From NCBI GenBank assembly GCA_964291315.2, contig OZ219753.1:1792001-1856000 (forward strand): a DNA stretch of 64,000 bases, read 5' to 3'. Shown piece by piece: positions 1 through 64,000 of the stretch; within the stretch, counting starts at the first letter, position 1, and the number at the start of each line of letters is the position of its first letter. The position numbers and the translations under genes were made by a program. This DNA comes from Candidatus Poribacteria bacterium (GTDB lineage: Bacteria > Poribacteria > WGA-4E > WGA-3G). The notes beneath the pieces were generated by a model that saw nothing but the letters and a program-made list of their open reading frames with translations, searched no databases and was not told the origin of the DNA.

Positions 1-1254
1 AACATCTTGGATTTGACGCTCGTCGCCTCACATTTCGGCAAAGCTATTGACGCAGAGCAGATACCCAATCCAGATGTGAACGCCGACGGAATCGTCTCTA
101 TCCTCGACTTGGTCATCGTTGCAGAACATACCGGTAAAACCGTTCGCATGCCCGCGACGTTTGTTAGCGCAGTACCAGCAGCCGAGTCTCAACTTGAGGT
201 CAACGACACCCTTACACTTACCTTCGATAACACACCAGAGGCGGTTACTGTCAGCGCAGGCAACGCTACAATTACTGATAATACAGTAACAATCACAGGA
301 CCCTTCGATACAGGAAACCTCACTTTAACAATCACTTGGACAGACGGAACCCAAACGCTTGATTACAACGTCCGTGCGCCAGCGACGTTCATTAAGGCAG
401 ACCCAATCAGTGGTGCAACGGTTGAGGTCAACGACACCCTTACATTTACCTTCGATAACACACCAGAGGCGGTTACTGTCAACGTAGGAACCGCTACAAT
501 TACTGATAATACAGTAACAATCACAGGACCCTTCGATACAGGAAACCTCAACTTGACGGTCAATTGGTCAGATGGCTCCCAAACACTTACTTATCTTATC
601 CGGACACCAGATACGGAAGCGCCCACTATCACCGTTGGTACCGTCACGGACGGAGACCAAGATGTTGATCCCAAAACAATTAACGGCACCGGGCAGATCG
701 AAGTTATATTCAGCGAAGCAGTAACCGGCAATATCACACTACAAACCGCAGCAGGCAACGATGTCGGTTGGACAGGCACCGTCCAAGACAAAAAAGGCAC
801 GCTTGAACGCGCCAAAGGCGAAGCACTTGATAACGAAACTACCTACGTTATCACCGGGACAATAAGCGACGCTGCAGGCAACAAAACCGACTTCAATATT
901 ACCTTTGAAACTGCCAGCAAAACATCCGGAATCCCTTTTGATGTTAACGATGTAAACTTCGATACACTCGTGCTCGGCTCAGATATACCCACCGTGGTCG
1001 AGTTTTACACGGACTGGTGACCGGCTTGTAAGCAGATGGCGCCAGTTGTCGCCAAAGTTGCCATGGAAAACCGGAATACATTTGCTGTCGCGAAACTTAA
1101 CATGGATGTGAGTAGGAAAACGGTCGGAAAATATAACGTTAGGAACCGGCCTACGTATATCGTGTTTCAGAATGGAAAGGCTGTTAAAAGTTTTTCAGGT
1201 GTGATGCAGAAAGCTACGCTAGTTAAAAATATTCTCGACGCGATAAACAATTGA
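1..1254 (+). CDS. Dockerin + Ig-like repeats + C-terminal thioredoxin; probable selenoprotein (UGA at 1018-1020 read as Sec); 5'-partial
   Basis: Frame is open from base 1 (NILDLTLVASHFG...DVNADGIVSILDLVIVA, dockerin-like). ORF 7-1020 ends VVEFYTDW-TGA and continues in frame CCG GCT TGT AAG CAG ATG (PACKQM) into ORF 1036-1254, which has a thioredoxin tail (YNVRNRPTYIVFQNGK). The result is W-U-P-A-C at the WCxxC site. Confidence 0.8.
194..550 (+). repeat. Intragenic tandem duplication (228-bp period) of an Ig-like domain
   Basis: 194-322 and 422-550 are near-identical (ttgaggtcaacgacaccctt...ggaaacctca), encoding EVNDTLT.TFDNTPEAVTV..G.ATITDNTVTITGPFDTGNL twice. Confidence 0.9.
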
Positions 1255-1265
1255 TGTCCCGCTTT

Positions 1266-1291
1266 TAGGTGCGGTTTCCCAACCGCACCTA
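1266..1291. terminator. Perfect 11-bp hairpin between convergent genes (bidirectional terminator or REP)
   Basis: TAGGTGCGGTT-tccc-AACCGCACCTA followed by T-rich sequence. Confidence 0.65.
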
Positions 1292-1306
1292 TCAATTTCT
1301 TTTCCC

Positions 1307-3202
1307 CTACAACCGCTCCCGGTGATAGAACCACCACTCCACAAACAAAACAACCAAAGCGAGTAGCACCGGTAGCCGCCACACCTCTTGTGCCACCGGT
1401 TGCAAATCGGTGGCAAATGCCCTCAAGGCATCTTCCTGATCTGTGAGCACAGAATGTGTAAGCGCCGATTCCGCAGCATCAAGTAGATTCACCGTAAACC
1501 GATCCAACTGTCTACCATCAACCGCAAAAAACGTGTAGACACCTACCTGATCCGTCTCGCTAAATAGAGAAGTGTTCAACGGAACCCTCGTCCCATCCGG
1601 CTTTTGTACATAAACGCGAGTCCCTTCACTTTTGAACGCAACGTTCACCTGCTCTCCCGTTCGAAACGCGTGTCGAGTCTGACCCTCTTGAAACGTGAGC
1701 GGTTGCAACCTCGCAGTCCCTGATTCAAGCCACGCCAAGCACCGATAGACAAACAGAGGCCCTGCCGGTATGGAAACCGCGAAAGCAGAGATTTCTGGAT
1801 TGAAAGCGTCAAACTCGAAAACAAGGAATAGCGTACCCGCTTCTTCGCCAAGCCAGATTAACGCACCCCGCTCCGTTTCAACGACGGAATGCCCCCACAA
1901 CGGCAGGTCCCGGTACGTAGATTCACGCACATGTAAACCTTGTAGAGAAACATCTGCCATCAGCGGATGCGCAGCATCTGTTTTGATAACACGAGCAGGG
2001 CCACTCGCGGCAGCCGCACCAGCCACAAAGGGCAGAACGCCGCCGGGATTGATAAAAACCAAACACGTCCGAGGAGCAATCTCAAAAGCACCCCCAAACG
2101 CCTCACGACCCGCAAGCGTGCTACCGTCAAAAATCGCTATATCCGCATCGCCCGTTCCGTGATAGTCCACCGGCGCAACTATACTTAAATCAACATGGTG
2201 CCCATAACTACTCAGAAGAGCAGGAAGTAAAGACCTCTGATTCTCACTGACGAGTAAGATGTTCAGAGCAGATACATCCGATAAGATCACCGAAGCTGTG
2301 TTATCAAGCCAAAAATCATCTTCTATCCCAAGATGGACGCTCATAACTTTCCCCGCTAAACCGCTCGAATCGCCTGAAAACAGCACCGATGTGGTACCTT
2401 CGGACGGAATAGTGACCGGCCTATCGTCGAGAGGTGAATTCTCTACTGCCAACTGAACGTTGAATTCTCTAGCTGTGTCCGTGAAATTTTGGACACCTAC
2501 CAACACTTCGTACCGACCTTGGACAACGTCAAGACTGAGATGAACAATACCTACGTTCTCCGCATCCGAGCCCACGGCAATTTTATGGAGCGAAATCGGA
2601 ATATCCGGCACGTTTTCAACACTATCACTAATAAAGAAGACTTTGTCTTGCGGTGAATCAGAATAACGTCTGACAACATCAAAAACAGGGGCGAGATTGC
2701 GGGGGGCATGCGTCGGCATGATATTCGCTATGGCATCACGGAGTCTTGCGGCATCAGTTGTGAAAGCCTGCTGGATATAAGTGTCAGCACCTTGTGTTAC
2801 CAGGACCATAATCCCACCGCTCGCCGTAATTCGCTCAATCTGATCAAGCGCTGCCGCCTTTGCAAGTGAAAGCCGAGTCCCTCTGTTCTCTTCTGACAAC
2901 ATGCTCGCAGAGTTATCCACGATAAGAATCGCCCTCCCGGGCATGAAGCCAGGCCTACGCAGCGCAGGGCGCGCCACACCGCAAATCAGAAGTATCAAAA
3001 AAAGCACTTGGAGAAGCGGAAGGAGTAGATTCCGAATACGCTGGAACGGGACATTGGCGCTCCGATCCTCATCAACGGATAGCCAATGTCTGATGCTCGG
3101 AACAAGGTAGGTATAGCGACGTAACTTCAGAAAGTGCAATAGCACTACGATCGGAATTACGCCCAACAGATAGAACGCAGCAGGGGCCAGAAATTGCATC
3201 AC
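1307..3202 (-). CDS. BatA-domain / VWA-domain membrane protein
   Basis: N-terminal BatA-like segment (FLAPAAFYLLGVIPIVVLLHFLK...LLQVLFLILLICGVARP), MIDAS-like DNSASM, C-terminal TM segment ending EWWFYHR. Confidence 0.85.
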   Translation of the reverse strand: MMQFLAPAAFYLLGVIPIVVLLHFLKLRRYTYLVPSIRHWLSVDEDRSANVPFQRIRNLLLPLLQVLFLILLICGVARPALRRPGFMPGRAILIVDNSASMLSEENRGTRLSLAKAAALDQIERITASGGIMVLVTQGADTYIQQAFTTDAARLRDAIANIMPTHAPRNLAPVFDVVRRYSDSPQDKVFFISDSVENVPDIPISLHKIAVGSDAENVGIVHLSLDVVQGRYEVLVGVQNFTDTAREFNVQLAVENSPLDDRPVTIPSEGTTSVLFSGDSSGLAGKVMSVHLGIEDDFWLDNTASVILSDVSALNILLVSENQRSLLPALLSSYGHHVDLSIVAPVDYHGTGDADIAIFDGSTLAGREAFGGAFEIAPRTCLVFINPGGVLPFVAGAAAASGPARVIKTDAAHPLMADVSLQGLHVRESTYRDLPLWGHSVVETERGALIWLGEEAGTLFLVFEFDAFNPEISAFAVSIPAGPLFVYRCLAWLESGTARLQPLTFQEGQTRHAFRTGEQVNVAFKSEGTRVYVQKPDGTRVPLNTSLFSETDQVGVYTFFAVDGRQLDRFTVNLLDAAESALTHSVLTDQEDALRAFATDLQPVAQEVWRLPVLLALVVLFVEWWFYHRERL

Positions 3203-3275
3203 AGCTGTCGGTTATCAGTTTACTGTCAACAATTCCCATGATACGCAACCACCAGAAACCGACAACTGATAACCA

Positions 3276-3680
3276 CTACTCCTCTTTCTCTTTCAGGCAT
3301 TCAAGCATCTCATCGGCATCCTGCCTACCGACTTCGCCGTAATCTTGCAAACGTTCACATGCCGCTCGCACCTTCTCGGGTTCATCGAGTTCTAAGTAGA
3401 GACTTGCTAAATTCTTGTGCATCTCCCGAAACAAGCCGGGCCAATTACGCTCACCCTCCTTATCAACGATACGCGTCGCATTTGTAATAGCAGTGTTAAC
3501 GACTTCATCCAAAGCCGCTTTCTCTTTATCCGAAATGCGAAAATCCGGCTGTTGACGTTTCTCATTGTATGCCTTCAGTTGACTAAGGGCCGCATCGCAC
3601 TGGTTATATGTCTTTTCTATGCTTAACGCGCCTTCAAAAATCCTTGATAAAAATCCTAATTTCATAGCGTCTCCGAACAA
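3276..3680 (-). CDS. Hypothetical helical (TPR-like) protein
   Basis: 134-aa ORF in operon orientation; likely start MKLGFL (3665); helical composition. Confidence 0.6.
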   Translation of the reverse strand: MFGDAMKLGFLSRIFEGALSIEKTYNQCDAALSQLKAYNEKRQQPDFRISDKEKAALDEVVNTAITNATRIVDKEGERNWPGLFREMHKNLASLYLELDEPEKVRAACERLQDYGEVGRQDADEMLECLKEKEE

Positions 3681-3681
3681 A

Positions 3682-3709
3682 GTAGGGGCGATGAAGAGGG
3701 AACCCCTAC
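3682..3709. repeat. REP-like inverted repeat
   Basis: GTAGGGG...CCCCTAC intergenic stem. Confidence 0.45.
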
Positions 3710-3716
3710 CATCGTT

Positions 3717-4493
3717 TTAGAAATCTGCTTTCAGAGCACCCCATGTCACCGCCAATTTCTCCGCAGCTGCAACAGCCAGCACGCCCGGAACGCTCAATTC
3801 CATTGACGCTTTTATCTCAGCCTCAGTCAATGCCCTGGCGTATATGACGACTTCATCAATAATAGCGTCTTCTACTTTGTGGACATTCGGGTTTTCACCC
3901 GCACCAATGTAGATAGCCGCCTCTTTGAACTCGGGCCACTCAAAATTTTCTTTCTGTTCACCGATAAACTCACCGTTGACATAGATCTTGCCATCCACGC
4001 CATCAGCAACCAAAACGTAGTGATACCACTCGTCCAATTCAAACGTATAATTCGCAAGGCTCTTGTCAGCGTGATGTCCAGCATCCCAAAACGGGTTAAA
4101 ATTGGGGTTAACCATCGTCCGGAACTCACAACAACCCGCAGCAGCCGCTTCTATCGAGATAATCCCATCATAGGCAGCGTGCTCGTTCAGGAAAAACCAC
4201 GCTTCCATTGTAACCTCCGTTTTCTCACCAATCGGAACAATAAAGTCGTTCTGCTCCATTTGTACGATACCACCGTTCAAACGGATCCCGCTCTTAAAGG
4301 CCCCATCAACAAGAGAACCCTTTCCAACCAATTCAGCGTCGTTACCGTTCCCGGAATCATCAGGGACTTTATTGCCGTTCAGCTTATCAAAAGAGTAATA
4401 GACGAGGATGTCCTCTTCCTCAACAGCGTCAGAAAGACTTACACTAAACATGAAGAGGACTGAAAGCCCAATAAAGATTAAATATCGACCCAT
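3717..4493 (-). CDS. Secreted LamG/concanavalin-like domain protein with C-terminal KL..TW..LK motif
   Basis: Signal peptide, YYSFD...DDSGNGND, WYHYVLV, IYVNG, IIDEVVIYARALT; ends AVAAAEKLAVTWGALKADF; AGGAGG RBS. Confidence 0.85.
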   Translation of the reverse strand: MGRYLIFIGLSVLFMFSVSLSDAVEEEDILVYYSFDKLNGNKVPDDSGNGNDAELVGKGSLVDGAFKSGIRLNGGIVQMEQNDFIVPIGEKTEVTMEAWFFLNEHAAYDGIISIEAAAAGCCEFRTMVNPNFNPFWDAGHHADKSLANYTFELDEWYHYVLVADGVDGKIYVNGEFIGEQKENFEWPEFKEAAIYIGAGENPNVHKVEDAIIDEVVIYARALTEAEIKASMELSVPGVLAVAAAEKLAVTWGALKADF

Positions 4494-4559
4494 TTTCGTT
4501 CCTCCTAAAATGTTTTATCAGAAATGTTAACACAAATACGAAACAAGATTAACGTTTTT

Positions 4560-4582
4560 GTAGCATAGACCGGGAGTCTGTG
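4560..4582. repeat. GTAG-type REP copy
   Basis: GTAGCATAGACCGGGAGTCTGTG, same family as the copies at 12411-12468 and 19305-19404. Confidence 0.6.
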
Positions 4583-4742
4583 CCTGAATAGCGAGCCCCT
4601 CTCTATGCCTAAAACTCTATAAGTCCTACGTATTAGTATACAACAGTCGGAAAATTATAGCAATGAGAAACACCGATGGACAATTAACGGCATAGCACCC
4701 GAACGCATAATCACAAATATTTACACACCCGCTAAATTGCGT

Positions 4743-4771
4743 TTGCGAATTAGCAGGTTAAATGCTACAAT
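4743..4771 (+). promoter_or_regulatory. Sigma70-type promoter of uppP (likely leaderless transcript)
   Basis: TTGCGA-17 nt-TACAAT with extended TG; ATG is 6 nt after the -10 and there is no SD. Confidence 0.6.
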
Positions 4772-4777
4772 AATATT

Positions 4778-5623
4778 ATGAGTTTTCTCGAAGCAATCCT
4801 GCTCGGTATTCTGCAGGGCTTAACCGAATTCCTACCTGTTAGCAGCTCCGGACATCTCGTCCTAGCCCAGCACTTCCTCGGACAGAAGGAACCGCTCGTT
4901 TTTTTTGATGTCATGCTTCATGTAGGCACATTGGCCGCTGTGCTCGTCGCCTATCGCGATGCAATCAGGCATTTGGCCGTCAGCGGAATCTCGAAGCTAG
5001 CAGATCCACAATTGTGGCAGCACCCAAGCACAACACTGAACACCACCCCCGAACTGAAATTTATCTGGCTAATACTGATCGGCTCCATTCCGACTGGTAT
5101 TATCGCAGTGGTATTGAAGACGCAACTAGAATCCTTTTTCGAGAAAACCAGTCTTGTTAGCATCATGCTAATCCTCACCGGCGCCATCCTTCAACTCCCC
5201 CGGCTCCGCAGAAAGAACGCAGACCGTCCCGATAATTCTGTCGAACAATTGAAATTGAAAACGTGGCACGCCCCACTCATTGGAATCGCACAAGGCTGCG
5301 CAATTACCCCCGGTATTTCTCGCTCAGGAACAACGATCTCGTTAGCGTTGTTCTTAGGAATCCCAGCAAAAACCGCAGCAGAATACTCCTTCCTCCTCTC
5401 GATCCCCGCCATTCTCGGCGCAGTTGCACTGAAAGTCCAAGATGTGGAAGGCGCAGCAATACCGTTTCATATCGTCGGCGGCGGGATGATCGCCTCATTT
5501 ACCGTCGGTTATATTGCGCTGCGACTTCTATTGGTCACGCTAAACCGAGGTAAATTCTCGCTCTTTTCATACTACTGCATCGCTTTAGGTGTCGGCTCCC
5601 TCTTAATCGCTTTAATCCAATAA
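4778..5623 (+). CDS. uppP: Undecaprenyl-diphosphate phosphatase
   Basis: GILQGLTEFLPVSSSGH and PGISRSGTT signature motifs; multiple TM helices. Confidence 0.97.
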   Translation: MSFLEAILLGILQGLTEFLPVSSSGHLVLAQHFLGQKEPLVFFDVMLHVGTLAAVLVAYRDAIRHLAVSGISKLADPQLWQHPSTTLNTTPELKFIWLILIGSIPTGIIAVVLKTQLESFFEKTSLVSIMLILTGAILQLPRLRRKNADRPDNSVEQLKLKTWHAPLIGIAQGCAITPGISRSGTTISLALFLGIPAKTAAEYSFLLSIPAILGAVALKVQDVEGAAIPFHIVGGGMIASFTVGYIALRLLLVTLNRGKFSLFSYYCIALGVGSLLIALIQ

Positions 5624-6267
5624 GTAGTAACACACCCAAGAACGCTCTTATGATAGCGCTGCACCGAGGGCACTACACCAATACTGTTTAAAATTTTACA
5701 CATCTCCTGATGATTCTGCAACGTGTTCTGTACCCATTTTTTCCCAGTGCATTTATAAATAAGACTCGCCATATACATCTGCAGCGGTTTCAGCCTGAAA
5801 CGTTTGAGATAACGAAGTGGAAACCCGAAACCGTGACCAGAGATAGCCAGGGTACCCCCGGGCTTTAAAACGCGAGCGAGCTCCGTGAGCGCGATCCTGT
5901 CATCAGGCACATGCGGCATCACGAGGAAACACGTCACAACATCAAAGGTTTCATCAGCGAAAGGTAAAACCGGAAGCACCGCGCGCATTAAGGCGGGAAC
6001 TTCAAAAAACGCCTCACTGCGCCCCTCTATTTGAGAACGCCCAAACGTCAAAAAAGTCATGTCCGCATCAACACCGATAAGGAGCTCCGGAGCATCCGAG
6101 GCAAGCGCAACAAGCAGATTCCCCGAGCCGCAGCCGACATCCAACACCCGCTTGCACGCAGCGTTAATCCCCAACGCCTCAAGCTGCCGGCGCGTCACAC
6201 CACGTTCTAACTCACGATACGCGTTCCGAATGTAAGCAACATGCCATTTTGTCAATCCGTTTTTCAT
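5572..6267 (-). CDS. Class I SAM-dependent methyltransferase
   Basis: VLDVGCGSG, LPFADETFDVV, RVLKPGG. Confidence 0.9.
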   Translation of the reverse strand: MKNGLTKWHVAYIRNAYRELERGVTRRQLEALGINAACKRVLDVGCGSGNLLVALASDAPELLIGVDADMTFLTFGRSQIEGRSEAFFEVPALMRAVLPVLPFADETFDVVTCFLVMPHVPDDRIALTELARVLKPGGTLAISGHGFGFPLRYLKRFRLKPLQMYMASLIYKCTGKKWVQNTLQNHQEMCKILNSIGVVPSVQRYHKSVLGCVTTYWIKAIKREPTPKAMQ

Positions 6268-7151
6268 CTAAGCCACAATAGTGAGGAAACCCAGCTCCCA
6301 AGCCGCTGCGGTATCGTCGTAAGTTCCGATTGGAAAACCGACAACCCAGCATCATCGCTAATCGGTATACACTTGAGTTCATACAGCGGGGTGTCTAACG
6401 TGTTCCACCCTATCTCGGTTGTCCGGGCAGAACGGAATCCGCCCGCCTTTACAATCTCAATCTCCCGCGCAGTATAGTCACCGTTCGGATAACTAAAATG
6501 TGAACACTCGCGCCCCAAAAACCGTTCCAAATCGGATTTGCTCTCAAGAATCTCACGCTTACACACATTTTCCGTGCAACGCGGCAGAATAGAATGGAAT
6601 TGAGTATGCGGTTGAAAGTCAACCTGTGACACCATTTCTCTGATCTCTGCCATATTCAGCGCTTGTCGCTCGCGATATACCTTCTCAGGCTCAAAGCCAA
6701 CAGTGCTTTTGAGACATGCTAAACGTTCCCCGTCCGACAACCGTTTTAACCGCTCTTTCTCCACCTTGGACTCGACATGTCCTTTAAACCAGAAGTGCCG
6801 ATGTGTACCGATAATCTGTGTACACACATAGAACGTCGGACGCACCTGGTACTCCTTGAAAAGCCCCAAAAGTTCAAAATTGCTGCTGTGCCCATCATCA
6901 AACGTAATTACAACACTTTTCGGGGGAAGCTCTGAAAAATCATTCCGACGGATAGCCGAAACAAGCACCTCTAACGGAATAACCGTGTAGTGACGCGAGA
7001 GGTAGGCAACGTGCCTCGCGAAAACAGCACGCCTCGGGGCGTGATATAGAAGAATGCCCACCCGGTCCCGACACATCCACTCGCGAATCAGAAACGGCAA
7101 GCCCGACAAGCATACACACGCAGCTACCATCTTCTTAAGAAAACGACGCAT
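6264..7151 (-). CDS. Polysaccharide deacetylase (CE4)
   Basis: ILLYH, VITFDDG, HTQFH, FSYPNG motifs. Confidence 0.9.
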   Translation of the reverse strand: MRRFLKKMVAACVCLSGLPFLIREWMCRDRVGILLYHAPRRAVFARHVAYLSRHYTVIPLEVLVSAIRRNDFSELPPKSVVITFDDGHSSNFELLGLFKEYQVRPTFYVCTQIIGTHRHFWFKGHVESKVEKERLKRLSDGERLACLKSTVGFEPEKVYRERQALNMAEIREMVSQVDFQPHTQFHSILPRCTENVCKREILESKSDLERFLGRECSHFSYPNGDYTAREIEIVKAGGFRSARTTEIGWNTLDTPLYELKCIPISDDAGLSVFQSELTTIPQRLGSWVSSLLWLR

Positions 7152-7244
7152 GGATTATAATATCTCACAAAAACAGCGAAACGCATTTTATCGCGGAACC
7201 TTATCAGTCGGCTTCTTAACACACATCTAGCTGATAAAGACGCT

Positions 7245-8363
7245 TCAATCCAGCACACACAATCGCCGATACATACTTTCCAATGTCCGCATAGATGCCG
7301 CACTGTCAAACTCCCGCTGAACGGTTGCGCGAGCGTTCCTACCCAACGAAACCGAGAGATCACGGGCACTCAACACACGATGCAACGCTGTCGCTAATGC
7401 CGCTGGATCCGCTGGCGGGACCAGAATGCCGTTTTCCCCATCTTCAATAAGATCTACAACGCCACCAACAGCCGACGCTATACACGGCATACCGAGCCCC
7501 ATCGCTTCGATTAAGGCGTTCGGAGAACCTTCATGTAACGACGGCAGCACAAATACGTCCGCTGTCAAAAGTACAGCGAACACATCTTCACGGAAACCGG
7601 GAAAATCCACCCACTCCGAGATTTCACGTTGCACTGCAAGCGCACGAAGTTCTGCCTCTAATGATCCATCCCCGAGAAACACACACCGCCACGCAATCTC
7701 CTGACGCTCCAACAGACACAACGCCTCAAGCAGATACCGATGCCCTTTCTCCGAGGCAAAACGTCCAACACTTACAATTAACCTGTCACTGCTATCCCCT
7801 CGGCACCGATCTTGCCACGCTTCAACGGGGAATTCCAATAGATTCGGGATGCTAAAAATCTGTTTGCCCGGATACCGCTCACAGAGGCGACGCTGAATCC
7901 GTGTTGAATTTGTTAGGAGAATATCTGCCGTATGGTAGATAAACTTTTCTGTGAACCAGAGCCGAAACCTGCCATACCGAGCCTGGTAATCGCCGCGTTG
8001 GGAGGCGACGAACGGCACTGCCCGCCAGAAACCGAATCTGCGGGACAGACCACAGACGAAATTGGAATACCATAACCAACTATGCACAATGTCCGGTTTT
8101 ATTGACCTAACAATACCGCCCAGCGCAAACGCTTTCTCTAACAAGCGCACCCGCCTGCTCGCACCCGCCAGCGTAGATACCTCTTTGACACACGGCAGGT
8201 TAACAAGATCGGAAATACGCTCGCCCTCAGCACGACTGAGCACCACAAACACCTCATATTCCGAAGCTGATAAACCCTCCAAGGTCCTAAGGAATTGAGA
8301 CTCTGCACCATCTTTTGTCATAGAGTCGATGACATAAAGTACCCGCATAATGACTACCGGCAT
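7245..8363 (-). CDS. Glycosyltransferase family 4
   Basis: VGRFASEKGH, FVLPSLHEGSPNALIEAM (ExxxxxxxE); probable start MRVLYVID. Confidence 0.92.
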   Translation of the reverse strand: MPVVIMRVLYVIDSMTKDGAESQFLRTLEGLSASEYEVFVVLSRAEGERISDLVNLPCVKEVSTLAGASRRVRLLEKAFALGGIVRSIKPDIVHSWLWYSNFVCGLSRRFGFWRAVPFVASQRGDYQARYGRFRLWFTEKFIYHTADILLTNSTRIQRRLCERYPGKQIFSIPNLLEFPVEAWQDRCRGDSSDRLIVSVGRFASEKGHRYLLEALCLLERQEIAWRCVFLGDGSLEAELRALAVQREISEWVDFPGFREDVFAVLLTADVFVLPSLHEGSPNALIEAMGLGMPCIASAVGGVVDLIEDGENGILVPPADPAALATALHRVLSARDLSVSLGRNARATVQREFDSAASMRTLESMYRRLCVLD

Positions 8364-8461
8364 TCAGCGGAACGGCGGAGCACCCAGCCCCTCTCCATCT
8401 CTATCAACACCTGCAACTCCTACAACGCTTTGAGGCCCACTGATAGCAGAGCCGATGCCGA

Positions 8462-9961
8462 TTACCAATACGTATAGAGACACACTTCCGCAACGATCAT
8501 TTGTACTGTGAGCAGCCCAGCAACCCAATACAGATCAGATATCGGGCGCTCCACGAGATATTTAGCGACCGGAATAACAAGAAACGGGGCCATGAATATC
8601 CAAATGCGCTCAACCTCCATCGTAAATAACGTAGAGGTCGTGAAAAAGAGTAACGTTATGAGGAAACCGATGACAAATACATCTAACTTCTCATGCCAGA
8701 GAATCCAACGGATACCTGTCTCTCCAGATGCAATCGCGGTGCGGCGCCACTCGCCTATTGTCGCTACAACCTGCCGGAGCCAGACAGTCGTTATCGGAAG
8801 CCCCACACCGATGAGAAAAGCGAATAGGTTGGCAACACTCAGATGTAAATACCGTGACACACTTTCGTAGCCCGTGCCCATCCCCATCTCATCTTTTTTG
8901 ATGGCTGCCACAAGCGCTTCAATCGGACGAAATCCGGTCAAGACAAAAAGCAGCACGTAGAAGCCGATGAACCCCGCAGCCGCAAAGAGTAAAACCTTCA
9001 GATACTGTACAAACCGCTTTCGTTCCAACAAGGGAACAATACACAAAAACACGCCGACCACAACCGTTGAGTAGGTCATGAACATACCGAGCGCCAAGGA
9101 AAGTCCCGTACATAGGCTATAGGGACGAAATTCATGCCATGGCTGCTTCGACCAAGTCTCCCGCGCTCGCGACTCATAAAAGAGATAGAGGCTCAGAATG
9201 GGGAAAACGCTGAAGGGACCATCCATCGACGTGCCCGTGAACATCACAAAGTTTGGCGTGATTAAGAACAGCAGCAGGGCATAGCGAGCCGCTTTCTCAC
9301 CGTAGAGCCGTTCACCCAGACGATAGATCGGGATCACCGTCAGCGCCGTGAAGAAGATCGAAATTAAAGAGGCAGATACAAGGTTGTAACCAAGAATCTT
9401 GCTAAAGAACCATAAGAAAATCACGCCCCCCGGCGGATGCGTCCGCGTGTGTAACGAAAGCGTATCGAATAACTCCGGGCTGCTATAATCCCGTAAAAAC
9501 ACACGAATTCCGAGCTCGTCAATCCGCGGCACATCCCCGTAATACTCCAATGATGTCCGCGTATACGGCTCCAAAATTCCTAAGAAGCGGCTTCTACTGC
9601 CAACTTGTTGAATCTCACGGTACCCATCAATCAACGCAACGCTGATATGGATCGTGACAAAACAGACAAGTGCTATCCAGATTAATTGGCGCGCGGACGT
9701 GCCTGAAAGCAGGTACCTGTGGCAGAGATACAAGAAACCACCACACACTAGAAGCGCAGGCACTATCCACAAACTCAAGTTGAAACTCGGCTCAGCATAA
9801 AGCGGCACAACGTGTGTCTGAAATTTGACCGCACCCAAATTGAGTGCCGTCTCACGCATCACATAGATCATGAAGAAGTGGTATACTACAAAAAATAACC
9901 CAACCATTCCAATCTGAACAGGGATTGATCGAATAACCTTTGCACTGTGCTGCTGTTCCAT
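8462..9961 (-). CDS. GT-C (PMT/ArnT-like) polytopic membrane glycosyltransferase
   Basis: ~11 TM segments, THPPGG motif, EVERIW. Confidence 0.7.
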   Translation of the reverse strand: MEQQHSAKVIRSIPVQIGMVGLFFVVYHFFMIYVMRETALNLGAVKFQTHVVPLYAEPSFNLSLWIVPALLVCGGFLYLCHRYLLSGTSARQLIWIALVCFVTIHISVALIDGYREIQQVGSRSRFLGILEPYTRTSLEYYGDVPRIDELGIRVFLRDYSSPELFDTLSLHTRTHPPGGVIFLWFFSKILGYNLVSASLISIFFTALTVIPIYRLGERLYGEKAARYALLLFLITPNFVMFTGTSMDGPFSVFPILSLYLFYESRARETWSKQPWHEFRPYSLCTGLSLALGMFMTYSTVVVGVFLCIVPLLERKRFVQYLKVLLFAAAGFIGFYVLLFVLTGFRPIEALVAAIKKDEMGMGTGYESVSRYLHLSVANLFAFLIGVGLPITTVWLRQVVATIGEWRRTAIASGETGIRWILWHEKLDVFVIGFLITLLFFTTSTLFTMEVERIWIFMAPFLVIPVAKYLVERPISDLYWVAGLLTVQMIVAEVCLYTYW

Positions 9962-9969
9962 TTTTTCCC

Positions 9970-11118
9970 CTAAGTGGCTGTATTCGCCTGAGCTGCCTCC
10001 AACTGCTGGGCCGCTTCTAATAACGCGCTCGCTAAAAACGCCGGATTCACTTCATCTCTGCCGCGAAAGGTACGCACCCGCTCCCCGCGAACCTTTAGGA
10101 CAGCGAGCTCTTTGCCACCGAGATGGATACCCACTTCAGCATTGCGGGTTTCACCCGGCCCGTTGACCTCACACCCCATGACAGCAACCGGGATTTTTAT
10201 TCCATGTTTCTCCAGAAGCTCCTCAGCCACAGAAACGATATTCTCATAGTCCGCAGCAGGATCACCCCGACCACAGAACGGGCAAGAGACAACGTCCAAC
10301 ATCGCCTCTGCCAGGCCAAGCGCACGCAAGAGCTCTTTCGCCGTCAAAACCTCTTCCACGGGATCCCCAGTAATTGAGATACGGACAGTATCTCCAATGC
10401 CCTCCTGCAGCAGCGTTCCGATGCCGAGGGTAGATTTGACATGCGCACGACGCGGCGTTCCCGCCTCTGTCACACCCAAATGTAAAGGATACGACACCTC
10501 CGCTGACAGCTGCCGATTCGCCGCTATCATCCGAAGCGGATCGCTCGACTTAACAGAAATAGCCAGATCCCTGAAGTCATGTTCTTCGCAGATGCTAACA
10601 TGCCGCAGCGCGCTCTCTACTAACGCCTCCGCCGTCGGAGACGGATACTTCTCTAATAAATCCCTTTCAAGAGACCCTTCGTTGACACCGATGCGAATAG
10701 GAATATCCGCCGCTTTTGCCGCCGACAATACCTCCGAGATCCGCACTTCACTACCGATGTTCCCCGGATTTATACGAACCTTTGCAACGCCCGCATCTAC
10801 CGCAGCAAGAGCATACCGATAATTGAAATGGATGTCCGAAACGATCGGAACCGGGGAACGCCGCACAATGCACGGCAGCGCCTTTGCATCTACCTCTTCA
10901 GGCACAGCAACGCGCACAATCTGCGCACCCGCCTCCACACAACGATCTATCTGCGCCAAAGTCGCATCTACATCGTGAGTCAACGTCGTCGTCATCGTCT
11001 GAATAGAAATGGGACTCCCACCACCAATGCCGACGTTCCCTACCCTAATCTTCCGTGTAGGACGTCTATTGTTGAACTGTATAAGTTGTTTCATATGTTC
11101 TCGACTCAGCAGCCGCAA
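9970..11118 (-). CDS. ispG: (E)-4-hydroxy-3-methylbut-2-enyl-diphosphate synthase
   Basis: ISIQTMTTT, DIHFNY, RINPGNIG, PLHLGVTEAG, SCPFCGR...VMGCEVNGPGE. Confidence 0.97.
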   Translation of the reverse strand: MRLLSREHMKQLIQFNNRRPTRKIRVGNVGIGGGSPISIQTMTTTLTHDVDATLAQIDRCVEAGAQIVRVAVPEEVDAKALPCIVRRSPVPIVSDIHFNYRYALAAVDAGVAKVRINPGNIGSEVRISEVLSAAKAADIPIRIGVNEGSLERDLLEKYPSPTAEALVESALRHVSICEEHDFRDLAISVKSSDPLRMIAANRQLSAEVSYPLHLGVTEAGTPRRAHVKSTLGIGTLLQEGIGDTVRISITGDPVEEVLTAKELLRALGLAEAMLDVVSCPFCGRGDPAADYENIVSVAEELLEKHGIKIPVAVMGCEVNGPGETRNAEVGIHLGGKELAVLKVRGERVRTFRGRDEVNPAFLASALLEAAQQLEAAQANTAT

Positions 11119-11163
11119 TGTTTGCTGCTCCTAAAAGCACACGACTGGCTGCCAACCAACCTC

Positions 11164-12246
11164 TCATAAATACCTCGCCAGAGCAGTGACAAATCTTCTA
11201 TTTTCTTCTGCCGTGCCGATGGTTACACGCACCGCATTCGGATACCCATACCCGCCCATAGCGCGCACGATAACCCCTCGTTGCAGCAAGGCATCTGTGA
11301 CATCTGTGCCTAACAACGATAAATGCAGCAGAATGAAATTGCCCTCGGTTTTTGTGTAACGCAGGCCCATATCGTCAAACGCGCCGTAGAGAAACGTTCT
11401 CCCTTCGCTGTTGCTCGCGCGACTCTGCGCAACGTGAGCCCTATCCTTGAGCGCCGCACGCGCTGCCGCCTGCCCGACCAAACTACAATTAAACGGCTGC
11501 CGAACCCGATTCAGAGCCTCAATTAACGATGGCGGAGCAATGCCGTAACCGACGCGAAGCCCAGCCAGTCCATAGATCTTGGAAAACGTCCGCGTAATGA
11601 TAACATTCCGACCCTCTAACACATACCGCAACGTCTGTGGATAGTCCGAGCGAAGTACATATTCATAATAGGCTTCATCAAAAACAACAAGTACATCCTC
11701 GGGGACCCGCGCCATAAACGCTGCTGTCTCATCCGCAGTGACTATTGTACCCGTCGGGTTGTTCGGATTTGCCACAAAGATAACCCGCGTCTTGTTAGTA
11801 ATCGCTGCCGCCATAGCAGAGAGATCGTGTGTGTCCTCCCGCATCGGCACAATCACCGCCTTCGCACCGCACAGCTTCGTTACGAGACTATAAACCACAA
11901 AGGCACCCGCTGCATAGATAACCTCATCCCCCAGCGATACATACGCCTCGGCGATCAACTGCAGCACGTCGTTTGAACCGTTTCCTAAAACTAGATGCTC
12001 CGCAGAGATACCTAGATGCTCCGCAAGATCGTTTTTAAGATAGTAACCGTTGCTATCCGGATAGAGATGCACCTGCTTTGCGCTCTCAGCAATCGCTTGG
12101 AGCGCCAACGGCGATGGCCCCAACGTGTTTTCGTTGGATGCCAGCTTAATAACATCGCTGACACCTAACTCACGCTGAACCTCTTCAATCGGTTTCCCAC
12201 CCTGATACGGCTGAATTGTCTCTATGCTGGGTTTCGGTTTGAGCAT
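11164..12246 (-). CDS. hisC: Histidinol-phosphate transaminase
   Basis: KLASNEN, GNGSND, NPNNPTG, DEAYYE, RTFSKIYGLAGLRVG; ATG start at 12246 with GGGAGA SD. Confidence 0.95.
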   Translation of the reverse strand: MLKPKPSIETIQPYQGGKPIEEVQRELGVSDVIKLASNENTLGPSPLALQAIAESAKQVHLYPDSNGYYLKNDLAEHLGISAEHLVLGNGSNDVLQLIAEAYVSLGDEVIYAAGAFVVYSLVTKLCGAKAVIVPMREDTHDLSAMAAAITNKTRVIFVANPNNPTGTIVTADETAAFMARVPEDVLVVFDEAYYEYVLRSDYPQTLRYVLEGRNVIITRTFSKIYGLAGLRVGYGIAPPSLIEALNRVRQPFNCSLVGQAAARAALKDRAHVAQSRASNSEGRTFLYGAFDDMGLRYTKTEGNFILLHLSLLGTDVTDALLQRGVIVRAMGGYGYPNAVRVTIGTAEENRRFVTALARYL

Positions 12247-12366
12247 AAACGCTTCGACTCTCCCTTTTACGCACAAGAATACAACCTCTATTATAACACA
12301 ACCCTCTCTTTTTTGAAAAGTTTTTTCCGTGAGTTAACTATTACCGATACGCTCCTAGAAAAAACC

Positions 12367-12395
12367 TTGACATATCACAAGTTTTGTGGTATACT
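12367..12395 (+). promoter_or_regulatory. Sigma70 promoter upstream of the DUF1156 gene
   Basis: TTGACA-17 nt-TATACT with extended TG. Confidence 0.7.
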
Positions 12396-12410
12396 ACATG
12401 CCGTATATTT

Positions 12411-12468
12411 GTGGCATAGCTTGCCAGTCCGTGCGAGGAGTGTTGTAGCATCACCTGTTAGGTTGTGC
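12411..12468. repeat. Two degenerate GTRG REP copies
   Basis: GTGGCATAGCTTGCCAGTCCGTG (12411) and GTAGCATCACCTGTTAGGTTGTGC (12445). Confidence 0.5.
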
Positions 12469-12697
12469 ATTCGCAGCAGACCCCGCTAAAGTGGGCAAAT
12501 GTTACACTTTTCGCTAAATCTTGTTTTTCCGAACGCTCAAATTTAACACATCAGAACGCACGCGGGCCGTAGGATTACAACACATTCATTCCCAACGCCA
12601 ACGTTACAGTGGTGTAACATTTTAAGACCTAATTCACGCACTATTTCCGAGCCTGCCCCGTTAGTTCCCCGGGCATCCTTACAGAACATAAAGTTGT

Positions 12698-15484
12698 ATG
12701 ACGCACCGCAAAAAACTGATTGAAGTCAATATACCGCTCCAAGCTATCAATAGAGAGTCTGCTAAAATGATCTCTCATAGCCCTGGGCACCCTTCAATGT
12801 TACATAGCTATTGGGCGCGCCGCCCGCTTGCTGCCTGCCGCGCCATTGTCTTCGCCAGCTTCGTCGACGATCCCGCCGAATGTGAGGACGAATTTCCAAC
12901 CGAAGATGAACAAAATGCCGAACGCGACCGACTCTACGACATCATTAAACGGCTTATCATCTGGCAGAACAGCAACAATGAGAACCTTCTGGCAGAGGCA
13001 CGCTATGAGATCGCCCTCTCCGTTGCCCGCAACAACGGAGAAGACCTCACCGAGTTTCGTGAGCGGCACAAAGAGAACCCAGAGGCGGTTTTGCGGTATC
13101 TGCGCCAGCACGCCCCCGCTGTCTATGATCCCTTCTGTGGCGGCGGCTCGGTTCCGCTCGAGGCACAACGCTTAGGACTAAACGCACGAGGCTCCGACCT
13201 GAACCCGCTCCCCGTGTTGATTAACAAGGCGATGATTGAACTGCCACCGAAGTTCCACGATCAGCAACCGGTCAACCCGGAGGCGGATCCGATGCACATG
13301 TTCACAGACAGTAGCAAAATCAAGGCTCGCGCGCCTTGGAGAGGCACTGCGGGCTTGGCAGCGGACATCCGCTACTATGGTGCCTGGATGCGTGAGCAGG
13401 CATACAAGCGGATTGGGCATCTCTATCCGAAGGCAGAGTTGCCGGACGGTACTTCAGCCACTGTGGTTGCATGGCTCTGGGCGCGCACGGTGCTGTGTAT
13501 TAACCCTGCTTGCGGTCTGCAGATACCGTTGATGAAAACGTTCCAGTTGTCAAACAAAAAGGGACAGGAGCGCTACATTAAGCCGGTGGTTGACAGAGAG
13601 ACGAATACCATATCGTGGCAGGTGCAGACCGACGCTGACGGGTTGCCTGCCCCGACGGTGATGCGCACGGGTGCGTATTGTTGCGGTTGCGGTGCGGCTG
13701 CGAAGTTGCCCCACCTCCGGGAGCAGGGGAAAGCCGGCAAGATCGGAGAGACAATGACAGCGATAGTCGCTGAGGGGGACAGCAGAAAAGCTTTTCTGTC
13801 TCCGACTGCTGATCATATTCAGGTTGCCCAATCTGCTGAACCGAGTTGGAGGCCAAGAGGCACGCTGCCGGAAAGATCAAGAAGTATCAGCCCGCAACTT
13901 TACGGTTTCACCAACTGGCATCAGCTTTTCACGAAACGACAGCTGACTGCACTCAATACCTTCTTCGAGCTGTTGTCAGAGGTTCACAAACGCATCAGAG
14001 AAGACGGGGCAGAAAACCAGTATGCCGATGCTATTTCCACCTATCTCTCCCTCGCCATCGGCAGAACTGCGGAGATCCATTGTAGTTTTGTATGGCGGAC
14101 CGCACAGGGGCGGATACCGAAACTTTTTTCGCGGCATGCAATACCGATGATGTGGGGTTTCCCTGAAGCCAACCCGTTCTCTACATCAGCCCAGAATTGG
14201 ACGGCACAAGTAGATTGGGTTGCAAAGGTAGTAGAAAACCTGCCGGCCCCTGTGAACCCTGGAGAGACACATCAGGCAGATGTGTGCACCACACCGCACG
14301 CCCAAGATGCACCTGTTATCATCACCGATCCCCCCTACTACGATAATATCAGCTACGCAGACCTCTCCGACTTCTTCTACGTCTGGCTCAGACCCTTCCT
14401 GCGCAACACCTACCCAGAGCTGTTCGCCGGCATGACAACACCAAAGGCAGAGGAAATAACCGCCATTCCACGGTTTGAAAACCCCAAACAGCATTTTGAG
14501 GATCTACTGAGCGCATCGTTTCGGCAGATGCGCCGCTATTGTTCAGACGAATACCCAACGTCTATCTTCTACGCCTATAAGCAGCAGGAAAAAGAACAAG
14601 GCGGAAAAACCTCTACCGGATGGGAGACGATGCTGGAGGCAACTATCAACGCCGGCTTTCAGATCGTCGCTACCTGGCCCCTGCGCACAGAGAATACCAG
14701 AGGTTTAAAGACAGTGACGAACGCTTTGGCTTCCTCTATCTTGTTGGTGTGTAGACCGCGCCCCGAAGACGCACCCCGCAGCGACAGAAACGCCTTCATA
14801 CGCGCCCTCGAACACGAGATGCCTGTTGCTCTCGACCGGCTCACCCGCATCGCAAACATCAGACCCGTCGACTTGGCACAAGCCGCCATCGGCCCCGGCA
14901 TGGAGATCTACTCCCGCTATCGCAGCGTCACGCGCATGAGCGGCGAAGTCGTCTCCATACGAGAGGCACTGCTACACATCAACAACGCCATTACCGCTTA
15001 TCACGAGAAGGTGATGGGACAACTCGATCCAGAGACGCAGTTCTGCCTGACGTGGCTGCGGCAACACGGCTACTCGGCAGGCAGTTTCGGGGATGCCGAG
15101 GCACTTTCAAAAGCGAAGGGCGTTCATATCGAGGCGATGCACGACACGCTGCTGCTGTCGTCTCAGGGCAGCGTGCGTCTGTTGAGATCCGAGGAATACG
15201 CGGATCGCGAGGAGCACCGAGAGATGTCGTCGTGGGAGGGGTGTCTTCGGATGGCCTGGCATCTGTCTCACAGTGAGTTCAGCGGTGGTATTCAGGGGTG
15301 TGCGCGGGTTGCGCGCTTGATGCGTGATTATGATGGTGCGAGACGTTTGGCTCTGATTTTATACAGCCACTATGAGGAGCGAGATAATACGGAGGCTGCG
15401 TCGCAGTATAACTACCTCGTGACGGAATGGACGTATATCTATCGAGCGATGGGCTCTCCTGAGCAGATAGAGGCGGACATTTAA
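12698..15484 (+). CDS. DUF1156-family adenine-specific DNA methyltransferase
   Basis: KKLIEV...LHSYWARRPLAACRA N-terminus, DPFCGGGSVPLEA (motif I), Zn-ribbon Cys pairs, TDPPYYDN (motif IV), NALASSI. Confidence 0.9.
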   Translation: MTHRKKLIEVNIPLQAINRESAKMISHSPGHPSMLHSYWARRPLAACRAIVFASFVDDPAECEDEFPTEDEQNAERDRLYDIIKRLIIWQNSNNENLLAEARYEIALSVARNNGEDLTEFRERHKENPEAVLRYLRQHAPAVYDPFCGGGSVPLEAQRLGLNARGSDLNPLPVLINKAMIELPPKFHDQQPVNPEADPMHMFTDSSKIKARAPWRGTAGLAADIRYYGAWMREQAYKRIGHLYPKAELPDGTSATVVAWLWARTVLCINPACGLQIPLMKTFQLSNKKGQERYIKPVVDRETNTISWQVQTDADGLPAPTVMRTGAYCCGCGAAAKLPHLREQGKAGKIGETMTAIVAEGDSRKAFLSPTADHIQVAQSAEPSWRPRGTLPERSRSISPQLYGFTNWHQLFTKRQLTALNTFFELLSEVHKRIREDGAENQYADAISTYLSLAIGRTAEIHCSFVWRTAQGRIPKLFSRHAIPMMWGFPEANPFSTSAQNWTAQVDWVAKVVENLPAPVNPGETHQADVCTTPHAQDAPVIITDPPYYDNISYADLSDFFYVWLRPFLRNTYPELFAGMTTPKAEEITAIPRFENPKQHFEDLLSASFRQMRRYCSDEYPTSIFYAYKQQEKEQGGKTSTGWETMLEATINAGFQIVATWPLRTENTRGLKTVTNALASSILLVCRPRPEDAPRSDRNAFIRALEHEMPVALDRLTRIANIRPVDLAQAAIGPGMEIYSRYRSVTRMSGEVVSIREALLHINNAITAYHEKVMGQLDPETQFCLTWLRQHGYSAGSFGDAEALSKAKGVHIEAMHDTLLLSSQGSVRLLRSEEYADREEHREMSSWEGCLRMAWHLSHSEFSGGIQGCARVARLMRDYDGARRLALILYSHYEERDNTEAASQYNYLVTEWTYIYRAMGSPEQIEADI

Positions 15485-15585
15485 TTCAGGTTTGCACCAG
15501 CTCAACACACCGCGCGTTTCCGCACGGAACAGGGTGGGTGGGAAGAACAAATAGAGGCGGACATGTAATTCAGGTTTGCACCAGC
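15467..15585 (+). repeat. 35-bp direct repeat (1 mismatch, 84-bp period) spanning the DUF1156 stop codon
   Basis: atagaggcggacat(t/g)taattcaggtttgcaccagc at 15467-15501 and 15551-15585. Confidence 0.9.
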
Positions 15586-15700
15586 ACCTGTTAAGTTGCA
15601 CATTATCCCTTGACAAAAAACCGATATGCATTAAAATAGTGAGAAATTATATGTTTTTCACCACTCATGTACGCATGCACAGCATGTGAAAGGAAAACTC

Positions 15701-16327
15701 ATGCCACAAACACCACCAGAATCAGCAGTCATCCTTTTTGACGGCACAAACCTCAACAATTGGACAAGCTTAGACGGCAGCGCACCGCGCTGGAAAACCG
15801 AAGACGGAGCAATGCTCGTCATCCCACGCACCGGTGACGTAATATCCAAGCAGACCTTCACGGACCACTTCCTCCATATCGAATTCAGATGCCCCGACAT
15901 GCCAGACGCAACCGGACAGGCGAAGGGCAACAGCGGCGTGTTCCTCCAAGGCAGATATGAAGTTCAGGTTCTCGACTCCTACGGCATCCAAGTGCCCGGG
16001 AAGGGCGACTGCGGCGCCATTTACAATCAATTCGCACCCCTCGTTAACGCCTGTAGACCGCCCCTCGAATGGCAGACCTACGATGTCATTTTCCGCGCAC
16101 CGCGTTTCAACGATGCAGGCGAGATGACAGAAGCCCCACGTATCACCGTCATTCAGAACGGCCTAGTCATTATCAACAACGCCCAACTCGCCGGCACAAC
16201 AGGCGGAAGCATAGATTCAAAACTCGCCCACCCAGGACCCCTACGCCTGCAGGACCACGGCAACGACGTTAGATACCGGAATATCTGGGCAGTACCGCTG
16301 CCCCTCAAAGGCTCAGACCAGTATTAG
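15701..16327 (+). CDS. DUF1080 / 3-keto-disaccharide hydrolase
   Basis: LFDG, LHIEF, GNSGVFLQGRYEVQVLDS, WQTYD, LQDHGNDVRYRNIW; TTGACA-16-TAAAAT promoter at 15610-15637. Confidence 0.9.
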   Translation: MPQTPPESAVILFDGTNLNNWTSLDGSAPRWKTEDGAMLVIPRTGDVISKQTFTDHFLHIEFRCPDMPDATGQAKGNSGVFLQGRYEVQVLDSYGIQVPGKGDCGAIYNQFAPLVNACRPPLEWQTYDVIFRAPRFNDAGEMTEAPRITVIQNGLVIINNAQLAGTTGGSIDSKLAHPGPLRLQDHGNDVRYRNIWAVPLPLKGSDQY

Positions 16328-16419
16328 CTCTCATTTCAATACGGGGCAGCTGTTAAAACCCCTGCCTCGTTCAATTTCAGAAAATATAGAGGTTGCCGAC
16401 CAATAACAAGGAAAATTTT

Positions 16420-17373
16420 ATGGAAACCCATCAACCGCTACCTACAATGCCCAGACGACGATTGGGACGAACCGAATTAAGCATCCCAGTTATCCCGTTT
16501 GGCACACAAGGATTCGGAAACAACTTCGGCTTCGTCTCAGATGAAGACGCCGTCGCACTTGTCAAGCACGCCGTCTCTATCGGCATCAACCACTTCGATT
16601 GCGCCCGCTGTTACGGCGATTCAATGCGGAAACTCGGACTAGCACTAAAGCAGATTCCACGCGCGGACGTCATCATTACCGCAAGACTCTGCTGCCACTC
16701 CGCTGCGGAATGGGGCGGATACGGAGAAGGAAGACCCGACTACTCCGCCGAACGCGCCATCGCAGACCTCGAAGACCAGCTCCAACTGCTCGGCACCGAT
16801 TATCTCGACGCAATACTCATCCACGATCCCGGCGAGATCGACCCAACCCTCGAAAAGGGCGGAACGCTCGACGGACTGCTCAAATGTAAAGCTCGGGGAC
16901 TCGTGCACTTCCTCGGCTACGGAATGCGTCCACACGACTTCCACCTCAAAGCAATCGCCACCGGCGACGTTGACCTTATTTTGTGTTTCAACGACTACAA
17001 CCTCGTCCGACAAACCGCCGCCGATACTATCCTGCCCGCCGCCGCCGAAGCCGATATCGGGGTCATGAACGGCTGGTCTATCCTGAGGGGGATTCTCACA
17101 GGCGTGGATATCGATGCTGAAATCGCTAAAGGACGATGGCGCAACGACGGCGACATCCCGCAAGCCAGAGAAATTTGGAAATGGTGCCTCCAAGAAGACA
17201 TCAACCTGCTCCAACTCGCACTCCAATTCTGTCTCCGAGAAGGACGGATCCACGGAAACAACATCGGGAATCTCAACGTCGCACAACTTGAAGCCAACGC
17301 CCGCGCAGCCAGCACGCCCTTAACCGAAACAGTATGGGAGAAATACGAGGCACGATTCGGATCTCACAATTAA
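16420..17373 (+). CDS. Aldo/keto reductase
   Basis: RRLGRTEL, GINHFDCARCYG, LGTDYLDAILIH, QLALQF. Confidence 0.9.
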   Translation: METHQPLPTMPRRRLGRTELSIPVIPFGTQGFGNNFGFVSDEDAVALVKHAVSIGINHFDCARCYGDSMRKLGLALKQIPRADVIITARLCCHSAAEWGGYGEGRPDYSAERAIADLEDQLQLLGTDYLDAILIHDPGEIDPTLEKGGTLDGLLKCKARGLVHFLGYGMRPHDFHLKAIATGDVDLILCFNDYNLVRQTAADTILPAAAEADIGVMNGWSILRGILTGVDIDAEIAKGRWRNDGDIPQAREIWKWCLQEDINLLQLALQFCLREGRIHGNNIGNLNVAQLEANARAASTPLTETVWEKYEARFGSHN

Positions 17374-17385
17374 TACCGGTGGCGG

Positions 17386-18492
17386 TCAGCATCTTAACTT
17401 ATGCAGAAACTTGTGCGTCGCACGCGGAAGGGGATAATCTGCTAATGCCGTAACCGGCACCCACTTCGCATCCCGCGGCCCATTCAGCACAACCTCACCC
17501 GATTGATAATCGCACACAAACACGTCCACAACTATCTTAAAATGTGTGTACGCGTGCCGCACACGGGTGAGGTATCTTATATCACTCACAGAAAGGTTAA
17601 CAACCTCGCGGATATGCCGAGCACAAGCCGTCTGACCCGTCTCACCTGCAGCGATCCTGCCACTCGGAAACTCCCAAAGGCCACCCAGCAGCCCCTCAAG
17701 CGGCCGTTGTGTGAGTAAAACCTCAGCACCCCTATAGATAACACCGACAGCGATCTGATGTTCCGGCACCGGTTTTGTCTCTCGTCTGCGCGGGTACTCG
17801 TCCTGACGCGCCGTGTGGAACGCCTCACAAAACGCATTGACTGGGCAAACAAGACACGTCGGCCCTTGCGGACGACACACTGTTGCCCCCAGCTCCATCA
17901 TCGCCTGATTGAAAAGCCCCGGCGTATCTAGCACCAGCAGTTCATCCGCTCGCTCCTGATACACTTTCGCTGATTTCGCATCATTAACCGGGGCATCCAT
18001 TAGGAACAGGCGGGCAAGCACCCGCTTGATATTCCCATCTACAGCGGCGTAAGGTTCATTAAAAGCGATGCTCTGCACCGCCGCCGCACTGTAGTCTCCC
18101 ACACCCGGCAACTTCCGAAAGGTCGCATATTCTCTCGGAACTTCACCATTCAGCTCATTCACGATCACCTGTGCAGCTTTGTGGAGGTTCCGCGCCCTGG
18201 CATAATACCCCAAACCTTCCCACACTTTCAACACAGCTTGCAGCGGGGCAGCCGCCAAGCGCTGCACATCCGGAAACCGGGCGATGAACCGCTCATAGTA
18301 GCCCACAACTGTCTTGACCTGCGTCTGTTGGAGCATCACCTCGGAAACCCAAATATGGTAAGGATCATCGGTGTTCCGCCACGGCATATCGCGCCGGTAG
18401 TCGCTGAACCACGCCAGCAGCGCTCTTTGGAACGCTTGCAAGTGTCCAGTTAACGGGTTTTTGCGCATATTAGCGGTGTGTTCGTTGTCCAA
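17386..18492 (-). CDS. mutY: A/G-specific adenine glycosylase with NUDIX-like C-terminus
   Basis: WVSEVMLQQTQV, WEGLGYYARARNLH, LPGVG, VDGN, FeS motif C-x6-C-x2-C-x5-C, GLWEFP. Start is uncertain (TTG 18492 with GGAGG, or ATG 18468). Confidence 0.96.
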   Translation of the reverse strand: MDNEHTANMRKNPLTGHLQAFQRALLAWFSDYRRDMPWRNTDDPYHIWVSEVMLQQTQVKTVVGYYERFIARFPDVQRLAAAPLQAVLKVWEGLGYYARARNLHKAAQVIVNELNGEVPREYATFRKLPGVGDYSAAAVQSIAFNEPYAAVDGNIKRVLARLFLMDAPVNDAKSAKVYQERADELLVLDTPGLFNQAMMELGATVCRPQGPTCLVCPVNAFCEAFHTARQDEYPRRRETKPVPEHQIAVGVIYRGAEVLLTQRPLEGLLGGLWEFPSGRIAAGETGQTACARHIREVVNLSVSDIRYLTRVRHAYTHFKIVVDVFVCDYQSGEVVLNGPRDAKWVPVTALADYPLPRATHKFLHKLRC

Positions 18493-18549
18493 ATACGTCC
18501 TCCGAATTACGGTCATTACCAGGCCCGTCGGGCATCTCACAAATCACAC

Positions 18550-19269
18550 TCAGGCATCCACAGCGATCCGAAAACCGACGCTATGAATAGCCTGTATCGG
18601 CTCGTACGCGGCCCGGTTCGCACAGCGAGCAGCGAATTCGCCCCGGGCTATCCAGGAACCCCCACGAATCACGCGGCGACGCCCTTCACTCGCCCCCAAC
18701 GGATTCTCCGCAGCCGAGTACTTGTAGGTCTCCTGATGAAACCAGTCGCTGCACCAATCGTAAGCATTGCCCGCCATATCGTAGCATCCGTACGGGCTCA
18801 TACCTGATGGATAGTTCCCGACAGGCATCAACCGCTTGTTCCCAGATTCAGATGTGTTCGCCCGACTCGCATCCCATGCGTCTCCCCAAGGATATTCGCG
18901 AGCGTCGGGGCCACGCGCCGCTTTTTCCCACTCCGCCTCTGACGGCAAACGATAGTCCACGCCCGTGTCCCTGCCTATCCACTCCAAAAAGTGCATTGCA
19001 TCCAACCAACTTACCCCGACGACCGGGCAATCCGGGGCGTTAAGATGTTCTTCTGACCAGAACAGCGGCGGCGAATGTCCCGTCGCCTCTACAAATTCGG
19101 CATACTGAGCATTCGTGACCTGATACGCCCCAACAGCATACGCATCGAGCATAACGCTGCGTTGCGGTTCTTCCGGATCGGTCTTTCGAAGCCCAGTCGG
19201 AATAGTCCCCATGATGAACTCACCCGCGGGGATACGAATTAGCGGATAATCAAACGTTTTAATGTGCAT
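18550..19269 (-). CDS. Formylglycine-generating enzyme (SUMF1/FGE-sulfatase) family protein
   Basis: IPAGEFIMG, VTNAQY, RLPSEAEWEKAARG, YDMAGN, RGGSW, GFR. Confidence 0.92.
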   Translation of the reverse strand: MHIKTFDYPLIRIPAGEFIMGTIPTGLRKTDPEEPQRSVMLDAYAVGAYQVTNAQYAEFVEATGHSPPLFWSEEHLNAPDCPVVGVSWLDAMHFLEWIGRDTGVDYRLPSEAEWEKAARGPDAREYPWGDAWDASRANTSESGNKRLMPVGNYPSGMSPYGCYDMAGNAYDWCSDWFHQETYKYSAAENPLGASEGRRRVIRGGSWIARGEFAARCANRAAYEPIQAIHSVGFRIAVDA

Positions 19270-19304
19270 ATCGGTTTTTGTATCCGAACCTCTTAGGTTC
19301 CCTT

Positions 19305-19404
19305 GTAGCATAGACTGTCAGTCTGTGGCTCCGTGGCATAGACTATCATTGTAGCATAGACTGTGAGTCTGTGTGTGCATCTATAGCATCACTCATTAGT
19401 CTGC
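19305..19404. repeat. Cluster of GTAG-type REP repeats at the left edge of the defence island
   Basis: GTAGCATAGACTGTCAGTCTGTG (19305), GTGGCATAGACTATCA (19333), GTAGCATAGACTGTGAGTCTGTG (19351), degenerate copy at ~19383. Confidence 0.75.
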
Positions 19405-19561
19405 GCCGGAGTAAAAACTTCTCTGTTAATATAGCATATCTCTTACCTCAACCGCAACCTCTCTACTCATTCTAAGCGGAATCTCCGAATTCCGACTCGG
19501 CACATAGAAAGTAGAAAAAGCCGAATATTTAACAGCACTAAACAATTGTCAAAAAAACCCC

Positions 19562-19590
19562 TTGATTTTTTACTAAATATATGATACACT
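19562..19590 (+). promoter_or_regulatory. Sigma70 promoter of the SBD-HNH gene
   Basis: TTGATT-17 nt-TACACT with extended TG. It overlaps the track start (19581), so the real start is 19656. Confidence 0.6.
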
Positions 19591-19655
19591 TCATTATACA
19601 TTTATACGTTCGCGATAGTTGCCCTAAATCCGCTGCTCAAAACGAGAGAACGCAA

Positions 19656-20543
19656 ATGACAAAAGAAGAAATTATCCAGAAATTCCAAAACCTCAACGTA
19701 TGGAAAAGAGGGGACCAACGCGCCCCACACAAGCCGTTAGTTATTTTGTATGCAATCGGAAAATTACTGCGCGGTGAAGAAAGTCTTCTATACCGTGAGA
19801 TGGAGGAAGATATCCGAAACTTGTTGCGAAAGTTTGGACCCACACGCCGCAGTTACAGTCCACAATTCCCATTTTGGCGATTGCAAAACGACGAAATATG
19901 GCAGGTGTCTGAAACAGATAGTATCACGCTCACCAGTGGTGGAGATCCTCGTGTAACCGACCTTAGAGCTTATAACGTCTTCGGCTCTTTCAAAAACGAT
20001 ATCCGTACACATCTCCAAAATGATTCTGAACTCACATGTGAAATCGTCCGTATTGTGTTAAACGGCCACTTTCGACCGTCACTCCACACAGATATTCTAC
20101 ACGCTGTTGGAATTGAACTCCCGATCCTAACTGTCGGCGCGAGAACGCTAACATCGGATTTCTGGGAAGATGTCCTCAGAGCCTACCAGTACAGATGTGC
20201 CGTCTGCGGATTTGACCTGCACTTAGGCCTCCAACTCATCGCAATAGAAGCCGCCCACATCAAATGGCCTCAAGCGGGTGGCCCGAATTCAGTAGAAAAT
20301 GGTTTAGCTCTCTGTTACCTACACCAAAAACTATTTGACCTTGGTGCATTTACTTTATCACCAAAATTAAATTTACTTGTATCAGAATCCACAAATGGAT
20401 CCCATGGTCTTAAAGAATGGTTGATGGACTTTCATGACAAGCCGATCCGTTTCCCGCAAAGGCAAGCATATTACCCAAACGAAGATTTCATACAGTGGCA
20501 TCTCAGAGAAGTTTTCAAAGCCCCTTATAGAGAAATAGGTTGA
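19656..20543 (+). CDS. Phosphorothioated-DNA-binding (SBD)-HNH restriction endonuclease
   Basis: N-terminal WKRGDQRAPHKPL...FPFWRL (sulfur-binding-domain-like); C-terminal CAVC...EAAHIKW...NGLALCYLHQKLFDLG HNH. Confidence 0.8.
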   Translation: MTKEEIIQKFQNLNVWKRGDQRAPHKPLVILYAIGKLLRGEESLLYREMEEDIRNLLRKFGPTRRSYSPQFPFWRLQNDEIWQVSETDSITLTSGGDPRVTDLRAYNVFGSFKNDIRTHLQNDSELTCEIVRIVLNGHFRPSLHTDILHAVGIELPILTVGARTLTSDFWEDVLRAYQYRCAVCGFDLHLGLQLIAIEAAHIKWPQAGGPNSVENGLALCYLHQKLFDLGAFTLSPKLNLLVSESTNGSHGLKEWLMDFHDKPIRFPQRQAYYPNEDFIQWHLREVFKAPYREIG

Positions 20544-20991
20544 CGTTCACTATTAATCCTGTGCTGCTAGACTAAAATTTTCAACGAAAGGGAATCACCG
20601 AGCTTTTCTCCTGAAAAAATGCTTGACATAATTAGCAGTTTAAGATAAAAAAGGCAGAAAATAGGCAATCCAAATAGGATCAAATTTAATCGACAAGACG
20701 CATGAAAAATTTATACACTTACACTCCAATTAAAACCTCAAGGTTACTTAGCAAAAATTGTCGCTCCCGGCAACTTTCTAGCCTCCTAATACCCGCTGCT
20801 GCCGGTATGCTGTCGCAAACAATCACACATTACCCCCCCCACTCCACTAACGATAAGCAAACCGTCCAAAACACATCCGCGCCGCCTGCACCTACTCGCT
20901 GTTTCCTCGAACGGCAGGCGACGCTCTCTTTCGTTCTCATACTTTCCGCTGTCTGTTTCAATTTCTTACCTAGGGTCGGGAGGCATGAAAC

Positions 20992-21963
20992 GTGATTAAC
21001 ACCTCCACAATTCACCCACACATAATCAAACCCTCTTTCACAGGGCATCAGACATTTCCCTTTCGATATACATGGCTGAAGAAGGGCGTGGATGCCGTAG
21101 CAGCAGATCCAGCCATCTTTTTTTACGAAGATGCCTCTGTCACCTTAGGGGTCGGAAAGAACATGATCGGCTCCATCCGCCACTGGTGCCGGGCAGCCGG
21201 ACTCGTCAAAGAGGTTACAAGGCAGCAAGCACAACTCACTATGAACCTTAACGAGAGGCCAAGCAGTAACCGACGCGGACAATTTGTGCCTACTCAACTC
21301 GGTAAAGCTATTTTTGATAAAAGCGGGTTTGATCCCTACCTCGAAGACCCCGCAACCTTATGGCTGATCCACTGGCAGATCGCAACGAATACACAGCAAG
21401 CAACCGCATGGTATTGGGCGTTCAACATCCTAAGAAGCAACCAATTTACACCCCAGACCTTCGCAAGAGATGTCTACAAATGGGCACAACAACAAAAACA
21501 GTCTATGCCCCGCGTCTCTGAAAATACACTTCAGCGAGATGTCAACTGCTTTATCCGTACCTACTGTCAGGCACGCCACGCTCCTACCGTCATTGAGGAC
21601 ACTTTCGCCTGCCCCCTCGTCGAACTCAACTTGATCGCTGAACTACCAGACAGCGACGCTTATGAATTTCAGCGAGGCGATAAAGAGACGCTGCCGATCG
21701 AGATCGTGGCCTGGGCGCTAAATACGTTCTGGCAAAACCACTTCGCCCCGAGAGAATCACTCTCGTTCTCTGACCTGATGTACGCGCCATCAAGCCCCGG
21801 ACGAGTCTTCAGATTAGATGAGGACACAATGACCACCTATCTCGAGAACCTAGAAGAACTCACAAACGGCACATTCCAATACGATGAAACAGCAGGCCTG
21901 AAGCAGCTGTATCGACACGCAGATTTTAACGCGATGAAACTTTTAGAGAGGTACTATGGCTAA
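20992..21963 (+). CDS. DUF4007 family protein (SspB-like)
   Basis: FTGHQTFPFRYTWLKKG, LGVGKNMIGSIRHW, DPYLEDPATLWLIHW; GTG start with GGGAGG SD. Confidence 0.9.
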   Translation: MINTSTIHPHIIKPSFTGHQTFPFRYTWLKKGVDAVAADPAIFFYEDASVTLGVGKNMIGSIRHWCRAAGLVKEVTRQQAQLTMNLNERPSSNRRGQFVPTQLGKAIFDKSGFDPYLEDPATLWLIHWQIATNTQQATAWYWAFNILRSNQFTPQTFARDVYKWAQQQKQSMPRVSENTLQRDVNCFIRTYCQARHAPTVIEDTFACPLVELNLIAELPDSDAYEFQRGDKETLPIEIVAWALNTFWQNHFAPRESLSFSDLMYAPSSPGRVFRLDEDTMTTYLENLEELTNGTFQYDETAGLKQLYRHADFNAMKLLERYYG

Positions 21964-24900
21964 CCCCAGACTGTCGGAACTTTTTCACATCACGGAACGT
22001 TTCCAACGATCCATACATCTGGAACGCGATTTTTATACCGAAAACGCATTAGAGGGTTACATTCTTACCGTCAAGGCACGAGAAATTCTCACACGCCTTA
22101 TCGAAGCACAAGAGAACCACTCCACATCAAAAGCATGGTCACTCACCGGCCCCTACGGCTCCGGCAAATCCGCATTCGCGCTCTTCACCGCAAAGCTGCT
22201 CGGGAACTCCAACGCCTCCACAACGCAACAGGCCCAAGAACTGCTGAAGCAAGCGGACGTTTCACTCTACCAACGGTTCATGAGCACTCACAATAACGGC
22301 AAGAACATGTCATCAGGTTTCTGCTCCGTGCTCATCTCCGGCGAACGCGCACCCATCACACTTGCACTTCTACGCGGATTAGAGCACGGACTTAACGCTT
22401 TCAACCGAACAGCACCACACGCAACACTCCGCAGGAAAATTAGAGCCCTCTTAAAAACAGCCGAACAAGGCACACCGCCCAACGCCTCCGAAATCACCCA
22501 ACTATTTGAGAGCGCGACAGACGCTATCAGAAAAAAAGGCGGGACAGGCCTCCTTTTAATCATCGATGAACTCGGGAAATTCCTCGAATACGCTGCACAC
22601 TCGCCCGCACACGGGGACGTGTTCGTCCTCCAAACCCTCGCTGAATGCGCCACTCGTACCCAGCAGACACCGCTATTTCTACTGACCCTCCTGCATCAAT
22701 CCTTTGAACAATACGCAAACAGAATCGCAAAATCGCAGCGCGAGGAGTGGGCAAAAGTTCAAGGCAGATTCGAAGATATCGCCTTTGTAGAACCTGCAGA
22801 ACAGATACTACGACTCATCGCCTCCGCTATCCAAAATAGACCCATAGCAATAGATAAAAAACCGATTGACCCCGCTGAAATAAACCTCAAGCCCAATCAA
22901 CTTTCCGAGAATGAATTTAACCAGCTCCTACAAAATTGCCGGCCTCTCCATCCAATTGTAGCCCTTATCCTCGGTTCAATCTTCCGGCGGTTTGCACAGA
23001 ATGAACGATCCCTCTTCGCTTTTCTCAGCTCAAACGAACCTTATGGATTACAAGAATTCCTCTCAAATCAACGTTACGACGGAAACGTCTTGCCGATGCT
23101 GTCAGTCGCCGATCTATACGATTACCTCAACACCAGCATCGTACATCGACTTTACGCCTCACGCGACGGCGAAAAATGGGTGGAAATTGAGATGGCAATT
23201 CGCCGATTGACTGACCCCTCGCCAACGCTCGTTAAACTCATCAAAACCATAGGACTGCTCAATATCGTCGGAGAGGTGAGCACACATCTGAAAGCCTCAA
23301 AACCTATACTCCGTTTCGCCCTCAATGACCACACCGAAAGCTTCGAGCAGGAATTCCAGAACGCAGTGGCACTATTACAAAAACGATCCATTGTTGTCTA
23401 CCGCCGCTATAACGACATTTATACCCTCTGGGAAGGAAGCGATATCGACATTGAGGCGAAACGCCATGAAGCCGAGGGAAACCTCGACCCAAACGAAACG
23501 CTCACAACGTATCTTTCAGAACTCACACCTCCACGACCCCTCATCGCCCGTCGACATCTTTTCGAAAAAGGCACACTCCGCTATTTCACCGTCCGTTACA
23601 CCGACATTGAAGATTTCGACGCGAAACTGAACGAACCCCTAGACGGGGCAGACGGGCTTGTCCTTTACGCGCTCCCCGGAGGCGAAGATGAACTCGAGCC
23701 GTTGGTTGAAAAGGCAACTGATGCACACACCGCCCAATGCAAACAGACCCTAATTGCAATCCCACGCTCCACCCACTTTCTCCGCGAGGCTGTCACCGAG
23801 CTCGCCTGTCTACGCTGGATCTCAGAAAATACACCCGAACTCGAAGGCGACGCCGTCGCAAGACGAGAACTCGCTATCCGATGGGTAGAAGCAGAACGCG
23901 GCGTTGACAATCAACTCAATATTATCTTCAGCGGCGACACCGAAGCACCATGCAGATGGTTCCACAAAGCACATGAAGTAGACATCACATCTCAACGCAC
24001 CAGAAACGAACACTTGTCAAAAATGTGTGACGCAACCTATCATAAAACACCGCTTATTCGAAATGAACTCATTAACCGACGGAAAATCTCCGGCACCGTA
24101 ACAGCCGCTCGAAAGAAATTAATCCAAGCTATACTCGAAAAGGCGGATCAAGAAAACCTCGGCATCACCGGCTACCCTGCTGAAATGAGTATCTACCGAT
24201 CCCTCTTAGTCGAAACAGGCATACACCGTAAAACTTCCGGCATCTGGGGGTTTCACCCACCCAAACCAGATACCGATAAAACCAGCAGCACCCACACATG
24301 GCGCGCAATCGAGTCCTTCCTCGAAACGTGCGAAACCGATCGCCAACCTATCACCCAACTCTACGAAAATCTGATGGCACCTCCGTTCGGACTTCGAGAA
24401 GGCCTACTGCCAATTCTGCTCTGCACCGTAATGCAGCATTACAAAACAGAAATCGCACTCTATGAAAACGGATCCTTTATAGCCGACTGGTCAATGCCCG
24501 TCTTTGAAAGACTGCTGAAAATACCACACCAATTCGAACTGAAACGGTTTCGGATGACAGGCATCCGTTCCGAGCTGTTCACACAATTCGCAGAAACGTT
24601 CAACCACGCAACAACATCCGAAAACCCACAGCTATTAACAGTCATCAAACTGCTCATGCGCGCTATAGCACAACTACCGAAATACACGCTGACAACACAA
24701 GAATTGAGTGATAATGCAAAAAATCTCCGCAGAATCGTCCTGAACGCCCGTGAACCCGACGCACTCCTCTTTAAACAATTGCCCGAAACGTTCGGATTCC
24801 CCGCTTTTAGCACGGAAATGCCAACAGACGCAAAGGTCATTTCAGATTTTCTCAGCACACTGAAAAACGCACTCGCCGACTTGCAGCGCGCCTACGAACG

Positions 24901-25450
24901 CCTACTGAACCTTGTAGAGCAGACCCTAGTAAGGGCGTTCAACCTAACACCGACACCGGAAGAACTCCGCAACGCCCTCGTCGCCCGAGCCGAACCTCTA
25001 TTACCGATAACGATTGAAACCGATCTCAAAGGCTTCTTAATCCAAATCTGTAGCAGCGGACACGACTTCACGAACTGGATCGAGGCAATCGCCACCTATC
25101 TCGCTAAAAAACCGCCAGCCTCATGGATAGATACCGACAGGGCACAATTTGAAATCAACCTTTCTCAACTCGCGAGGAAGTTCCGGCATTTCGAAGCAAT
25201 CGCCTACGAAAAGCGAGCACATACCGATCCAACCGCAGGCGAACCCATTCGAGTCGGTATCACCGCACCAAACCAAACCGAGCAAGAACGCGTGGTTACC
25301 TTGACCGCAACTGCTGATGAACAAACAACTGAAATGGAACACGACATCCGAAAAGTTTTTGACAAATTCAATGTAGACGATAACCCTGAACTTCATATCG
25401 CAATCCTTGCACGAATTTCACAAAAATGGATACGACAACTCGACGAATAG
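21956..25450 (+). CDS. Large P-loop ATPase (SspC/BrxC-like)
   Basis: RFQRSIHLERD, Walker A GPYGSGKS, Walker B LLIIDELGKFLE, EWAKVQGRF, FAQNERSLFAFL; overlaps the DUF4007 stop. Confidence 0.85.
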   Translation: MANPRLSELFHITERFQRSIHLERDFYTENALEGYILTVKAREILTRLIEAQENHSTSKAWSLTGPYGSGKSAFALFTAKLLGNSNASTTQQAQELLKQADVSLYQRFMSTHNNGKNMSSGFCSVLISGERAPITLALLRGLEHGLNAFNRTAPHATLRRKIRALLKTAEQGTPPNASEITQLFESATDAIRKKGGTGLLLIIDELGKFLEYAAHSPAHGDVFVLQTLAECATRTQQTPLFLLTLLHQSFEQYANRIAKSQREEWAKVQGRFEDIAFVEPAEQILRLIASAIQNRPIAIDKKPIDPAEINLKPNQLSENEFNQLLQNCRPLHPIVALILGSIFRRFAQNERSLFAFLSSNEPYGLQEFLSNQRYDGNVLPMLSVADLYDYLNTSIVHRLYASRDGEKWVEIEMAIRRLTDPSPTLVKLIKTIGLLNIVGEVSTHLKASKPILRFALNDHTESFEQEFQNAVALLQKRSIVVYRRYNDIYTLWEGSDIDIEAKRHEAEGNLDPNETLTTYLSELTPPRPLIARRHLFEKGTLRYFTVRYTDIEDFDAKLNEPLDGADGLVLYALPGGEDELEPLVEKATDAHTAQCKQTLIAIPRSTHFLREAVTELACLRWISENTPELEGDAVARRELAIRWVEAERGVDNQLNIIFSGDTEAPCRWFHKAHEVDITSQRTRNEHLSKMCDATYHKTPLIRNELINRRKISGTVTAARKKLIQAILEKADQENLGITGYPAEMSIYRSLLVETGIHRKTSGIWGFHPPKPDTDKTSSTHTWRAIESFLETCETDRQPITQLYENLMAPPFGLREGLLPILLCTVMQHYKTEIALYENGSFIADWSMPVFERLLKIPHQFELKRFRMTGIRSELFTQFAETFNHATTSENPQLLTVIKLLMRAIAQLPKYTLTTQELSDNAKNLRRIVLNAREPDALLFKQLPETFGFPAFSTEMPTDAKVISDFLSTLKNALADLQRAYERLLNLVEQTLVRAFNLTPTPEELRNALVARAEPLLPITIETDLKGFLIQICSSGHDFTNWIEAIATYLAKKPPASWIDTDRAQFEINLSQLARKFRHFEAIAYEKRAHTDPTAGEPIRVGITAPNQTEQERVVTLTATADEQTTEMEHDIRKVFDKFNVDDNPELHIAILARISQKWIRQLDE

Positions 25451-25462
25451 AGAGGTCAAACT

Positions 25463-26299
25463 ATGGAACAAGAAACCCGTCATCTGCTGGGGCTCTCCGG
25501 CGGAAAAGATAGCTCCGCACTCGCAGTCTACATGCGCGACAGAGTACCAGAGATGGAATATTTCTTCTCTGATACCGGCAAAGAGCTCCCCGAAACATAT
25601 GAATTCTTAGACCGATTAGAGGCGTTCCTCGGCAAACCGATCGTCCGCCTCAACATGAACCCTGATGCCAGTCAGAACAGAGACTTCGATCACTGGTTGA
25701 AACTTTACGGCGGACTCCTGCCGTCCTCACAAGTGCGATGGTGCACCGTTAACCTCAAAATCAAACCTTTTGAGGAATACGTCGGCGAAGACAGGGCATA
25801 CCACTACATCGCCATCCGCGCCGATGAAGACCGCATCGGCTACAAACCGCCCAAAGTGTCCGCAATCCATAACATTGAACCCAAATACCCCTTCAAAGAG
25901 GACGGCATCACCAAAGAAGACGTCTACCGAATCCTCGAGGAAAGCGGGGTCGGACTCCCCACGTATTACGACTGGCGCACACGCTCAGGCTGCTACTTCT
26001 GCTTCTTCCAGCGCAAATCCGAATGGGTCGGACTCTTAGAGCAGCACCCTGACCTCTTCGAACTCGCAAAATCGTATGAGAAATTCAACACCGAAACAGG
26101 CGAACGATTCACATGGTGCCAAGGCGAAAGCCTAGAGGAACTGTCAGCACCAGAACGAATCGCACAAATCAAAGCAAACACCGAAAAAGCGAAAGCCTCT
26201 AAGAGAGCCGCAAAACCGAATCAGCGACTGATAGAGATACTCACCGATGTCTATGACGATGAAGATGACGAGGAACCCTGTCTCATCTGTCATAAGTGA
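25463..26299 (+). CDS. PAPS reductase family protein (SspD/DndC-like)
   Basis: PP-loop SGGKDS, DTGKELPE, RWCT, RSGCYFCFFQ, C-terminal CLICH. Confidence 0.9.
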   Translation: MEQETRHLLGLSGGKDSSALAVYMRDRVPEMEYFFSDTGKELPETYEFLDRLEAFLGKPIVRLNMNPDASQNRDFDHWLKLYGGLLPSSQVRWCTVNLKIKPFEEYVGEDRAYHYIAIRADEDRIGYKPPKVSAIHNIEPKYPFKEDGITKEDVYRILEESGVGLPTYYDWRTRSGCYFCFFQRKSEWVGLLEQHPDLFELAKSYEKFNTETGERFTWCQGESLEELSAPERIAQIKANTEKAKASKRAAKPNQRLIEILTDVYDDEDDEEPCLICHK

Positions 26300-26344
26300 C
26301 ATCAAATAAAATGCTACCCTATTTAGGAGGAAACAAACAATGGG

Positions 26345-28444
26345 ATGACACTTCGGGCAATACCCGATATTCGACCCCTTTATATACTGCCAAAGGACCC
26401 CGCTATAGAGGAGGTCCTAATTCCATGCTTTCAATCCGCAGGCTCTGTTGATTGCATGATGGGCTTCTTTTCGAGCGAAATTCTGGTGTCGCTTGCACCA
26501 GGTCTAGCAACCTTCATTAATAGCGCAGAGGGGAAGCTGCGCCTAATTATCAGTCCGCTGCTCCGAACCGAAGACAGAGACGCAATAGCCAACGGAATAG
26601 CCTCGCCTGAAGATATCGCGAACGCAACTCTGGAAAACTTTGTTGTTACCGAAAACGCCATCGCACAACATACGTTGAAATGTCTCTCGTGGATGTTACG
26701 TTCCGGACGCTTGGAAATCAAAATCGTCTTGATGAAAGATGCCCTTTTCCATCCGAAAGTCTGGCTCTTTCGCCGGGGGGACGACGTAATAGCAGCACAC
26801 GGATCCAGCAACATGACATACGCCGGCGTCCAGAAGAATATCGAGCAAATGTCCATCTCTAAATCGTGGGCGGACACGAATCAACAATACATCGCAGAGA
26901 AACTTTGTGACCAATTTAGAGAACTCTGGGGAAATCAAGATACCAATTGTACTGTCGTTTCAATCCCGGAAGCACTGAAGGAAAATCTATTGAGCACTTA
27001 TAATCCAGTCCTCCCACCAACTGAAGAAGAATTTCATACGCTTCGCGAGCAGGCTTGCGACCTTGACAGAGACAGATCGTCGCGCCCCACATTCACTATA
27101 CCCCGACACCTTCGATTTGAGGAGGGGCCTTTTGAACATCAAGGACGAGCCGTTAAAGCATGGTGTGAAGCCGGCCATCAAGGCGTTTTGGAAATGGCAA
27201 CCGGCTCAGGAAAAACAGTCACCGCTATGATTTGCACACACCGACTCTACAGTGTGGAGAAACCACTTCTAGTCGTTGTGTCCGCGCCTTACATCCCCCT
27301 TATTCAACAGTGGTGTGATGAAATTTCACCCTTCGGACTCAAGGCGGTTAACCTATCTGAAGCAAGCGGGGCAAGAAAACGAGCCGCCAAGCTTAAAAAA
27401 ATAGAGCGGAGACTCCGATTCGGCAGGAGCAGCATCGAAATTGTCGTCGTTTCTCACCGCACACTTTGCAGTAGCGAGTTTAAAGATGAACTCGAAAAAT
27501 TTGATTTTAAAACGCTGCTTATCGCCGATGAAGTCCACAACCTCGGCAGCGAGGGATTCATAGCGAATCCTCCTGACTTCTTTGACCACAGATTAGGATT
27601 ATCTGCTACCCCAATTCGGCAGTACGATGAGGAAGGAACCGAGCAGCTGTTCGCCTTTTTCGGCCCTATCGTTTTCCAATTCACCCTTGAGGAAGCAATC
27701 GGGCGATGTCTCGTTGAATACGAATACTACGTCCATACAGTAAAACTCACAGAAGATGAAATGGAGAAATGGTACGCACTCACAGAACAGATCAAGAAAA
27801 ACGCTTGGCGACAAGAAGGTGAAGACAGTGAAGATGAGTACCTTATGAAGCTCCTACGAGACCGACGCGCACTCTTAGAAAACGCGGAAAATAAGATTGA
27901 TGCCTTGGAAAAAGTTTTGAGACCCAAAGATCTCCAAAGGCTCCGATACACCCTGATTTATACCTCTGCTACAGGACCGCAGCAGCTCGAAGATGTCAAC
28001 GCCCTACTGAACGAACACAGCGTACTCTTCCATCAACTGACACATAAAGAAGCAAGAAACCGTAAGAAAACCGCACAGATTCTCCAAGACTTCCGAGAGG
28101 GAACGTTGAAGATCCTAACCGCGAAACGCGTGCTTGATGAAGGCGTGAACATCCCAGAAATTGAGAGGGCTTTCATCCTCGCCAGCACCACAGTAGAGCG
28201 ACAATGGGTTCAGCGGCGCGGCAGGCTGCTCCGCACATGTCGCGAAACCGGTAAAACGCACAGTGAAATCCACGACTTCATCGCCTTGCCGCCCGATTTG
28301 GACAACATAGACGACAGGGCCCGTAGGTTAGTAGAATCCGAACTCAAGCGAGTACGAGCATTTGCTTACCTCGCAAAAAACTTTGGCAGACCTGATGGCC
28401 CCTTAAACCACCTCGACCAACTGGTTAAAATCCTTTATACATAG
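26345..28444 (+). CDS. PLD-nuclease + SF2 (ResIII/DEAH) helicase fusion (PbeA-like, PT-associated restriction enzyme)
   Basis: FHPKVWLF...HGSSNMT (HKD-type); MATGSGKT, IADEVHN, GLSATP, LDEGVNIP, QRRGRLLR. Confidence 0.88.
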   Translation: MTLRAIPDIRPLYILPKDPAIEEVLIPCFQSAGSVDCMMGFFSSEILVSLAPGLATFINSAEGKLRLIISPLLRTEDRDAIANGIASPEDIANATLENFVVTENAIAQHTLKCLSWMLRSGRLEIKIVLMKDALFHPKVWLFRRGDDVIAAHGSSNMTYAGVQKNIEQMSISKSWADTNQQYIAEKLCDQFRELWGNQDTNCTVVSIPEALKENLLSTYNPVLPPTEEEFHTLREQACDLDRDRSSRPTFTIPRHLRFEEGPFEHQGRAVKAWCEAGHQGVLEMATGSGKTVTAMICTHRLYSVEKPLLVVVSAPYIPLIQQWCDEISPFGLKAVNLSEASGARKRAAKLKKIERRLRFGRSSIEIVVVSHRTLCSSEFKDELEKFDFKTLLIADEVHNLGSEGFIANPPDFFDHRLGLSATPIRQYDEEGTEQLFAFFGPIVFQFTLEEAIGRCLVEYEYYVHTVKLTEDEMEKWYALTEQIKKNAWRQEGEDSEDEYLMKLLRDRRALLENAENKIDALEKVLRPKDLQRLRYTLIYTSATGPQQLEDVNALLNEHSVLFHQLTHKEARNRKKTAQILQDFREGTLKILTAKRVLDEGVNIPEIERAFILASTTVERQWVQRRGRLLRTCRETGKTHSEIHDFIALPPDLDNIDDRARRLVESELKRVRAFAYLAKNFGRPDGPLNHLDQLVKILYT

Positions 28445-28455
28445 CGGAGGATACT

Positions 28456-28698
28456 ATGTCATATAACGCAGAAAAAATGGGAAAACTGATTGAAGACGCA
28501 TGTCAATCTGTTGAAAACAGATCTAACGGCTACAAGAGAAAAGTTATTGATGCCATAGTCGAAATTCTTGAGGCCGAGCGAGACCATAAAACCCGAAGAA
28601 CAAACATCCAGAAAAAAGTAAATGAAGTGTGCCATAGCACGGGTGACTTTCTCATGAAAGAACGCGATATAGATAACCCCAACAATGGAGGCTGCTAA
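28456..28698 (+). CDS. Small helical protein (PbeB-like)
   Basis: 80 aa, strong GGAGG SD, abuts the next ATG; position between helicase and ATPase. Confidence 0.7.
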   Translation: MSYNAEKMGKLIEDACQSVENRSNGYKRKVIDAIVEILEAERDHKTRRTNIQKKVNEVCHSTGDFLMKERDIDNPNNGGC

Positions 28699-30798
28699 AT
28701 GAAGTTAATCAGCGCAAAATTTCAAAACTTTCGCCTGCTACGAGATCTAGAGTTGGAGTTCTCGACAAGTGACGACAAAAAACTAACTGTAATTCGAGCG
28801 TCGAATGAAAGCGGAAAAACGACTATCTTAAACGGGCTTCAGTGGGCCCTCTACGGTGATGACGTGTTACCGAATAGAGGTAGAGGATACCGAATGTTCC
28901 CAATCGATTGGAAGAGCTCCGACGGAGGGGCAATCCCGATATCTGTGCAAGTTGATTTCGAGAAAACAACCTCTCGATATCGTCTTATCCGATCGGTGGA
29001 GGAGACAACAGACGGACACAGACAAAATTCGAAGGTAGAATTGTTTGAATTAGCAGAAACCGGGGCTAACCGCATTAATCCACCAGAAGCACAGATCGCT
29101 CGACTGTTGTTACCTCTGAATTTGCGCGAGGTGTTTTTCACCGACGGAGACCGAGCTCTGAATTTCATTGAAGCAGACTCTCAAACAGATAAACGTGGGC
29201 GGATCCAAGGAGCCATTCAATCTCTGTTAGGACTTGATGTGATTGATACTACCTTCAAACATTTAAAAAGGACAATTTCTGGGCTCAATAAAGACTCGAG
29301 GAATATCGGACCTGATACAGATCTCAGCCAAATTGTTACAGAATTGGAGGAGATAAATAAAAATATCGAACACCTTGAAGATAAAGTAGACGATGCGAAA
29401 CAGCAATTCGAGGCAATAGGACACAGTTTGGCAGATATCGATAGGGACATTGAAGCCGCACTGGTTAAGGGAGACCAAGAGGATCTTAATCGTAGGCTGA
29501 AAAGAACTGAAACAGAACTGGATGATCTCGAAAACCAAGAAAAAGAATTGGAAACCGAACACTCACAGCTGTTCAGAAAACCGCTCTTATTCCGAGAGCT
29601 GCTCACACCGGTTTTAGAACAAAGTTTCAAGAAATTGGATGAACTGCGCGATCAAGGGAAACTTCCGAGTCCGACTATTCCCGTACTTGTAGAACGACTC
29701 GCAGGGGTTACATGTATCTGTGGCGAATCATTGGACCAACACTCAGAAAGCGGGAAACAACGTAGAGAGCATATTGAACGCCTCATTAAGGAAAGTGAGA
29801 AGGCAGATGACCTCCAAAAATGCCTTACCGATCTCGATTACGGTTCATTGGAACTGAAACCAATAAAGAACGCCCATAACGACTCCTGGATCGATGAATA
29901 CAGTAAGGTGTCAACGCTTCATCATGAACTTGAAACGAAACGCGAGGAATTAGAAAAGGAACTCGCAGCACTTGAAGTTCAACTGGAAGGCATAGGAAAT
30001 ACCGATATTCAAAAACTTCGCACTACCAAACAGGAACACACTATCCAACGCGAAAGTCTGAACAACACCCGTATAGAGCGTGAAAGAGAACTCGAACGCC
30101 TAAAGGAACGGAGCAGATCCTTGACAGCAACACGTAATAACCTTCTAGCTCAGCAAAGAAAAGGGGCGCTGATACTAGCAAGATTAGATGCGACGCGCGA
30201 CATACAGCAGATCCTCGAAAACGCCTACAACCACATCGTAAACGAAGAATTGCAAAAAGTGAGTCAGCTGATGAACACCCTCTTCCTCGAAATGATTGGC
30301 GCGGATGCCGAACAAGGAGCAATCATTCAGAAAGCAGAGATTAGTGAAGATTTTGATATCCTCGTCTATGGCCCGAGTAAGCGCCCTTTGAACCCTGATA
30401 AAGATTTAAATGGTGCCTCTCGGCGCGCACTCACCACCGCATTTATTCTCGCTCTCACTAACGTAAGCGAAGTGGAGGCACCAAATGTGATTGACACACC
30501 GCTTGGAATGATGGATGGGTATGTCAAACGCTCTGTTCTCAAAACCGCCATCAAAGAAAGTTCACAGCTTATTCTCTTTCTAACGCGTTCTGAAATTAAA
30601 GACTGTGAGGATATTATAAAGAACGAGGCAGAATGTGTGACAACCATTACAAATTCCGCACATTACCCCAATATATTGGTGAACGATCCACATATAAACG
30701 AACCTCAGGCGTTCCGATGTGAGTGCCAGGATCTCGGCGAATGCAAAATGTGTAAGAGGCGAACCGATGTTGAGGTAGAAATCCAAACGGAAACTTAG
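28699..30798 (+). CDS. DndD/SbcC-like coiled-coil ABC ATPase with CxC hook (PbeC-like)
   Basis: FQNFR, Walker A NESGKTT, FFTDGD, coiled coils with central CICG, signature LNGASR, VIDTPLGMMD, C-terminal CEC...CKMC. Confidence 0.88.
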   Translation: MKLISAKFQNFRLLRDLELEFSTSDDKKLTVIRASNESGKTTILNGLQWALYGDDVLPNRGRGYRMFPIDWKSSDGGAIPISVQVDFEKTTSRYRLIRSVEETTDGHRQNSKVELFELAETGANRINPPEAQIARLLLPLNLREVFFTDGDRALNFIEADSQTDKRGRIQGAIQSLLGLDVIDTTFKHLKRTISGLNKDSRNIGPDTDLSQIVTELEEINKNIEHLEDKVDDAKQQFEAIGHSLADIDRDIEAALVKGDQEDLNRRLKRTETELDDLENQEKELETEHSQLFRKPLLFRELLTPVLEQSFKKLDELRDQGKLPSPTIPVLVERLAGVTCICGESLDQHSESGKQRREHIERLIKESEKADDLQKCLTDLDYGSLELKPIKNAHNDSWIDEYSKVSTLHHELETKREELEKELAALEVQLEGIGNTDIQKLRTTKQEHTIQRESLNNTRIERERELERLKERSRSLTATRNNLLAQQRKGALILARLDATRDIQQILENAYNHIVNEELQKVSQLMNTLFLEMIGADAEQGAIIQKAEISEDFDILVYGPSKRPLNPDKDLNGASRRALTTAFILALTNVSEVEAPNVIDTPLGMMDGYVKRSVLKTAIKESSQLILFLTRSEIKDCEDIIKNEAECVTTITNSAHYPNILVNDPHINEPQAFRCECQDLGECKMCKRRTDVEVEIQTET

Positions 30799-30807
30799 GA
30801 GATTGAT

Positions 30808-31311
30808 ATGGCACAACAATACAACAACCCTTTTTTAAATATGAGTGTTGTTTCACTTGCTACACAGCGACACCACTACGACCGTTACTGCCAAGCAGGA
30901 CAGAAACATATAGTGGATATGAGTCCATTTCCCAGGAAGGTAGACTTCTGGTTTGCAGCACTAGCATTGGCAGCACGTAAGAATCTCAAACCTATCGATT
31001 TAACGAAAGAGAAAACTGTTAACATTATTAGTGGCGATATTTTTAACACCGACGGCTGGCAGGCACAAGCCATAATGTTAATTGCAACAGCCGTCAAAGG
31101 GGATTTAAAGATCGTTCTCGAGCCAAGCCAAATGATGAAGATTGCTAACGGACTCGCAGCCGCAGGCGTTCCACACATTGTGAAAATGCTAGATGCAGGA
31201 CCCTCAAAACCGAGATGGAACCTCTCCGATGAACTCGCAGAACTGCTGCAATCTGATGCTGTTACCGAGGTAAAATCGGATCATCAACGACTCGCGGAAG
31301 CCCTGCGATGA
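30808..31311 (+). CDS. Hypothetical protein (PbeD/DndE-position)
   Basis: 167 aa, AGGAG SD, last gene of the tightly packed operon; no motif recognised with certainty. Confidence 0.7.
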   Translation: MAQQYNNPFLNMSVVSLATQRHHYDRYCQAGQKHIVDMSPFPRKVDFWFAALALAARKNLKPIDLTKEKTVNIISGDIFNTDGWQAQAIMLIATAVKGDLKIVLEPSQMMKIANGLAAAGVPHIVKMLDAGPSKPRWNLSDELAELLQSDAVTEVKSDHQRLAEALR

Positions 31312-31499
31312 TTCTATAACCGCACCGAAAATACCCAAAATATGGGATAATTGAGGGTTTTCGGCTCGGTAATGATATAACGCCCTCTTTGTGATGATAA
31401 CTGAGGCCGCTAGTGCCTCGGGAGTTTCCAACTTCGCGAAATCATTATTAAACAGAAAACTCTCCTTTTTTGATGCTCGGCACGAAACTCTGAATCAAC

Positions 31500-33956
31500 A
31501 TGAACACAAAGCAACTTTTCGACCAACTTTATCGATCTAAAACCGAAGACGATGTCGATCGAGTCATCAACGCACATCCGGACATTTTCGAAGCCGATAA
31601 AAACTGGCATCCCCTCGGGGGCAACGAAAACAACTTCGGTGTCATCGAAAATCAACAATCAACACCGATTGCAGCTTTGATTGAAAAGATCACAAACGCT
31701 ATTGATGCCGTTTTAATGAAAAAATGTCTGGAAGCAGGCATCGATCCCAAATCCAAGCAAGCTCCCAGCTCAATGGAAGAAGCCAAAGTCAAATTTTTTG
31801 CAAATCACAGAGATTGGGATCTCCCACGAACCCGAAAACAACAAGCAGAAAATATCCAAATTATCGCTGACGGCCCAAGGCTGAAACCTTCTTTGATTAT
31901 TTATGACGACGGTGAAGGGCAACACCCAGAAGAATTTGAGAAAACGTTCTTGTCATTATTGGGCGGCAATAAGACAGAGATCCACTTTGTCCAAGGCAAA
32001 TACAACATGGGCGGGAGCGGCGCTATTGTGTTCTGTGGCAAAAAACGATACCAACTCATCGGTTCTAAGCGATATGATAATACAGGCAAATTTGGATTCA
32101 CCCTAATCAGAGAACATCCGCTCACCGAAACAGAACAAACGGTTAAGAGAAATACATGGTATGAATACCTGAAAATCGGTGGCGTAATTCCATCTTTCCA
32201 CGCTGAACAGCAAAGCCTGGGGCTCTATAATAGAACATTTACCACCGGGACAATTATTAAACTGTACTCCTACGATTTGCCACCCGGAATCCGATCGGTT
32301 ATTTCCAGAGACCTGAATCAAGGCATCAACGAGTACCTGTTTGAACCCATTTTACCGGTGATTACTGTTGATAAAAAAGAACGTTACCCCGACGATCTAA
32401 ACCTTGAAAGAGACGTATACGGACTCAAACGCAGATTAGAACGGGAAGATAACAGGTACATTGAAGAAGCTTTTTCCGAAGATTTCAACGACACGCTTTT
32501 TGGAAAAATGAAGGTGACCTGTTATCTCTTCAAAACGAAAATAGATGCTCAATCTGTTAAAGAGAGTAAAGGTACAATTCGGAGAGAATTTTTTAAGAAC
32601 AACATGTCCATCCTATTTTCGATCAACGGACAGGTTCATGGACACTACACCTCAGAATTCATAACCCGATCTCTCAAATTGAATCTACTTAAAGAGCATC
32701 TTCTCATTCATGTCGATTGCACAAACATGAACTACGATTTCCGTAAAGAGTTATTCATGGCATCTCGAGACCGTTTAAAAAGCGGCGAGGAAAATAATGC
32801 CTTACGAAAGTTATTAGCAGACAAACTCGGAGCGAAAAATGGACGCTTGCAGCAAATACAGAAACAACGTAAAGATTCAATCGCGGTAGAAAGTGAAGGG
32901 GCGAAAGACTTAATAAAATCTTTCGCACGGAATTTTTCACGAAATCCAGAATTGTTGAAGCTGTTGGATCAAACGTTAAATTTCGACCTACCTCTTAAAA
33001 CGAACCAAAGCGCGAAAACCAACACGGCAACCAAACGAAATAAGATGGAGCAAGAACGCTTTAATCCAAAGCGATTCCCCGCACTTTTCAAACGCCGGAT
33101 ACAAGGCAAAAAAGATAAAGAGGTCGTTATAATACCGCTTGGCGACGAAAAAACAATTCTCTTTGACACGGACGTTGAGAACAACTATTTTGATCGTACA
33201 GAAGAACCTGGCGAATTGAAAATCGCCATTCTTGGTTTCAAAGAAAATGATACGGAAGACGGAAACGCCCCAGGAGAAGCGGATCAGATTGAAAATGTAT
33301 TCAATGTGCGAAAAAGCAGCCCCCAGAACGGAACAATCAAGCTCCACCTCAATCCAAAGGAGGCGGTAAACGTTGGGGATGAAGTAAAGATCAAAGTTAG
33401 CTTGGAAGATCCAACCGGCGGGGAATTTAAGGAAATATTTTGGGTAAAGATCACTGAGAAGAAAGCCCCCACACAGCCTTCACCGAAACCTGAAAAAAAG
33501 GAAACCCCAACCTTAGGATTGCCTGAGTTAATATACGCCTATAAAGAAGAAAAACCAGATAGAGAAGGTGTATCTTGGGAAAAATTTGAGGAGAACACCA
33601 CTAAACAGATGGATTACAATACCGTGATGCAACCTATAGCAGAAGGTGAGAAGTTAGAGCGTGTTTATATCAACATGGACAGTAAGGTTTTGAAAAACCT
33701 CAGAGCCAAAACCAGAAACCCCAGTCAGGAGCAATTAGAGACAACTAATAAAAGGTACATCGCCGCTGTATATTCCCACACGCTGTTTTTGTACGCAATC
33801 ACCAAAGCACATAAATACGGAATTGTGAAAGAGGAAAACGGCACAGATTCCGATGTGGAATTAGACATTTACCTCAAAGACCTCTTCGACTCTTACTACG
33901 CAGAATTCCTTCTGAACTACGGTTTCGATGAAATCATGCAATTGTTAGAAGACTAA
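31500..33956 (+). CDS. GHKL (MORC/MutL-like) ATPase domain protein
   Basis: Bergerat-fold motifs EKITNAIDA, IYDDGEGQ, QGKYNMGGSG, GTIIK; long uncharacterised C-terminus. Confidence 0.8.
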   Translation: MNTKQLFDQLYRSKTEDDVDRVINAHPDIFEADKNWHPLGGNENNFGVIENQQSTPIAALIEKITNAIDAVLMKKCLEAGIDPKSKQAPSSMEEAKVKFFANHRDWDLPRTRKQQAENIQIIADGPRLKPSLIIYDDGEGQHPEEFEKTFLSLLGGNKTEIHFVQGKYNMGGSGAIVFCGKKRYQLIGSKRYDNTGKFGFTLIREHPLTETEQTVKRNTWYEYLKIGGVIPSFHAEQQSLGLYNRTFTTGTIIKLYSYDLPPGIRSVISRDLNQGINEYLFEPILPVITVDKKERYPDDLNLERDVYGLKRRLEREDNRYIEEAFSEDFNDTLFGKMKVTCYLFKTKIDAQSVKESKGTIRREFFKNNMSILFSINGQVHGHYTSEFITRSLKLNLLKEHLLIHVDCTNMNYDFRKELFMASRDRLKSGEENNALRKLLADKLGAKNGRLQQIQKQRKDSIAVESEGAKDLIKSFARNFSRNPELLKLLDQTLNFDLPLKTNQSAKTNTATKRNKMEQERFNPKRFPALFKRRIQGKKDKEVVIIPLGDEKTILFDTDVENNYFDRTEEPGELKIAILGFKENDTEDGNAPGEADQIENVFNVRKSSPQNGTIKLHLNPKEAVNVGDEVKIKVSLEDPTGGEFKEIFWVKITEKKAPTQPSPKPEKKETPTLGLPELIYAYKEEKPDREGVSWEKFEENTTKQMDYNTVMQPIAEGEKLERVYINMDSKVLKNLRAKTRNPSQEQLETTNKRYIAAVYSHTLFLYAITKAHKYGIVKEENGTDSDVELDIYLKDLFDSYYAEFLLNYGFDEIMQLLED

Positions 33957-34133
33957 CCTCCCGAACAAAGCATTAACACTACTTTTCCGCAAGCAAAATA
34001 AACCTTGCCCCCAACTATCATAAATGCCCTACCCCACCCTAATTCTTGCACACACAAAATTCCCCTTGTAATTCCACACGACTCCGTGTACGATAAAATA
34101 CTGTTTTTATACCCTCAACGACGGAGGAAATAG

Positions 34134-37100
34134 ATGCCCCATCTCAACATCAAGCCTATGCATAAACCTATCAAAACTTACTACGCCGAACTTGAAAAAT
34201 ACGCACAACTCGGTGAGCAAAATGAAGGCACTGTCCGTGCAGCCTTCCAACACCTGCTCCAACACTACTGCCACCAAGCCAAACTTACACTGCTCTGCGA
34301 AAAAACACACTACACACCCGAGAAAAAACGCATAATCCCGGACGGGGAAGTCGTGGACACCTACGGACTACCGCACGGCTACTGGGAAGCAAAAGATACA
34401 CACGATGACCTGCTCCTCGAGGCTGCCAAGAAGTTTGACGCAGGCTACCCCTCCAAGAACATCGTCGTGCAGTCGCCCACACGCGCCCTGCTTTATCAGG
34501 ACGGGCAGCTGCAGCTCGACGCCGACATCACTGATCCGTGCAACCTCGTTCAGGTGCTCCAAACCTTCTTTGCGTATCAGGAGGCAAACATCGCCGCGTG
34601 GCACACCGCTGTCGCTGATTTCAAGGAAGCCGTGCCCGCACTCGGAGCGAAGTTAGTGAGGCTCATCGAGACCGAGCGTCGAGACAACGTGCGGTTTCAA
34701 GAGGCGTTCCACCAGTTCCATGTGCAGTGCTGTGCCTCCATCAACCCGGGTCTCTCCATTGCTGCTGTGGAGGAGATGCTGATCCAACATCTCCTCACCG
34801 AACGCATCTTCCGCACGGTGTTTGATAACCCTGACTTCACGCGCCGGAATATCATCGCCCGGGAAATAGAAAACGTCATAGATGTGCTGACGGAACGGAC
34901 GTTGAACCGGTCGGAGTTTCTTCGTCCTTACGACCCGTTCTACGCGGCGATAGAGAGCACCGCTGCGACCCTCACAGCGTTCTCACAGAAGCAGCACTTC
35001 CTCAACACCGTCTACGAGCAGTTCTTTCAAGGGTTCTCCGTCAAGGTTGCCGACACGCACGGCATCGTCTACACGCCGCAGCCGATCGTGGATTTCATGG
35101 TCAACAGCGTGCAACATCTATTAGAGACCGAGTTTGATCGTTCGTTATCGGATAGCGGTGTGCATATCATAGACCCGTTTGTCGGCACGGGCAACTTCAT
35201 CGTGCGGTTGATGCAGGTCCTGGATCCGATCTCTCTGGAGCGAAAATACACCGCCGATCCGCCTGAACTCCAGTGTAACGAGGTGATGCTGTTGCCGTAT
35301 TACATTGCGAGTCTGAATATTGAGCAGCAGTTTTACACTGTGACGCGCCGGTATTCGGCTTATGAGGGCATCTGCCTTGTAGATACGTTTGAGGTATCGG
35401 AGGCTCGGCAGATGGCGCTGTTCGCGCCGGGGAACACGGAGCGGGTTGAGCAGCAGAAGCGGACGCCGATGTTCGTAGTGATCGGCAATCCGCCGTATAA
35501 TGCGGGTCAGAAGAGAGAGAGCGACAACAACAAGAATAGGAAGCACCCGATCGTAGATGCGAGAGTTGCGGAGACGTATGTCAAAGGCTCTGCAGCACGG
35601 AACCCCAATAAGCTCTACGATCCGTATGTGAAGGCGATCCGGTGGGCCTCCGATCGTATTGGAGAGGAGGGCGTTGTGGCACTGGTAACGAATAACAGCT
35701 TTTTGGACGGCATCGCGTTTGATGGGGTGCGAAAGCACCTTGCGGCAGACTTCGATGCCCTCTACGTTCTCGACTTAGGCGGAAATGTGCAGCGCGGATT
35801 AAAGGTCTCTAAAGCGAATGTATTCAACATTCGGATAGGGGTGAGTATCAATCTATTCGTGAAAAACAGAGACAGGTCATCAGAGCAGCCGCGTATCTTT
35901 TATTATCGCACGGATGAGTTGTGGGATAGAGATCAGAAGTTTGCGTTTCTGAATAAATGTCAGCATGTGGGCGGTGTTGCGTGGCAGTCCATTGAACCCG
36001 ATGCGCGGCACGCGTGGCTAACCGAAGGGCTGGCACCTGAGTTTGAGACCTTTCTTCCGATAGGGACTAAGGCATCAAAGACGGCAAAAAATGAGGTACA
36101 AGATGTCTTTTTTAAAACCTACAGCAATGGTGTGCAAACGGCTCGCGATGCGTGGGCTTACAATTTCAACCGAGACGCACTCACTGAAAATATAAGCAGG
36201 ATGATTGAAAATTACAACGCAGAAGTCGCGCGTTGGACACAACGAACAAATAGGGAGGCGGCCGTTGATAATTTTCTGATTTCCGATGCCACGAAGATCA
36301 AGTGGAGTTCGACGTTAAAGCGGAAGCTACAGAGCGGTCAGAACACAGCATTTACAGAGGCAAATATCCGTTCCAGCCTTTATCGCCCCTTTACGAAATC
36401 CAACCTCTACTTTGACCGAATGATGAACCATAGGGTAGGAGGCTTTCCATCTATCTTCCCCACCCCAGAGACTGAATCAGAAAATTGGGTCATTTGCGTC
36501 AGCGTGACACTAGAAAAACCCTTTACTTGTTTGATGACTGCTTGTATTCCTGAATTTGTAGTAACGGGCGGGTTTGGATCACCAACCCAATGCTTTCCAT
36601 TCTACACCTATGACGAAGACGGCGCAAATCGCCGCGAAAATATCACCGATTGGGCATTGACAGAATTTCGATCTCATTACAAAGACGACAACATCAGCAA
36701 GTGGGACATCTTCCACTATACCTATGGGCTCCTGCATCATCTAGACTACCAAAAGAAATACGAGGCGAACCTCAAGCGCGATCTGCCGCACATCCCCTTC
36801 GCCACAGACTTCTGGGCGTTTGCTACCGCAGGCGCGCAACTCGCAGAGCTCCACGCTAACTACGAATCTCAACCCGAATATGAAGAGCTCAAGTTGATTC
36901 AGAACCCCGAGGTGCCGCTTAACTGGCGCGTGGAGAAGATGAAACTCTCCAAAGACAGAACACAGTTGACATATAACGACTTCTTGACACTTGCCGACAT
37001 CCCGCCCGAAGTGTTTGCGTATCGGTTAGGCACTCGTTCGGCGTTGGAGTGGGTGATAGATCAATATCGCGTCAAAAGGGACAAGTGGAGTGGGCTGGTC

Positions 37101-37214
37101 AGCGATCCGAATTGTGCGGAGGCACCGCGCTATATTGTGGAGTTAATTGGCAAGGTAATTACGGTGAGTTTAGAGACGGTGGCAATCGTTGAGAAGCTGC
37201 CACCGATACCGTAG
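34134..37214 (+). CDS. Type IIG / ISP-like restriction-modification enzyme (REase + m6A MTase + TRD, no helicase)
   Basis: PDG...YWEAKD (PD-D/ExK), GIVYTPQPIVDF, DPFVGTGNF, IGNPPYN, LYRPFTK, ISP-type C-terminus (DIFHYTYGLLH...SALEWVIDQY). Confidence 0.9.
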   Translation: MPHLNIKPMHKPIKTYYAELEKYAQLGEQNEGTVRAAFQHLLQHYCHQAKLTLLCEKTHYTPEKKRIIPDGEVVDTYGLPHGYWEAKDTHDDLLLEAAKKFDAGYPSKNIVVQSPTRALLYQDGQLQLDADITDPCNLVQVLQTFFAYQEANIAAWHTAVADFKEAVPALGAKLVRLIETERRDNVRFQEAFHQFHVQCCASINPGLSIAAVEEMLIQHLLTERIFRTVFDNPDFTRRNIIAREIENVIDVLTERTLNRSEFLRPYDPFYAAIESTAATLTAFSQKQHFLNTVYEQFFQGFSVKVADTHGIVYTPQPIVDFMVNSVQHLLETEFDRSLSDSGVHIIDPFVGTGNFIVRLMQVLDPISLERKYTADPPELQCNEVMLLPYYIASLNIEQQFYTVTRRYSAYEGICLVDTFEVSEARQMALFAPGNTERVEQQKRTPMFVVIGNPPYNAGQKRESDNNKNRKHPIVDARVAETYVKGSAARNPNKLYDPYVKAIRWASDRIGEEGVVALVTNNSFLDGIAFDGVRKHLAADFDALYVLDLGGNVQRGLKVSKANVFNIRIGVSINLFVKNRDRSSEQPRIFYYRTDELWDRDQKFAFLNKCQHVGGVAWQSIEPDARHAWLTEGLAPEFETFLPIGTKASKTAKNEVQDVFFKTYSNGVQTARDAWAYNFNRDALTENISRMIENYNAEVARWTQRTNREAAVDNFLISDATKIKWSSTLKRKLQSGQNTAFTEANIRSSLYRPFTKSNLYFDRMMNHRVGGFPSIFPTPETESENWVICVSVTLEKPFTCLMTACIPEFVVTGGFGSPTQCFPFYTYDEDGANRRENITDWALTEFRSHYKDDNISKWDIFHYTYGLLHHLDYQKKYEANLKRDLPHIPFATDFWAFATAGAQLAELHANYESQPEYEELKLIQNPEVPLNWRVEKMKLSKDRTQLTYNDFLTLADIPPEVFAYRLGTRSALEWVIDQYRVKRDKWSGLVSDPNCAEAPRYIVELIGKVITVSLETVAIVEKLPPIP

Positions 37215-37283
37215 GCAACTTTACGCGCGATCCCCTCTTTTTCCCGCTATAGCAACGCCTGAGCAAGATAACCGCTGCTCACC

Positions 37284-37312
37284 TTGACTTCGCCACCACA
37301 ATATGATAAACT
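37284..37312 (+). promoter_or_regulatory. Sigma70 promoter
   Basis: TTGACT-17 nt-TAAACT with extended TG. Confidence 0.6.
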
Positions 37313-37421
37313 ATACTAAATTTCTATACTTCACTTCACACCGCACTGATACGTAGGAAACCGCGCCAACAGACGCGGCGAAAGCACAGAAAACTTCTTG
37401 AAAAACTAGGCAAAACACATT

Positions 37422-38354
37422 ATGAACAAAACCTGGGCATACATCTCCATCGCAATTTTCATTTTCATACCGCTATCCGCAGCAGCCGATAGCACAGACA
37501 TACACGAAAACGCAGGCACTCGCGCCATGACCTTCCTCAAAATCGGCGTCGGTGCCGAAGCAATGAGCATGGGCGAATCGCACGTCGCCGCAACAGATGA
37601 CCTCTACGCATCCTATTGGAATCCCGCAGGACTCACGCGACTCCAGAAACCGCAACTCGCCCTCATGCATAACGAATGGTTCGCAGGAATCAATCACGAA
37701 TTCATAGGCTTTGCACTACCACTCCCAAACATAGGCACCATCGGATTCAGCACCAGCTATCTCTCCTTCGGGGAACTGCAAGGACGCGACCGAGACGGAA
37801 ACGAAACAACCCTCTTCCGACCCTACGATTTAGCCTTGATACTCTCATACGCACGCACGCTCAGGCAAAACCTCGCCTTTGGAATAAACGCAAAATTCTT
37901 GCGAGAACAGATCGCCGACGAAAGCGGCACAGGAATCGCCTTCGACGCAGGAGCACTATACACCCTCTCACAAATACCCCTCTCCTTAGGCTTCAACGCT
38001 CAGCACCTCGGCCCAAGAGTGACGTTTATAGAGGAAGCCTTTGGACTGCCCGTTACGTTTAGACTCGGCGGTGCCTACACACTCTGGAACGAGACGCTCA
38101 CCCTAACCGCCGATATTATCCGACCCTCTGACAACGATCTCGCCACCGGCATCGGAGTCGCCTATGCACCCAGCAACAACTTGCAGCTCCGCACCGGCTA
38201 TAACTACAAAATCGGCGGTAACGATTTGGGACCCGCCTCCGGACTCGCAGGCGGCTTCGGACTAACGCTGCGGCAGTTTCAAATCGACTACGCACTCGTC
38301 CCATTCGGCGTTCTCGGATTAACCCACAGATTCTCCCTAGTCGCCAATTTTTAA
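37422..38354 (+). CDS. PorV/PorQ-family outer-membrane beta-barrel
   Basis: Signal peptide, FLKIGVGAEAMSMG, YWNPAGL, IDYA...LGLTHRFSL, terminal Phe. Confidence 0.85.
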   Translation: MNKTWAYISIAIFIFIPLSAAADSTDIHENAGTRAMTFLKIGVGAEAMSMGESHVAATDDLYASYWNPAGLTRLQKPQLALMHNEWFAGINHEFIGFALPLPNIGTIGFSTSYLSFGELQGRDRDGNETTLFRPYDLALILSYARTLRQNLAFGINAKFLREQIADESGTGIAFDAGALYTLSQIPLSLGFNAQHLGPRVTFIEEAFGLPVTFRLGGAYTLWNETLTLTADIIRPSDNDLATGIGVAYAPSNNLQLRTGYNYKIGGNDLGPASGLAGGFGLTLRQFQIDYALVPFGVLGLTHRFSLVANF

Positions 38355-39070
38355 CCAGCAACCCGAAAAGCAAGAGCATCAGACGCAGCCCCAATAAACG
38401 CCTCAAATAACTTACGCCTATGCTCAAGAAATTCAGCCGTTTGAATCATCCGCTCCGGATGGTATTGGACCCCCAAGGCAAAACGCTTCGACGGATTCTC
38501 TATTGCCTCAATCACCCCATCTCCCGACCGCGCCGTAACAATAAAACCTTCACCAATATCGTCCACGGCTTGGTGATGGTCAGAATTGACAGTATCTGAC
38601 GTCTGACCACCTATAACTTCGCACAGCAGGCTGCCGGGCTCAATCTCAATCTCATGTCGCGCATCAACGCCCCTCTTTTTCACCGAATGCGGCAGAGGAG
38701 CACTGAACTGAGACGGAACATCTTGGTACAGGTCTCCATCCATCGCAATACTCATCACCTGAATCCCGCGACAAATCCCGAAAACAGGTAGATTCGCCTC
38801 CAGCGCCCTCTTGCATAGCGGTAACTCCATCTCATCCCGCTCTTCCCTAACAAATTTCAGCGATGGATGCCACTCCTGACCGAAAAACCTCGGGTGAACA
38901 TCGCCACCCCCTGTTAGTAAAAGTCCATGAATCTCTCTCAATTCAGAATCTGGAACACCGGGATACACCGCCACTGGTACACCGCCATACATCTCAACAG
39001 CCCGGATATAATTGTTACGCCGTCTGTTCTCAGCCTCTCTTCTAAATGTGACTCCGATAAGGGGTATCAT
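38351..39070 (-). CDS. Gamma-glutamyl-gamma-aminobutyrate hydrolase family (peptidase C26)
   Basis: GLLLTGGGDV, GICRGIQ, VNSDHHQAV, GVQYHPE. Confidence 0.92.
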   Translation of the reverse strand: MIPLIGVTFRREAENRRRNNYIRAVEMYGGVPVAVYPGVPDSELREIHGLLLTGGGDVHPRFFGQEWHPSLKFVREERDEMELPLCKRALEANLPVFGICRGIQVMSIAMDGDLYQDVPSQFSAPLPHSVKKRGVDARHEIEIEPGSLLCEVIGGQTSDTVNSDHHQAVDDIGEGFIVTARSGDGVIEAIENPSKRFALGVQYHPERMIQTAEFLEHRRKLFEAFIGAASDALAFRVAG

Positions 39071-39216
39071 ACAATAACCTCTCTTTGTAATATTTACTCA
39101 ATTATACCCTATTTTGATGCCAAAAAACAAGCTAATCCGATCCGATAACGCAGCCCTAGAAAACCCGCCACATCCAACCGATCTCGCCAAACGCGAATAA
39201 TCTTGCCAATAACTAT

Positions 39217-39245
39217 TTGCATTATCTAACGATGCATGGTATAAT
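39217..39245 (+). promoter_or_regulatory. Sigma70 promoter with an overlapping TGCAT-N9-ATGCA palindrome
   Basis: TTGCAT-17 nt-TATAAT; palindrome at 39218-39236. Confidence 0.6.
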
Positions 39246-39278
39246 TTAAGCAGTACTAAGTAAAAAAAAGGAGGAAAC

Positions 39279-39530
39279 ATGAAAAGCAGTTACGCATTTG
39301 ATTTTGAAAGTTTCAAAGATGCAGCGGTGGTACGCGGCCGGAACGAACGTTACGCAAAAGAGATAGGCGTATCGCGAGAAGCGGTACGACAACGGTTTAA
39401 CAGATTAGAGGATTTACGCGTACGTGAGCTGATAGCGATCTGCAATGTGATACAAAGAAACCCACAAGACTTCTTTACGGAGGTATCCGATGCAACAGAT
39501 GACACAGAAAAGGAGACGCGCGAAACTTGA
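39279..39530 (+). CDS. Small Cro/XRE-type HTH protein
   Basis: YAKEIGVSREAVRQR helix-turn-helix, LIAICNV...PQDFF; AGGAGG SD. Confidence 0.7.
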   Translation: MKSSYAFDFESFKDAAVVRGRNERYAKEIGVSREAVRQRFNRLEDLRVRELIAICNVIQRNPQDFFTEVSDATDDTEKETRET

Positions 39531-39548
39531 CGAACGAACATAATATTT

Positions 39549-40316
39549 ATGTTACACAGCGAAGTGACCGATAACGAATTATCCATCACACAAGACAACG
39601 CACCGATCCTCACCTGCCGTTACGGCAGGCTTGAATCGCATCCGTATTTGCATCCGCTCTACGTACCGAACGGCCAAATTGTAACCGACCACACAGATAG
39701 CAGAACACAATATCCACCTGGTATCTGCTTTACGATCGGAAACGTCAACGGCAAGAAACTTGACCAACAGGAACTCACCCGGGAACGGACACTGTCTCTT
39801 GCAGAGAATTCAGAAAAATTCGCGATCAGCACAACGTGGAATAACCAACAACCGCTACTGATAGTGACGCTCACAACCAAAGTCTACCCGCAGCAAACCG
39901 AAGTGCAAGTGCTAGACATTGAAGCCACACTACATGCACCCACCACTTCGCTTGAATTTACACGCAACACCGGACTCGGAGCGCGCACTATTGAAATGGA
40001 ATACCGAAAAACCTTCAACGCCGACGGACGCATCGGCGAAACGGAAGTCAACGGACATAAATCTGCCTGGGGAGCACTTTCAGGGATCACCGCAACTCAA
40101 CAAAACGCTGTCGGGATCGCTCTCCTGCCACATCCCACAAACGCAGAAACCTCTTTTTTCGCAGACGACACAGCCTACGGATTTCTGTTCGCAGAAGCAA
40201 CACCCTTCACAGTTGATGCCAAGGCAACGCACACGCTGAGATACCGCCTGCTCGCTTACATCGGCGATCTCTTTACCTTTGATGTCTGGAAATCTCACAA
40301 CGATTATACCCGCTGA
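39549..40316 (+). CDS. PmoA-like / DUF6807 family protein
   Basis: HPYLHPLYVPNGQIVT, HP.N, LRYRL motifs typical of this family. Confidence 0.65.
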   Translation: MLHSEVTDNELSITQDNAPILTCRYGRLESHPYLHPLYVPNGQIVTDHTDSRTQYPPGICFTIGNVNGKKLDQQELTRERTLSLAENSEKFAISTTWNNQQPLLIVTLTTKVYPQQTEVQVLDIEATLHAPTTSLEFTRNTGLGARTIEMEYRKTFNADGRIGETEVNGHKSAWGALSGITATQQNAVGIALLPHPTNAETSFFADDTAYGFLFAEATPFTVDAKATHTLRYRLLAYIGDLFTFDVWKSHNDYTR

Positions 40317-40365
40317 ACCTTTTCAGCACCCGAAAACTGACGACTCCCGACAACAAACAACTCAC

Positions 40366-41796
40366 ATGGAAAATCAGACGCTTTTCCCAATCTATAATAG
40401 AGACAAAAACGCACCCAAGCCGACGCAAAAAGCCGAAACAGGAATACCCTCATATACACGACGTGTCTACATCGAAACCTACGGATGTCAGATGAACGTC
40501 AGCGACAGTGAACTCATCGCAGGGATCCTGACGCAAAGCGGACACCAGACAGTGCAACGCATTGAGGACGCAGATGTCGTCCTCGTCAATACATGCGCAA
40601 TACGAGAAAATGCCGAAACAAAAGTTATCAATCGATTGACGCACCTCAACCACCGCAAACGCCGTCAACCCAACCTTATTATCGGAGTCTGTGGCTGTAT
40701 GGCGCAACACCTCCGAGACAAACTTTTGGACGCAGCACCCTACATCGATCTAGTGATGGGGCCCGATGCTTACCGCGAACTCCCCACCGCACTCAAGTCA
40801 TTGGAGAGTTTGGAGAATGAGGTCAAACCACACATCTCTACCACCGACCGAGACCCGTTCATCGGCTTACGACTCGACAAGAACGAGGATTATGCCGACA
40901 TCGCACCAATCCGAAAAAACGGAATCCGGGCATGGCTCACTATCCAACGCGGATGTGATAAAATGTGTACCTTCTGCATCGTTCCCTTCGTCCGCGGCAG
41001 AGAACGCAGCCTCCCAATAAAACATCTCATAGAAGATGTCGAAAAACTCGTAGACCAAGGCTTTAAAGAGGTCGTCTTGCTCGGGCAAACGGTTAACTCC
41101 TACCACAACAACGGCACCGATTTCGGAGACCTTCTCTACGCCATCGGCGATGTGAACGGGCTAGAACGGGTACGATTTACCTCGCCACACCCAGCAGACG
41201 CAACCGATAGCATGATCGAAGCAATGGCGAGCTCACCAAACGTCTGTAACCACCTGCACCTCCCCTTGCAATCCGGGTCAACAGAAGTGCTTGAACGAAT
41301 GCGGCGAACCTACACCGCCGACGAATACCGCACACTCGTCTTCAAACTCCGAGAACGCCTCCCTGATATCGCTATCACAACCGATATTATCGTCGGCTTC
41401 TGCGGCGAAACCGAAACCGAATTTATGCAAACCTATAACCTGATGGCAGACATCCGATACGATTCTGCGTTCATGTTCAAATACTCCGAACGGCAAGGCA
41501 CCCTCGCGCACAAAGCCCTCCCAGATGACGTGCCAGAATCCGTAAAAGCCAAACGCCTCCAACAAATTATTGAACTCCAAGAACAGATTTCTGCCGAAAT
41601 TAACAGCCACACCGTCGGCGACACCGTCACCGTGCTCGTAGAAGGAGAGTCCCGGCGGGACACAGACAAATACCACGGGAAAACAGACGGGTTCAAAACC
41701 ACCGTATTCCCGAAAACCGATAGCAAAATCGGGGAAATAGTCAACGTTCGTGTCAACAGCACAACCGCACATACCTTGATCGGACAAATCGTTTGA
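40366..41796 (+). CDS. miaB: tRNA-2-methylthio-N6-dimethylallyladenosine synthase
   Basis: ETYGCQMNVSDSE, NTCAIRENAE, GCDKMCTFC radical-SAM motif, TRAM domain. Confidence 0.96.
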   Translation: MENQTLFPIYNRDKNAPKPTQKAETGIPSYTRRVYIETYGCQMNVSDSELIAGILTQSGHQTVQRIEDADVVLVNTCAIRENAETKVINRLTHLNHRKRRQPNLIIGVCGCMAQHLRDKLLDAAPYIDLVMGPDAYRELPTALKSLESLENEVKPHISTTDRDPFIGLRLDKNEDYADIAPIRKNGIRAWLTIQRGCDKMCTFCIVPFVRGRERSLPIKHLIEDVEKLVDQGFKEVVLLGQTVNSYHNNGTDFGDLLYAIGDVNGLERVRFTSPHPADATDSMIEAMASSPNVCNHLHLPLQSGSTEVLERMRRTYTADEYRTLVFKLRERLPDIAITTDIIVGFCGETETEFMQTYNLMADIRYDSAFMFKYSERQGTLAHKALPDDVPESVKAKRLQQIIELQEQISAEINSHTVGDTVTVLVEGESRRDTDKYHGKTDGFKTTVFPKTDSKIGEIVNVRVNSTTAHTLIGQIV

Positions 41797-42581
41797 TGGA
41801 CAAACTCACAATTAAAAGCAGAACCGAGATTGAGAAAATGAAACAGAGCGGCCAAGCAGCAGCCACCGTCCTAAAACGCATCGGCGCAGCAATCGCCCCA
41901 GGGGTATCCACCGCCGACTTGGAACGGATTTCACGCGATACCATCGCTGAAATCAACGCCACCTCTTCCTTCTTAGGCTACCAGCTGCCCGAACACCAAC
42001 CCTATACCGCAACAATATGCACCTCTATTAATGATGTCGTCATACACGGCACACCAGATAAAAGCCACATACTCAAGGACGGAGACATCATCGGAATAGA
42101 CACAGCTGTCAACCTCAACGGCTACCACGGAGACAACGCATACACCTTCGCTGTCGGCAACATCTCGCCCTCCGCCCAACGTTTGCTTAAAGTAACACGC
42201 AACTCCCTCTACGCCGCAATCGCCGAAGCCAAACCGGGGAAGCGGATCGGCGACATCTCCGCCACATTACAGCACGGCGCAGAATCCGAAGGGTTCTCCG
42301 TAATCCAGAACTTCGCCGGACACGGCATCGGACGAAGCCTCCATGAAGCACCAGAAATCCCCTGCCTCGGCATCGCAGGACGCGGCTTACGACTCAGAAC
42401 GGGAATGGTACTCGCTATCGAAACAATGGTCAACATCGGGCTCCCTGATGTCGAAATACTCGCAGACGGCTGGACAGTCACAACTGCAGACGGAAGCCTC
42501 TCCGCTCTCTTTGAACATACCGTCGCGATCCTCGCCAACGGACCCGAAATCTTAACAGGAAGCACACTGTGGGAAAACTAA
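41796..42581 (+). CDS. map: Methionine aminopeptidase type I
   Basis: CTSINDVVIHG, GHGIGRSLHE, LAIETMV, FEHT. Confidence 0.96.
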   Translation: MDKLTIKSRTEIEKMKQSGQAAATVLKRIGAAIAPGVSTADLERISRDTIAEINATSSFLGYQLPEHQPYTATICTSINDVVIHGTPDKSHILKDGDIIGIDTAVNLNGYHGDNAYTFAVGNISPSAQRLLKVTRNSLYAAIAEAKPGKRIGDISATLQHGAESEGFSVIQNFAGHGIGRSLHEAPEIPCLGIAGRGLRLRTGMVLAIETMVNIGLPDVEILADGWTVTTADGSLSALFEHTVAILANGPEILTGSTLWEN

Positions 42582-43246
42582 ACACTAAAATTATCGCCGC
42601 CACCACCGCACTCCTTATCTTCATCTCGATCTACCTTATCTTCGGATACGCACGGATCGAAAGCACAATGCTTGAAGTCCAGAAAATCTTCTACTACCAC
42701 GTCTCCGCCGCTCTAACCGTTTTCGTGGCATTCGGCGTTAACTGCATCTTTAGCATCAAATACATCATCCAACGCAAACCCAACGACGACCTCATCGCCG
42801 TCGCAGCCGCTGAACTCGGCATCGTCTTTTGCACAATCGCCCTTCTCTCCGGACCTATCTGGGCAAAATACGCCTGGAATACATGGTGGAATTGGGAAGC
42901 ACGCCTTACAAGCACACTCGTGCTCTGGCTCATGTACATCGCCTATTTCATCCTGCGATCCGCACTAGAAGTAGATAAACGCAGACTCTATTCCGCTGTA
43001 CTCGGAATTATCGCCTATCTTGACGTGCCCATTGTCTACTACGCAGTAGATATTTGGCAAGGCGGACTACATCCCGACCGCGGAACAAAGTGGAACCTCG
43101 AAGCAACAATGCAGCATACCTGGCTAGTAGCCCTGATCGCCTTTACCCTACTCTTTACCCTTCTACTCATCGTGAGGTATCACATGAAAAAAGCACAAGC
43201 ACGCTATCAAGCCATACAACTAAAACATCTCGAGGAGACAGCCTGA
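42569..43246 (+). CDS. ccmC: Cytochrome c biogenesis heme exporter CcmC
   Basis: IFYYHV, GPIWAKYAWNTWWNWEARLT (WWD domain), LHP. Confidence 0.88.
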   Translation: MGKLNTKIIAATTALLIFISIYLIFGYARIESTMLEVQKIFYYHVSAALTVFVAFGVNCIFSIKYIIQRKPNDDLIAVAAAELGIVFCTIALLSGPIWAKYAWNTWWNWEARLTSTLVLWLMYIAYFILRSALEVDKRRLYSAVLGIIAYLDVPIVYYAVDIWQGGLHPDRGTKWNLEATMQHTWLVALIAFTLLFTLLLIVRYHMKKAQARYQAIQLKHLEETA

Positions 43247-43584
43247 TGAAAATAGCGATTTTAGTCAGCTTCTTAGCCGTCTTCATACTGTTCTTTTTTG
43301 TCGCACAAACACCCGTCACCTTAACACCCGATGAAATCGCAAAAGCAGCCTCGGAAGCCCTCTCTGAGTCCCAAATACCTATGGATGAAGAAGTTCTAAC
43401 ACAGGCAGTGCAACTATCGATCGCCAAACTCGAAAAAGCGCAAAGCACGCGCTTAAAATATCTCGCCTCAGCGTATCTCGTTATCTGGTTGGTATTCGTC
43501 TTATACGTCCTGCGATTGGACACGCAACAGCAAGAACTAGACAAACGTCTCGACCAACTCGAACAAGCGTCTGACGAGGCATAA
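43246..43584 (+). CDS. CcmD-like membrane protein with N-terminal extension
   Basis: ATG overlaps the ccmC stop (TGATG), GAGGAG SD; YLASAYLVIWLVFVLYVLRL followed by a coiled coil. Confidence 0.65.
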   Translation: MKIAILVSFLAVFILFFFVAQTPVTLTPDEIAKAASEALSESQIPMDEEVLTQAVQLSIAKLEKAQSTRLKYLASAYLVIWLVFVLYVLRLDTQQQELDKRLDQLEQASDEA

Positions 43585-43630
43585 ACTGCCAGTAGCAACA
43601 ACCGAAACCGATAAATGGAGACGAAAAAAA

Positions 43631-44080
43631 ATGAAAACGTTCCTTTTCAAAACACAGCAGACGCTTGAATGTCCGCTCACGGAAGTTTTCGCATTCTTTT
43701 CTGATGCACATAACCTGGCTGTCATTACACCACCGTGGCTCCGATTTGAGGTACTAACACCCGCACCGATTGAGATGCGCCCCGGAACACTTATCGATTA
43801 TCGTTTGAAACTGCGCGGTATCCCCCTCCGGTGGCAGAGCGAGATTACAACATGGAACCCGCCGCACAGTTTTGTTGACGAACAACGCCGCGGACCCTAT
43901 CGCCTCTGGCGACACACACATACTTTTAAAAACACAAACGAGGGCGTTGTAGTCGGAGATTCAATAGAGTACGCTGTCTGGGGCAATCAGCTCATTAACC
44001 AATTTTTTGTGCGGCCCGATATAGCGAAAATCTTCGCCTATCGCTCAGAACAACTCAAGGAAATTTTCCAACGAGGTTAA
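43631..44080 (+). CDS. SRPBCC family protein
   Basis: VFAFFSDAHNLAVITPP, FVDEQRRGPYRLWRHTH, IFAYR. Confidence 0.9.
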   Translation: MKTFLFKTQQTLECPLTEVFAFFSDAHNLAVITPPWLRFEVLTPAPIEMRPGTLIDYRLKLRGIPLRWQSEITTWNPPHSFVDEQRRGPYRLWRHTHTFKNTNEGVVVGDSIEYAVWGNQLINQFFVRPDIAKIFAYRSEQLKEIFQRG

Positions 44081-44084
44081 CACC

Positions 44085-44756
44085 TCAGAAAAAAAATAAG
44101 AAGCCACCATATCGGTGGATCCTATCGTAATAGTGCATGACCCGCTCCACGAAATCCAGTGTCTCATTAGATCCCTCAAAGTAACCGTGAGTAGGCACCC
44201 CCGTTTTCCACACCCCCTTATGCATATCTACATGCTGCTTTGTCAATTGGCTGAGGGCAACGCTCACCGGACTCCACAAACGTGGATCTGCACCATTCCG
44301 ATGACGGACAAGCGCCTGCGCATCCCGAACACGACCGATACCACCATTGTAACTCGCTAACACCAAGCGGTGCCGATCCTCCTCCGGACTTTCAGGAAAA
44401 GCGCGATACAACGTGTGTAGATAGCGGGCAGCACCCGCAATGCTCTGCTCCGCATCAAGCGGGTCTTCCACACCGAGCTCCTTTGCTGTCGCCGGCATCA
44501 GCTGCGTTAACCCCTGCGCCCCTACTGAACTCTCTGCTTTTTCATCAAACCCTGATTCTTGCACAATCAGAGCACACACCAAGCGCGCATCCAACGACTC
44601 TTTGTCGGCATACTTCTGAATCAGTTTTCTGTACTTGAAGATCCTCGGCGTAAGCGCGAGCAGACGCACATCCGGATGGAAACCGTTGATAACGCCACCG
44701 ATTAAAAAAATCAGAACAAGCGCTGTGATAATGAGAAAAAATGTCCGTTTACGCAT
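44085..44756 (-). CDS. Lytic transglycosylase (SLT domain)
   Basis: IVQESGF, GAQGLTQLMPATA, ASYNGG, ET..FV. Confidence 0.92.
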   Translation of the reverse strand: MRKRTFFLIITALVLIFLIGGVINGFHPDVRLLALTPRIFKYRKLIQKYADKESLDARLVCALIVQESGFDEKAESSVGAQGLTQLMPATAKELGVEDPLDAEQSIAGAARYLHTLYRAFPESPEEDRHRLVLASYNGGIGRVRDAQALVRHRNGADPRLWSPVSVALSQLTKQHVDMHKGVWKTGVPTHGYFEGSNETLDFVERVMHYYDRIHRYGGFLFFF

Positions 44757-44777
44757 CTTTTTATAAACTACAAACCT

Positions 44778-46376
44778 TCAAAAAGCATATCCGGCATCAA
44801 ACATAAATCTATGTCCTTGATCTCTCTTTCCCAAACGATGTTCACTATTTTGCGTCTGTTGCCAGGCATAAGAGAGTGAGACACGCCACCCATTTAAAGG
44901 ACGATAAGCAAGCACACCGCCAATTTCTGTGGTACGTGCCACGATCCCCGTAGGAAACGGAAGCGAGCTGAAATCCTCACCGGAAAACCGATCCGCAATC
45001 CGCCCCTCTCCCTGACGCATCAAGACCCCTCGAACCGCTGCCTGTGTGGAGACACTCAACTGGTAGGAGACCGAAAATCGCAGTATATCCGAATCCGTCG
45101 CGATCGGATGCCCAATCGCATAACCAAAGTGCGTGAACTGATTCTCAGGCACAAGATGCGTATAGGCCCAACGATTGACCCTGGCATATTCACTATAAAC
45201 GCCAAGCCGACGCTCAAGTTGACTCGGATACCAAGTTACGCCCAAGAGCCACGCCACTGCATGTGGATCGTTTGAAGTAGGCACATATTGGATGTCGTCA
45301 ATGACCCACTCCGCGTAAAGCCGCACCCCGTCGATCGGACGGACCGCGGCATCAAACGCAAACATCATATTATCATCCGCCTTGGCGTTGTATTGTAGGA
45401 CGTAATAAAAGGCGACCGGATTCGCGTATTTCCACTCCACTGTCTGTGCATCGCCACCATAAAGCACCCACTCAGCCACTCCAATTTCAACCCGGTCGGT
45501 GAATTGGTAGTCCAAGCGGTGACCGCTCATATAACGTTTTGCTAAATAACGTCTCTTACCGTCATCATACCACGTTGAATCCAGTTGTGTCGTGAAGGCG
45601 GTCGCTTTAAGACGGCTACCCAACCGACCCGTCAGCCGGATTTGATCAAACGCCGGCGAGTTATCCGAGATACCAACGCTCTTATATGGACTCGACCCCC
45701 AGAAAAGCCAGTCTCTGCCGACAAGCAGATCAAGGTGCCTACTGTTTACCTGTAGATAACTTCTTCTGAAATCTATGATATACCCGCCACCGCGATGCCA
45801 CGGCTCAAAACGTTGATCCGCAGTTTTACCATCAAGCGGGCGCTTCTCAAAATTCTGACCCTCAAATTCGGAATAGAACGCGAACCGCGGCGCAGCCCGA
45901 TCGTCAACGCTACCGATTGTATAGTGGAAGGCACCTTCAAGGGCGGGCGCCATTTGCCCCTGTCTTAATCGCAACTGTGGAAATATGTTCACCCTCAACT
46001 CTTGTAAGCCCGCAATTTCGGGTCCAAATTCCCGCTTCAGCTTTTCAAGCAGGCGACTATCTATTGCCCACACAACAACCTCACCCGCCCGAATCCGTGA
46101 CTCCGCTTCTACTATGAGCTCTGCTATTTCTGACCGTGAGAGCGGGGCCGTCTGCCGATGGAAGCCACCCGTGATGCCATCCGTCTCTAATTTCATAAGA
46201 GCTTCCGTAACCCACCCATCGAAATTCAGCGGGACATCCGGAATACCATAAGAGACATTCACAATGAGCAAAACCGCGAGGCAGACATAGACCCATCGCT
46301 GCCAATCTTTAGCTTTCTGTTGTCGGGCACTCGCCCCTGATTGGAGAAACTTTTTCACCCGCCATAAACACTTCAT
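44778..46376 (-). CDS. Capsule assembly Wzi-family outer-membrane protein
   Basis: GRDWLFWG, GISDNSPAFD, GHRL, DNMM, IGHPIATD, terminal Phe; start uncertain. Confidence 0.75.
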   Translation of the reverse strand: MKCLWRVKKFLQSGASARQQKAKDWQRWVYVCLAVLLIVNVSYGIPDVPLNFDGWVTEALMKLETDGITGGFHRQTAPLSRSEIAELIVEAESRIRAGEVVVWAIDSRLLEKLKREFGPEIAGLQELRVNIFPQLRLRQGQMAPALEGAFHYTIGSVDDRAAPRFAFYSEFEGQNFEKRPLDGKTADQRFEPWHRGGGYIIDFRRSYLQVNSRHLDLLVGRDWLFWGSSPYKSVGISDNSPAFDQIRLTGRLGSRLKATAFTTQLDSTWYDDGKRRYLAKRYMSGHRLDYQFTDRVEIGVAEWVLYGGDAQTVEWKYANPVAFYYVLQYNAKADDNMMFAFDAAVRPIDGVRLYAEWVIDDIQYVPTSNDPHAVAWLLGVTWYPSQLERRLGVYSEYARVNRWAYTHLVPENQFTHFGYAIGHPIATDSDILRFSVSYQLSVSTQAAVRGVLMRQGEGRIADRFSGEDFSSLPFPTGIVARTTEIGGVLAYRPLNGWRVSLSYAWQQTQNSEHRLGKRDQGHRFMFDAGYAF

Positions 46377-46427
46377 ATATTAACTGCCAGCTACCCGTTT
46401 TCAGTTGCAGTGGATCACAATCGCTAA

Positions 46428-48530
46428 CTACTGACGGCCATCGCATGCCTCCAGCTTTTTAACCTGGGCATCGATGTGCCGAAACTGCCAAATCCAGCGT
46501 GTGTTATAAAGGAACTGCCGGAGATCGAAGCGGTTGTCGTCCGGCGAATACGACTCTGCATGGTAAGACGGCGTCAACGTCGTCATCTTGTGTCGGTTGA
46601 TCGAATAGTACCTGAAAAACCGTTTCACCTTTTCGGCGACCTGACGAGGCGGCAAGTGCTCCCACTCCCCTACTAACTTTTCGAACATGCTCACAGGACC
46701 ACACTGCTCCATTTTTCGGAGCTGCCCAAAACGACTCAACTCCGCATAAGTCATCCCCATGTCCACTTCGTCCGTTTGCGTATAGGTCTCAGTTACCGGT
46801 TCGAGCTCCGCTGTCGGCGGGGCATCAATAATTTCAGCCAGCGCCGGATAACCAAGCTCGCTTTTCGCCCAATTCAGAAAACACCGCAGATCGTGTTTAC
46901 TAATCCCACCAATCGGGTTAATGTCACCGCTACTGCAGTCATACTTTGTTAGATACCCACGCAACGCCTCATCAACGTTACCCGTGCCCAAAACGAGAAG
47001 CGCGCCTTGACGACTTCGCGTCCACGGCATCAGCTGAGCAAACAGATAACTAATCACCATCCGCAAACGCGCCTGTATATTCTGGAGTGCTTGGTTTTCC
47101 GTATACGTCCCCCCATCCACCTTGAAACGCGGACTCTTCCCAGTGAAACGTGTAAAGAGCGATTGCAAGGCCCGAACAAGCCCATCCATGTTAATATTGA
47201 GATGATACGCACCTATCTGATCAGCCAGCAATTTCGCCCGTTTCTGCGTTTCACGGGAACTATTCTCTGTACCAATATAACACGTATACAACAGACGATT
47301 GGCAAGCACAGACGGATCCGTGAAAATATCTGACGTTTCACCCTTTTCCAGCCAACGTTCAACATCCCGGAGAACCAGTGCCTCCTTCTCGCCAATCGCT
47401 TTAGCAACCAGTTGACACATAGAACCCACAAGCGTCGCAACCGCACCGCTGTCCGCCCCACCGGAGAGCGGTATGAAATACCCCGCTGCACCCGATCTAC
47501 GCAGATAGTCCCAAAGCCAACACGCCGGACCCAGGGCTATTTCCTCTTCCGGTTTGTGATAACGTGGAACAATAGCAGCACTCATCCTCCGTCTATCTTC
47601 CGAAACCGCAGCATCCAATTCAAAATCAACGTCAATCTGTGGAGGGGACACCGTTTTGCTCGCTTGCACAGCTCGACTCGCTTTCACACCGCGATAAGAG
47701 CGAACATCGTCAAGATTCACTGTCGCCGTGATGACCTCTACATCTTTGAGTGAAAACTGAGAACCCTGCGCCAAAATTTTGCCGTTTTGAGCGATCAACG
47801 CACACCCGTCAAAGTAGAGCCTACCTCCATCACACCCTTGTTGGTTGGCGTAGACGTAGACACCACCATTTTTCTCACTAGCATTCTGGATAAGCGCGAT
47901 ACGTGTATCCAACTTCCGCAATTCATGGTGAGACCCCGACCCGTTCGTGATAATCTCTACCCCAGCATTCCCAAACTGAATGTGCAGACTCATCGGCACA
48001 AAGAGCTCCTCACACGTCTCAGAGGCCAACACGGTATCGCCCACCGCAATCGACGCAATACCGATAGGCACATTCTGTTGTCCCGTCAACTCACGAATCT
48101 CACGCGGAAGTGTGTGCGATTCAAGCGTCCAACCGTGTTCCCATGCCGCAAACCAGCGAGGCTCCCGGTAGTTACCATCGCTCGCCAGCACCGTCTTCGG
48201 ACGAATTAACAACAACTTACCATCTAATACAAAAACTCGGCAATTATACCTGACATTTTTATGCATGACCGGCATGCCGATGTCACACAAGATGCCATCC
48301 GTATGATGACCTTTAAGGATATGTGCCAGTGCTTCCCAGCTGTGTCGCAGTGTGTCCAACTCCAAAAAATGGTCTTCACAAGAATAGCCGGTAATTTCCA
48401 GCTCCGGCCCCAACCGATACCGCGCACCGCGCGCTTTTGCAGTCTCAATCGATTCAACGATGCGCGCAGTGTTCCCTTCAAAATCGAGACTCCACTGATT
48501 CAGATTGCACGTTGCAAGAACCGCTTTCAT
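46428..48530 (-). CDS. nadE: Glutamine-dependent NAD+ synthetase, eukaryote-type (NADSYN1/QNS1-like)
   Basis: Nitrilase domain (GPELE, RPK, ETCEELF) plus synthetase domain (LSGGADS, QNIQARLRM, YLTKYDCSSGD); start MKAVLATC at 48530. Confidence 0.95.
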   Translation of the reverse strand: MKAVLATCNLNQWSLDFEGNTARIVESIETAKARGARYRLGPELEITGYSCEDHFLELDTLRHSWEALAHILKGHHTDGILCDIGMPVMHKNVRYNCRVFVLDGKLLLIRPKTVLASDGNYREPRWFAAWEHGWTLESHTLPREIRELTGQQNVPIGIASIAVGDTVLASETCEELFVPMSLHIQFGNAGVEIITNGSGSHHELRKLDTRIALIQNASEKNGGVYVYANQQGCDGGRLYFDGCALIAQNGKILAQGSQFSLKDVEVITATVNLDDVRSYRGVKASRAVQASKTVSPPQIDVDFELDAAVSEDRRRMSAAIVPRYHKPEEEIALGPACWLWDYLRRSGAAGYFIPLSGGADSGAVATLVGSMCQLVAKAIGEKEALVLRDVERWLEKGETSDIFTDPSVLANRLLYTCYIGTENSSRETQKRAKLLADQIGAYHLNINMDGLVRALQSLFTRFTGKSPRFKVDGGTYTENQALQNIQARLRMVISYLFAQLMPWTRSRQGALLVLGTGNVDEALRGYLTKYDCSSGDINPIGGISKHDLRCFLNWAKSELGYPALAEIIDAPPTAELEPVTETYTQTDEVDMGMTYAELSRFGQLRKMEQCGPVSMFEKLVGEWEHLPPRQVAEKVKRFFRYYSINRHKMTTLTPSYHAESYSPDDNRFDLRQFLYNTRWIWQFRHIDAQVKKLEACDGRQ

Positions 48531-48652
48531 ATTTTCTGTCCCTAAACCACTGCCGGCTATCGATTGTCGGAAACTATCAGCCGGTGACAGCTGCATACCA
48601 CGCCCTGCCACAAACCAATCTGGAACCCGATCCCTGACTGCTAACAGCCGCC

Positions 48653-49996
48653 TTACGTTTTCTGTGGTTTTTTACGAGCCGCTGGGAATAGAATGTTATT
48701 CAGAATGAGCCGGTAGCCGGGCGAATGTTTGTGCAAATCGAGGTTCGTCGGGATTTTACCCTCACCCACGAAGTGACGATAGTCCTCTGGATCATGACCA
48801 CCGAGAAACGTAAAAGTCCCTTTGCCTAATTTACCGTGGATGTATTTCGCGTAGTTCATGCCCTCTACCTCTCCCAAAATCGTGACTGAACCACGAATCT
48901 TGTCCATATTGAACGATGTCGTCTGCCCGAGGTACCCCGGCACAATACTGACATGGTTTTGCGTCAGCATCGTCGGGATGGGATCATGTTTTGCGGAGAA
49001 CTCGAAAAGCTTGAAATCCTCAACACCGCTCTGCGCATCTCTATCAGGCTCCGGGTTGTCTATGTCCGAGAATTCATAGCGGTACGGATTCGTATAAAGC
49101 TTGAAATTCTCGAACGCCAAGGTGCGCTGAAAATCGAGGCGCGCCCCCGCATCAGCCTCGACCGGGGTCCCATCCAACGCAGGGGCGATAATGTCAATAA
49201 CGCCGCCGTGTGTCGCCAAGGCAATGTCCAACGTCTCCGGCGCTGAACACATTGCAAAAATGAACCCGCCGTTGGCGATATAATCCGAAATCATCTGCGC
49301 AGTCTGACCTTTATGCCGCGCAACACGTCGAAAACCCGCCTCAGCGGCAGCTTGTTCAAACATCAGCATCCGTTGCTGATACCAAACCTGCTTTGAAAAT
49401 GAAGCATGGAATTTACCGTGCTGCCCCGTGAAGTCCTCGTGGTGCAGATGGAGCCAGTCGTAATCGTCTATTTCTAAGATGCCGCTTTGCACCTCTTTAT
49501 CCCAAATTTCGTCGTACGGAATCTCCGCGTAATCCAACGCAATCTTGACCGCATCATCCCAAGGATCTCGATAAGGCGACGCCTCTGAAGGGGCATACAC
49601 CGCAATCTTCGGCGCCTTTTCCAATAGAATCTCGTCCATATTGCTGCCTTGAATAACAGATTCTTTGATAGCACCATAGGCAGCAGCATCCATCGCCTCA
49701 AAACTGACACCCATGAGCACTGCACGCCTTCGGACATCCGGCGAATCGGGGACCACGAACGCACCGCCACGGTAGTTTAGCCACCAATAACACCGGTACT
49801 CGCGCGGAACTTCTAATGCCCAATAGGTCAATCCGTAAGCCTTCAGGTGATTAGTCTGCCCGCCCGTATCCATAGGTATCAAGAGCCACTGGGCAGCAGC
49901 CGCATTTACGCCTATAAGGAACAGCATGAGCAGACACAACAGAGTGCTAAACCCCCTGCCTACAATTTGAATCAGCGAAGTGTGAAATAAATTCAT
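48653..49996 (-). CDS. Conserved exported protein (family often labelled asparagine synthetase B in Bacteroidota)
   Basis: LIPMD...QTNHLKAYG, NYRGG, PWDDAV, WLHLHHEDFTGQ, FAMCSA, GGHDPEDY, SPGYRLILNNILFPAA. Confidence 0.8.
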   Translation of the reverse strand: MNLFHTSLIQIVGRGFSTLLCLLMLFLIGVNAAAAQWLLIPMDTGGQTNHLKAYGLTYWALEVPREYRCYWWLNYRGGAFVVPDSPDVRRRAVLMGVSFEAMDAAAYGAIKESVIQGSNMDEILLEKAPKIAVYAPSEASPYRDPWDDAVKIALDYAEIPYDEIWDKEVQSGILEIDDYDWLHLHHEDFTGQHGKFHASFSKQVWYQQRMLMFEQAAAEAGFRRVARHKGQTAQMISDYIANGGFIFAMCSAPETLDIALATHGGVIDIIAPALDGTPVEADAGARLDFQRTLAFENFKLYTNPYRYEFSDIDNPEPDRDAQSGVEDFKLFEFSAKHDPIPTMLTQNHVSIVPGYLGQTTSFNMDKIRGSVTILGEVEGMNYAKYIHGKLGKGTFTFLGGHDPEDYRHFVGEGKIPTNLDLHKHSPGYRLILNNILFPAARKKPQKT

Positions 49997-52791
49997 TAAT
50001 CTTTACCCGAAATATCTGCCTGTGGATACCGCGCTACAGCTGCCGGCTCACGTCCGAATACAACTTGCCCGTTGTGCATCAGCGCTGTTTCTACGGCCTC
50101 CGGATGTGTCGTATCAATCTTCCAGAGCTGCCCATTACTTTCATAGATAACCCACCGACCCTCCGGCGGCACCCAGACCGGGCGCGACCCGCCTTTCCGA
50201 GTGAGCTGCCGCTCCGTCGGGACACCATCCCCAGCATACGTGATGACCCATACCTGTTGGAAATCACCGACCCTTCGTGTGAATGCCAACTGATTCGGAT
50301 GCGCAGGCGACCAAGCCGGTTCCGTATCATCCGTTTCCGAAGATACCACAATCGGTTCCACACGCTGTGCCACTTGGTCAAAAGCATAGATATTGCGTTT
50401 CTGGGCCGTACCCTCCAACATTAACGCATCTACCGAATTTTCGATGCTCCCGGCTGTCACATAAGCGAGCAGGGTGCCGTCGCTATTCCAAGCGGGCGTG
50501 AAACTTTGCATCGCCGTTGACGGCACAACCAACTCAGATCCGCTCGAAACGTGTTGTATAACTACACGCCTTCGGCCTCCGAACTCCGGCCGCGTATAGG
50601 CAACATACTTCGCATCCGGGGAGATTGCAGCATCATCTGTCACCCGCTGCCCCTCAAGAAGCAGGCCACCGTCCGGCATATCACGGTTTCGAACCATAAC
50701 GTTCCCATCCCTATCCTGATAAACAAGCGTCCCATCTTTCGCAACCGAAGGATTGTGGCCAACGCCCAAAGGGATACTACTGCCATCCGGGAAAAGACAC
50801 CAAATTACATCATCGTAAGCAAAATAGATCGCCGCCGATAACGAGTCTGCTGCTTCTGTTACAGAACCCTTAAACTCTTCAGCATTCTCAGCCGCGCTGC
50901 CCGCTGATCCATCTCTGTTTTTCAGATCCACATCAACCCCCTTTTTAGGGGTAAACGGCTCCATTTTCGCTAATTCCCATCCTGACCCTTTAGCTCGCCA
51001 ATGGAAACTGAGGCCTTTTCTCCAATAGTGCCACTCCTCGTTTAAACGCCCACTCCGGGTGACACGGAAAATGTCATCAGGTTTTCCGTGGCGTTTCCTG
51101 ATTTCCCAACGCCCGCCATCCTCAATTTCTGCCATATTCCCGTCTTTATCAATATAGACTGCAAGAATCTCAATGTCTATGTAGCTCGTCGTTTCCCCAG
51201 AAAATACAGTGACTGCAACAGGTTCACCACGGACAGGATACCGCGTACCATATATCCCAACCCCATCAGCGATGCCCGTTTTTTGGTCGTTGTTTGCGTC
51301 CATAATCGCCATGACGTAATAGCTGCCCGGCAGCACGTTGACCTGATAAAACCCCTCTTTTGAAACAGAAATCGGCATCACAATCGGGGAACTGAAATCG
51401 GAGTTATAAGAAAACGTCAAAATCCCCTGCTGAACCTCTCGTCCATCCCATATCACGCGGCCGGAAATACCCCCTTGTTCAATGTGGGTTTCTATAGTCG
51501 GGGGCGTGGCATGAAGAAGGCCGTTGGCATCGTAGCGAGCACTCATCACAAGCTCTATGTCTTCGGTTTTACCCGCTGTCAACGTTAATGCAGCTGGGGG
51601 CTGCGTTGTGATGTCTAGCGTGCCGTAACCACCTAAACTGTCCCCCTCACTGTATCTGTCGTCTTTGTCCGCATCCACATTCGCAATAACATAGTATTCG
51701 TCTGGCGGAAGCAAAAATCGGAACGAGCCGCCCACATCCGTCTCCGCACTCGCAACCGGCATGACTAAAGCAGGATCGGAGTACACTTCAACCCGTGCAC
51801 TTACCTCCTCGGGAACAGGAGATACGGTACCCGTCAGCGTGCTAGTTGCTGCCGTTTGTGTCTTTTTAGATGTCTGATAGGTGGCAGTGATCGCAACCTC
51901 TATATTTTCAGTGAACTGGTTCGGCGGCACCAAAATAGGCTGCGGAAAGTTCCCACGCCTTCGCATATCCGTGACACCGTAGAATCCGAAATCGTCCCCA
52001 ATATCGAGTTTATTCGTCCCATTGTTATCAACAATCGCCATGAGATAGTATTTTCCCGGCGGAAGATTGAGCGTCCACCTTCTATCTTCCGTTACGCTCG
52101 CAATACCCGCCCGATACTTCCAAGAAAGATCTGTATACGCAAGAATTAACGCTCTCGATGCCCCTCGAAGAGGCTTCGGATCCGCGGGACCTTGACGAAG
52201 AAAACTGAGGGTGCCGCTACACCCAGATGTCGCCTTGCGTAATTCTGTCTGGAATTGCTGGAAACGACTCGGCTCGTATTCAGATATTGGAACAACCTCC
52301 GGCCTACCATCCATATGCGTCACTCGCCCTGTTATCAGGATATCTAGACCGCCAACCTTTTCTCCTGCCTCTACGTCAATGAACTGTTTATTTTGTTTCT
52401 CATCAGTCCAGTCGGTAATTCCGAACATACCCAAACCGTCTCCCGTATCAAAACGACCCGACTTGTCAACATCCACATAAGCCACCAAATAGTAGCGGCC
52501 CGGCTCCACGCGGAGCGTAAACCGACCATCACCGAGTTGCGGGATCCCGCTGATGTAGACCTGTTGCAGAGCCTCGTCCCGATAGACAGAAACGCTTGTG
52601 TGTGCAAGGTCTTGTCCCTCCCAGATGATTTTCCCCGCCAAAGTCGCGGTCATCCGTTTCGCAGTCGTATCCTCCTGACAGTAAACCTCACTGACAAACC
52701 CAATACCGACGGTAAGCAGCAAAAGCAGCAACCATTTCATTTTTATTCTTTCGTTGTGTTGTTTCATTCTTCCTTCATCTTGTTCTTTCAT
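49996..52791 (-). CDS. Secreted protein with four Ig-like/DxDxxG repeats and a C-terminal TolB-like beta-propeller
   Basis: Signal peptide; four PG.YY..A..D.[DN]....D..D..G.[YF]G repeats; PD40-like AISPD, PAWNSDG, PAWSP. Confidence 0.8.
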   Translation of the reverse strand: MKEQDEGRMKQHNERIKMKWLLLLLLTVGIGFVSEVYCQEDTTAKRMTATLAGKIIWEGQDLAHTSVSVYRDEALQQVYISGIPQLGDGRFTLRVEPGRYYLVAYVDVDKSGRFDTGDGLGMFGITDWTDEKQNKQFIDVEAGEKVGGLDILITGRVTHMDGRPEVVPISEYEPSRFQQFQTELRKATSGCSGTLSFLRQGPADPKPLRGASRALILAYTDLSWKYRAGIASVTEDRRWTLNLPPGKYYLMAIVDNNGTNKLDIGDDFGFYGVTDMRRRGNFPQPILVPPNQFTENIEVAITATYQTSKKTQTAATSTLTGTVSPVPEEVSARVEVYSDPALVMPVASAETDVGGSFRFLLPPDEYYVIANVDADKDDRYSEGDSLGGYGTLDITTQPPAALTLTAGKTEDIELVMSARYDANGLLHATPPTIETHIEQGGISGRVIWDGREVQQGILTFSYNSDFSSPIVMPISVSKEGFYQVNVLPGSYYVMAIMDANNDQKTGIADGVGIYGTRYPVRGEPVAVTVFSGETTSYIDIEILAVYIDKDGNMAEIEDGGRWEIRKRHGKPDDIFRVTRSGRLNEEWHYWRKGLSFHWRAKGSGWELAKMEPFTPKKGVDVDLKNRDGSAGSAAENAEEFKGSVTEAADSLSAAIYFAYDDVIWCLFPDGSSIPLGVGHNPSVAKDGTLVYQDRDGNVMVRNRDMPDGGLLLEGQRVTDDAAISPDAKYVAYTRPEFGGRRRVVIQHVSSGSELVVPSTAMQSFTPAWNSDGTLLAYVTAGSIENSVDALMLEGTAQKRNIYAFDQVAQRVEPIVVSSETDDTEPAWSPAHPNQLAFTRRVGDFQQVWVITYAGDGVPTERQLTRKGGSRPVWVPPEGRWVIYESNGQLWKIDTTHPEAVETALMHNGQVVFGREPAAVARYPQADISGKD

Positions 52792-52962
52792 AACGTTTGA
52801 TGGTTAAATAATATTAGCATGCACAACGATAATTTGCAAATAGATATTCTTTTCCATCAGGAGGATTCAGGGAGCTCTAAAAATAATGCAACGTTGATAA
52901 ATACTTGAATAATCTTTTCTATCAAGAGAACATTTTTCTGCACACAGATGGGTTTTCTTGTA

Positions 52963-52991
52963 TTGACAATTTATGTCTATTTTGATAAAAT
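52963..52991 (+). promoter_or_regulatory. Strong sigma70 promoter of the WD40 gene
   Basis: TTGACA-17 nt-TAAAAT with extended TG. Confidence 0.7.
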
Positions 52992-53200
52992 CGTTTTTTG
53001 GATGTGGCAGCCTCTACAGATTTGAGGGGCACTGAAGATGTCTCTAGCACCCTTCACTGTAGAGAACCCTGCCATCGATACGGAATGACAGGGCTAACCG
53101 AAATTATATCACACATTGGACCTCTAAACCTTTTATCAAACTCACGCGAGTTACAAATTATTATTGGAGGAATGATACCTGAATAAGGGACCCCAGCAAG

Positions 53201-55162
53201 ATGAAACAAAATCTTCAACAAAAACCTTTCAGGTCATCAAATGCTAACATGGATCTGGCGAAATGGACACAACATGAGGCATCTATAGCCCTATTCGGAC
53301 AGGGGGATGTTTGGACTATATTACCCTCTCCAGACGGCAAATATCTTGCCGTTGCAACTTCTATCGGCTTATGGTGGTATGAATTATCCACAATGTCTCC
53401 CCTGGACCTGTGGGACACGGAGCAAGGAATGATTTCCGCGCTATCTTTTTCCTCTAACGGCAGATGGATTGCCACAGGCGGACGTGATGGGAGCGTCAAA
53501 GTGTGGGATATTTCAAGCTGTGACTGCATTACACGGGTGACGCGATGTGAGGACGGACATTCGATAATGCGTCAAAAAGATATCTCCTGTGTAGCCTTCT
53601 CACCGAATAGTCAACTTTTAGCGCTTTCTGGCAAACGCGACTATATCGTCGACCTATGGAATCCAGAAACGGGTGAATAGCTTGCAAAAATCAATGGTGA
53701 TTCTCAAATAGAACTCCAGTACTGCGGCCTGACCCGGCCTATCGCTTTTTCACCGGACAGTCAACTGCTCGCTTGTTTAAGTCCATCTGTGAGAAATAAT
53801 TCAGGTAGCCCTTCTATAGCCGCCGAATTTATTTCGGTGTGGGAGCTTTCTTGTTGTGAACGTCTCACGATCCTAGAGAAATACCCTCCCGGTTCAGGAT
53901 GGCACTCCTTCTGTTTTTCGCCCTGCGGCAATTACCTGGTTGCCAGCGGCGATGTAGACAAGAAACTGCAGATATGGGATACGGAGGATTGGCAACCGAT
54001 TAGAACGCAGCCCTGGCCCGGGGCAAATTGGATAATACCCTCTTATTCTACTCAGGGCGTTCTGCATGGGGCTGAGGTATCTGATGATAACAAAACTGTC
54101 ACACTGTTCGACATAGAGCACGACCGAAAACTCTGGACTTGCCCGACTTCTGTCGATTTTTCGACGATCTCGTTTTCCCATGGGAACCAGCTAGTCGTCA
54201 AGAGCGGACTTGAACTAAAAACTTGGATAGGAAAACAAAATACCCCCCAGACATGCCCCCATACGCATCTCACACCAGTAGAATCGCTGGCGTTTTCGGC
54301 TGATGGAAACACGCTAGCCTGCGCGTATAGCTACGACGGCATTCTGATCTGGAATGTTGGCACACCTTCACATCCACAACGGGTTTTCAGATGCCCCGGT
54401 GTGAAACATCAGGTGTGCGCGTTCTACAACGGAGAATTCCATACAATATGTGTTGATAAAAACACTATCAAGGTATGGGCAATTGGAAGCGAGACACTTT
54501 CTGCAGAAATCATACTAGAGAACCGGCCTCCGTACTGGGCATTTGCATTCGCTCCCGAAACTAAACGTCTTGCCTCTGGAGATAACAAAGGCACGGTGAG
54601 CCTCTGGGATGTAACAAACGGTGAACGTCTCTATACTTCCAGAAAGCATCCAACCGAGATTCTGCGTTTAGCGTTTAGTCCTAACGGAAAATTCCTCGCG
54701 AGTCAGGCAGCTGTTGGACCCGATACTCGCCTCTGGGATGTTGAATCTGGACAAGAAATTCTCGATTTTCCCGGGACACATATTGAAAAGCTCGCCTTTT
54801 CCCCTTGCAGCACCCGAATTGCCGCCGATACTGAAAAAGAAATTCTTGTCTGGGATCTCCTCCGCTCTGAAATCAAACTCACACTCCCGAAAACATCCGA
54901 ATGGACCGATAACGGTTTTTGGCAGACCTCATTCGCGTTTTCTCCGGATAGTCAGTACCTCGCTTCCGGGGGCGGCGAGGATTTAGGTGGAATGAAAACA
55001 CCTGTGCGCTTATGGGAATTGACAACAGGACGGAATCTGGCCACGCTCCGCGGGCACACGCGCGATGTTTCTGCCCTCTCTTTTTCGCCAGATGGCACGC
55101 TTCTAGCGAGTGGCAGCTATGACGGCACCCTCCGCTTGTGGGATGTGAAACGTTATCTATAA
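53201..55162 (+). pseudogene. WD40-repeat protein interrupted by a single in-frame TAG (53678-53680)
   Basis: ORFs 53201-53680 and 53789-55162 share a frame; the gap reads LAKINGDSQIELQYCGLTRPIAFSPDSQLLACLSPS with no further stop. Confidence 0.8.
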
Positions 55163-55288
55163 CGTGAGCTCGATAAATATGTGGCTCATCTTTAAAGTAA
55201 AGCGAAACCTTTTGGCATAAGGAAGTAAAACGCTCACCTAACGGAGTTACCAATGCTTTTTTAACGCTATTTTTTTAAACTCACGTTA
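55160..55288. mobile_element. MITE-like 129-bp insert with 11-bp terminal inverted repeats and TCTA target duplication
   Basis: TAACGTGAGCT...AACTCACGTTA (10/11), flanked by TCTA at 55156-55159 and 55289-55292; the right end recurs at 57136-57150. Confidence 0.5.
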
Positions 55289-55296
55289 TCTATAGT

Positions 55297-56562
55297 ATGA
55301 AACTTCGAGACACGCTCTACACCGGAGTCCGACACCTCTCTGAAAATCGATTGCGGGCAGGACTGTCTGTCCTCGGTATTTCCATCGGCATAGCGAGTGT
55401 GTTATGCATGATGGCGATAGGCGATGGCGCAAAACTCTTCATCAAAAAAGACATCGAGAAACTCGGCGGTGCCAACCAAGTCAACTTTTGGACCCGCACC
55501 GCTATTTGGAAACGCGGGCGCCTCATGAGACGCACCATCGAGCGATACACACTTTCTGACATACAGGCCATTGAAGCAGAATGCCCCGAGGTCATCTTCG
55601 TTTTACCTAAAACTGGCAGATACCAAGCCACCGTCAAGAGTCAACACACGGACCACGCCCGCGCTTCTGTAGAAGGCGTGACAGCCGACTACGCCACAGG
55701 AATGCATTGGAACGTGCAAGATGGGCGGTTCTTCTCCCCAGAAGATATAGAGAACGCAAAACAGGTGTGCGTCCTCGGAGCAGAAACCGCACGAGACCTC
55801 TTCGGCAATACAGCACCGTTAGGACGAGAAATCAAAATGAAATACAATTGGCGAACGCCCTTCGTGCGCTACCGCGTCATCGGCGTCATGGCACGCAAAG
55901 GGAGAAGTCTCCAGAGCTACTGGTCTCTAGATGACATCGTTTGTATCCCGTTGACAACACACCAGCAAAGGCTCTCCGGCACCCGGTATGTTGAGGGGAT
56001 GCACGTCTTTTTCAAAAAATCGGCAGAGGTTGACCTTGTCATAGATTCCGTTAAGGATGTCCTCCGGAAAAGACACCAGGGTGCTGATGACTTTATCGAG
56101 TATTGGGTACCGCAAAGAACTGTCAGACGCTTGGATCACATTCAAAAGGTGATACAGATTTCTCTGGGGAGCATCGCCGGTTTTTCGCTATTCGTCAGCG
56201 GGATCGGTATCATGAATATCTGTCTTGTCTCTGTCGGTGAAAGGACCCAGGAGATAGGTATCCGGAAATCTGTTGGGGCGAAAGAGCTCGACATCTTTTG
56301 CCAATTCTTGACAGAGTCCCTCTCTTTATGTCTGTGTGGCGGGGTGCTGGGCATCGCGGTCGGGTGGGTGGCTGCACACGGCATGGCGCGCCTCGCCGTC
56401 CATGTTCTGCCGATTGTGGGGACGTGGCCTGTAGTTATGTCGCCGCCGTGGATGCTAACATCGGTTGTCTTCTCTATCTTTATGGGTACCGTTTTCGGTG
56501 TCTATCCGGCTATCCGGGCAGCCCGGCTCACACCTATCGCCGCACTCCGAACTGAGAAATAA
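55297..56562 (+). CDS. MacB/FtsX-family ABC transporter permease
   Basis: NRLRAGLSVLGISIGIASV, GRFF, GIGIMNICLVSVGERTQEIGIRKSVGA, GVYPAIRAARL. Confidence 0.93.
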   Translation: MKLRDTLYTGVRHLSENRLRAGLSVLGISIGIASVLCMMAIGDGAKLFIKKDIEKLGGANQVNFWTRTAIWKRGRLMRRTIERYTLSDIQAIEAECPEVIFVLPKTGRYQATVKSQHTDHARASVEGVTADYATGMHWNVQDGRFFSPEDIENAKQVCVLGAETARDLFGNTAPLGREIKMKYNWRTPFVRYRVIGVMARKGRSLQSYWSLDDIVCIPLTTHQQRLSGTRYVEGMHVFFKKSAEVDLVIDSVKDVLRKRHQGADDFIEYWVPQRTVRRLDHIQKVIQISLGSIAGFSLFVSGIGIMNICLVSVGERTQEIGIRKSVGAKELDIFCQFLTESLSLCLCGGVLGIAVGWVAAHGMARLAVHVLPIVGTWPVVMSPPWMLTSVVFSIFMGTVFGVYPAIRAARLTPIAALRTEK

Positions 56563-56886
56563 ACAGATTTTCTTGAAATCTACTTTTTCATTTTAACATG
56601 CTTACTGAACGCCATAATCAGGACAAGTTAAGTGATGGTATTAGTGATATGAAACTTGAGGAACTAGTGAAGCTCCAGAAAAAACACCACCTAACGCTAC
56701 TCAGCAATGTGGTCATGTTTTCCCCACGGATCCCTAGACGAACAGGCGTAGATAGTACTCTTCTGCCATACCCGAGCTGAGTTGAGAATTTTTATCTATC
56801 AAAATCCGACTCAGACACAGCTCAAAAACAGGTGGCAGATCCTCCTTGGATGGCAATACGCTCTCCATTTGTATTGTAGGAGCATA

Positions 56887-57009
56887 ATGAAGTATTTAAA
56901 AAAAATCGTCCCGTTTTGGAACCACGTACGCATTTTTCTGGTGGCGGGACTCTTGATCGCTATTCTCAGAACCTTTACTGAACTAACAACTAGAAATCTT
57001 TTATCTTGA
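56887..57009 (+). CDS. Putative 40-aa single-TM small protein
   Basis: AGGAG SD at 56878-56882; MKYLKKIVPFWNHVRIFLVAGLLIAILRTFTELTTRNLLS. Confidence 0.35.
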   Translation: MKYLKKIVPFWNHVRIFLVAGLLIAILRTFTELTTRNLLS

Positions 57010-57034
57010 CACAACACCGTTTTACTGCTATAGT
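57006..57034 (+). promoter_or_regulatory. Sigma70 promoter with no ORF directly downstream
   Basis: TTGACA-17 nt-TATAGT with extended TG; a second promoter (TTGACT-18-TATAAT, 57215-57244) serves the next gene. Confidence 0.6.
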
Positions 57035-57092
57035 ATCTCTAACAGATACAATTTGACACAAGGTCTTTTTCTCTCAAGTAAGAAGCATAGTA

Positions 57093-57135
57093 TGTGTGTG
57101 CAAGGTCTTGCCGCTCCCAGATAATTTTCCCCACC
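57093..57135 (+). repeat. 43-bp copy (39/43) of the segment 52597-52639 of the 931-aa gene
   Basis: tgtgtgtgcaaggtcttgccgctcccagataattttccccacc versus tgtgtgtgcaaggtcttgtccctcccagatgattttccccgcc. Confidence 0.85.
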
Positions 57136-57303
57136 TTTAAACTCACGTTAAAAAGTAAGCAAACACAAAACACGCTGCATTCAGACAATCTCCACTGACT
57201 ATTAATAACTAAATTTGACTTTTCTATTTAATATATGGTATAATAGTTTTCCCTCTGGTTTTTAGAAATTTGCATGCAATGAATGCAAGAAGGAGACACT
57301 TGA

Positions 57304-58065
57304 ATGAAAATGAACTATTGTATATACGCCATAGTGCTGACGCTCTGTGTGTCCCTGCCAGCAGTCGCGCAAGACGCACAAGCAGACAAGCTGCTGGGCT
57401 GGTGGTTATTTGACAGCGAAACGGATGAAATCGGCAACTGGAAAGATATCGAACTTCACGGGGCTGAACTCAAAGACGGCCAACTGATTGTTGAGACAGG
57501 GAAATGGGCGCACGCGCTTGAATACACCGGACCCGATATCGAAGAGAAAACTTTGATGACCTGGGTCGCGTTGGACAACCTCGCCGCAACTCAAGGCTCA
57601 GCTCTCACGCTAGATAAAGCAAGCGAAGACCAATTCAACGCCATTGTCTACGCCGAACGCCAACCCAATCAATGGATGTCTGGAAGCAGCTGGTTCCACC
57701 GCACTGAAGACTTTCCGAAAGCCCACAATGAGAAGAACGAAGGCGAAATGGTCTATCTCGCCTTCACTTATGAAGATAATGGTGGAACTTACAAAATAAC
57801 AGGCTATCGCAACGGTGAGAGCCTCGGTAGTTATGAAAAAGGCGAAATCAAAACATGGCCCACGGGCGATGCAGAAATCGTCTGGGGAAAGCGGCATACT
57901 AACGGACTCGACGGACCCGGCGACCTCAACGCTCACATTGAGGAATCCCGTATCTATTCTGTCGCGTTGACACAAGATGAAGTTAAGCAGATGGAGATCG
58001 GAACGCTTTCCGTTAACCCTAAAGGTAAACTCGCTACGCGATGGGCAAAACTTAAGACGAGATAA
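57304..58065 (+). CDS. Secreted LamG-like protein with C-terminal V.P.GKL..RW..LK motif
   Basis: Signal peptide, GWWLFD, IEESRIYSVALT, ends SVNPKGKLATRWAKLKTR. Confidence 0.8.
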   Translation: MKMNYCIYAIVLTLCVSLPAVAQDAQADKLLGWWLFDSETDEIGNWKDIELHGAELKDGQLIVETGKWAHALEYTGPDIEEKTLMTWVALDNLAATQGSALTLDKASEDQFNAIVYAERQPNQWMSGSSWFHRTEDFPKAHNEKNEGEMVYLAFTYEDNGGTYKITGYRNGESLGSYEKGEIKTWPTGDAEIVWGKRHTNGLDGPGDLNAHIEESRIYSVALTQDEVKQMEIGTLSVNPKGKLATRWAKLKTR

Positions 58066-58075
58066 TTCTCGAATT

Positions 58076-58132
58076 GTACGGCGAGATCCCCGACCCGCAC
58101 CCTAATTTAGTGGGGTCGGGGGTTCCGTCTAC
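58076..58132. repeat. Intergenic REP-like hairpin
   Basis: CCCCGACCC (58088-58096) / GGGTCGGGG (58113-58121), with GTAC and CTAC ends. Confidence 0.5.
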
Positions 58133-58183
58133 AAAAGAGCCTGACTCTCAAACGCAGACTATCATCTTTATACGCTAAAAGAC

Positions 58184-58870
58184 ATGATCGACATTACCAA
58201 AAGCCGAATAAGCCGCCCTCTGATATACATCACTGTTTTCCTCACATCCGTTGCTGCCGCCGAGCAGCACACTTGGACATTTGATGAGGACGCAGCAGAT
58301 TGGACACCGGCAAATGGCACATGGCGAATCGAAAACGGAGTCTATAAACAGACAATGCGCTATGGGAAGGCACAAAAAGCGTTAGCCCATGGGGCAGAAT
58401 GGACAGACCATACCCTCAAAGCAAACGTCCGTATCGAAGCCGGACACTGGGCCGGAATCGTCTTCCGCGCACAAAATGAATTTGAATACTATGTTTACCT
58501 GATCTGTCCGAAAGAAAATAAGTCTGAACTCTGGCGACACCGCCGAAGCACTGCCTTTAAAGATGGGTTCGAGGCGCGTGATGAAATTGAACATGACATT
58601 GAACCTATCGGGCTTACCCTGACGCGCGACGAATGGTTCACACTTCAAGCAACTGTTGAGGGTGACCGAATTGCAGTCGCCATCAACGGCATACAGCAAG
58701 CCGTGTTTAACGATAGCACCTATGCTCGCGGTAAAATTGGAGTCTGGACATGGGACACCCAAGCCAGTTTTGATGATGTTCATGTCAAGAGCGTTTCCGC
58801 AACATCCCTTACACCTGTAGAACCTCGCGGAAAACTCACAATAGCGTGGGCAGCGTTAAAAGGAAAATAG
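58184..58870 (+). CDS. Secreted DUF1080/concanavalin-like protein with C-terminal sorting-like motif
   Basis: AGIVFRAQ, GKIGVW, ASFDDV; ends PVEPRGKLTIAWAALKGK. Confidence 0.75.
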   Translation: MIDITKSRISRPLIYITVFLTSVAAAEQHTWTFDEDAADWTPANGTWRIENGVYKQTMRYGKAQKALAHGAEWTDHTLKANVRIEAGHWAGIVFRAQNEFEYYVYLICPKENKSELWRHRRSTAFKDGFEARDEIEHDIEPIGLTLTRDEWFTLQATVEGDRIAVAINGIQQAVFNDSTYARGKIGVWTWDTQASFDDVHVKSVSATSLTPVEPRGKLTIAWAALKGK

Positions 58871-59017
58871 ACGTATCTCAATCGAATATCAAAAACCAGA
58901 TAAATATCTCACAGTCAACGACATTTCTACACTTTCCGCCAAATTATTTTTTCATGCGGAAGAAACACATAACTCTCGTAATCTAAACGCGTTTTTATAC
59001 GCTACAGGAGGATTTTA

Positions 59018-59485
59018 ATGGCAAATGTAGGAAACACAGCACCAGTTTTCACACTCAAAGGCGCAGTCAATCAAGCGGATGTAGAAGTTTCATTGGGCGA
59101 CTATGCAGGTAAAAATTTAGTCGTCCTCTTCTACCCGCTCGCCTTTTCTCCAGTCTGTGCAGAGCAGGTCCCCGATTTTAACGGAAAACTGGAGGCTATT
59201 CAGGCAAAAGGCGCCGAAGTCATCGCTATTAATAGAGATTCAACCTTCGCACATAAGGCATGGAGCAAGGAACTCGGCGGTGTCGACTTTCCACTGCTTG
59301 CCGATATGAACCTTGAAGTCTCTAAGGAATTCGGCATGGCACTCGAAGAAGTCGGTATCACTACACGCGGCGTGTTTATCATTGATAAAACTGGAAAAGT
59401 CGCCTTCAAACACGTGGAAGCCGCACCACCAGACAATACCTTGACCGCCGAACAAATCTTGGACGAGCTAGACAAACTGCAATAG
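59018..59485 (+). CDS. Peroxiredoxin (AhpC/TSA, 1-Cys AhpE-like)
   Basis: VG..AP.FTL, FYPLAFSPVC, FPLLAD, RGVFIIDK; AGGAGG SD. Confidence 0.92.
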   Translation: MANVGNTAPVFTLKGAVNQADVEVSLGDYAGKNLVVLFYPLAFSPVCAEQVPDFNGKLEAIQAKGAEVIAINRDSTFAHKAWSKELGGVDFPLLADMNLEVSKEFGMALEEVGITTRGVFIIDKTGKVAFKHVEAAPPDNTLTAEQILDELDKLQ

Positions 59486-59527
59486 GCAAGCCAGGATGGC
59501 TGACGATGGTCCAGCTCCTATAAACCG

Positions 59528-59590
59528 AAAAGCGGGTATCTGACACAACTCGCAAGCAATTGTTCTGCATTATGCTAACACCCGCTTTTT
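59528..59590 (+). terminator. Long hairpin with T tail after the peroxiredoxin
   Basis: AAAAGCGGGT (59528-59537) / ACCCGCTTTT (59580-59589); the loop is unusually large. Confidence 0.4.
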
Positions 59591-59690
59591 GCTTTAATAT
59601 TTCACTGCTACACTTTTACCTTGAAAATCGCTTACAGACGTGTTATCCTAATTAGATTAAATAGGAAAAGTCTATAATTATCTAGCAAAC

Positions 59691-59762
59691 GCGGGTGTAG
59701 CTCAGCGGTAGAGCGTCAGCTTCCCAAGCTGAGGGTCGCGGGTTCAATTCCCGTCACCCGCT
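59691..59762 (+). tRNA. tRNA-Gly (anticodon CCC), CCA not encoded
   Basis: GCGGGTG/CACCCGC acceptor stem, D arm GCTC..GAGC, anticodon arm TCAGC-TTCCCAA-GCTGA, GGTTCAA T loop. Confidence 0.97.
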
Positions 59763-59807
59763 TGAATGCTTATTCATTCGATACATCGTGTAAAATTGAG
59801 GAAAACC

Positions 59808-60911
59808 ATGGCACGAGACAAACGACTAACGAAAGAAGACATCCGAGAAGATAAATTTATTGAAAGCCTGAGCGAGATCTACGCGTTCCTGCGTGAAAAC
59901 CTCCAAACCATTGGCATTATATTAGGAGTCATCCTCATCGCAGGCGCCGGTTACGCCGCATATTATCAACATCAGGAAAACCGACGCACTGAAGCAAGCA
60001 TCGCACTCCGTCAAGCTACCGAAACCTATAAGACTGCAGAAGAGAGCCGCTTTGACACGGAAAAATTAACCGAAAGCGAAGAATCGCTCAAAACCGCACA
60101 AGCACAACTTCAGGAAGTCTTTGAAAAATATCCAAATACAGTTTTTAGCGACAAGGCACGCTACCAATATGCCAAAACGCTCTATTACCAGCAAAACTAT
60201 CAGGAAGCACGCTCCCAATTCCAACACATCAGAGACCAACACCAAACCGAAAATCAGATCTATAGCTTGTATGCCCAAAAGGCAATAGGCAACACCTATG
60301 AGCAAGAAGGCAACTATGAAAAAGCCATCGAGGCCTATCAGGCGAAAGCATTTCCACCTACACCCCAACTCTCGCCCGAAATCCGGAAATTCGTGATCAC
60401 CAACGCTAAATTTAACCAAGCACTCGCTTATGAAAAATCCGGAGACCCAGATGCCGCCGCTGCCGCATACAAAGAAATTGTAGACGAATTCCGAAATACA
60501 CTTGAAGCAGGGCTTGCACAAAAAAGCCGCGAATTGATAGAATACGCAAAAACCGTCATCGCAGCGATTGGCGAAACGTTAGATATATCTAGGGCACAGA
60601 CCCTCGAAAACCAAAAACAATACTATGAAGCGTACGTCGCTTATACAGATGCGATCCGCACCTATAAAGTCAACAAAGATATCTCAGGCGGCCTCGCCTC
60701 AGAACTCCGAAAACAGATCGGCAGCTTCGAAAAAGAGGCAATAGAAATTACCAACAACGTTCGAGAAGCACGACTTAACGATGAGGAAGGACGAGAAAGC
60801 TTCGCACTCAACAGTTACGGGCTCGTTGTTGAATTTGAGAAACTCGGGCTAAGCCGTAGACTCTATGAAAATGCCCTTCTTCATCACAAGCGACTTGAAT
60901 CTGTCCAATAA
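59808..60911 (+). CDS. Membrane-anchored TPR protein (YfgM-like)
   Basis: LTKEDIREDKF, single TM, TPR motifs (KARYQYAKTLY, AIGNTYEQEGNYEKAIEAY); GAGG SD before 59808. Confidence 0.85.
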   Translation: MARDKRLTKEDIREDKFIESLSEIYAFLRENLQTIGIILGVILIAGAGYAAYYQHQENRRTEASIALRQATETYKTAEESRFDTEKLTESEESLKTAQAQLQEVFEKYPNTVFSDKARYQYAKTLYYQQNYQEARSQFQHIRDQHQTENQIYSLYAQKAIGNTYEQEGNYEKAIEAYQAKAFPPTPQLSPEIRKFVITNAKFNQALAYEKSGDPDAAAAAYKEIVDEFRNTLEAGLAQKSRELIEYAKTVIAAIGETLDISRAQTLENQKQYYEAYVAYTDAIRTYKVNKDISGGLASELRKQIGSFEKEAIEITNNVREARLNDEEGRESFALNSYGLVVEFEKLGLSRRLYENALLHHKRLESVQ

Positions 60912-60939
60912 TTTTATCTCTTATTTTATCTATTAAGGA

Positions 60940-61977
60940 GTGGCAATGATACATAGATATACCTCCTCACCCTTTTATAGCTCTAGAACCATTCAGTTCA
61001 CACTGTTGAGTCTGTTCTGTTTGAGTTTTTTCATCTCTCCCACCTTGCGAAGCGAAGCCCTCCCTTCCGGACAACTCGCTTATGCAGTCAACGGGTTTGA
61101 CGAGAGCTTAGGACGTTTTGACTGGAACCTCTACACAACCGCACTCAGAGGCACCAAAAATTTCACCGCAAGACCTTTGAACCACAAAGGCATGTACCCA
61201 TCTTGGGGCCCCAACGGGGATTCGCTCTATTTCATTCAGCGCGGTAAGGGGCACTCTGACATCTATTCCATTAATCCCGACAACCCCAAAAATAAAAAAC
61301 GCATCACCCCTATCTCCGGCACATACCGGTTCTTGGCTGTATCTCTGAACGGCAAAAAACTCGCTTTCAACGGGTATACCATGAACCAATTGCCACAAGA
61401 AAATCAGATCTGGATGCTAGATGTCGAAACCGGCGAAATGGAAGCCATGACCGCGGTGGCGCACGCAGGATGGCCCTATCGATTCTGGGGACTCTCCTGG
61501 TCCCCTAACGGCAAAAAACTCGCTTTCTCAATCTCCCGACCAGGGTGGTTGGAACATCTCTACCTCTTAGACGTCGAAACCAAAGAAATAGAAATCTTGA
61601 CTGAACTCAATAAGGATTTTTATCCCGCCTGGGCACCAGATGGAAACCGCATCCTCTTCCTCCGATATAACAGAGAATTCGATACATTTTGCACCATTGA
61701 CGTTGAAACCAAGGAGATTAAACCGCTGTTTGACGTCGATAAAGCCACAGGCTATTGGGGCGACTGGTCCCCCGATGGAGACTACATCGCCTATTCCCGC
61801 TGGGGATCAGTCTACCTCTATGACTTCGCTACCGATGAAACAGAAGAAATCGTTGAGGTGGATGGCAGTATCTTCGTCATTTCATGGTTGCGAGATATAA
61901 GGATATTACCCGTCGAACCGCAACAAAAACTGGTCACAACGTGGAGCGCCATTAAACAGAAGACAACTCAGCAATAG
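60940..61977 (+). CDS. TolB-like (PD40) beta-propeller protein with C-terminal motif
   Basis: PSWGPNG, SWSPNGKKLAF, PAWAPDG, WSPDG; ends LPVEPQQKLVTTWSAIKQ. Confidence 0.85.
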   Translation: MAMIHRYTSSPFYSSRTIQFTLLSLFCLSFFISPTLRSEALPSGQLAYAVNGFDESLGRFDWNLYTTALRGTKNFTARPLNHKGMYPSWGPNGDSLYFIQRGKGHSDIYSINPDNPKNKKRITPISGTYRFLAVSLNGKKLAFNGYTMNQLPQENQIWMLDVETGEMEAMTAVAHAGWPYRFWGLSWSPNGKKLAFSISRPGWLEHLYLLDVETKEIEILTELNKDFYPAWAPDGNRILFLRYNREFDTFCTIDVETKEIKPLFDVDKATGYWGDWSPDGDYIAYSRWGSVYLYDFATDETEEIVEVDGSIFVISWLRDIRILPVEPQQKLVTTWSAIKQKTTQQ

Positions 61978-62104
61978 CACTAGCGGAAGCAGGTGGCGTT
62001 TGTAACGCCATCCAGACTAAATATGTAGACGACAGACCCAACATCGCCCGGCTATCGCGCTACAGACAGTTCGAATATCTCAATTACCCAAAGAGGATAA
62101 ACCG

Positions 62105-64000
62105 GTGTTACCCAGTGTTGAAAAGGCTTTAGAATACGATAAAATCCGTGATATTTTAAAGAAATACACCGCTTCTCAACTCGGGACCGCGCGCGTTGAA
62201 ACACTCTCGCCGTCCTCTGACATTCACAAGGTCCGCTATCTACAGACACTGTGCAGTGAGGCAACATTTTTTTATCAGCTCCACGGGGGGATCCCTTTGG
62301 GCGGACTAGCCGATATCACGAAATCACTAACACATGCCGCTAAAACAGGAGCGATCTTAGACCCAGAAGAACTCCTAAAGATCCAGAAAGTTGCACAGAT
62401 TCCAACGGAGATCCACAAGACATTTGAAAAGCGCGACAGAGAAGAATTTCCCAACCTTTTTTCTATCACGGATATTTTGCCTGTCTTCCCAGAATTAGTT
62501 GAGACTGTAAGATACTGCATTAACCCTGACGGTATCATCCTAGATCGCGCAAGCCCCGAACTGCGTGCCATCCGCCGCAAATTATGGCGACTCCGTGAAA
62601 ATGTACATCAAAAACTTGAAGGCACGCTCCGTTCACCTGAATACCAAAAATCAATTCAAGAATCTGTCATTACTTCCCGAAATAACCGATACGTTATTCC
62701 CATAAAACAGGAAGCACTCTCGTCTTTCAAGGGAGTCGTGCAAGCACAATCCACAAGCGGCGCAACCTTTTTTGTTGAACCGCTAGAAATTGTTCAAATG
62801 AACAATGAACTGCACGAACTCGCTGAAGCGGAACACCGAGAAATTCAACGGATCCTCCTTCAACTCACCAATCGCGTGCGCGACAACCTACACGAATTAG
62901 AACTGTCTGTCAACATTTTAGGAGAACTAGATTTTATAAACGCAAAGGCACGCTTCAGTCTCGCGCTGAACGCTGTTGAACCGAAAATCAATACCCGCGG
63001 TGCAATCAAATTAATCGAAGCACGCCACCCGCTACTTGAATTTCATCTCCAGAATGCAAACGCAGCTGATGCTCATACCAGCAAGGAACTCCCAACACGC
63101 GTCGTACCTACAAACGTTCATATTGGCAAGACGTTTAACACACTGATTATCACCGGACCAAATACCGGCGGTAAAACAGTTGTGCTCAAAACTGTCGGCC
63201 TGTTGACTCTCATGGCACAATCGGGCCTACATATCCCCGCCGACCACGGAAGTGAAGTCGCTATCTTTGACACAATTTTCGCTGACATCGGCGACGACCA
63301 AGGAATAGAGCAGAATCTCAGCACCTTCTCCTCACACATTACAAAGATAACGCAGATGTTGAAAAAGCTCAATCCCACCGAATATTCCCTCGTCTTGTTA
63401 GATGAGATCGGCGCCGGCACAGACCCCAGCGAAGGCACTGCCCTCGGGATGGCACTCCTCGATTGGCTCACAAAAAGAAAAGTTAATACTATCGTCACAA
63501 CACACTACGGCGCGCTTAAAGCCTACGCACATACACAAGAAAACATGGAAAACGCCTCGATGGAATTTGATTGGACAACCCTGCACCCAACATATCGGTT
63601 ACAGGTCGGTATCCCAGGAAGCAGCAACGCAATAAAAATTGCCGAACGACTCGGAATGCCAACCGAAATTCTCTATCAAGCAGAAACGCACCTGGGCAAT
63701 AACACTGTTGACGTTGAAAATCTACTTGTATCTTTGCAGGAACGAGAAACCGAGTTGGAGACAGAACATCAGCTCCTACAAAGCCAACTTCGAGACACCG
63801 AAGTCGCACACCAAAAACATACACAGCTCCTCGAAACATTTAAAGCCAATCAGCATAAGTTGAAGCAAGCGGCGGAAAACGAAGCCCAAACTATCGTCGC
63901 TGACGCACGCCGAACAATTGAACAGCTCGTCGCCAATATCCGCAAAGAACAAGCCTCAAAAGCCAGTATTCAAGACGCTTTCTCAAAAATAGAAAAGACT
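62105..64000 (+). CDS. mutS2: Endonuclease MutS2 (3'-partial; missing from the ORF track because it runs off the window)
   Basis: GTG start after AAGAGGA; LEYDKI, SGATFFVEP, ARHPLL, ITGPNTGGKT (checked in frame with the start), DIGDDQ...NLSTFSSH, LDEIGAGTDP, TTHY. Confidence 0.95.
   Translation, partial: MLPSVEKALEYDKIRDILKKYTASQLGTARVETLSPSSDIHKVRYLQTLCSEATFFYQLHGGIPLGGLADITKSLTHAAKTGAILDPEELLKIQKVAQIPTEIHKTFEKRDREEFPNLFSITDILPVFPELVETVRYCINPDGIILDRASPELRAIRRKLWRLRENVHQKLEGTLRSPEYQKSIQESVITSRNNRYVIPIKQEALSSFKGVVQAQSTSGATFFVEPLEIVQMNNELHELAEAEHREIQRILLQLTNRVRDNLHELELSVNILGELDFINAKARFSLALNAVEPKINTRGAIKLIEARHPLLEFHLQNANAADAHTSKELPTRVVPTNVHIGKTFNTLIITGPNTGGKTVVLKTVGLLTLMAQSGLHIPADHGSEVAIFDTIFADIGDDQGIEQNLSTFSSHITKITQMLKKLNPTEYSLVLLDEIGAGTDPSEGTALGMALLDWLTKRKVNTIVTTHYGALKAYAHTQENMENASMEFDWTTLHPTYRLQVGIPGSSNAIKIAERLGMPTEILYQAETHLGNNTVDVENLLVSLQERETELETEHQLLQSQLRDTEVAHQKHTQLLETFKANQHKLKQAAENEAQTIVADARRTIEQLVANIRKEQASKASIQDAFSKIEKT

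Follow-up and report, generated by a model that had tools for sequence, protein, structure and literature searches.

The phosphorothioate (PT) defence system SspABCD–SspE is reportedly the system of Xiong et al. (2020) in Nature Microbiology. Among 2,678 sspBCD modules, cases of pairing with SspE or SspFGH numbered 196, 199, and 36, counts that render inaccurate the statement of a first-pass annotation of the DNA studied here that SspE or SspFGH is the usual partner of SspBCD; SspA is replaceable by IscS, and two effectors can share one Ssp writer, their effects adding up (PMC8092258). DndCDEA–PbeABCD shows PT-dependent antiviral activity for which all four pbe genes are required (Xiong et al., 2019, PMC6459918). 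CxC ABC ATPase systems, which include an HKD–SF2 helicase, a small fast-evolving protein, and a CxC ATPase, are described as combining with modification modules by “mix and match” (Rakesh, Aravind and Krishnan, 2024, PMC10853773).

In the window, a 64,000-nucleotide stretch of contig OZ219753.1 of Candidatus Poribacteria, a bacterium of sponge-symbiont type, an Ssp-type writer and a Pbe-type module stand together. Ten intact, co-oriented open reading frames, as claimed in the first-pass annotation, lie on the + strand between 19581 and 37214; its domain assignments likewise agree with the HMM results (Pfam, PADLOC, and NF/TIGR models). The core genes sspB-sspC-sspD-pbeA-pbeB-pbeC-pbeD (20992–31311) are tightly packed, with predicted catalytic motifs intact and successive intergenic distances of −8, 12, 45, 11, 0, and 9 bp, in agreement with the earlier claim that these seven genes overlap or are separated by at most 45 bp. 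The outer gaps measure 448 bp between the SBD-HNH gene and sspB, 188 bp between pbeD and the GHKL ATPase gene, and 177 bp between the latter and the type ISP-like/IIG gene. No single PADLOC model spans the whole gene set; hits to Ssp and to Pbe models fall on different proteins. The G+C content of the region (0.41–0.51) is below that of the left flank (0.54–0.56), and promoter and terminator scans of the region gave no excess over shuffled sequence. An additional 97-aa open reading frame at 20702–20995, absent from the earlier gene list, belonged to no family and had no tblastn match across 39 related loci.

The writer comprises SspB (20992–21963, + strand; DUF4007, PF13182 at 304.9 bits, PDLC02769 at 330 bits), the 1164-aa BrxC-like P-loop ATPase SspC (21956–25450, +; PDLC02779 at 1117.6 bits; Walker A GPYGSGKS, Walker B LLIIDE), whose gene overlaps sspB by 8 bp, and SspD (25463–26299, +), a PP-loop enzyme of the PAPS reductase fold (PDLC02782 at 387.6 bits; PF01507). 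SspC residues K71, D204, and E205 are invariant in 37 of 37 relatives, and the SGGKDS motif and Cys94, 177, 180, 273, and 276 of SspD in 43 of 43. The same three-gene writer operates in SspABCD–SspE and SspBCD–SspFGH, where SspA/IscS can act from elsewhere (PMC8092258); two strong IscS/SspA-like genes are found elsewhere in the present genome. In contrast to those systems, PADLOC models detected neither SspE nor SspFGH at the locus, nor was SspE found in the genome; the candidate effectors are the Pbe-type genes, SBD-HNH, and the GHKL ATPase. A search of the genome for DndC was also negative, and its PAPS-reductase-fold genes are limited to SspD and one CysH-like gene. Homologs of SspB (DUF4007), SspC (BrxC), and SspD (PAPS reductase) occur in BREX type 4 (PMC12839542); here, however, PAPS reductase and DUF4007 each have a gene of their own, and HMM searches of the gene set yielded neither PglZ nor BrxL, so that the “BREX4-type” label given earlier is wrong.

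PbeA (26345–28444, +) joins a nuclease domain of the HKD (PLD) type to an SF2 helicase (PDLC02707 at 670 bits; ResIII, DEAD, Helicase_C, and PLDc_2 domains); its TIGR04095 match (379.5 bits) lies under the cut-off of 600, and its PLD match (26.3 bits) slightly below the Pfam cut-off of 27. Residues H136, K138, S154, N156, and K290 and the motif D395-E-x-H398 show no variation among 44 relatives. PbeC (28699–30798, +) is a CxC-type coiled-coil ABC ATPase (PDLC02714 at 200.8 bits; AAA_23) with Walker A SGKT, Walker B VIDTP, and a CxC motif, C339-I-C341, that is retained in 45 of 50 relatives. The PbeB and PbeD positions hold proteins of 80 aa (28456–28698, +) and 167 aa (30808–31311, +) that matched no Pfam, PADLOC, or NF/TIGR model. 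Relatives of the 80-aa protein (tblastn, 26–62% identity) occupy the PbeB position in 33 of 34 loci having PbeA, PbeC, and PbeD; the 167-aa protein is conserved at the PbeD position in an alignment of 36 sequences, just one of which matched the PADLOC PbeD model (E 6.5e-4), and searches of the 167-aa protein against the DndE Pfam family and the PDB came back empty.

The locus resembles DndCDEA–PbeABCD (PMC6459918) in the order and sizes of the four effector genes (helicase-nuclease, ~70–80 aa, coiled-coil ABC ATPase, ~150 aa), in the position of the Pbe genes directly beside a PT writer, and in the matches of PbeA and PbeC to PADLOC Pbe models. It differs in that the writer is SspBCD, not DndCDE(A), in a genome without DndC; in that the proteins at the PbeB and PbeD positions fall outside the Pbe and DndE models; and in its PbeA clade, which is 32–33% identical to a second PbeA class in the Poribacteria (classes were set by HMM score and identity, not context: 655–684 bits for the window type, at least 700 bits for the other). 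With the CxC systems the locus shares an HKD–SF2 helicase, a small fast-evolving protein, a CxC ABC ATPase, and a further small protein comparable to their DndE-like component; the partners of such systems named in the available text of PMC10853773 are DndD-centred PT genes, cytosine methylases, or none, and SspBCD is not mentioned there. A literature search that missed two key papers found no text describing an SspBCD–PbeABCD pairing.

The joining of an Ssp-type writer to a Pbe-type module, as proposed in the first-pass annotation, is borne out by these HMM identities and by recurrence across genomes and phyla. Among 176 Poribacteria genomes, SspC is present in 111 and joined to Pbe genes in 20 of those, so that the combination, earlier called unusual, is not so within the Poribacteria; in 20 of the 24 genomes with window-type PbeA, the gene is 1.1–4.0 kb away from that for SspC (three others have SspC on another contig, and one far away). 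Because of relatedness (of the 175 other genomes, 111 come from a single family and 64 from a single genus), these counts exceed the number of independent events. In a set of 39 PbeA-anchored loci, one genome per species, SspB, SspC, and SspD were present at 25, SspC and SspD at one, SspD only at five, and none at eight, four of these eight on contigs shorter than 7.5 kb; SspBCD may precede or follow the Pbe genes, or lie on the other strand. By record title, the join is also found in Latescibacterota, Chloroflexota, Acidobacteriota, and Alphaproteobacteria; it recurs in at least five phyla. On CP099618.1, a plasmid of a cultured Sphingomonadaceae strain, genes for a cysteine desulfurase, DUF4007, an 1100-aa protein, PAPS reductase, a helicase, a 74-aa protein, an AAA ATPase, and a 148-aa protein form an sspA-D/pbeA-D operon with overlapping or abutting ends. 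The earlier proposal was to be given up if the two halves never co-occurred elsewhere; the neighborhood survey found that they do.

The SBD-HNH endonuclease (19581–20543, +; 320 aa) combines a PT-binding domain with an HNH nuclease (NF045808 at 322 bits, cut-off 180; HNH_2). Its earlier start at 19656 was in the right frame, but corresponds to Met26 of a longer reading frame from 19581; with the NF045808 match beginning at residue 30, the start is ambiguous. The SBD aligned to that of ScoMcrA (5zmo, E 7.5e-9), with H50-K51 at its H-R and F96-P97 at its Y-P; residues H50, K51, P97, W99, H226, N240, and H248 do not vary among the 15 Ssp-adjacent copies compared. The two-domain architecture and the conserved sulfur-pocket and HNH residues are shared with ScoMcrA, SprMcrA, and EcoWI (PMC7461809); unlike in ScoMcrA, an SRA domain is missing. 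The GHKL ATPase (31500–33956, +; 818 aa) matches PF13589 below the cut-off (E 1e-3); 20 of 52 relatives match this family. Its Bergerat residues E62, N66, D69, D136, G138, and G140 are invariant in the 52, and a C-terminal region of ~600 aa extends beyond the ATPase domain. Prokaryotic MORC and paraMORC ATPases of R-M systems (Iyer, Abhiman and Aravind, 2008, PMC2292703) have the same layout, in which a GHKL ATPase domain with its ATP site intact stands at the N-terminus and a long C-terminal part follows, and their genes neighbor those of restriction and modification enzymes, helicases, and HNH/HKD nucleases. The label MORC-like given earlier is putative, the likeness shown here being that of the GHKL ATP site, and the available text of that study does not mention linkage to SspBCD. 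In 27 of 31 Poribacteria genomes the gene is next to that for SspC, the other four being contig-limited, and three of three plasmid homologs from other phyla (Hymenobacter, Ensifer, Devosia; at least 43% identity) stand beside DUF4007/SspC/PAPS-reductase genes. This is in line with its earlier designation as an accessory; its role as an Ssp-linked effector is purely guilt by association.

Proximity might arise without coupling if a solitary SspBCD and a self-sufficient CxC-ABC/HKD-helicase system, perhaps an abortive-infection or suicide device, had come to lie side by side in a hotspot. This fits the occurrence of CxC/Pbe-type modules without an adjacent PT writer in numerous bacterial taxa, reported by authors who question any role of Pbe in PT-dependent restriction (PMC10853773), the second PbeA class, which adjoins SspC in none of 26 Poribacteria genomes and shows no writer among its neighbors, and three window-type Pbe loci with full flanks and without Ssp genes (L027, L030, L035). 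The site downstream of AKR-MutY-FGE is a variable hotspot, with Ssp and Pbe genes in L005 and L006, and Ssp and GHKL genes in L063, L064, and L068. We nevertheless regard uncoupled juxtaposition as unlikely: where window-type PbeA and SspC share a contig they adjoin in 20 of 21 genomes; the join holds over several gene orders and three SspBC lineages (SspC 22–30% identical between them) that meet one Pbe clade (PbeA 48–77%); and the sspD–pbeA junction, a 45-bp gap here and an overlap in CP099618.1, is as expected for co-translation.

The flanking genes call for separate judgments. SBD-HNH could be an ordinary type IV enzyme against foreign PT (e.g., Dnd-type double-strand) that tolerates the Ssp mark and is no Ssp effector, a serious if somewhat less favored possibility: characterized SBD-HNH enzymes cleave PT-modified DNA and lie near dnd writers in <3.6% of cases (PMC7461809), NF045808 is named for a PT-DNA-binding restriction endonuclease, 28 of 78 Poribacteria genomes carrying SBD-HNH are without SspC, and, given SspC in 111 of the 176 genomes, foreign DNA bearing PT is to be expected often in the community. 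Against this, SBD-HNH here systematically adjoins a PT writer: it is next to SspC in 39 of the 78 genomes, in line with its earlier description as an accessory, and these 39, within 10 kb, are drawn from 50 genomes with both genes; all 41 adjacent copies share the SspC strand (24 upstream, 17 downstream, median 1.5 kb), and for wHTH(SBD)+SAD+HNH nucleases encoded within Dnd loci a part in cognate restriction has been suggested (PMC10853773). A single system with all ten genes as its components appears very improbable. The ten do share one orientation, a copy of the last gene's family lies within ~2 kb of SspC in G160, G136, and G119 (among 150 listed of 488 matches), and L004 and L022 have partial matches downstream of Pbe genes. 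Yet this type ISP-like/IIG enzyme without helicase motor (34134–37214, +; Type_ISP_C at 345 bits, ISP_coupler, N6_Mtase, NPPY at 452–455, PDLC03621 over full length) has the domain content of a complete R-M enzyme by itself, is missing at 37 of the 39 loci anchored on PbeA, and belongs to a dispersed multi-copy family (four full-length copies in this genome, 72–100% identity; 146 of 176 Poribacteria genomes), and the outer genes are set off by the wide gaps noted above. Its earlier inclusion in the island is not sustained; it is probably an independent R-M enzyme.

We consider it likely that the stretch is a working PT-based defence island around one writer. SspBCD, with sulfur from a cysteine desulfurase whose gene lies outside the locus, would set PT marks of the single-strand type at a short motif in the host's DNA, and the Pbe module would tell self from invader via this mark. 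PbeC and the small PbeD may scan or loop DNA, while the SF2 motor of PbeA would translocate and its HxK…GSxN site would cut or block unmarked DNA; the 80-aa PbeB may be a regulator. SBD-HNH upstream and the 818-aa GHKL ATPase downstream would be further Ssp-linked effectors reading or depending on the same mark, SBD-HNH as an SspE-like PT sensor-nuclease and not a classical type IV enzyme against the host’s own mark, and the type ISP-like/IIG gene would be a separate methylation-based R-M enzyme that shares the hotspot by chance.

All ten genes of the island (19581-37214) are intact open reading frames on the + strand, in agreement with the ten co-oriented genes of the first-pass annotation; they are bounded by a sulfatase-maturase gene (18550-19311, - strand) and a PorV-like gene (37422-38354, + strand), in a 4.4-Mb genome of four contigs that is 95% complete. 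The outer flanks are occupied by housekeeping genes (MutY, aldo-keto reductase, IspG, NAD synthase), and the G+C content is 0.41-0.51 within the island vs. 0.54-0.56 on the left flank. The SBD-HNH gene (19581-20543) is separated from sspB by 448 bp; the seven-gene core sspB-sspC-sspD-pbeA-pbeB-pbeC-pbeD (20992-31311) is packed with gaps of -8, 12, 45, 11, 0, and 9 bp, and gaps of 188 bp and then 177 bp lie ahead of the last two genes, which encode an 818-aa GHKL ATPase (31500-33956) and a type ISP-like/IIG enzyme (34134-37214). The operon promoter is likely located upstream of sspB in the 448-bp gap; scans of the region for consensus promoters and terminators scored no higher than shuffles did. 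A 97-aa open reading frame in this gap (20702-20995), which overlaps the sspB start, was rejected as probably not a gene; it matched no family and had no tblastn match in 39 related loci. Searches of E. coli genomes and of the plasmid collection gave no near-identical DNA for the island. Elsewhere in the window (12698-15484), a solitary gene for a 928-aa DUF1156 putative DNA methyltransferase lies between aminotransferase and 3-keto-disaccharide hydrolase genes, with no partner gene identified among the annotated neighboring ORFs.

Gene identities were obtained from Pfam, PADLOC and NCBIfam models, and the matches for SspB, SspC, SspD, PbeA, and PbeC largely bear out the earlier reading of the core as an Ssp writer joined to a Pbe-type module. 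SspB (DUF4007) matches PF13182 (304.9 bits) and PDLC02769 (330 bits); SspC, a 1164-aa BrxC-like P-loop ATPase, matches PDLC02779 (1117.6 bits) and keeps its Walker A/B motifs in 37 of 37 relatives; SspD, a PP-loop enzyme of the PAPS-reductase fold, matches PDLC02782 (387.6 bits), and its SGGKDS PP-loop and five cysteines are invariant in 43/43 relatives. Apart from SspD, the only gene of this fold in the genome is CysH-like, and DndC is absent from the genome. None of the ten island proteins matched SspE, SspF, SspG, or SspH in PADLOC, and in the genome-wide search SspE was matched only weakly, in other places and by its N-terminal part (E 2e-11, positions 11-119 of the 793-position model). 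The island differs from BREX type 4, where PglZ and BrxL stand beside BrxC and a PAPS reductase, in that neither PglZ nor BrxL was matched by any of the ten proteins in Pfam, PADLOC, or NCBIfam. An SspA-type cysteine desulfurase is lacking within the island (19312-37421); its absence is not disqualifying, because IscS is able to substitute for SspA (PMC8092258, excerpted text). Strong IscS/SspA-like genes are found elsewhere in the genome (C4:402374 and C4:1645521), by a model that also matches in all 14 control genomes and is therefore not specific.

In the second half of the core, PbeA combines a PLD-like (HKD) nuclease domain with an SF2 helicase and matches PDLC02707 (670 bits); its HxK...GSxN site (H136, K138, S154, N156) and helicase motifs I and II are invariant in 44/44 relatives, and the Asp position of the HKD motif is not conserved (R143 in the window protein). 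PbeC, a coiled-coil ABC ATPase, matches PDLC02714 (200.8 bits), retains Walker A/B in 49-50 of 50 relatives, and carries a CxC zinc hook at positions 339-341 (C339-x-C341 in 45/50 relatives). An 80-aa protein (28456-28698) sits between PbeA and PbeC and is conserved there in relatives; a 167-aa protein (30808-31311) follows PbeC. Neither small protein matched a Pfam, PADLOC, or NCBIfam model; the Pfam DndE search of the genome misses PbeD, one of the 36 members of the 167-aa family matches the PADLOC PbeD model, and the PbeD-position alignment retrieved nothing significant from the PDB (best E 0.8). Position and size fit the described PbeABCD system, in which PbeB has 66 aa and PbeD, a DndE cognate, 152 aa (PMC6459918, in part). 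In contrast to that system, which adjoins a DndCDE(A) writer in the same excerpts, the Pbe genes of the island adjoin SspBCD. A relative of the 167-aa protein (P0411) carries the precomputed Pfam accession PF27807.1, a recent family that may already cover the PbeD-position protein. Helicase-only matches of ~460 aa (E ~1e-51, model positions ~235-666 only), one per genome and located elsewhere, were rejected as PbeA and treated as a housekeeping paralog.

The joining of these two halves recurs. With the window PbeA as query and one genome per species, 39 loci were recovered, and the survey of gene neighborhoods that the first-pass annotation had proposed found SspB, SspC, and SspD together with Pbe genes in 25 of them; SspC and SspD occur in one locus, SspD only in five, and no Ssp gene in eight, four of which are on contigs shorter than 7.5 kb. 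The Ssp genes are placed upstream or downstream of the Pbe genes, or on the opposite strand. Among the taxa recorded for the full join are the cultured Oleispirillum naphthae (L028), Latescibacterota (L017, L020, L031), Acidobacteriota (L038), Dehalococcoidia (L024), and Caldilineaceae (L039). The best PbeA match in the plasmid collection (47.9% identity) is plasmid-encoded in a cultured Sphingomonadaceae strain, in the gene order cysteine desulfurase, DUF4007, 1100-aa protein, PAPS reductase, helicase, 74-aa protein, AAA ATPase, and 148-aa protein; the ends of these genes abut or overlap, with an integrase gene upstream of them.

A search of all 176 species genomes of the window's phylum detected SspC in 111 of them. 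HMM score and identity divide PbeA into two classes, which were fixed before adjacency was counted; the window-type class occurs in 24 genomes and the second, whose PbeA is 32-33% and PbeC 21-24% identical to the window proteins, in 26, counts that do not represent independent events, as 111 of the 175 other genomes belong to one family. In 20 of 24 genomes the window-type PbeA and SspC are 1.1-4.0 kb apart, and the combination is therefore not unusual for this lineage, contrary to what had at first been supposed; in three further genomes this PbeA is found on other contigs of fragmented assemblies, and in one (G030) it is far from SspC, yet beside SspD and two GHKL genes. In the second class, PbeA is SspC-adjacent in 0/26 genomes, and no phosphorothioate (PT) writer was found among its neighbors within 10 kb (loci L043-L050 and L052). 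Neither class includes the seven partial or broken matches (G028, three in G095, G117, G102, G077); one of them, on G095:C160, adjoins SspC. A single PbeABCD clade (PbeA 48-77% identical) is joined to three SspB/SspC lineages, between which SspC is 22-30% identical; either the join is old and the specificity subunits of the writer diverge fast, or one Pbe clade has been recruited repeatedly, and both scenarios point to functional coupling between Ssp and Pbe.

Several loci depart from the arrangement in the window. In the G030 locus (L019, identical to L051; G030:C1, 4951-9786) and in L009, L037, and L042, SspD lies between a 577-aa GHKL ATPase (HATPase_c_3/MzaB-like) and a 638-aa one (HATPase_c), directly upstream of PbeABCD; SspB and SspC were not found with the window's proteins as queries in the 20-22 kb examined, and this variant may represent a different writer composition. 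Two loci of the second PbeA class (L046, L049) continue with genes for a protein of ~165 aa and a DndB-like one of 428 aa, the pair that is also seen after the GHKL gene in Ssp loci, and several second-class loci (within L043-L050 and L052) have an extra, divergently oriented PbeC-like gene. In three loci with SBD-HNH, SspBCD, and PbeABCD (L004, 15300-17771; L005 and L006, both 15320-17800), PbeD is followed by a protein of 455 aa that belongs to no family and a DndB-like one of 359-369 aa, in the slot that the GHKL gene occupies in the window; L005 and L006 also share a MutY-FGE left flank.

The SBD-HNH protein matches NF045808, the model for PT-DNA-binding HNH endonucleases, at 322 bits (cut-off 180). 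Its SBD aligns with the ScoMcrA sulfur-binding domain structure (5zmo), with K in place of the pocket R and F in place of the pocket Y; H50, K51, P97, W99, H226, N240, and H248 are invariant in 15/15 relatives, and the Tyr-equivalent position is variable (Y/H/F/Q). The protein exceeds the curated cut-off in 78 of the 176 phylum genomes, lying <10 kb from SspC in 39, on another contig in 6, and far away in 5; the remaining 28 genomes are without SspC. All 41 SspC-adjacent copies are on the SspC strand (24 upstream, 17 downstream; median distance 1.5 kb). Type IV PT-dependent enzymes are expected to occur apart from PT writers; here, in contrast, the gene lies 448 bp upstream of sspB, and the systematic placement of a PT-binding nuclease beside a PT writer is a paradox that is hard to square with the usual type IV logic. 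The protein could still be a type IV enzyme acting on foreign PT patterns, a reading that biochemical precedent favors (PMC7461809, in part) and that is at odds with its adjacency to SspC in half of its genomes (39/78); or it could sense the host's own PT mark and act as an SspE-like nuclease, a reading favored by its tight and co-oriented linkage to SspC.

The 818-aa GHKL ATPase gave a weak GHKL model match; its Bergerat residues (E62, N66, D69, D136, G138, G140) are invariant in 52/52 sequences, 20 of which match PF13589. The sequence alone had no match in the PDB, and the profile retrieved nothing significant there (best E 0.11, a designed scaffold). Relatives occur in 31 of 176 genomes, in 27 of them <10 kb from SspC and in the other 4 on contigs that limit the distance; 28 of 29 SspC-adjacent copies are co-oriented with SspC. 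The inclusion of SBD-HNH and this GHKL protein as accessory parts of the system was largely right, with adjacency to SspC in 39/78 and 27/31 genomes, respectively. The family is found in 0/39 PbeA-anchored loci, six of which carry other GHKL families. It comprises 1,844 representative clusters at E <= 1e-3 and ranges from Poribacteria to Bacteroidota and Alphaproteobacteria. Its three closest plasmid homologs (Hymenobacter, 55.6%; Ensifer adhaerens, 45.7%; Devosia neptuniae, 43.7% identity) all adjoin DUF4007, SspC, and PAPS-reductase genes; three distant plasmid homologs (25-28% identity) are not near Ssp genes. On the Ensifer adhaerens plasmid pC (L077) and the Devosia neptuniae plasmid (L078), the GHKL gene is accompanied by genes for a “sensor histidine kinase” of ~780 aa and a hypothetical protein of ~640-680 aa beside SspBCD, a set that may constitute a distinct three-gene Ssp partner; a similar trio of GHKL (800 aa), 633-aa, and Mrr-like proteins follows PbeABCD in a Rhodospirillaceae locus (L021, 15055-20839). 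In Ssp loci without Pbe (L063, 9918-16826; L064, 9687-14056; L066, L069, L070, L073, L074), accessory genes form a mosaic that lies between SspD and the 818-aa GHKL gene or follows them. They encode DndB-like proteins of 628 or 774 aa, a further GHKL protein of either 577 or 640 aa, a protein of 208 aa, and a 162-aa protein paired with a 427-aa DndB-like protein.

Counted from SspC within 10 kb in the 111 genomes, SBD-HNH is the only one of the three partners in 24 genomes, GHKL in 24, and Pbe in 7; Pbe and SBD-HNH occur together in 12, GHKL and SBD-HNH in 2, another PbeA in 1, and none of the three in 40. All three are found near SspC in one genome, the one studied here. In relatives, the site downstream of aldo-keto reductase-MutY-FGE is occupied either by Ssp with Pbe (L005, L006) or by Ssp with GHKL (L063, L064, L068), and the island resembles the product of merging two alternative partner sets around a single retained writer.

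The last gene, which the first-pass annotation had counted into the system, probably does not belong there: it is a member of a multi-copy family. The type ISP-like/IIG enzyme (34134-37214; 1026 aa) contains the PF22240 coupler, the PF02384 N6-methyltransferase, and the PF18135 specificity domain (345 bits), together with an NPPY motif, and Pfam found no SF2 helicase motor in it; its alignment to the 1646-position PDLC03597 covers positions 732-1636, and the 1024-position IIG model PDLC03621 is matched over the full length. The genome yielded 24 first-look candidates for this family and holds four full-length copies (72-100% identical), of which those at G000:C4:2609189-2612254, 2894860-2897919, and 1118058-1121132 are 88, 87, and 72% identical to the window's enzyme. 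The family is present in 146/176 phylum genomes, usually in several copies each, and a copy lies beside SspC in at least three genomes (G160, G136, G119) among 150 listed of 488 matches.

With gene content, intact active sites, operon-like packing, and recurrent linkage established, a mechanism may be proposed in which SspBCD and a cysteine desulfurase acting in trans would write PT, as in characterized members of this family (PMC8092258, in part), and the Pbe module would use PT for self/non-self discrimination, by family resemblance to the haloarchaeal system, where all four pbe genes are required and PT-marked virus escapes (PMC6459918, excerpts). DNA cleavage by Pbe has been proposed by Rakesh et al., against the original report of “no degradation” (PMC10853773, in part); the conserved HxK...GSxN site argues for DNA cutting by PbeA, in agreement with this proposal. 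If the paraMORCs of restriction-modification systems (PMC2292703, in part) are taken as an analogy, the GHKL protein might act as an ATP-driven clamp on DNA or as a looping effector. A tentative and rather doubtful extension is that one PT writer feeds three mechanistically different PT-reading effectors: the window-type Pbe clade as a dedicated Ssp-dependent restriction module; SBD-HNH in a reversal of its textbook role, licensed or restrained by host PT rather than attacking PT-DNA; and the 818-aa GHKL family, often with a second GHKL annotated as “histidine kinase” and a ~640-aa protein, as a previously unrecognized Ssp effector.

Every module of the island is of a known kind; CxC systems were reportedly first defined by Krishnan et al. 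in 2020. The SspBCD-Pbe pairing and the Ssp linkage of the 818-aa GHKL family were not found in the literature searched, as far as its accessible text extends; earlier depictions of either in PMC7544218, in Xiong et al. (2020, Nat Microbiol), or in supplements are possible. No statement of the pairing occurs in the available portions of PMC10853773, PMC8092258, PMC12839542, PMC7461809, PMC12707154, PMC6459918, PMC7464106, bioRxiv 10.1101/2024.06.03.597175, PMC13223576, PMC8053081, PMC12137116, PMC2292703, and PMC12421847. Two papers that name both “SspBCD” and “PbeABCD” list them, in the same portions, merely as separate systems; the excerpted sspD gene-neighborhood survey mentions only BREX genes (bioRxiv 10.1101/2024.06.03.597175), and strains with PT genes and pbeA-D have been counted without separating dnd from ssp writers (PMC7464106, in part).

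The majority of sspBCD clusters are without a known restriction partner (196 + 199 + 36 partnered cases among 2,678 clusters; PMC8092258, excerpts), and in A. baumannii 5,518 of 5,530 Ssp loci are without sspE (PMC12421847, in part). The Pbe clade, SBD-HNH, and the GHKL family each travel with SspBCD and are concrete candidates for the missing partners; on the doubtful three-effector reading above, the GHKL family might even be the partner of some sspBCD clusters that are without SspE or SspFGH, for example beside “histidine kinase” in Acinetobacter baumannii. “Histidine kinase” genes have been noted beside SspE in Acinetobacter (PMC7464106, in part). The status of Pbe as a PT-dependent effector, according to Xiong et al. 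(PMC6459918), has been questioned by Rakesh et al. (PMC10853773), in the portions available of both; that one Pbe clade is also fused in an operon with a second PT writer, not homologous to the first, speaks for a real Pbe-PT coupling. Cultured carriers of the fused operon, as recorded, are the Sphingomonadaceae strain OTU29MARTA1, on a plasmid, and Oleispirillum naphthae Y-M2, which makes the question directly testable. The island bears on the PT dependence of Pbe and names testable partners for partnerless Ssp writers.

Follow-up and report, generated by a model that had tools for sequence, protein, structure and literature searches.

A PbeABCD module with a CxC ABC ATPase beside an SspBCD phosphorothioate writer in a Poribacteria genome

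The four genes at positions 26345-31311 of the window, the whole 64-kb stretch of DNA analysed in this study, probably constitute a complete and apparently functional PbeABCD module that is centred on a CxC ABC ATPase and belongs to a distinct clade tied to an Ssp rather than a Dnd writer. Their family membership, intact motifs, operon-like packing behind sspD and recurrent linkage to Ssp genes across phyla are established. PbeABCD and the Ssp writer are known parts, and the SspBCD-PbeABCD combination is what appears to be new. No published description of an Ssp-linked PbeABCD pairing was found; CxC systems with Ssp linkage, or the C-terminal cysteines described below, may already figure in Krishnan et al. 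2020 (PMC7544218), Xiong et al. 2020 or the supplements of Rakesh et al. 2024.

Gene content of the locus and its writer

Four tightly packed open reading frames occupied the plus strand, with gaps of 45, 11, 0 and 9 nt from sspD through pbeA, pbeB and pbeC to pbeD, and their coordinates agreed exactly with those of the first-pass annotation. Related loci were collected by matching two peptide patterns specific to the PbeA clade of the window, and the locus counts accordingly describe that clade only; 80 loci were obtained, 67 of which held at least 90% of PbeA. Conservation was counted in 69 aligned PbeA sequences (the window and 68 loci) and 66 aligned PbeC sequences from related loci. The features of the region are as follows.

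19581..20543, plus strand: phosphorothioate-DNA-binding HNH restriction endonuclease, upstream of sspB (NCBIfam NF045808, 322 bits, cut-off 180)
20992..26299, plus strand: sspB, sspC and sspD, phosphorothioate writer genes directly upstream of pbeA (PADLOC, 330, 1118 and 388 bits)
26300..26344, plus strand: sspD-pbeA spacer, 45 nt, with a purine-rich stretch before the ATG; aligns among Poribacteria loci
26345..28444, plus strand: pbeA, fusion of an HKD (PLD-type) nuclease domain with an XPB/Rad25-like SF2 helicase, 699 aa (PADLOC PbeA)
26750..26812, plus strand: PbeA HKD active-site motif, H136-x-K138 ... G153-S-S-N156 (H136, K138, S154 and N156 in 69/69; G153 in 68/69)
27203..27217, plus strand: PbeA helicase motif I, GSGKT, residues 287-291 (G287, G289, K290 and T291 in 69/69; S288 in 68/69)
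27527..27538, plus strand: PbeA helicase motif II, DEVH, residues 395-398 (D395, E396 and H398 in 69/69)
28456..28698, plus strand: pbeB, small partner of 80 aa, assigned by its position between pbeA and pbeC; its stop abuts the pbeC start codon
[quoted passage not shown]
28798..28821, plus strand: PbeC Walker A, A34-S-N-E-S-G-K-T41 (A34, N36, G39, K40 and T41 in 66/66)
29713..29724, plus strand: PbeC CxC hook, C339-I-C341-G342, in the middle of the protein (C339 and C341 in 66/66)
30718..30753, plus strand: PbeC C-terminal cysteine cluster, C674-x-C676-x5-C682-x2-C685 (each cysteine in 64-65 of 66)
30808..31311, plus strand: pbeD, putative DndE-like DNA-binding partner, 167 aa (position, size and AF2 fold)

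The PADLOC PbeA profile PDLC02707 aligned with residues 13-679 of PbeA at 670 bits, and with scores of 201 bits for PbeC and 123 bits for DndD the profile comparison upheld the earlier proposal of a PbeABCD-like effector. Pfam ResIII, DEAD and Helicase_C all matched PbeA, while PLDc_2 (residues 112-195) scored 26.3 bits, slightly below its cut-off of 27. TIGR04095 (dnd_restrict_1, DNA phosphorothioation system restriction enzyme) reached 379.5 bits against a cut-off of 600 and covered the helicase part only (residues 252-687). The nearest sequences of solved structure were XPBII and Rad25. The HxK/GSxN nuclease and SF2 motifs, which had been described as intact, were found to be so and to be conserved across the aligned PbeA; motif III (SAT, 420-422) and motif VI (Q-x-x-G-R, 623-627) were also present and likewise invariant. 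Identity between PbeA and Dnd-linked plasmid copies was only about 30%.

The same gene order, in which an HKD-SF2 fusion is followed by a small protein, a coiled-coil ABC ATPase bearing the CxC hook and a partner of about 150 aa, is known from DndCDEA-PbeABCD of Haloterrigena jeotgali A29 (Xiong et al.). That module likewise adjoins a phosphorothioate (PT) writer, but the writer there is DndCDE(A), whereas here it is SspBCD with its ORC/Cdc6-like ATPase and triple-wHTH SspB. The system as first defined included adjacent dndC and dndD writer genes, which the window lacks: DndC matched sspD over one quarter of its length, DndD matched only pbeC, and DndE matched nowhere in the window. The writer genes were matched by Pfam DUF4007 (sspB) and PAPS_reduct (the PAPS reductase-like sspD); sspB and sspC overlapped by 8 nt, and sspC and sspD were 12 nt apart. 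No cysteine desulfurase (SspA) or SspE homologue was detected within the 64-kb window. IscS is reported to stand in for SspA, and IscS-SspBCD alone yielded PT modification in E. coli (PMC8092258). In SspABCD-SspE and SspABCD-SspFGH the same writer family is reported to be coupled directly to an effector module (PMC9646914, PMC8092258); the effector there is SspE (DUF262-DUF1524) or SspFGH, neither of which occurs here. SspFGH was also considered as an alias of Pbe and rejected, since SspH is FtsK-like and PMC8092258 reports no homology.

Besides the HNH enzyme, the surroundings of the module included a GHKL ATPase and a Type ISP-like gene, and had the character of a defence island. Among Poribacteria loci with full PbeA, 13 carried a homologue of the HNH gene at a coverage of at least 50%; it lay upstream of sspB in all of these but L055, where it followed the module on the downstream side. 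An 818-aa GHKL gene was rejected as a fifth conserved Pbe gene: its own homologue occurred in only one of the 80 loci, and pairwise comparison with the other GHKL genes located behind pbeD showed no similarity. A further frame, orf97 (20702-20995), is doubtful as a gene, with no family match and no homologue in the 80 loci.

The PbeC ATPase and the small partner proteins

PbeC matched 69 PADLOC profiles in all, as well as Pfam AAA_23. The TIGR03185 DndD model scored 121.2 bits, under its cut-off of 245.85, and the Rad50 and SbcC models gave weak matches of 46 and 24 bits, far under their cut-offs; a PbeC profile retrieved nothing from PDB sequences at E ≤ 1e-3. Besides the Walker A motif and the hook, the protein had a signature-like motif (N571-G-A-S-R-R) and a Walker B motif (I598-D599-T-P, D599 in 66/66). 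The hook cysteines C339 and C341 were present in all 116 full-length 50%-cluster representatives, and a CxC hook was also found in all seven plasmid PbeC of other contexts. [quoted passage not shown]

The first-pass description of a Rad50- and DndD-like ATPase held for the DndD match and the Rad50-like hook, but membership in DndD itself was not supported by the score, and the Rad50 model matched only weakly. According to Rakesh et al., PbeC-type ATPases form a CxC ABC-ATPase clade that is sister to DndD, bears a Rad50-like zinc hook, has no hinge and contains a coiled coil about half as long as that of SMC proteins (PMC10853773). As in Rad50/SbcC, Lamassu and Wadjet, a coiled coil interrupts the ABC head of PbeC; the idea of ATP-driven DNA scanning is common to all of them, and the PbeC hook resembles the cysteine hook at the Rad50 apex. 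PbeC is nevertheless not an SMC protein of the Lamassu or Wadjet type to which it had been likened: PMC10853773 places such proteins in the CxC clade, and no SMC hinge family was found by Pfam; SMC sensors have a hinge and a kleisin-like partner, whereas PbeC has no hinge and the locus no kleisin-like gene. No Lamassu or Wadjet profile was among the best 25 of the 69 PADLOC matches, all 25 being PbeC or DndD. The layout of PbeC and PbeD is like that of DndD and DndE, in that the gene of a coiled-coil ABC ATPase is directly followed by that of a small partner, DNA-binding in the case of DndE and putatively so in that of PbeD; however, DndD belongs to a writer context and lacks the CxC hook according to the same source (PMC10853773), while PbeC has the hook and stands in an effector context.

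The extra C-terminal cysteine cluster, which had been noticed together with the CICG hook, was likewise confirmed. The misses among the 66 PbeC came from L041 and L045, both of which had divergent tails, and the pattern was present in 115 of the 116 representatives. Among the seven plasmid PbeC it occurred solely in L081, the sole member of the window's clade, and it was missing from the two Dnd-linked, two methylase-linked and one unlinked copies and from the other Ssp-linked clade. The CxC-x5-CxxC cluster is thus, as judged from these alignments, a mark of the window's PbeC clade, setting it apart from Dnd-linked PbeC, which lack it.

Two small partner genes had been claimed, and both were recovered, encoding proteins of 80 and 167 aa. 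PbeB had no family match in Pfam, PADLOC or NCBIfam, and a homologue was found at the same position in 63 loci, with a mean column identity of 59% (64 sequences). Its AF2 model, of modest confidence, comprised three helices (pLDDT 69, pTM 0.31). PbeB of CxC systems has been described as rapidly evolving and mostly disordered, whereas here it was conserved and predicted to be helical.

PbeD of CxC systems is a DndE cognate with two ribbon-helix-helix repeats encoded after the ATPase, and the position and size of the present protein fit this description. It had no Pfam or NCBIfam match and no PDB sequence match better than E 0.9. Its AF2 model (pLDDT 86, pTM 0.79) contained two strand-helix-helix units followed by C-terminal helices. 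In a Foldseek search with this model, DndE chains had the top listed probabilities (0.38-0.41; 7x4e 0.10), but with E-values of 1.4-4.2; the TM-scores to DndE chains 5wtu, 4lrv and 7x4e were 0.39-0.52 (target-normalised), with rmsd values of 3.4-5.1. TIGR04062 (dnd_assoc_4) was matched by six of 60 PbeD members (best E 0.0034), PbeD of the window falling below the model; hhalign against two dnd_assoc_4 proteins gave non-significant E-values of 0.06-0.09, and tblastn against such proteins gave no match. The putative relationship between PbeD and DndE was accordingly significant by none of the sequence, profile or structure measures used.

Linkage to Ssp genes and history of the junction

SspD was found within 10 kb of the module, inside the locus as collected, in 56 of the 67 loci with full PbeA. 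It shared the strand of the module in 36 of them, lying upstream in 33 and downstream in three, and was downstream and convergent in the remaining 20. Five of the 11 loci without SspD had short flanks, and six had about 10 kb on both sides. The related loci came from at least 12 named phyla, chiefly from metagenome-assembled genomes of sponge symbionts. Over all 80 loci, a DndC-like match with at least 50% coverage occurred in one (L041), DndE matched nowhere, and DndD matched solely at the position of PbeC. Annotated plasmids of cultured strains carried the Ssp-linked Pbe unit as well. On the Sphingomonadaceae plasmid CP099618.1 a series of overlapping genes ran from a cysteine desulfurase and DUF4007 through a large ATPase, a PAPS reductase and a helicase to a 74-aa ORF, an AAA ATPase and a 148-aa ORF, and on a plasmid of Rhizobium indigoferae CIP 108029 pbeBCDA faced sspDCBA. 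Other cultured carriers are Rubellimicrobium mesophilum DSM 19309 (L070) and Sphingomonas sp. 2R-10 (L074). Several effectors can share one Ssp writer, as in L039, where PbeABCD was followed by SspE and then by convergent SspDCB. The module had been portrayed as an effector grafted onto an Ssp-like writer. It does adjoin SspBCD by PADLOC, but the presence of SspD in 56 of 67 loci identifies the Ssp-Pbe pairing itself as a conserved unit and not a one-off graft.

A compositional break near 26300, the absence of which had been named beforehand as refuting the proposal, was found by both the GC3/codon profile and a change-point analysis. GC3 was 0.556, 0.520 and 0.599 in SspB, SspC and SspD and 0.503, 0.407, 0.434 and 0.423 in PbeA, PbeB, PbeC and PbeD; the corresponding fractions of C-ending codons were 0.355, 0.378 and 0.437 and 0.314, 0.284, 0.230 and 0.232. 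Third-position composition differed between SspBCD and PbeABCD (chi-square 64.7, p = 6e-14), whereas the control comparisons between halves of SspC (p = 0.53) and of PbeA (p = 0.32) showed no such difference. The single best change point over SspB to PbeD lay at 26200, with a log-likelihood ratio of 34.5 and within some 150 nt of where sspD gives way to pbeA; the ratio at 26347 was 32.5, against a maximum of 11.4 in 200 permutations. PbeA was intermediate in composition (p = 4e-4 versus Ssp; p = 3.5e-3 versus PbeBCD).

The 45-nt spacer aligned with the 33-44-nt spacers of eight loci (L002, L004, L006, L016, L030, L055, L073 and L075), while those of L001 and L005 held insertions. A GC3 step of the same sign was present in 16 of 18 loci of the Poribacteria clade. 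The spacer alignment and the shared step together indicate that the Ssp-Pbe join is old and inherited. In the PbeA+PbeC tree, the Latescibacterota loci L013 and L068 were sister to the Poribacteria clade with a support of 100; in the SspC+SspD tree they were placed far from it. Each data set rejected the other's grouping (AU p = 3e-5 and 2e-6), the groups having been chosen after the trees were seen. These results back separate histories for writer and effector. The earlier idea of a separate acquisition is consistent with the compositional step and the conflicting trees, but not in the form of a recent event in this genome, as both spacer and step recur in Poribacteria relatives.

Possible functions of the module

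PbeABCD is the least understood PT-linked effector. Its single experimental study observed protection but no visible cleavage of DNA, and later comparative work questioned whether it reads PT at all. In the archaeal Dnd-linked prototype, virus resistance reportedly depends on the PT mark and on each of the four pbe genes; viral DNA was not seen to be cleaved, and loss of the writer had no toxic effect (PMC6459918). The last two observations fit a classical restriction model poorly.

In the mechanism proposed here, SspBCD, with a cysteine desulfurase encoded elsewhere, would write PT marks on host DNA, as family membership suggests. By analogy with DndD-DndE and Rad50, a PbeC dimer joined through the zinc hook and accompanied by a DndE-like PbeD might then bind and scan DNA in an ATP-dependent manner and sense whether it is modified. 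DNA without the host mark would license PbeA, whose XPB-like motor could translocate and whose HKD site could nick or cut; alternatively, PbeA might block replication. PbeB, the conserved helical 80-aa protein, may act as an adaptor or brake, which is speculative. A fuller reading, plausible while falling somewhat short of probable, is that SspBCD-PbeABCD represents a distinct, widely transferred PT defence system, in which the sparse single-strand marks of the ORC-like Ssp machine are read by a special PbeC clade, marked by a second, C-terminal four-cysteine (probably zinc) site, together with a divergent DndE-like PbeD. Such a system would be especially common in sponge symbionts, where one writer would often be surrounded by further effectors such as SspE, a PT-binding HNH nuclease or GHKL ATPases.

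It is rather unlikely, yet the most serious of the alternatives, that PbeABCD is autonomous, does not read PT and stands beside sspBCD only through defence islands; it may then cleave self-DNA in abortive infection once a phage factor removes a PbeB inhibitor, as has been suggested for CxC systems at large. CxC systems without a PT writer are reported by Rakesh et al., who propose a suicide model in which PbeB exerts negative control (PMC10853773). The six full-flank loci without SspD are in line with this, as are the plasmid contexts, in which two of seven PbeC lay with methylases and one with nothing obvious, and the island setting of the window itself. The conflict between the Pbe and Ssp trees, together with the compositional difference, likewise suggests that the two modules are exchangeable and might work independently. 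Against autonomy stand the occurrence of SspD in 56 of 67 loci, in three arrangements and many phyla, when sspBCD is reported in only about 3% of reference genomes (PMC12914056), the overlapping or 45-nt-spaced genes with their conserved junction spacer, and the PT requirement of the prototype (PMC6459918).

A role of PbeC-PbeD as a DndD-DndE-like pair in the service of the writer, helping to select or mark sites for SspBCD or another modification while PbeA would be a nuclease added on separately, appears improbable. PbeC is about equally similar to DndD (23% over 93%) and to Dnd-linked PbeC (22% over 95%), Ssp systems lack DndE, and Rakesh et al. suggest that modification may be triggered, or its status reported, by an ABC-DndE pair (PMC10853773). 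However, IscS-SspBCD alone modified E. coli DNA (PMC8092258), and the four pbe genes formed one unit in all arrangements, including those in which they converge with ssp as a separate transcription unit. That the module is a decaying or silent remnant is very improbable indeed. Its composition is unlike that of its neighbours, and a promoter/terminator scan of 19000-37500 gave no signal above shuffles (17 and 25 sites versus 20.5 and 23.1 expected), but none of the four frames is interrupted or shortened, no catalytic residue has been lost, and broken copies look different, with altered tails in L041 and L045 and a split PbeA in L070.

The Ssp-wired Pbe clade offers an independent test of backbone-sulfur sensing, the Ssp writer being a different machine that reportedly marks a single strand. 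Its occurrence on plasmids of cultured strains provides bacterial, clonable versions, and the clade-specific cysteine cluster and conserved PbeB are handles for mutagenesis and structure work. The spread of the clade in sponge symbionts adds to the view of heavy defence-gene exchange in that community. In RefSeq, the Ssp-linked PbeA copies are labelled merely 'DEAD/DEAH box helicase'.

The pbeABCD block and its proteins

The block at 26345-31311 had been named in the first-pass annotation as a PbeABCD-like effector with two small partner genes. This identification proved real and correctly named: judged from sequence, the block belongs to an Ssp-linked, Cys-cluster-bearing clade of PbeABCD. 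Profile comparison, including DndD, assigned PbeA and PbeC, and the two small ORFs were present as claimed. The four genes were tightly packed, with intergenic gaps of 11, 0 and 9 nt, and pbeA started 45 nt past the stop codon of sspD, the last gene of the phosphorothioate (PT) writer.

Features of the pbeABCD block and its surroundings
12698-15484 (+): solitary HmaB-type DUF1156 adenine methylase (PADLOC, 896 bits)
19581-20543 (+), before sspBCD: PT-DNA-binding HNH endonuclease (NF045808, 322 bits; cut-off 180)
Directly upstream of pbeABCD: sspB (DUF4007; 330 bits)
Directly upstream of pbeABCD: sspC (1118 bits)
Directly upstream of pbeABCD: sspD (388 bits)
26345-31311, first ORF (+): pbeA, 699 aa (PADLOC PbeA, 670 bits, residues 13-679)
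26345-31311, second ORF (+): pbeB, 80 aa (by position)
26345-31311, third ORF (+): pbeC, 699 aa (PADLOC PbeC, 200.8 bits; Pfam AAA_23)
26345-31311, fourth ORF (+): pbeD, 167 aa (by position)
31500-33956 (+), after pbeD: GHKL-type ATPase, 818 aa (Pfam HATPase_c_3, weak)
34134-37214 (+): Type ISP-like protein (coupler, methylase and specificity domains)

In Pfam, PbeA matched ResIII, DEAD, Helicase_C and, just below the cut-off of 27, PLDc_2 (26.3 bits); the nearest solved sequences to its motor were XPB/Rad25. The intact HxK/GSxN nuclease and SF2 motifs reported earlier were all recovered (H136-x-K138, G153-S-S-N156, GSGKT 287-291, DEVH 395-398, SAT 420-422 and QxxGR 623-627). Likewise, PbeC contained the Rad50-like ATPase elements (Walker A ending G39-K40-T41, a signature-like NGASRR, Walker B I-D599-T-P), the CICG hook (C339-I-C341-G342) and the extra C-terminal cluster (C674-x-C676-x5-C682-x2-C685). 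When the window was aligned with relatives from the 80 fetched loci described below, the catalytic residues were invariant in PbeA (69/69) and PbeC (66/66), and the four C-terminal cysteines were retained in 64-65 of 66 PbeC sequences, the exceptions being two copies with altered tails (L041 and L045, ~12350-14500).

Many more PbeC and DndD profiles of PADLOC matched PbeC, and its NCBIfam score lay below the DndD cut-off. PbeC, conceptually likened to the SMC sensors of Lamassu and Wadjet, is not an SMC of that type and is a member of the CxC clade of Rakesh et al.; in passages of that paper, DndD is the sister group of this clade, whose proteins have a zinc hook and coiled coils that are shorter than those of SMC proteins (PMC10853773). 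The CxC hook is universal in the PbeC family, occurring in 116/116 full-length representatives drawn from the best 150 matches (28-48% identical) and in 7/7 plasmid PbeC proteins. The C-terminal CxC-x5-CxxC was present in 115 of these 116 and absent from Dnd-linked, methylase-linked and unlinked plasmid PbeC as well as from a second Ssp-linked clade, and it thus marks the PbeC clade of the window. The passages of Rakesh et al. on Zn-hook, Zn-ribbon or cysteines contained no mention of this cluster.

Searches of Pfam, PADLOC and NCBIfam (E <= 0.01) left PbeB and PbeD without a family; the sole match, of PbeB to an ATP-cone, was at chance level. Whereas the PbeB family is described as rapidly evolving and mostly disordered, PbeB of the window clade was conserved (mean column identity 59% over 64 sequences) and was predicted to form three helices with modest confidence (pLDDT 69). 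The PbeD model, a confident one (pLDDT 86, pTM 0.79), comprised two strand-helix-helix units followed by helices. Structure search returned DndE (5wtu, 4lrv, 7x4e; TM 0.39-0.52 by target, rmsd 3.4-5.1 Å, 76-89 columns), with 5wtu and 4lrv receiving the top probabilities of the list, 0.38-0.41, and no match at E <= 0.001. TIGR04062 was the most frequent NCBIfam family among PbeD homologues (6/60, best E 0.0034), and the PbeD profile displayed no significant similarity to two TIGR04062-type proteins. PbeD is therefore a plausible candidate for a DndE cognate.

Linkage to Ssp among relatives

Among 7999 candidates scored, 2954 proteins matched PbeA at E <= 1e-10, the best 120 being 74-79% identical. 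Scanning one genome per species with two conserved PbeA peptides yielded 80 loci, mostly from metagenome-assembled genomes, which spanned 12 named phyla. Candidatus Poribacteria (23) and Pseudomonadota (21) contributed most, and Latescibacterota, Binatota and Acidobacteriota several each. Sponges are the habitat of many of these lineages. In the tree, the window copy nested within the Poribacteria clade.

Of the 67 loci that retained 90% or more of PbeA, 56 had SspD inside their stored flanks, counts that refer to the PbeA clade bearing the two search peptides rather than to all Pbe systems. In 33 loci SspD preceded the pbe genes on the same strand, the arrangement of the window; in 20 it was downstream and convergent, and in three downstream on the same strand. 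The 11 loci in which no SspD was found comprised five with short flanks and six with ~10 kb on both sides. As sspBCD was given a frequency of ~3% of reference genomes in a passage of PMC12914056, the linkage is far above background. With Dnd proteins of a Dnd-linked plasmid as queries, a DndC-like gene was found in only one of the 80 loci (L041), DndE matched none, and DndD matched PbeC only. L041 was also the sole locus without Ssp that carried a writer-like gene: an 811-aa protein (15339-17774, minus strand) whose C-terminal half holds a DndC-like PAPS-reductase domain and whose gene adjoins one of GmrSD_N/DUF262-like type and one of HNH type.

One Ssp writer was often common to several effectors. 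SspE-like genes occurred in eight loci, in one of which (L039) SspE (691 bits) was located between pbeD and a convergent sspDCB, and the PT-binding HNH gene occurred in 13 Poribacteria loci, where its neighbourhood with the PT writer was retained. Besides the altered PbeC tails of L041 and L045, two loci held damaged copies: in L054 (15060-22102) SspE was broken into three ORFs, the first two separated by an unrelated ORF on the opposite strand, and in L070 (9941-12087) PbeA was split in two.

PbeA homologues were viewed in seven plasmid contexts, of which two were Ssp-linked, two Dnd-linked and two methyltransferase-adjoining, and one had no obvious partner. The Sphingomonadaceae plasmid CP099618.1 (48% identity) carried overlapping genes in the order sspA-B-C-D-pbeA-B-C-D, and in a Rhizobium indigoferae plasmid (30% identity) pbeB-C-D-A faced sspD-C-B-A. 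The locus type was already present in RefSeq, in plain sight. Dnd-linked PbeA is named there 'DNA phosphorothioation system restriction enzyme' and Ssp-linked PbeA merely 'DEAD/DEAH box helicase'; Dnd-linked and Rhizobium PbeD are 'DNA phosphorothioation-associated protein 4' and that of CP099618.1 'hypothetical'. Consistent with this naming, the window PbeA (379.5 bits) fell below the TIGR04095 cut-off of 600.

Literature searches, which returned passages, found no paper pairing Ssp with Pbe. In the passages naming both, sspBCD and pbe are merely listed side by side, and the three restriction branches given in those of a 2025 review do not include it (PMC12707154). In a passage of Xiong et al. 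(2019), 320 of 553 PbeAC pairs are reported to have had no dndCD nearby; since that work predates Ssp, some of the 320 may represent the Ssp-Pbe pairing.

Composition and history of the Ssp-Pbe join

As had been noted by eye, the pbe block was less C-ending in codons and compositionally apart from sspBCD. GC3 was 0.52-0.60 in sspBCD versus 0.41-0.50 in pbeABCD, C-ending codons were 0.36-0.44 versus 0.23-0.31, and third positions differed strongly (chi-square 64.7, p = 6e-14). A single change point fitted best at 26200 (log-likelihood ratio 34.5; permutation maximum 11.4, n=200), and the ratio at the sspD/pbeA junction was 32.5. Halves of the same gene displayed no compositional difference, and PbeA was intermediate between sspBCD and pbeBCD. 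Third positions across the window were strand-asymmetric, most plus-strand genes ending in C far more than G (e.g. 0.47 versus 0.15) and minus-strand genes the reverse; sspBCD shared this skew, and pbeC and pbeD were nearly without it.

The sspD-pbeA spacer aligned with 33-44-nt spacers in eight Poribacteria-type loci, and a GC3 step in the same direction (Ssp > Pbe) occurred in 16/18 Poribacteria-clade loci, indicating that junction and step were inherited and did not arise recently in this genome. Elsewhere this direction held in only 10/23 loci (extremes -0.20 in L019 and +0.14 in L062). Deeper down, the Ssp and Pbe modules differ in history. Two Latescibacterota loci (L013, L068) were sister to Poribacteria in the PbeA+PbeC tree (support 100); in the SspC+SspD tree they joined L019 and L053 on a branch far from Poribacteria. 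In AU tests on 20 rows, the Pbe grouping was rejected by Ssp data (p = 3e-5) and the Ssp grouping by Pbe data (p = 2e-6), for groups named post hoc from the trees and involving long branches. The suggestion of separate acquisition thus stands for exchangeable modules, given the discordant trees, and fails for a recent event, given the inherited junction and step. The Ssp-Pbe pairing is kept or re-formed repeatedly.

Proposed role and neighbouring genes

The best-supported reading of pbeABCD is an effector arm of an Ssp-based PT system. What the sequences show is which family the genes belong to, that their active sites are intact, that they are packed like an operon and that linkage to Ssp recurs. 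Rival readings are that the Pbe system is autonomous, PT-blind and possibly abortive and only co-localises with Ssp, that PbeCD takes part in writing, or that the block is a remnant fallen silent. As an effector arm, a hook-joined PbeC dimer with PbeD would scan DNA and report mark status; PbeA would next translocate on unmarked DNA and nick it, cut it or block replication, and PbeB could serve as adaptor or brake. In the archaeal Dnd-linked prototype, passages of PMC6459918 report that PT and all four pbe genes were required, that no viral DNA cleavage was seen and that writer loss was not toxic. An SspE-like PT-sensing mode is therefore as likely as classical restriction.

The region of ~19.5-37.2 kb is a defence island, as its G+C lies below that of its flanks and the Type ISP-like gene stands at its end. 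A 97-aa ORF (20702-20995, plus strand) occupies the gap ahead of sspB, whose start it overlaps; with no family match and no homologue in the 80 loci, it is a doubtful gene. Of a full-length profile 1646 positions long, the Type ISP-like protein covered only 732-1636, and it thus lacks the nuclease-helicase half. Partial homologues lay 0.7-3 kb past pbeD in L073 and L001, so that the 818-aa GHKL gene may be an insertion between pbeD and the Type ISP-like gene. The nearest Atlas clusters of the GHKL protein were HATPase-like proteins of ~800 aa, and L062 (6552-9002) alone among the 80 loci held a homologue. Unrelated GHKL proteins occupied the same place elsewhere (L038, 15095-19362; L025, 15053-17059). 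In 16 loci this was a HATPase_c_3+HATPase_c protein of 790 aa, accompanied by a partner of 632 aa, and in four a HATPase_c protein of 668 aa; pairwise comparison of the three GHKL types revealed no similarity beyond an N-box-like motif. Such proteins after pbeD may be a coincidence of defence islands or an accessory that recurs. No Hma partner gene adjoined the HmaB-type methylase, and its third positions, unlike those of its neighbours, had no strand skew (C3 0.325, G3 0.307), which suggests a recent arrival.
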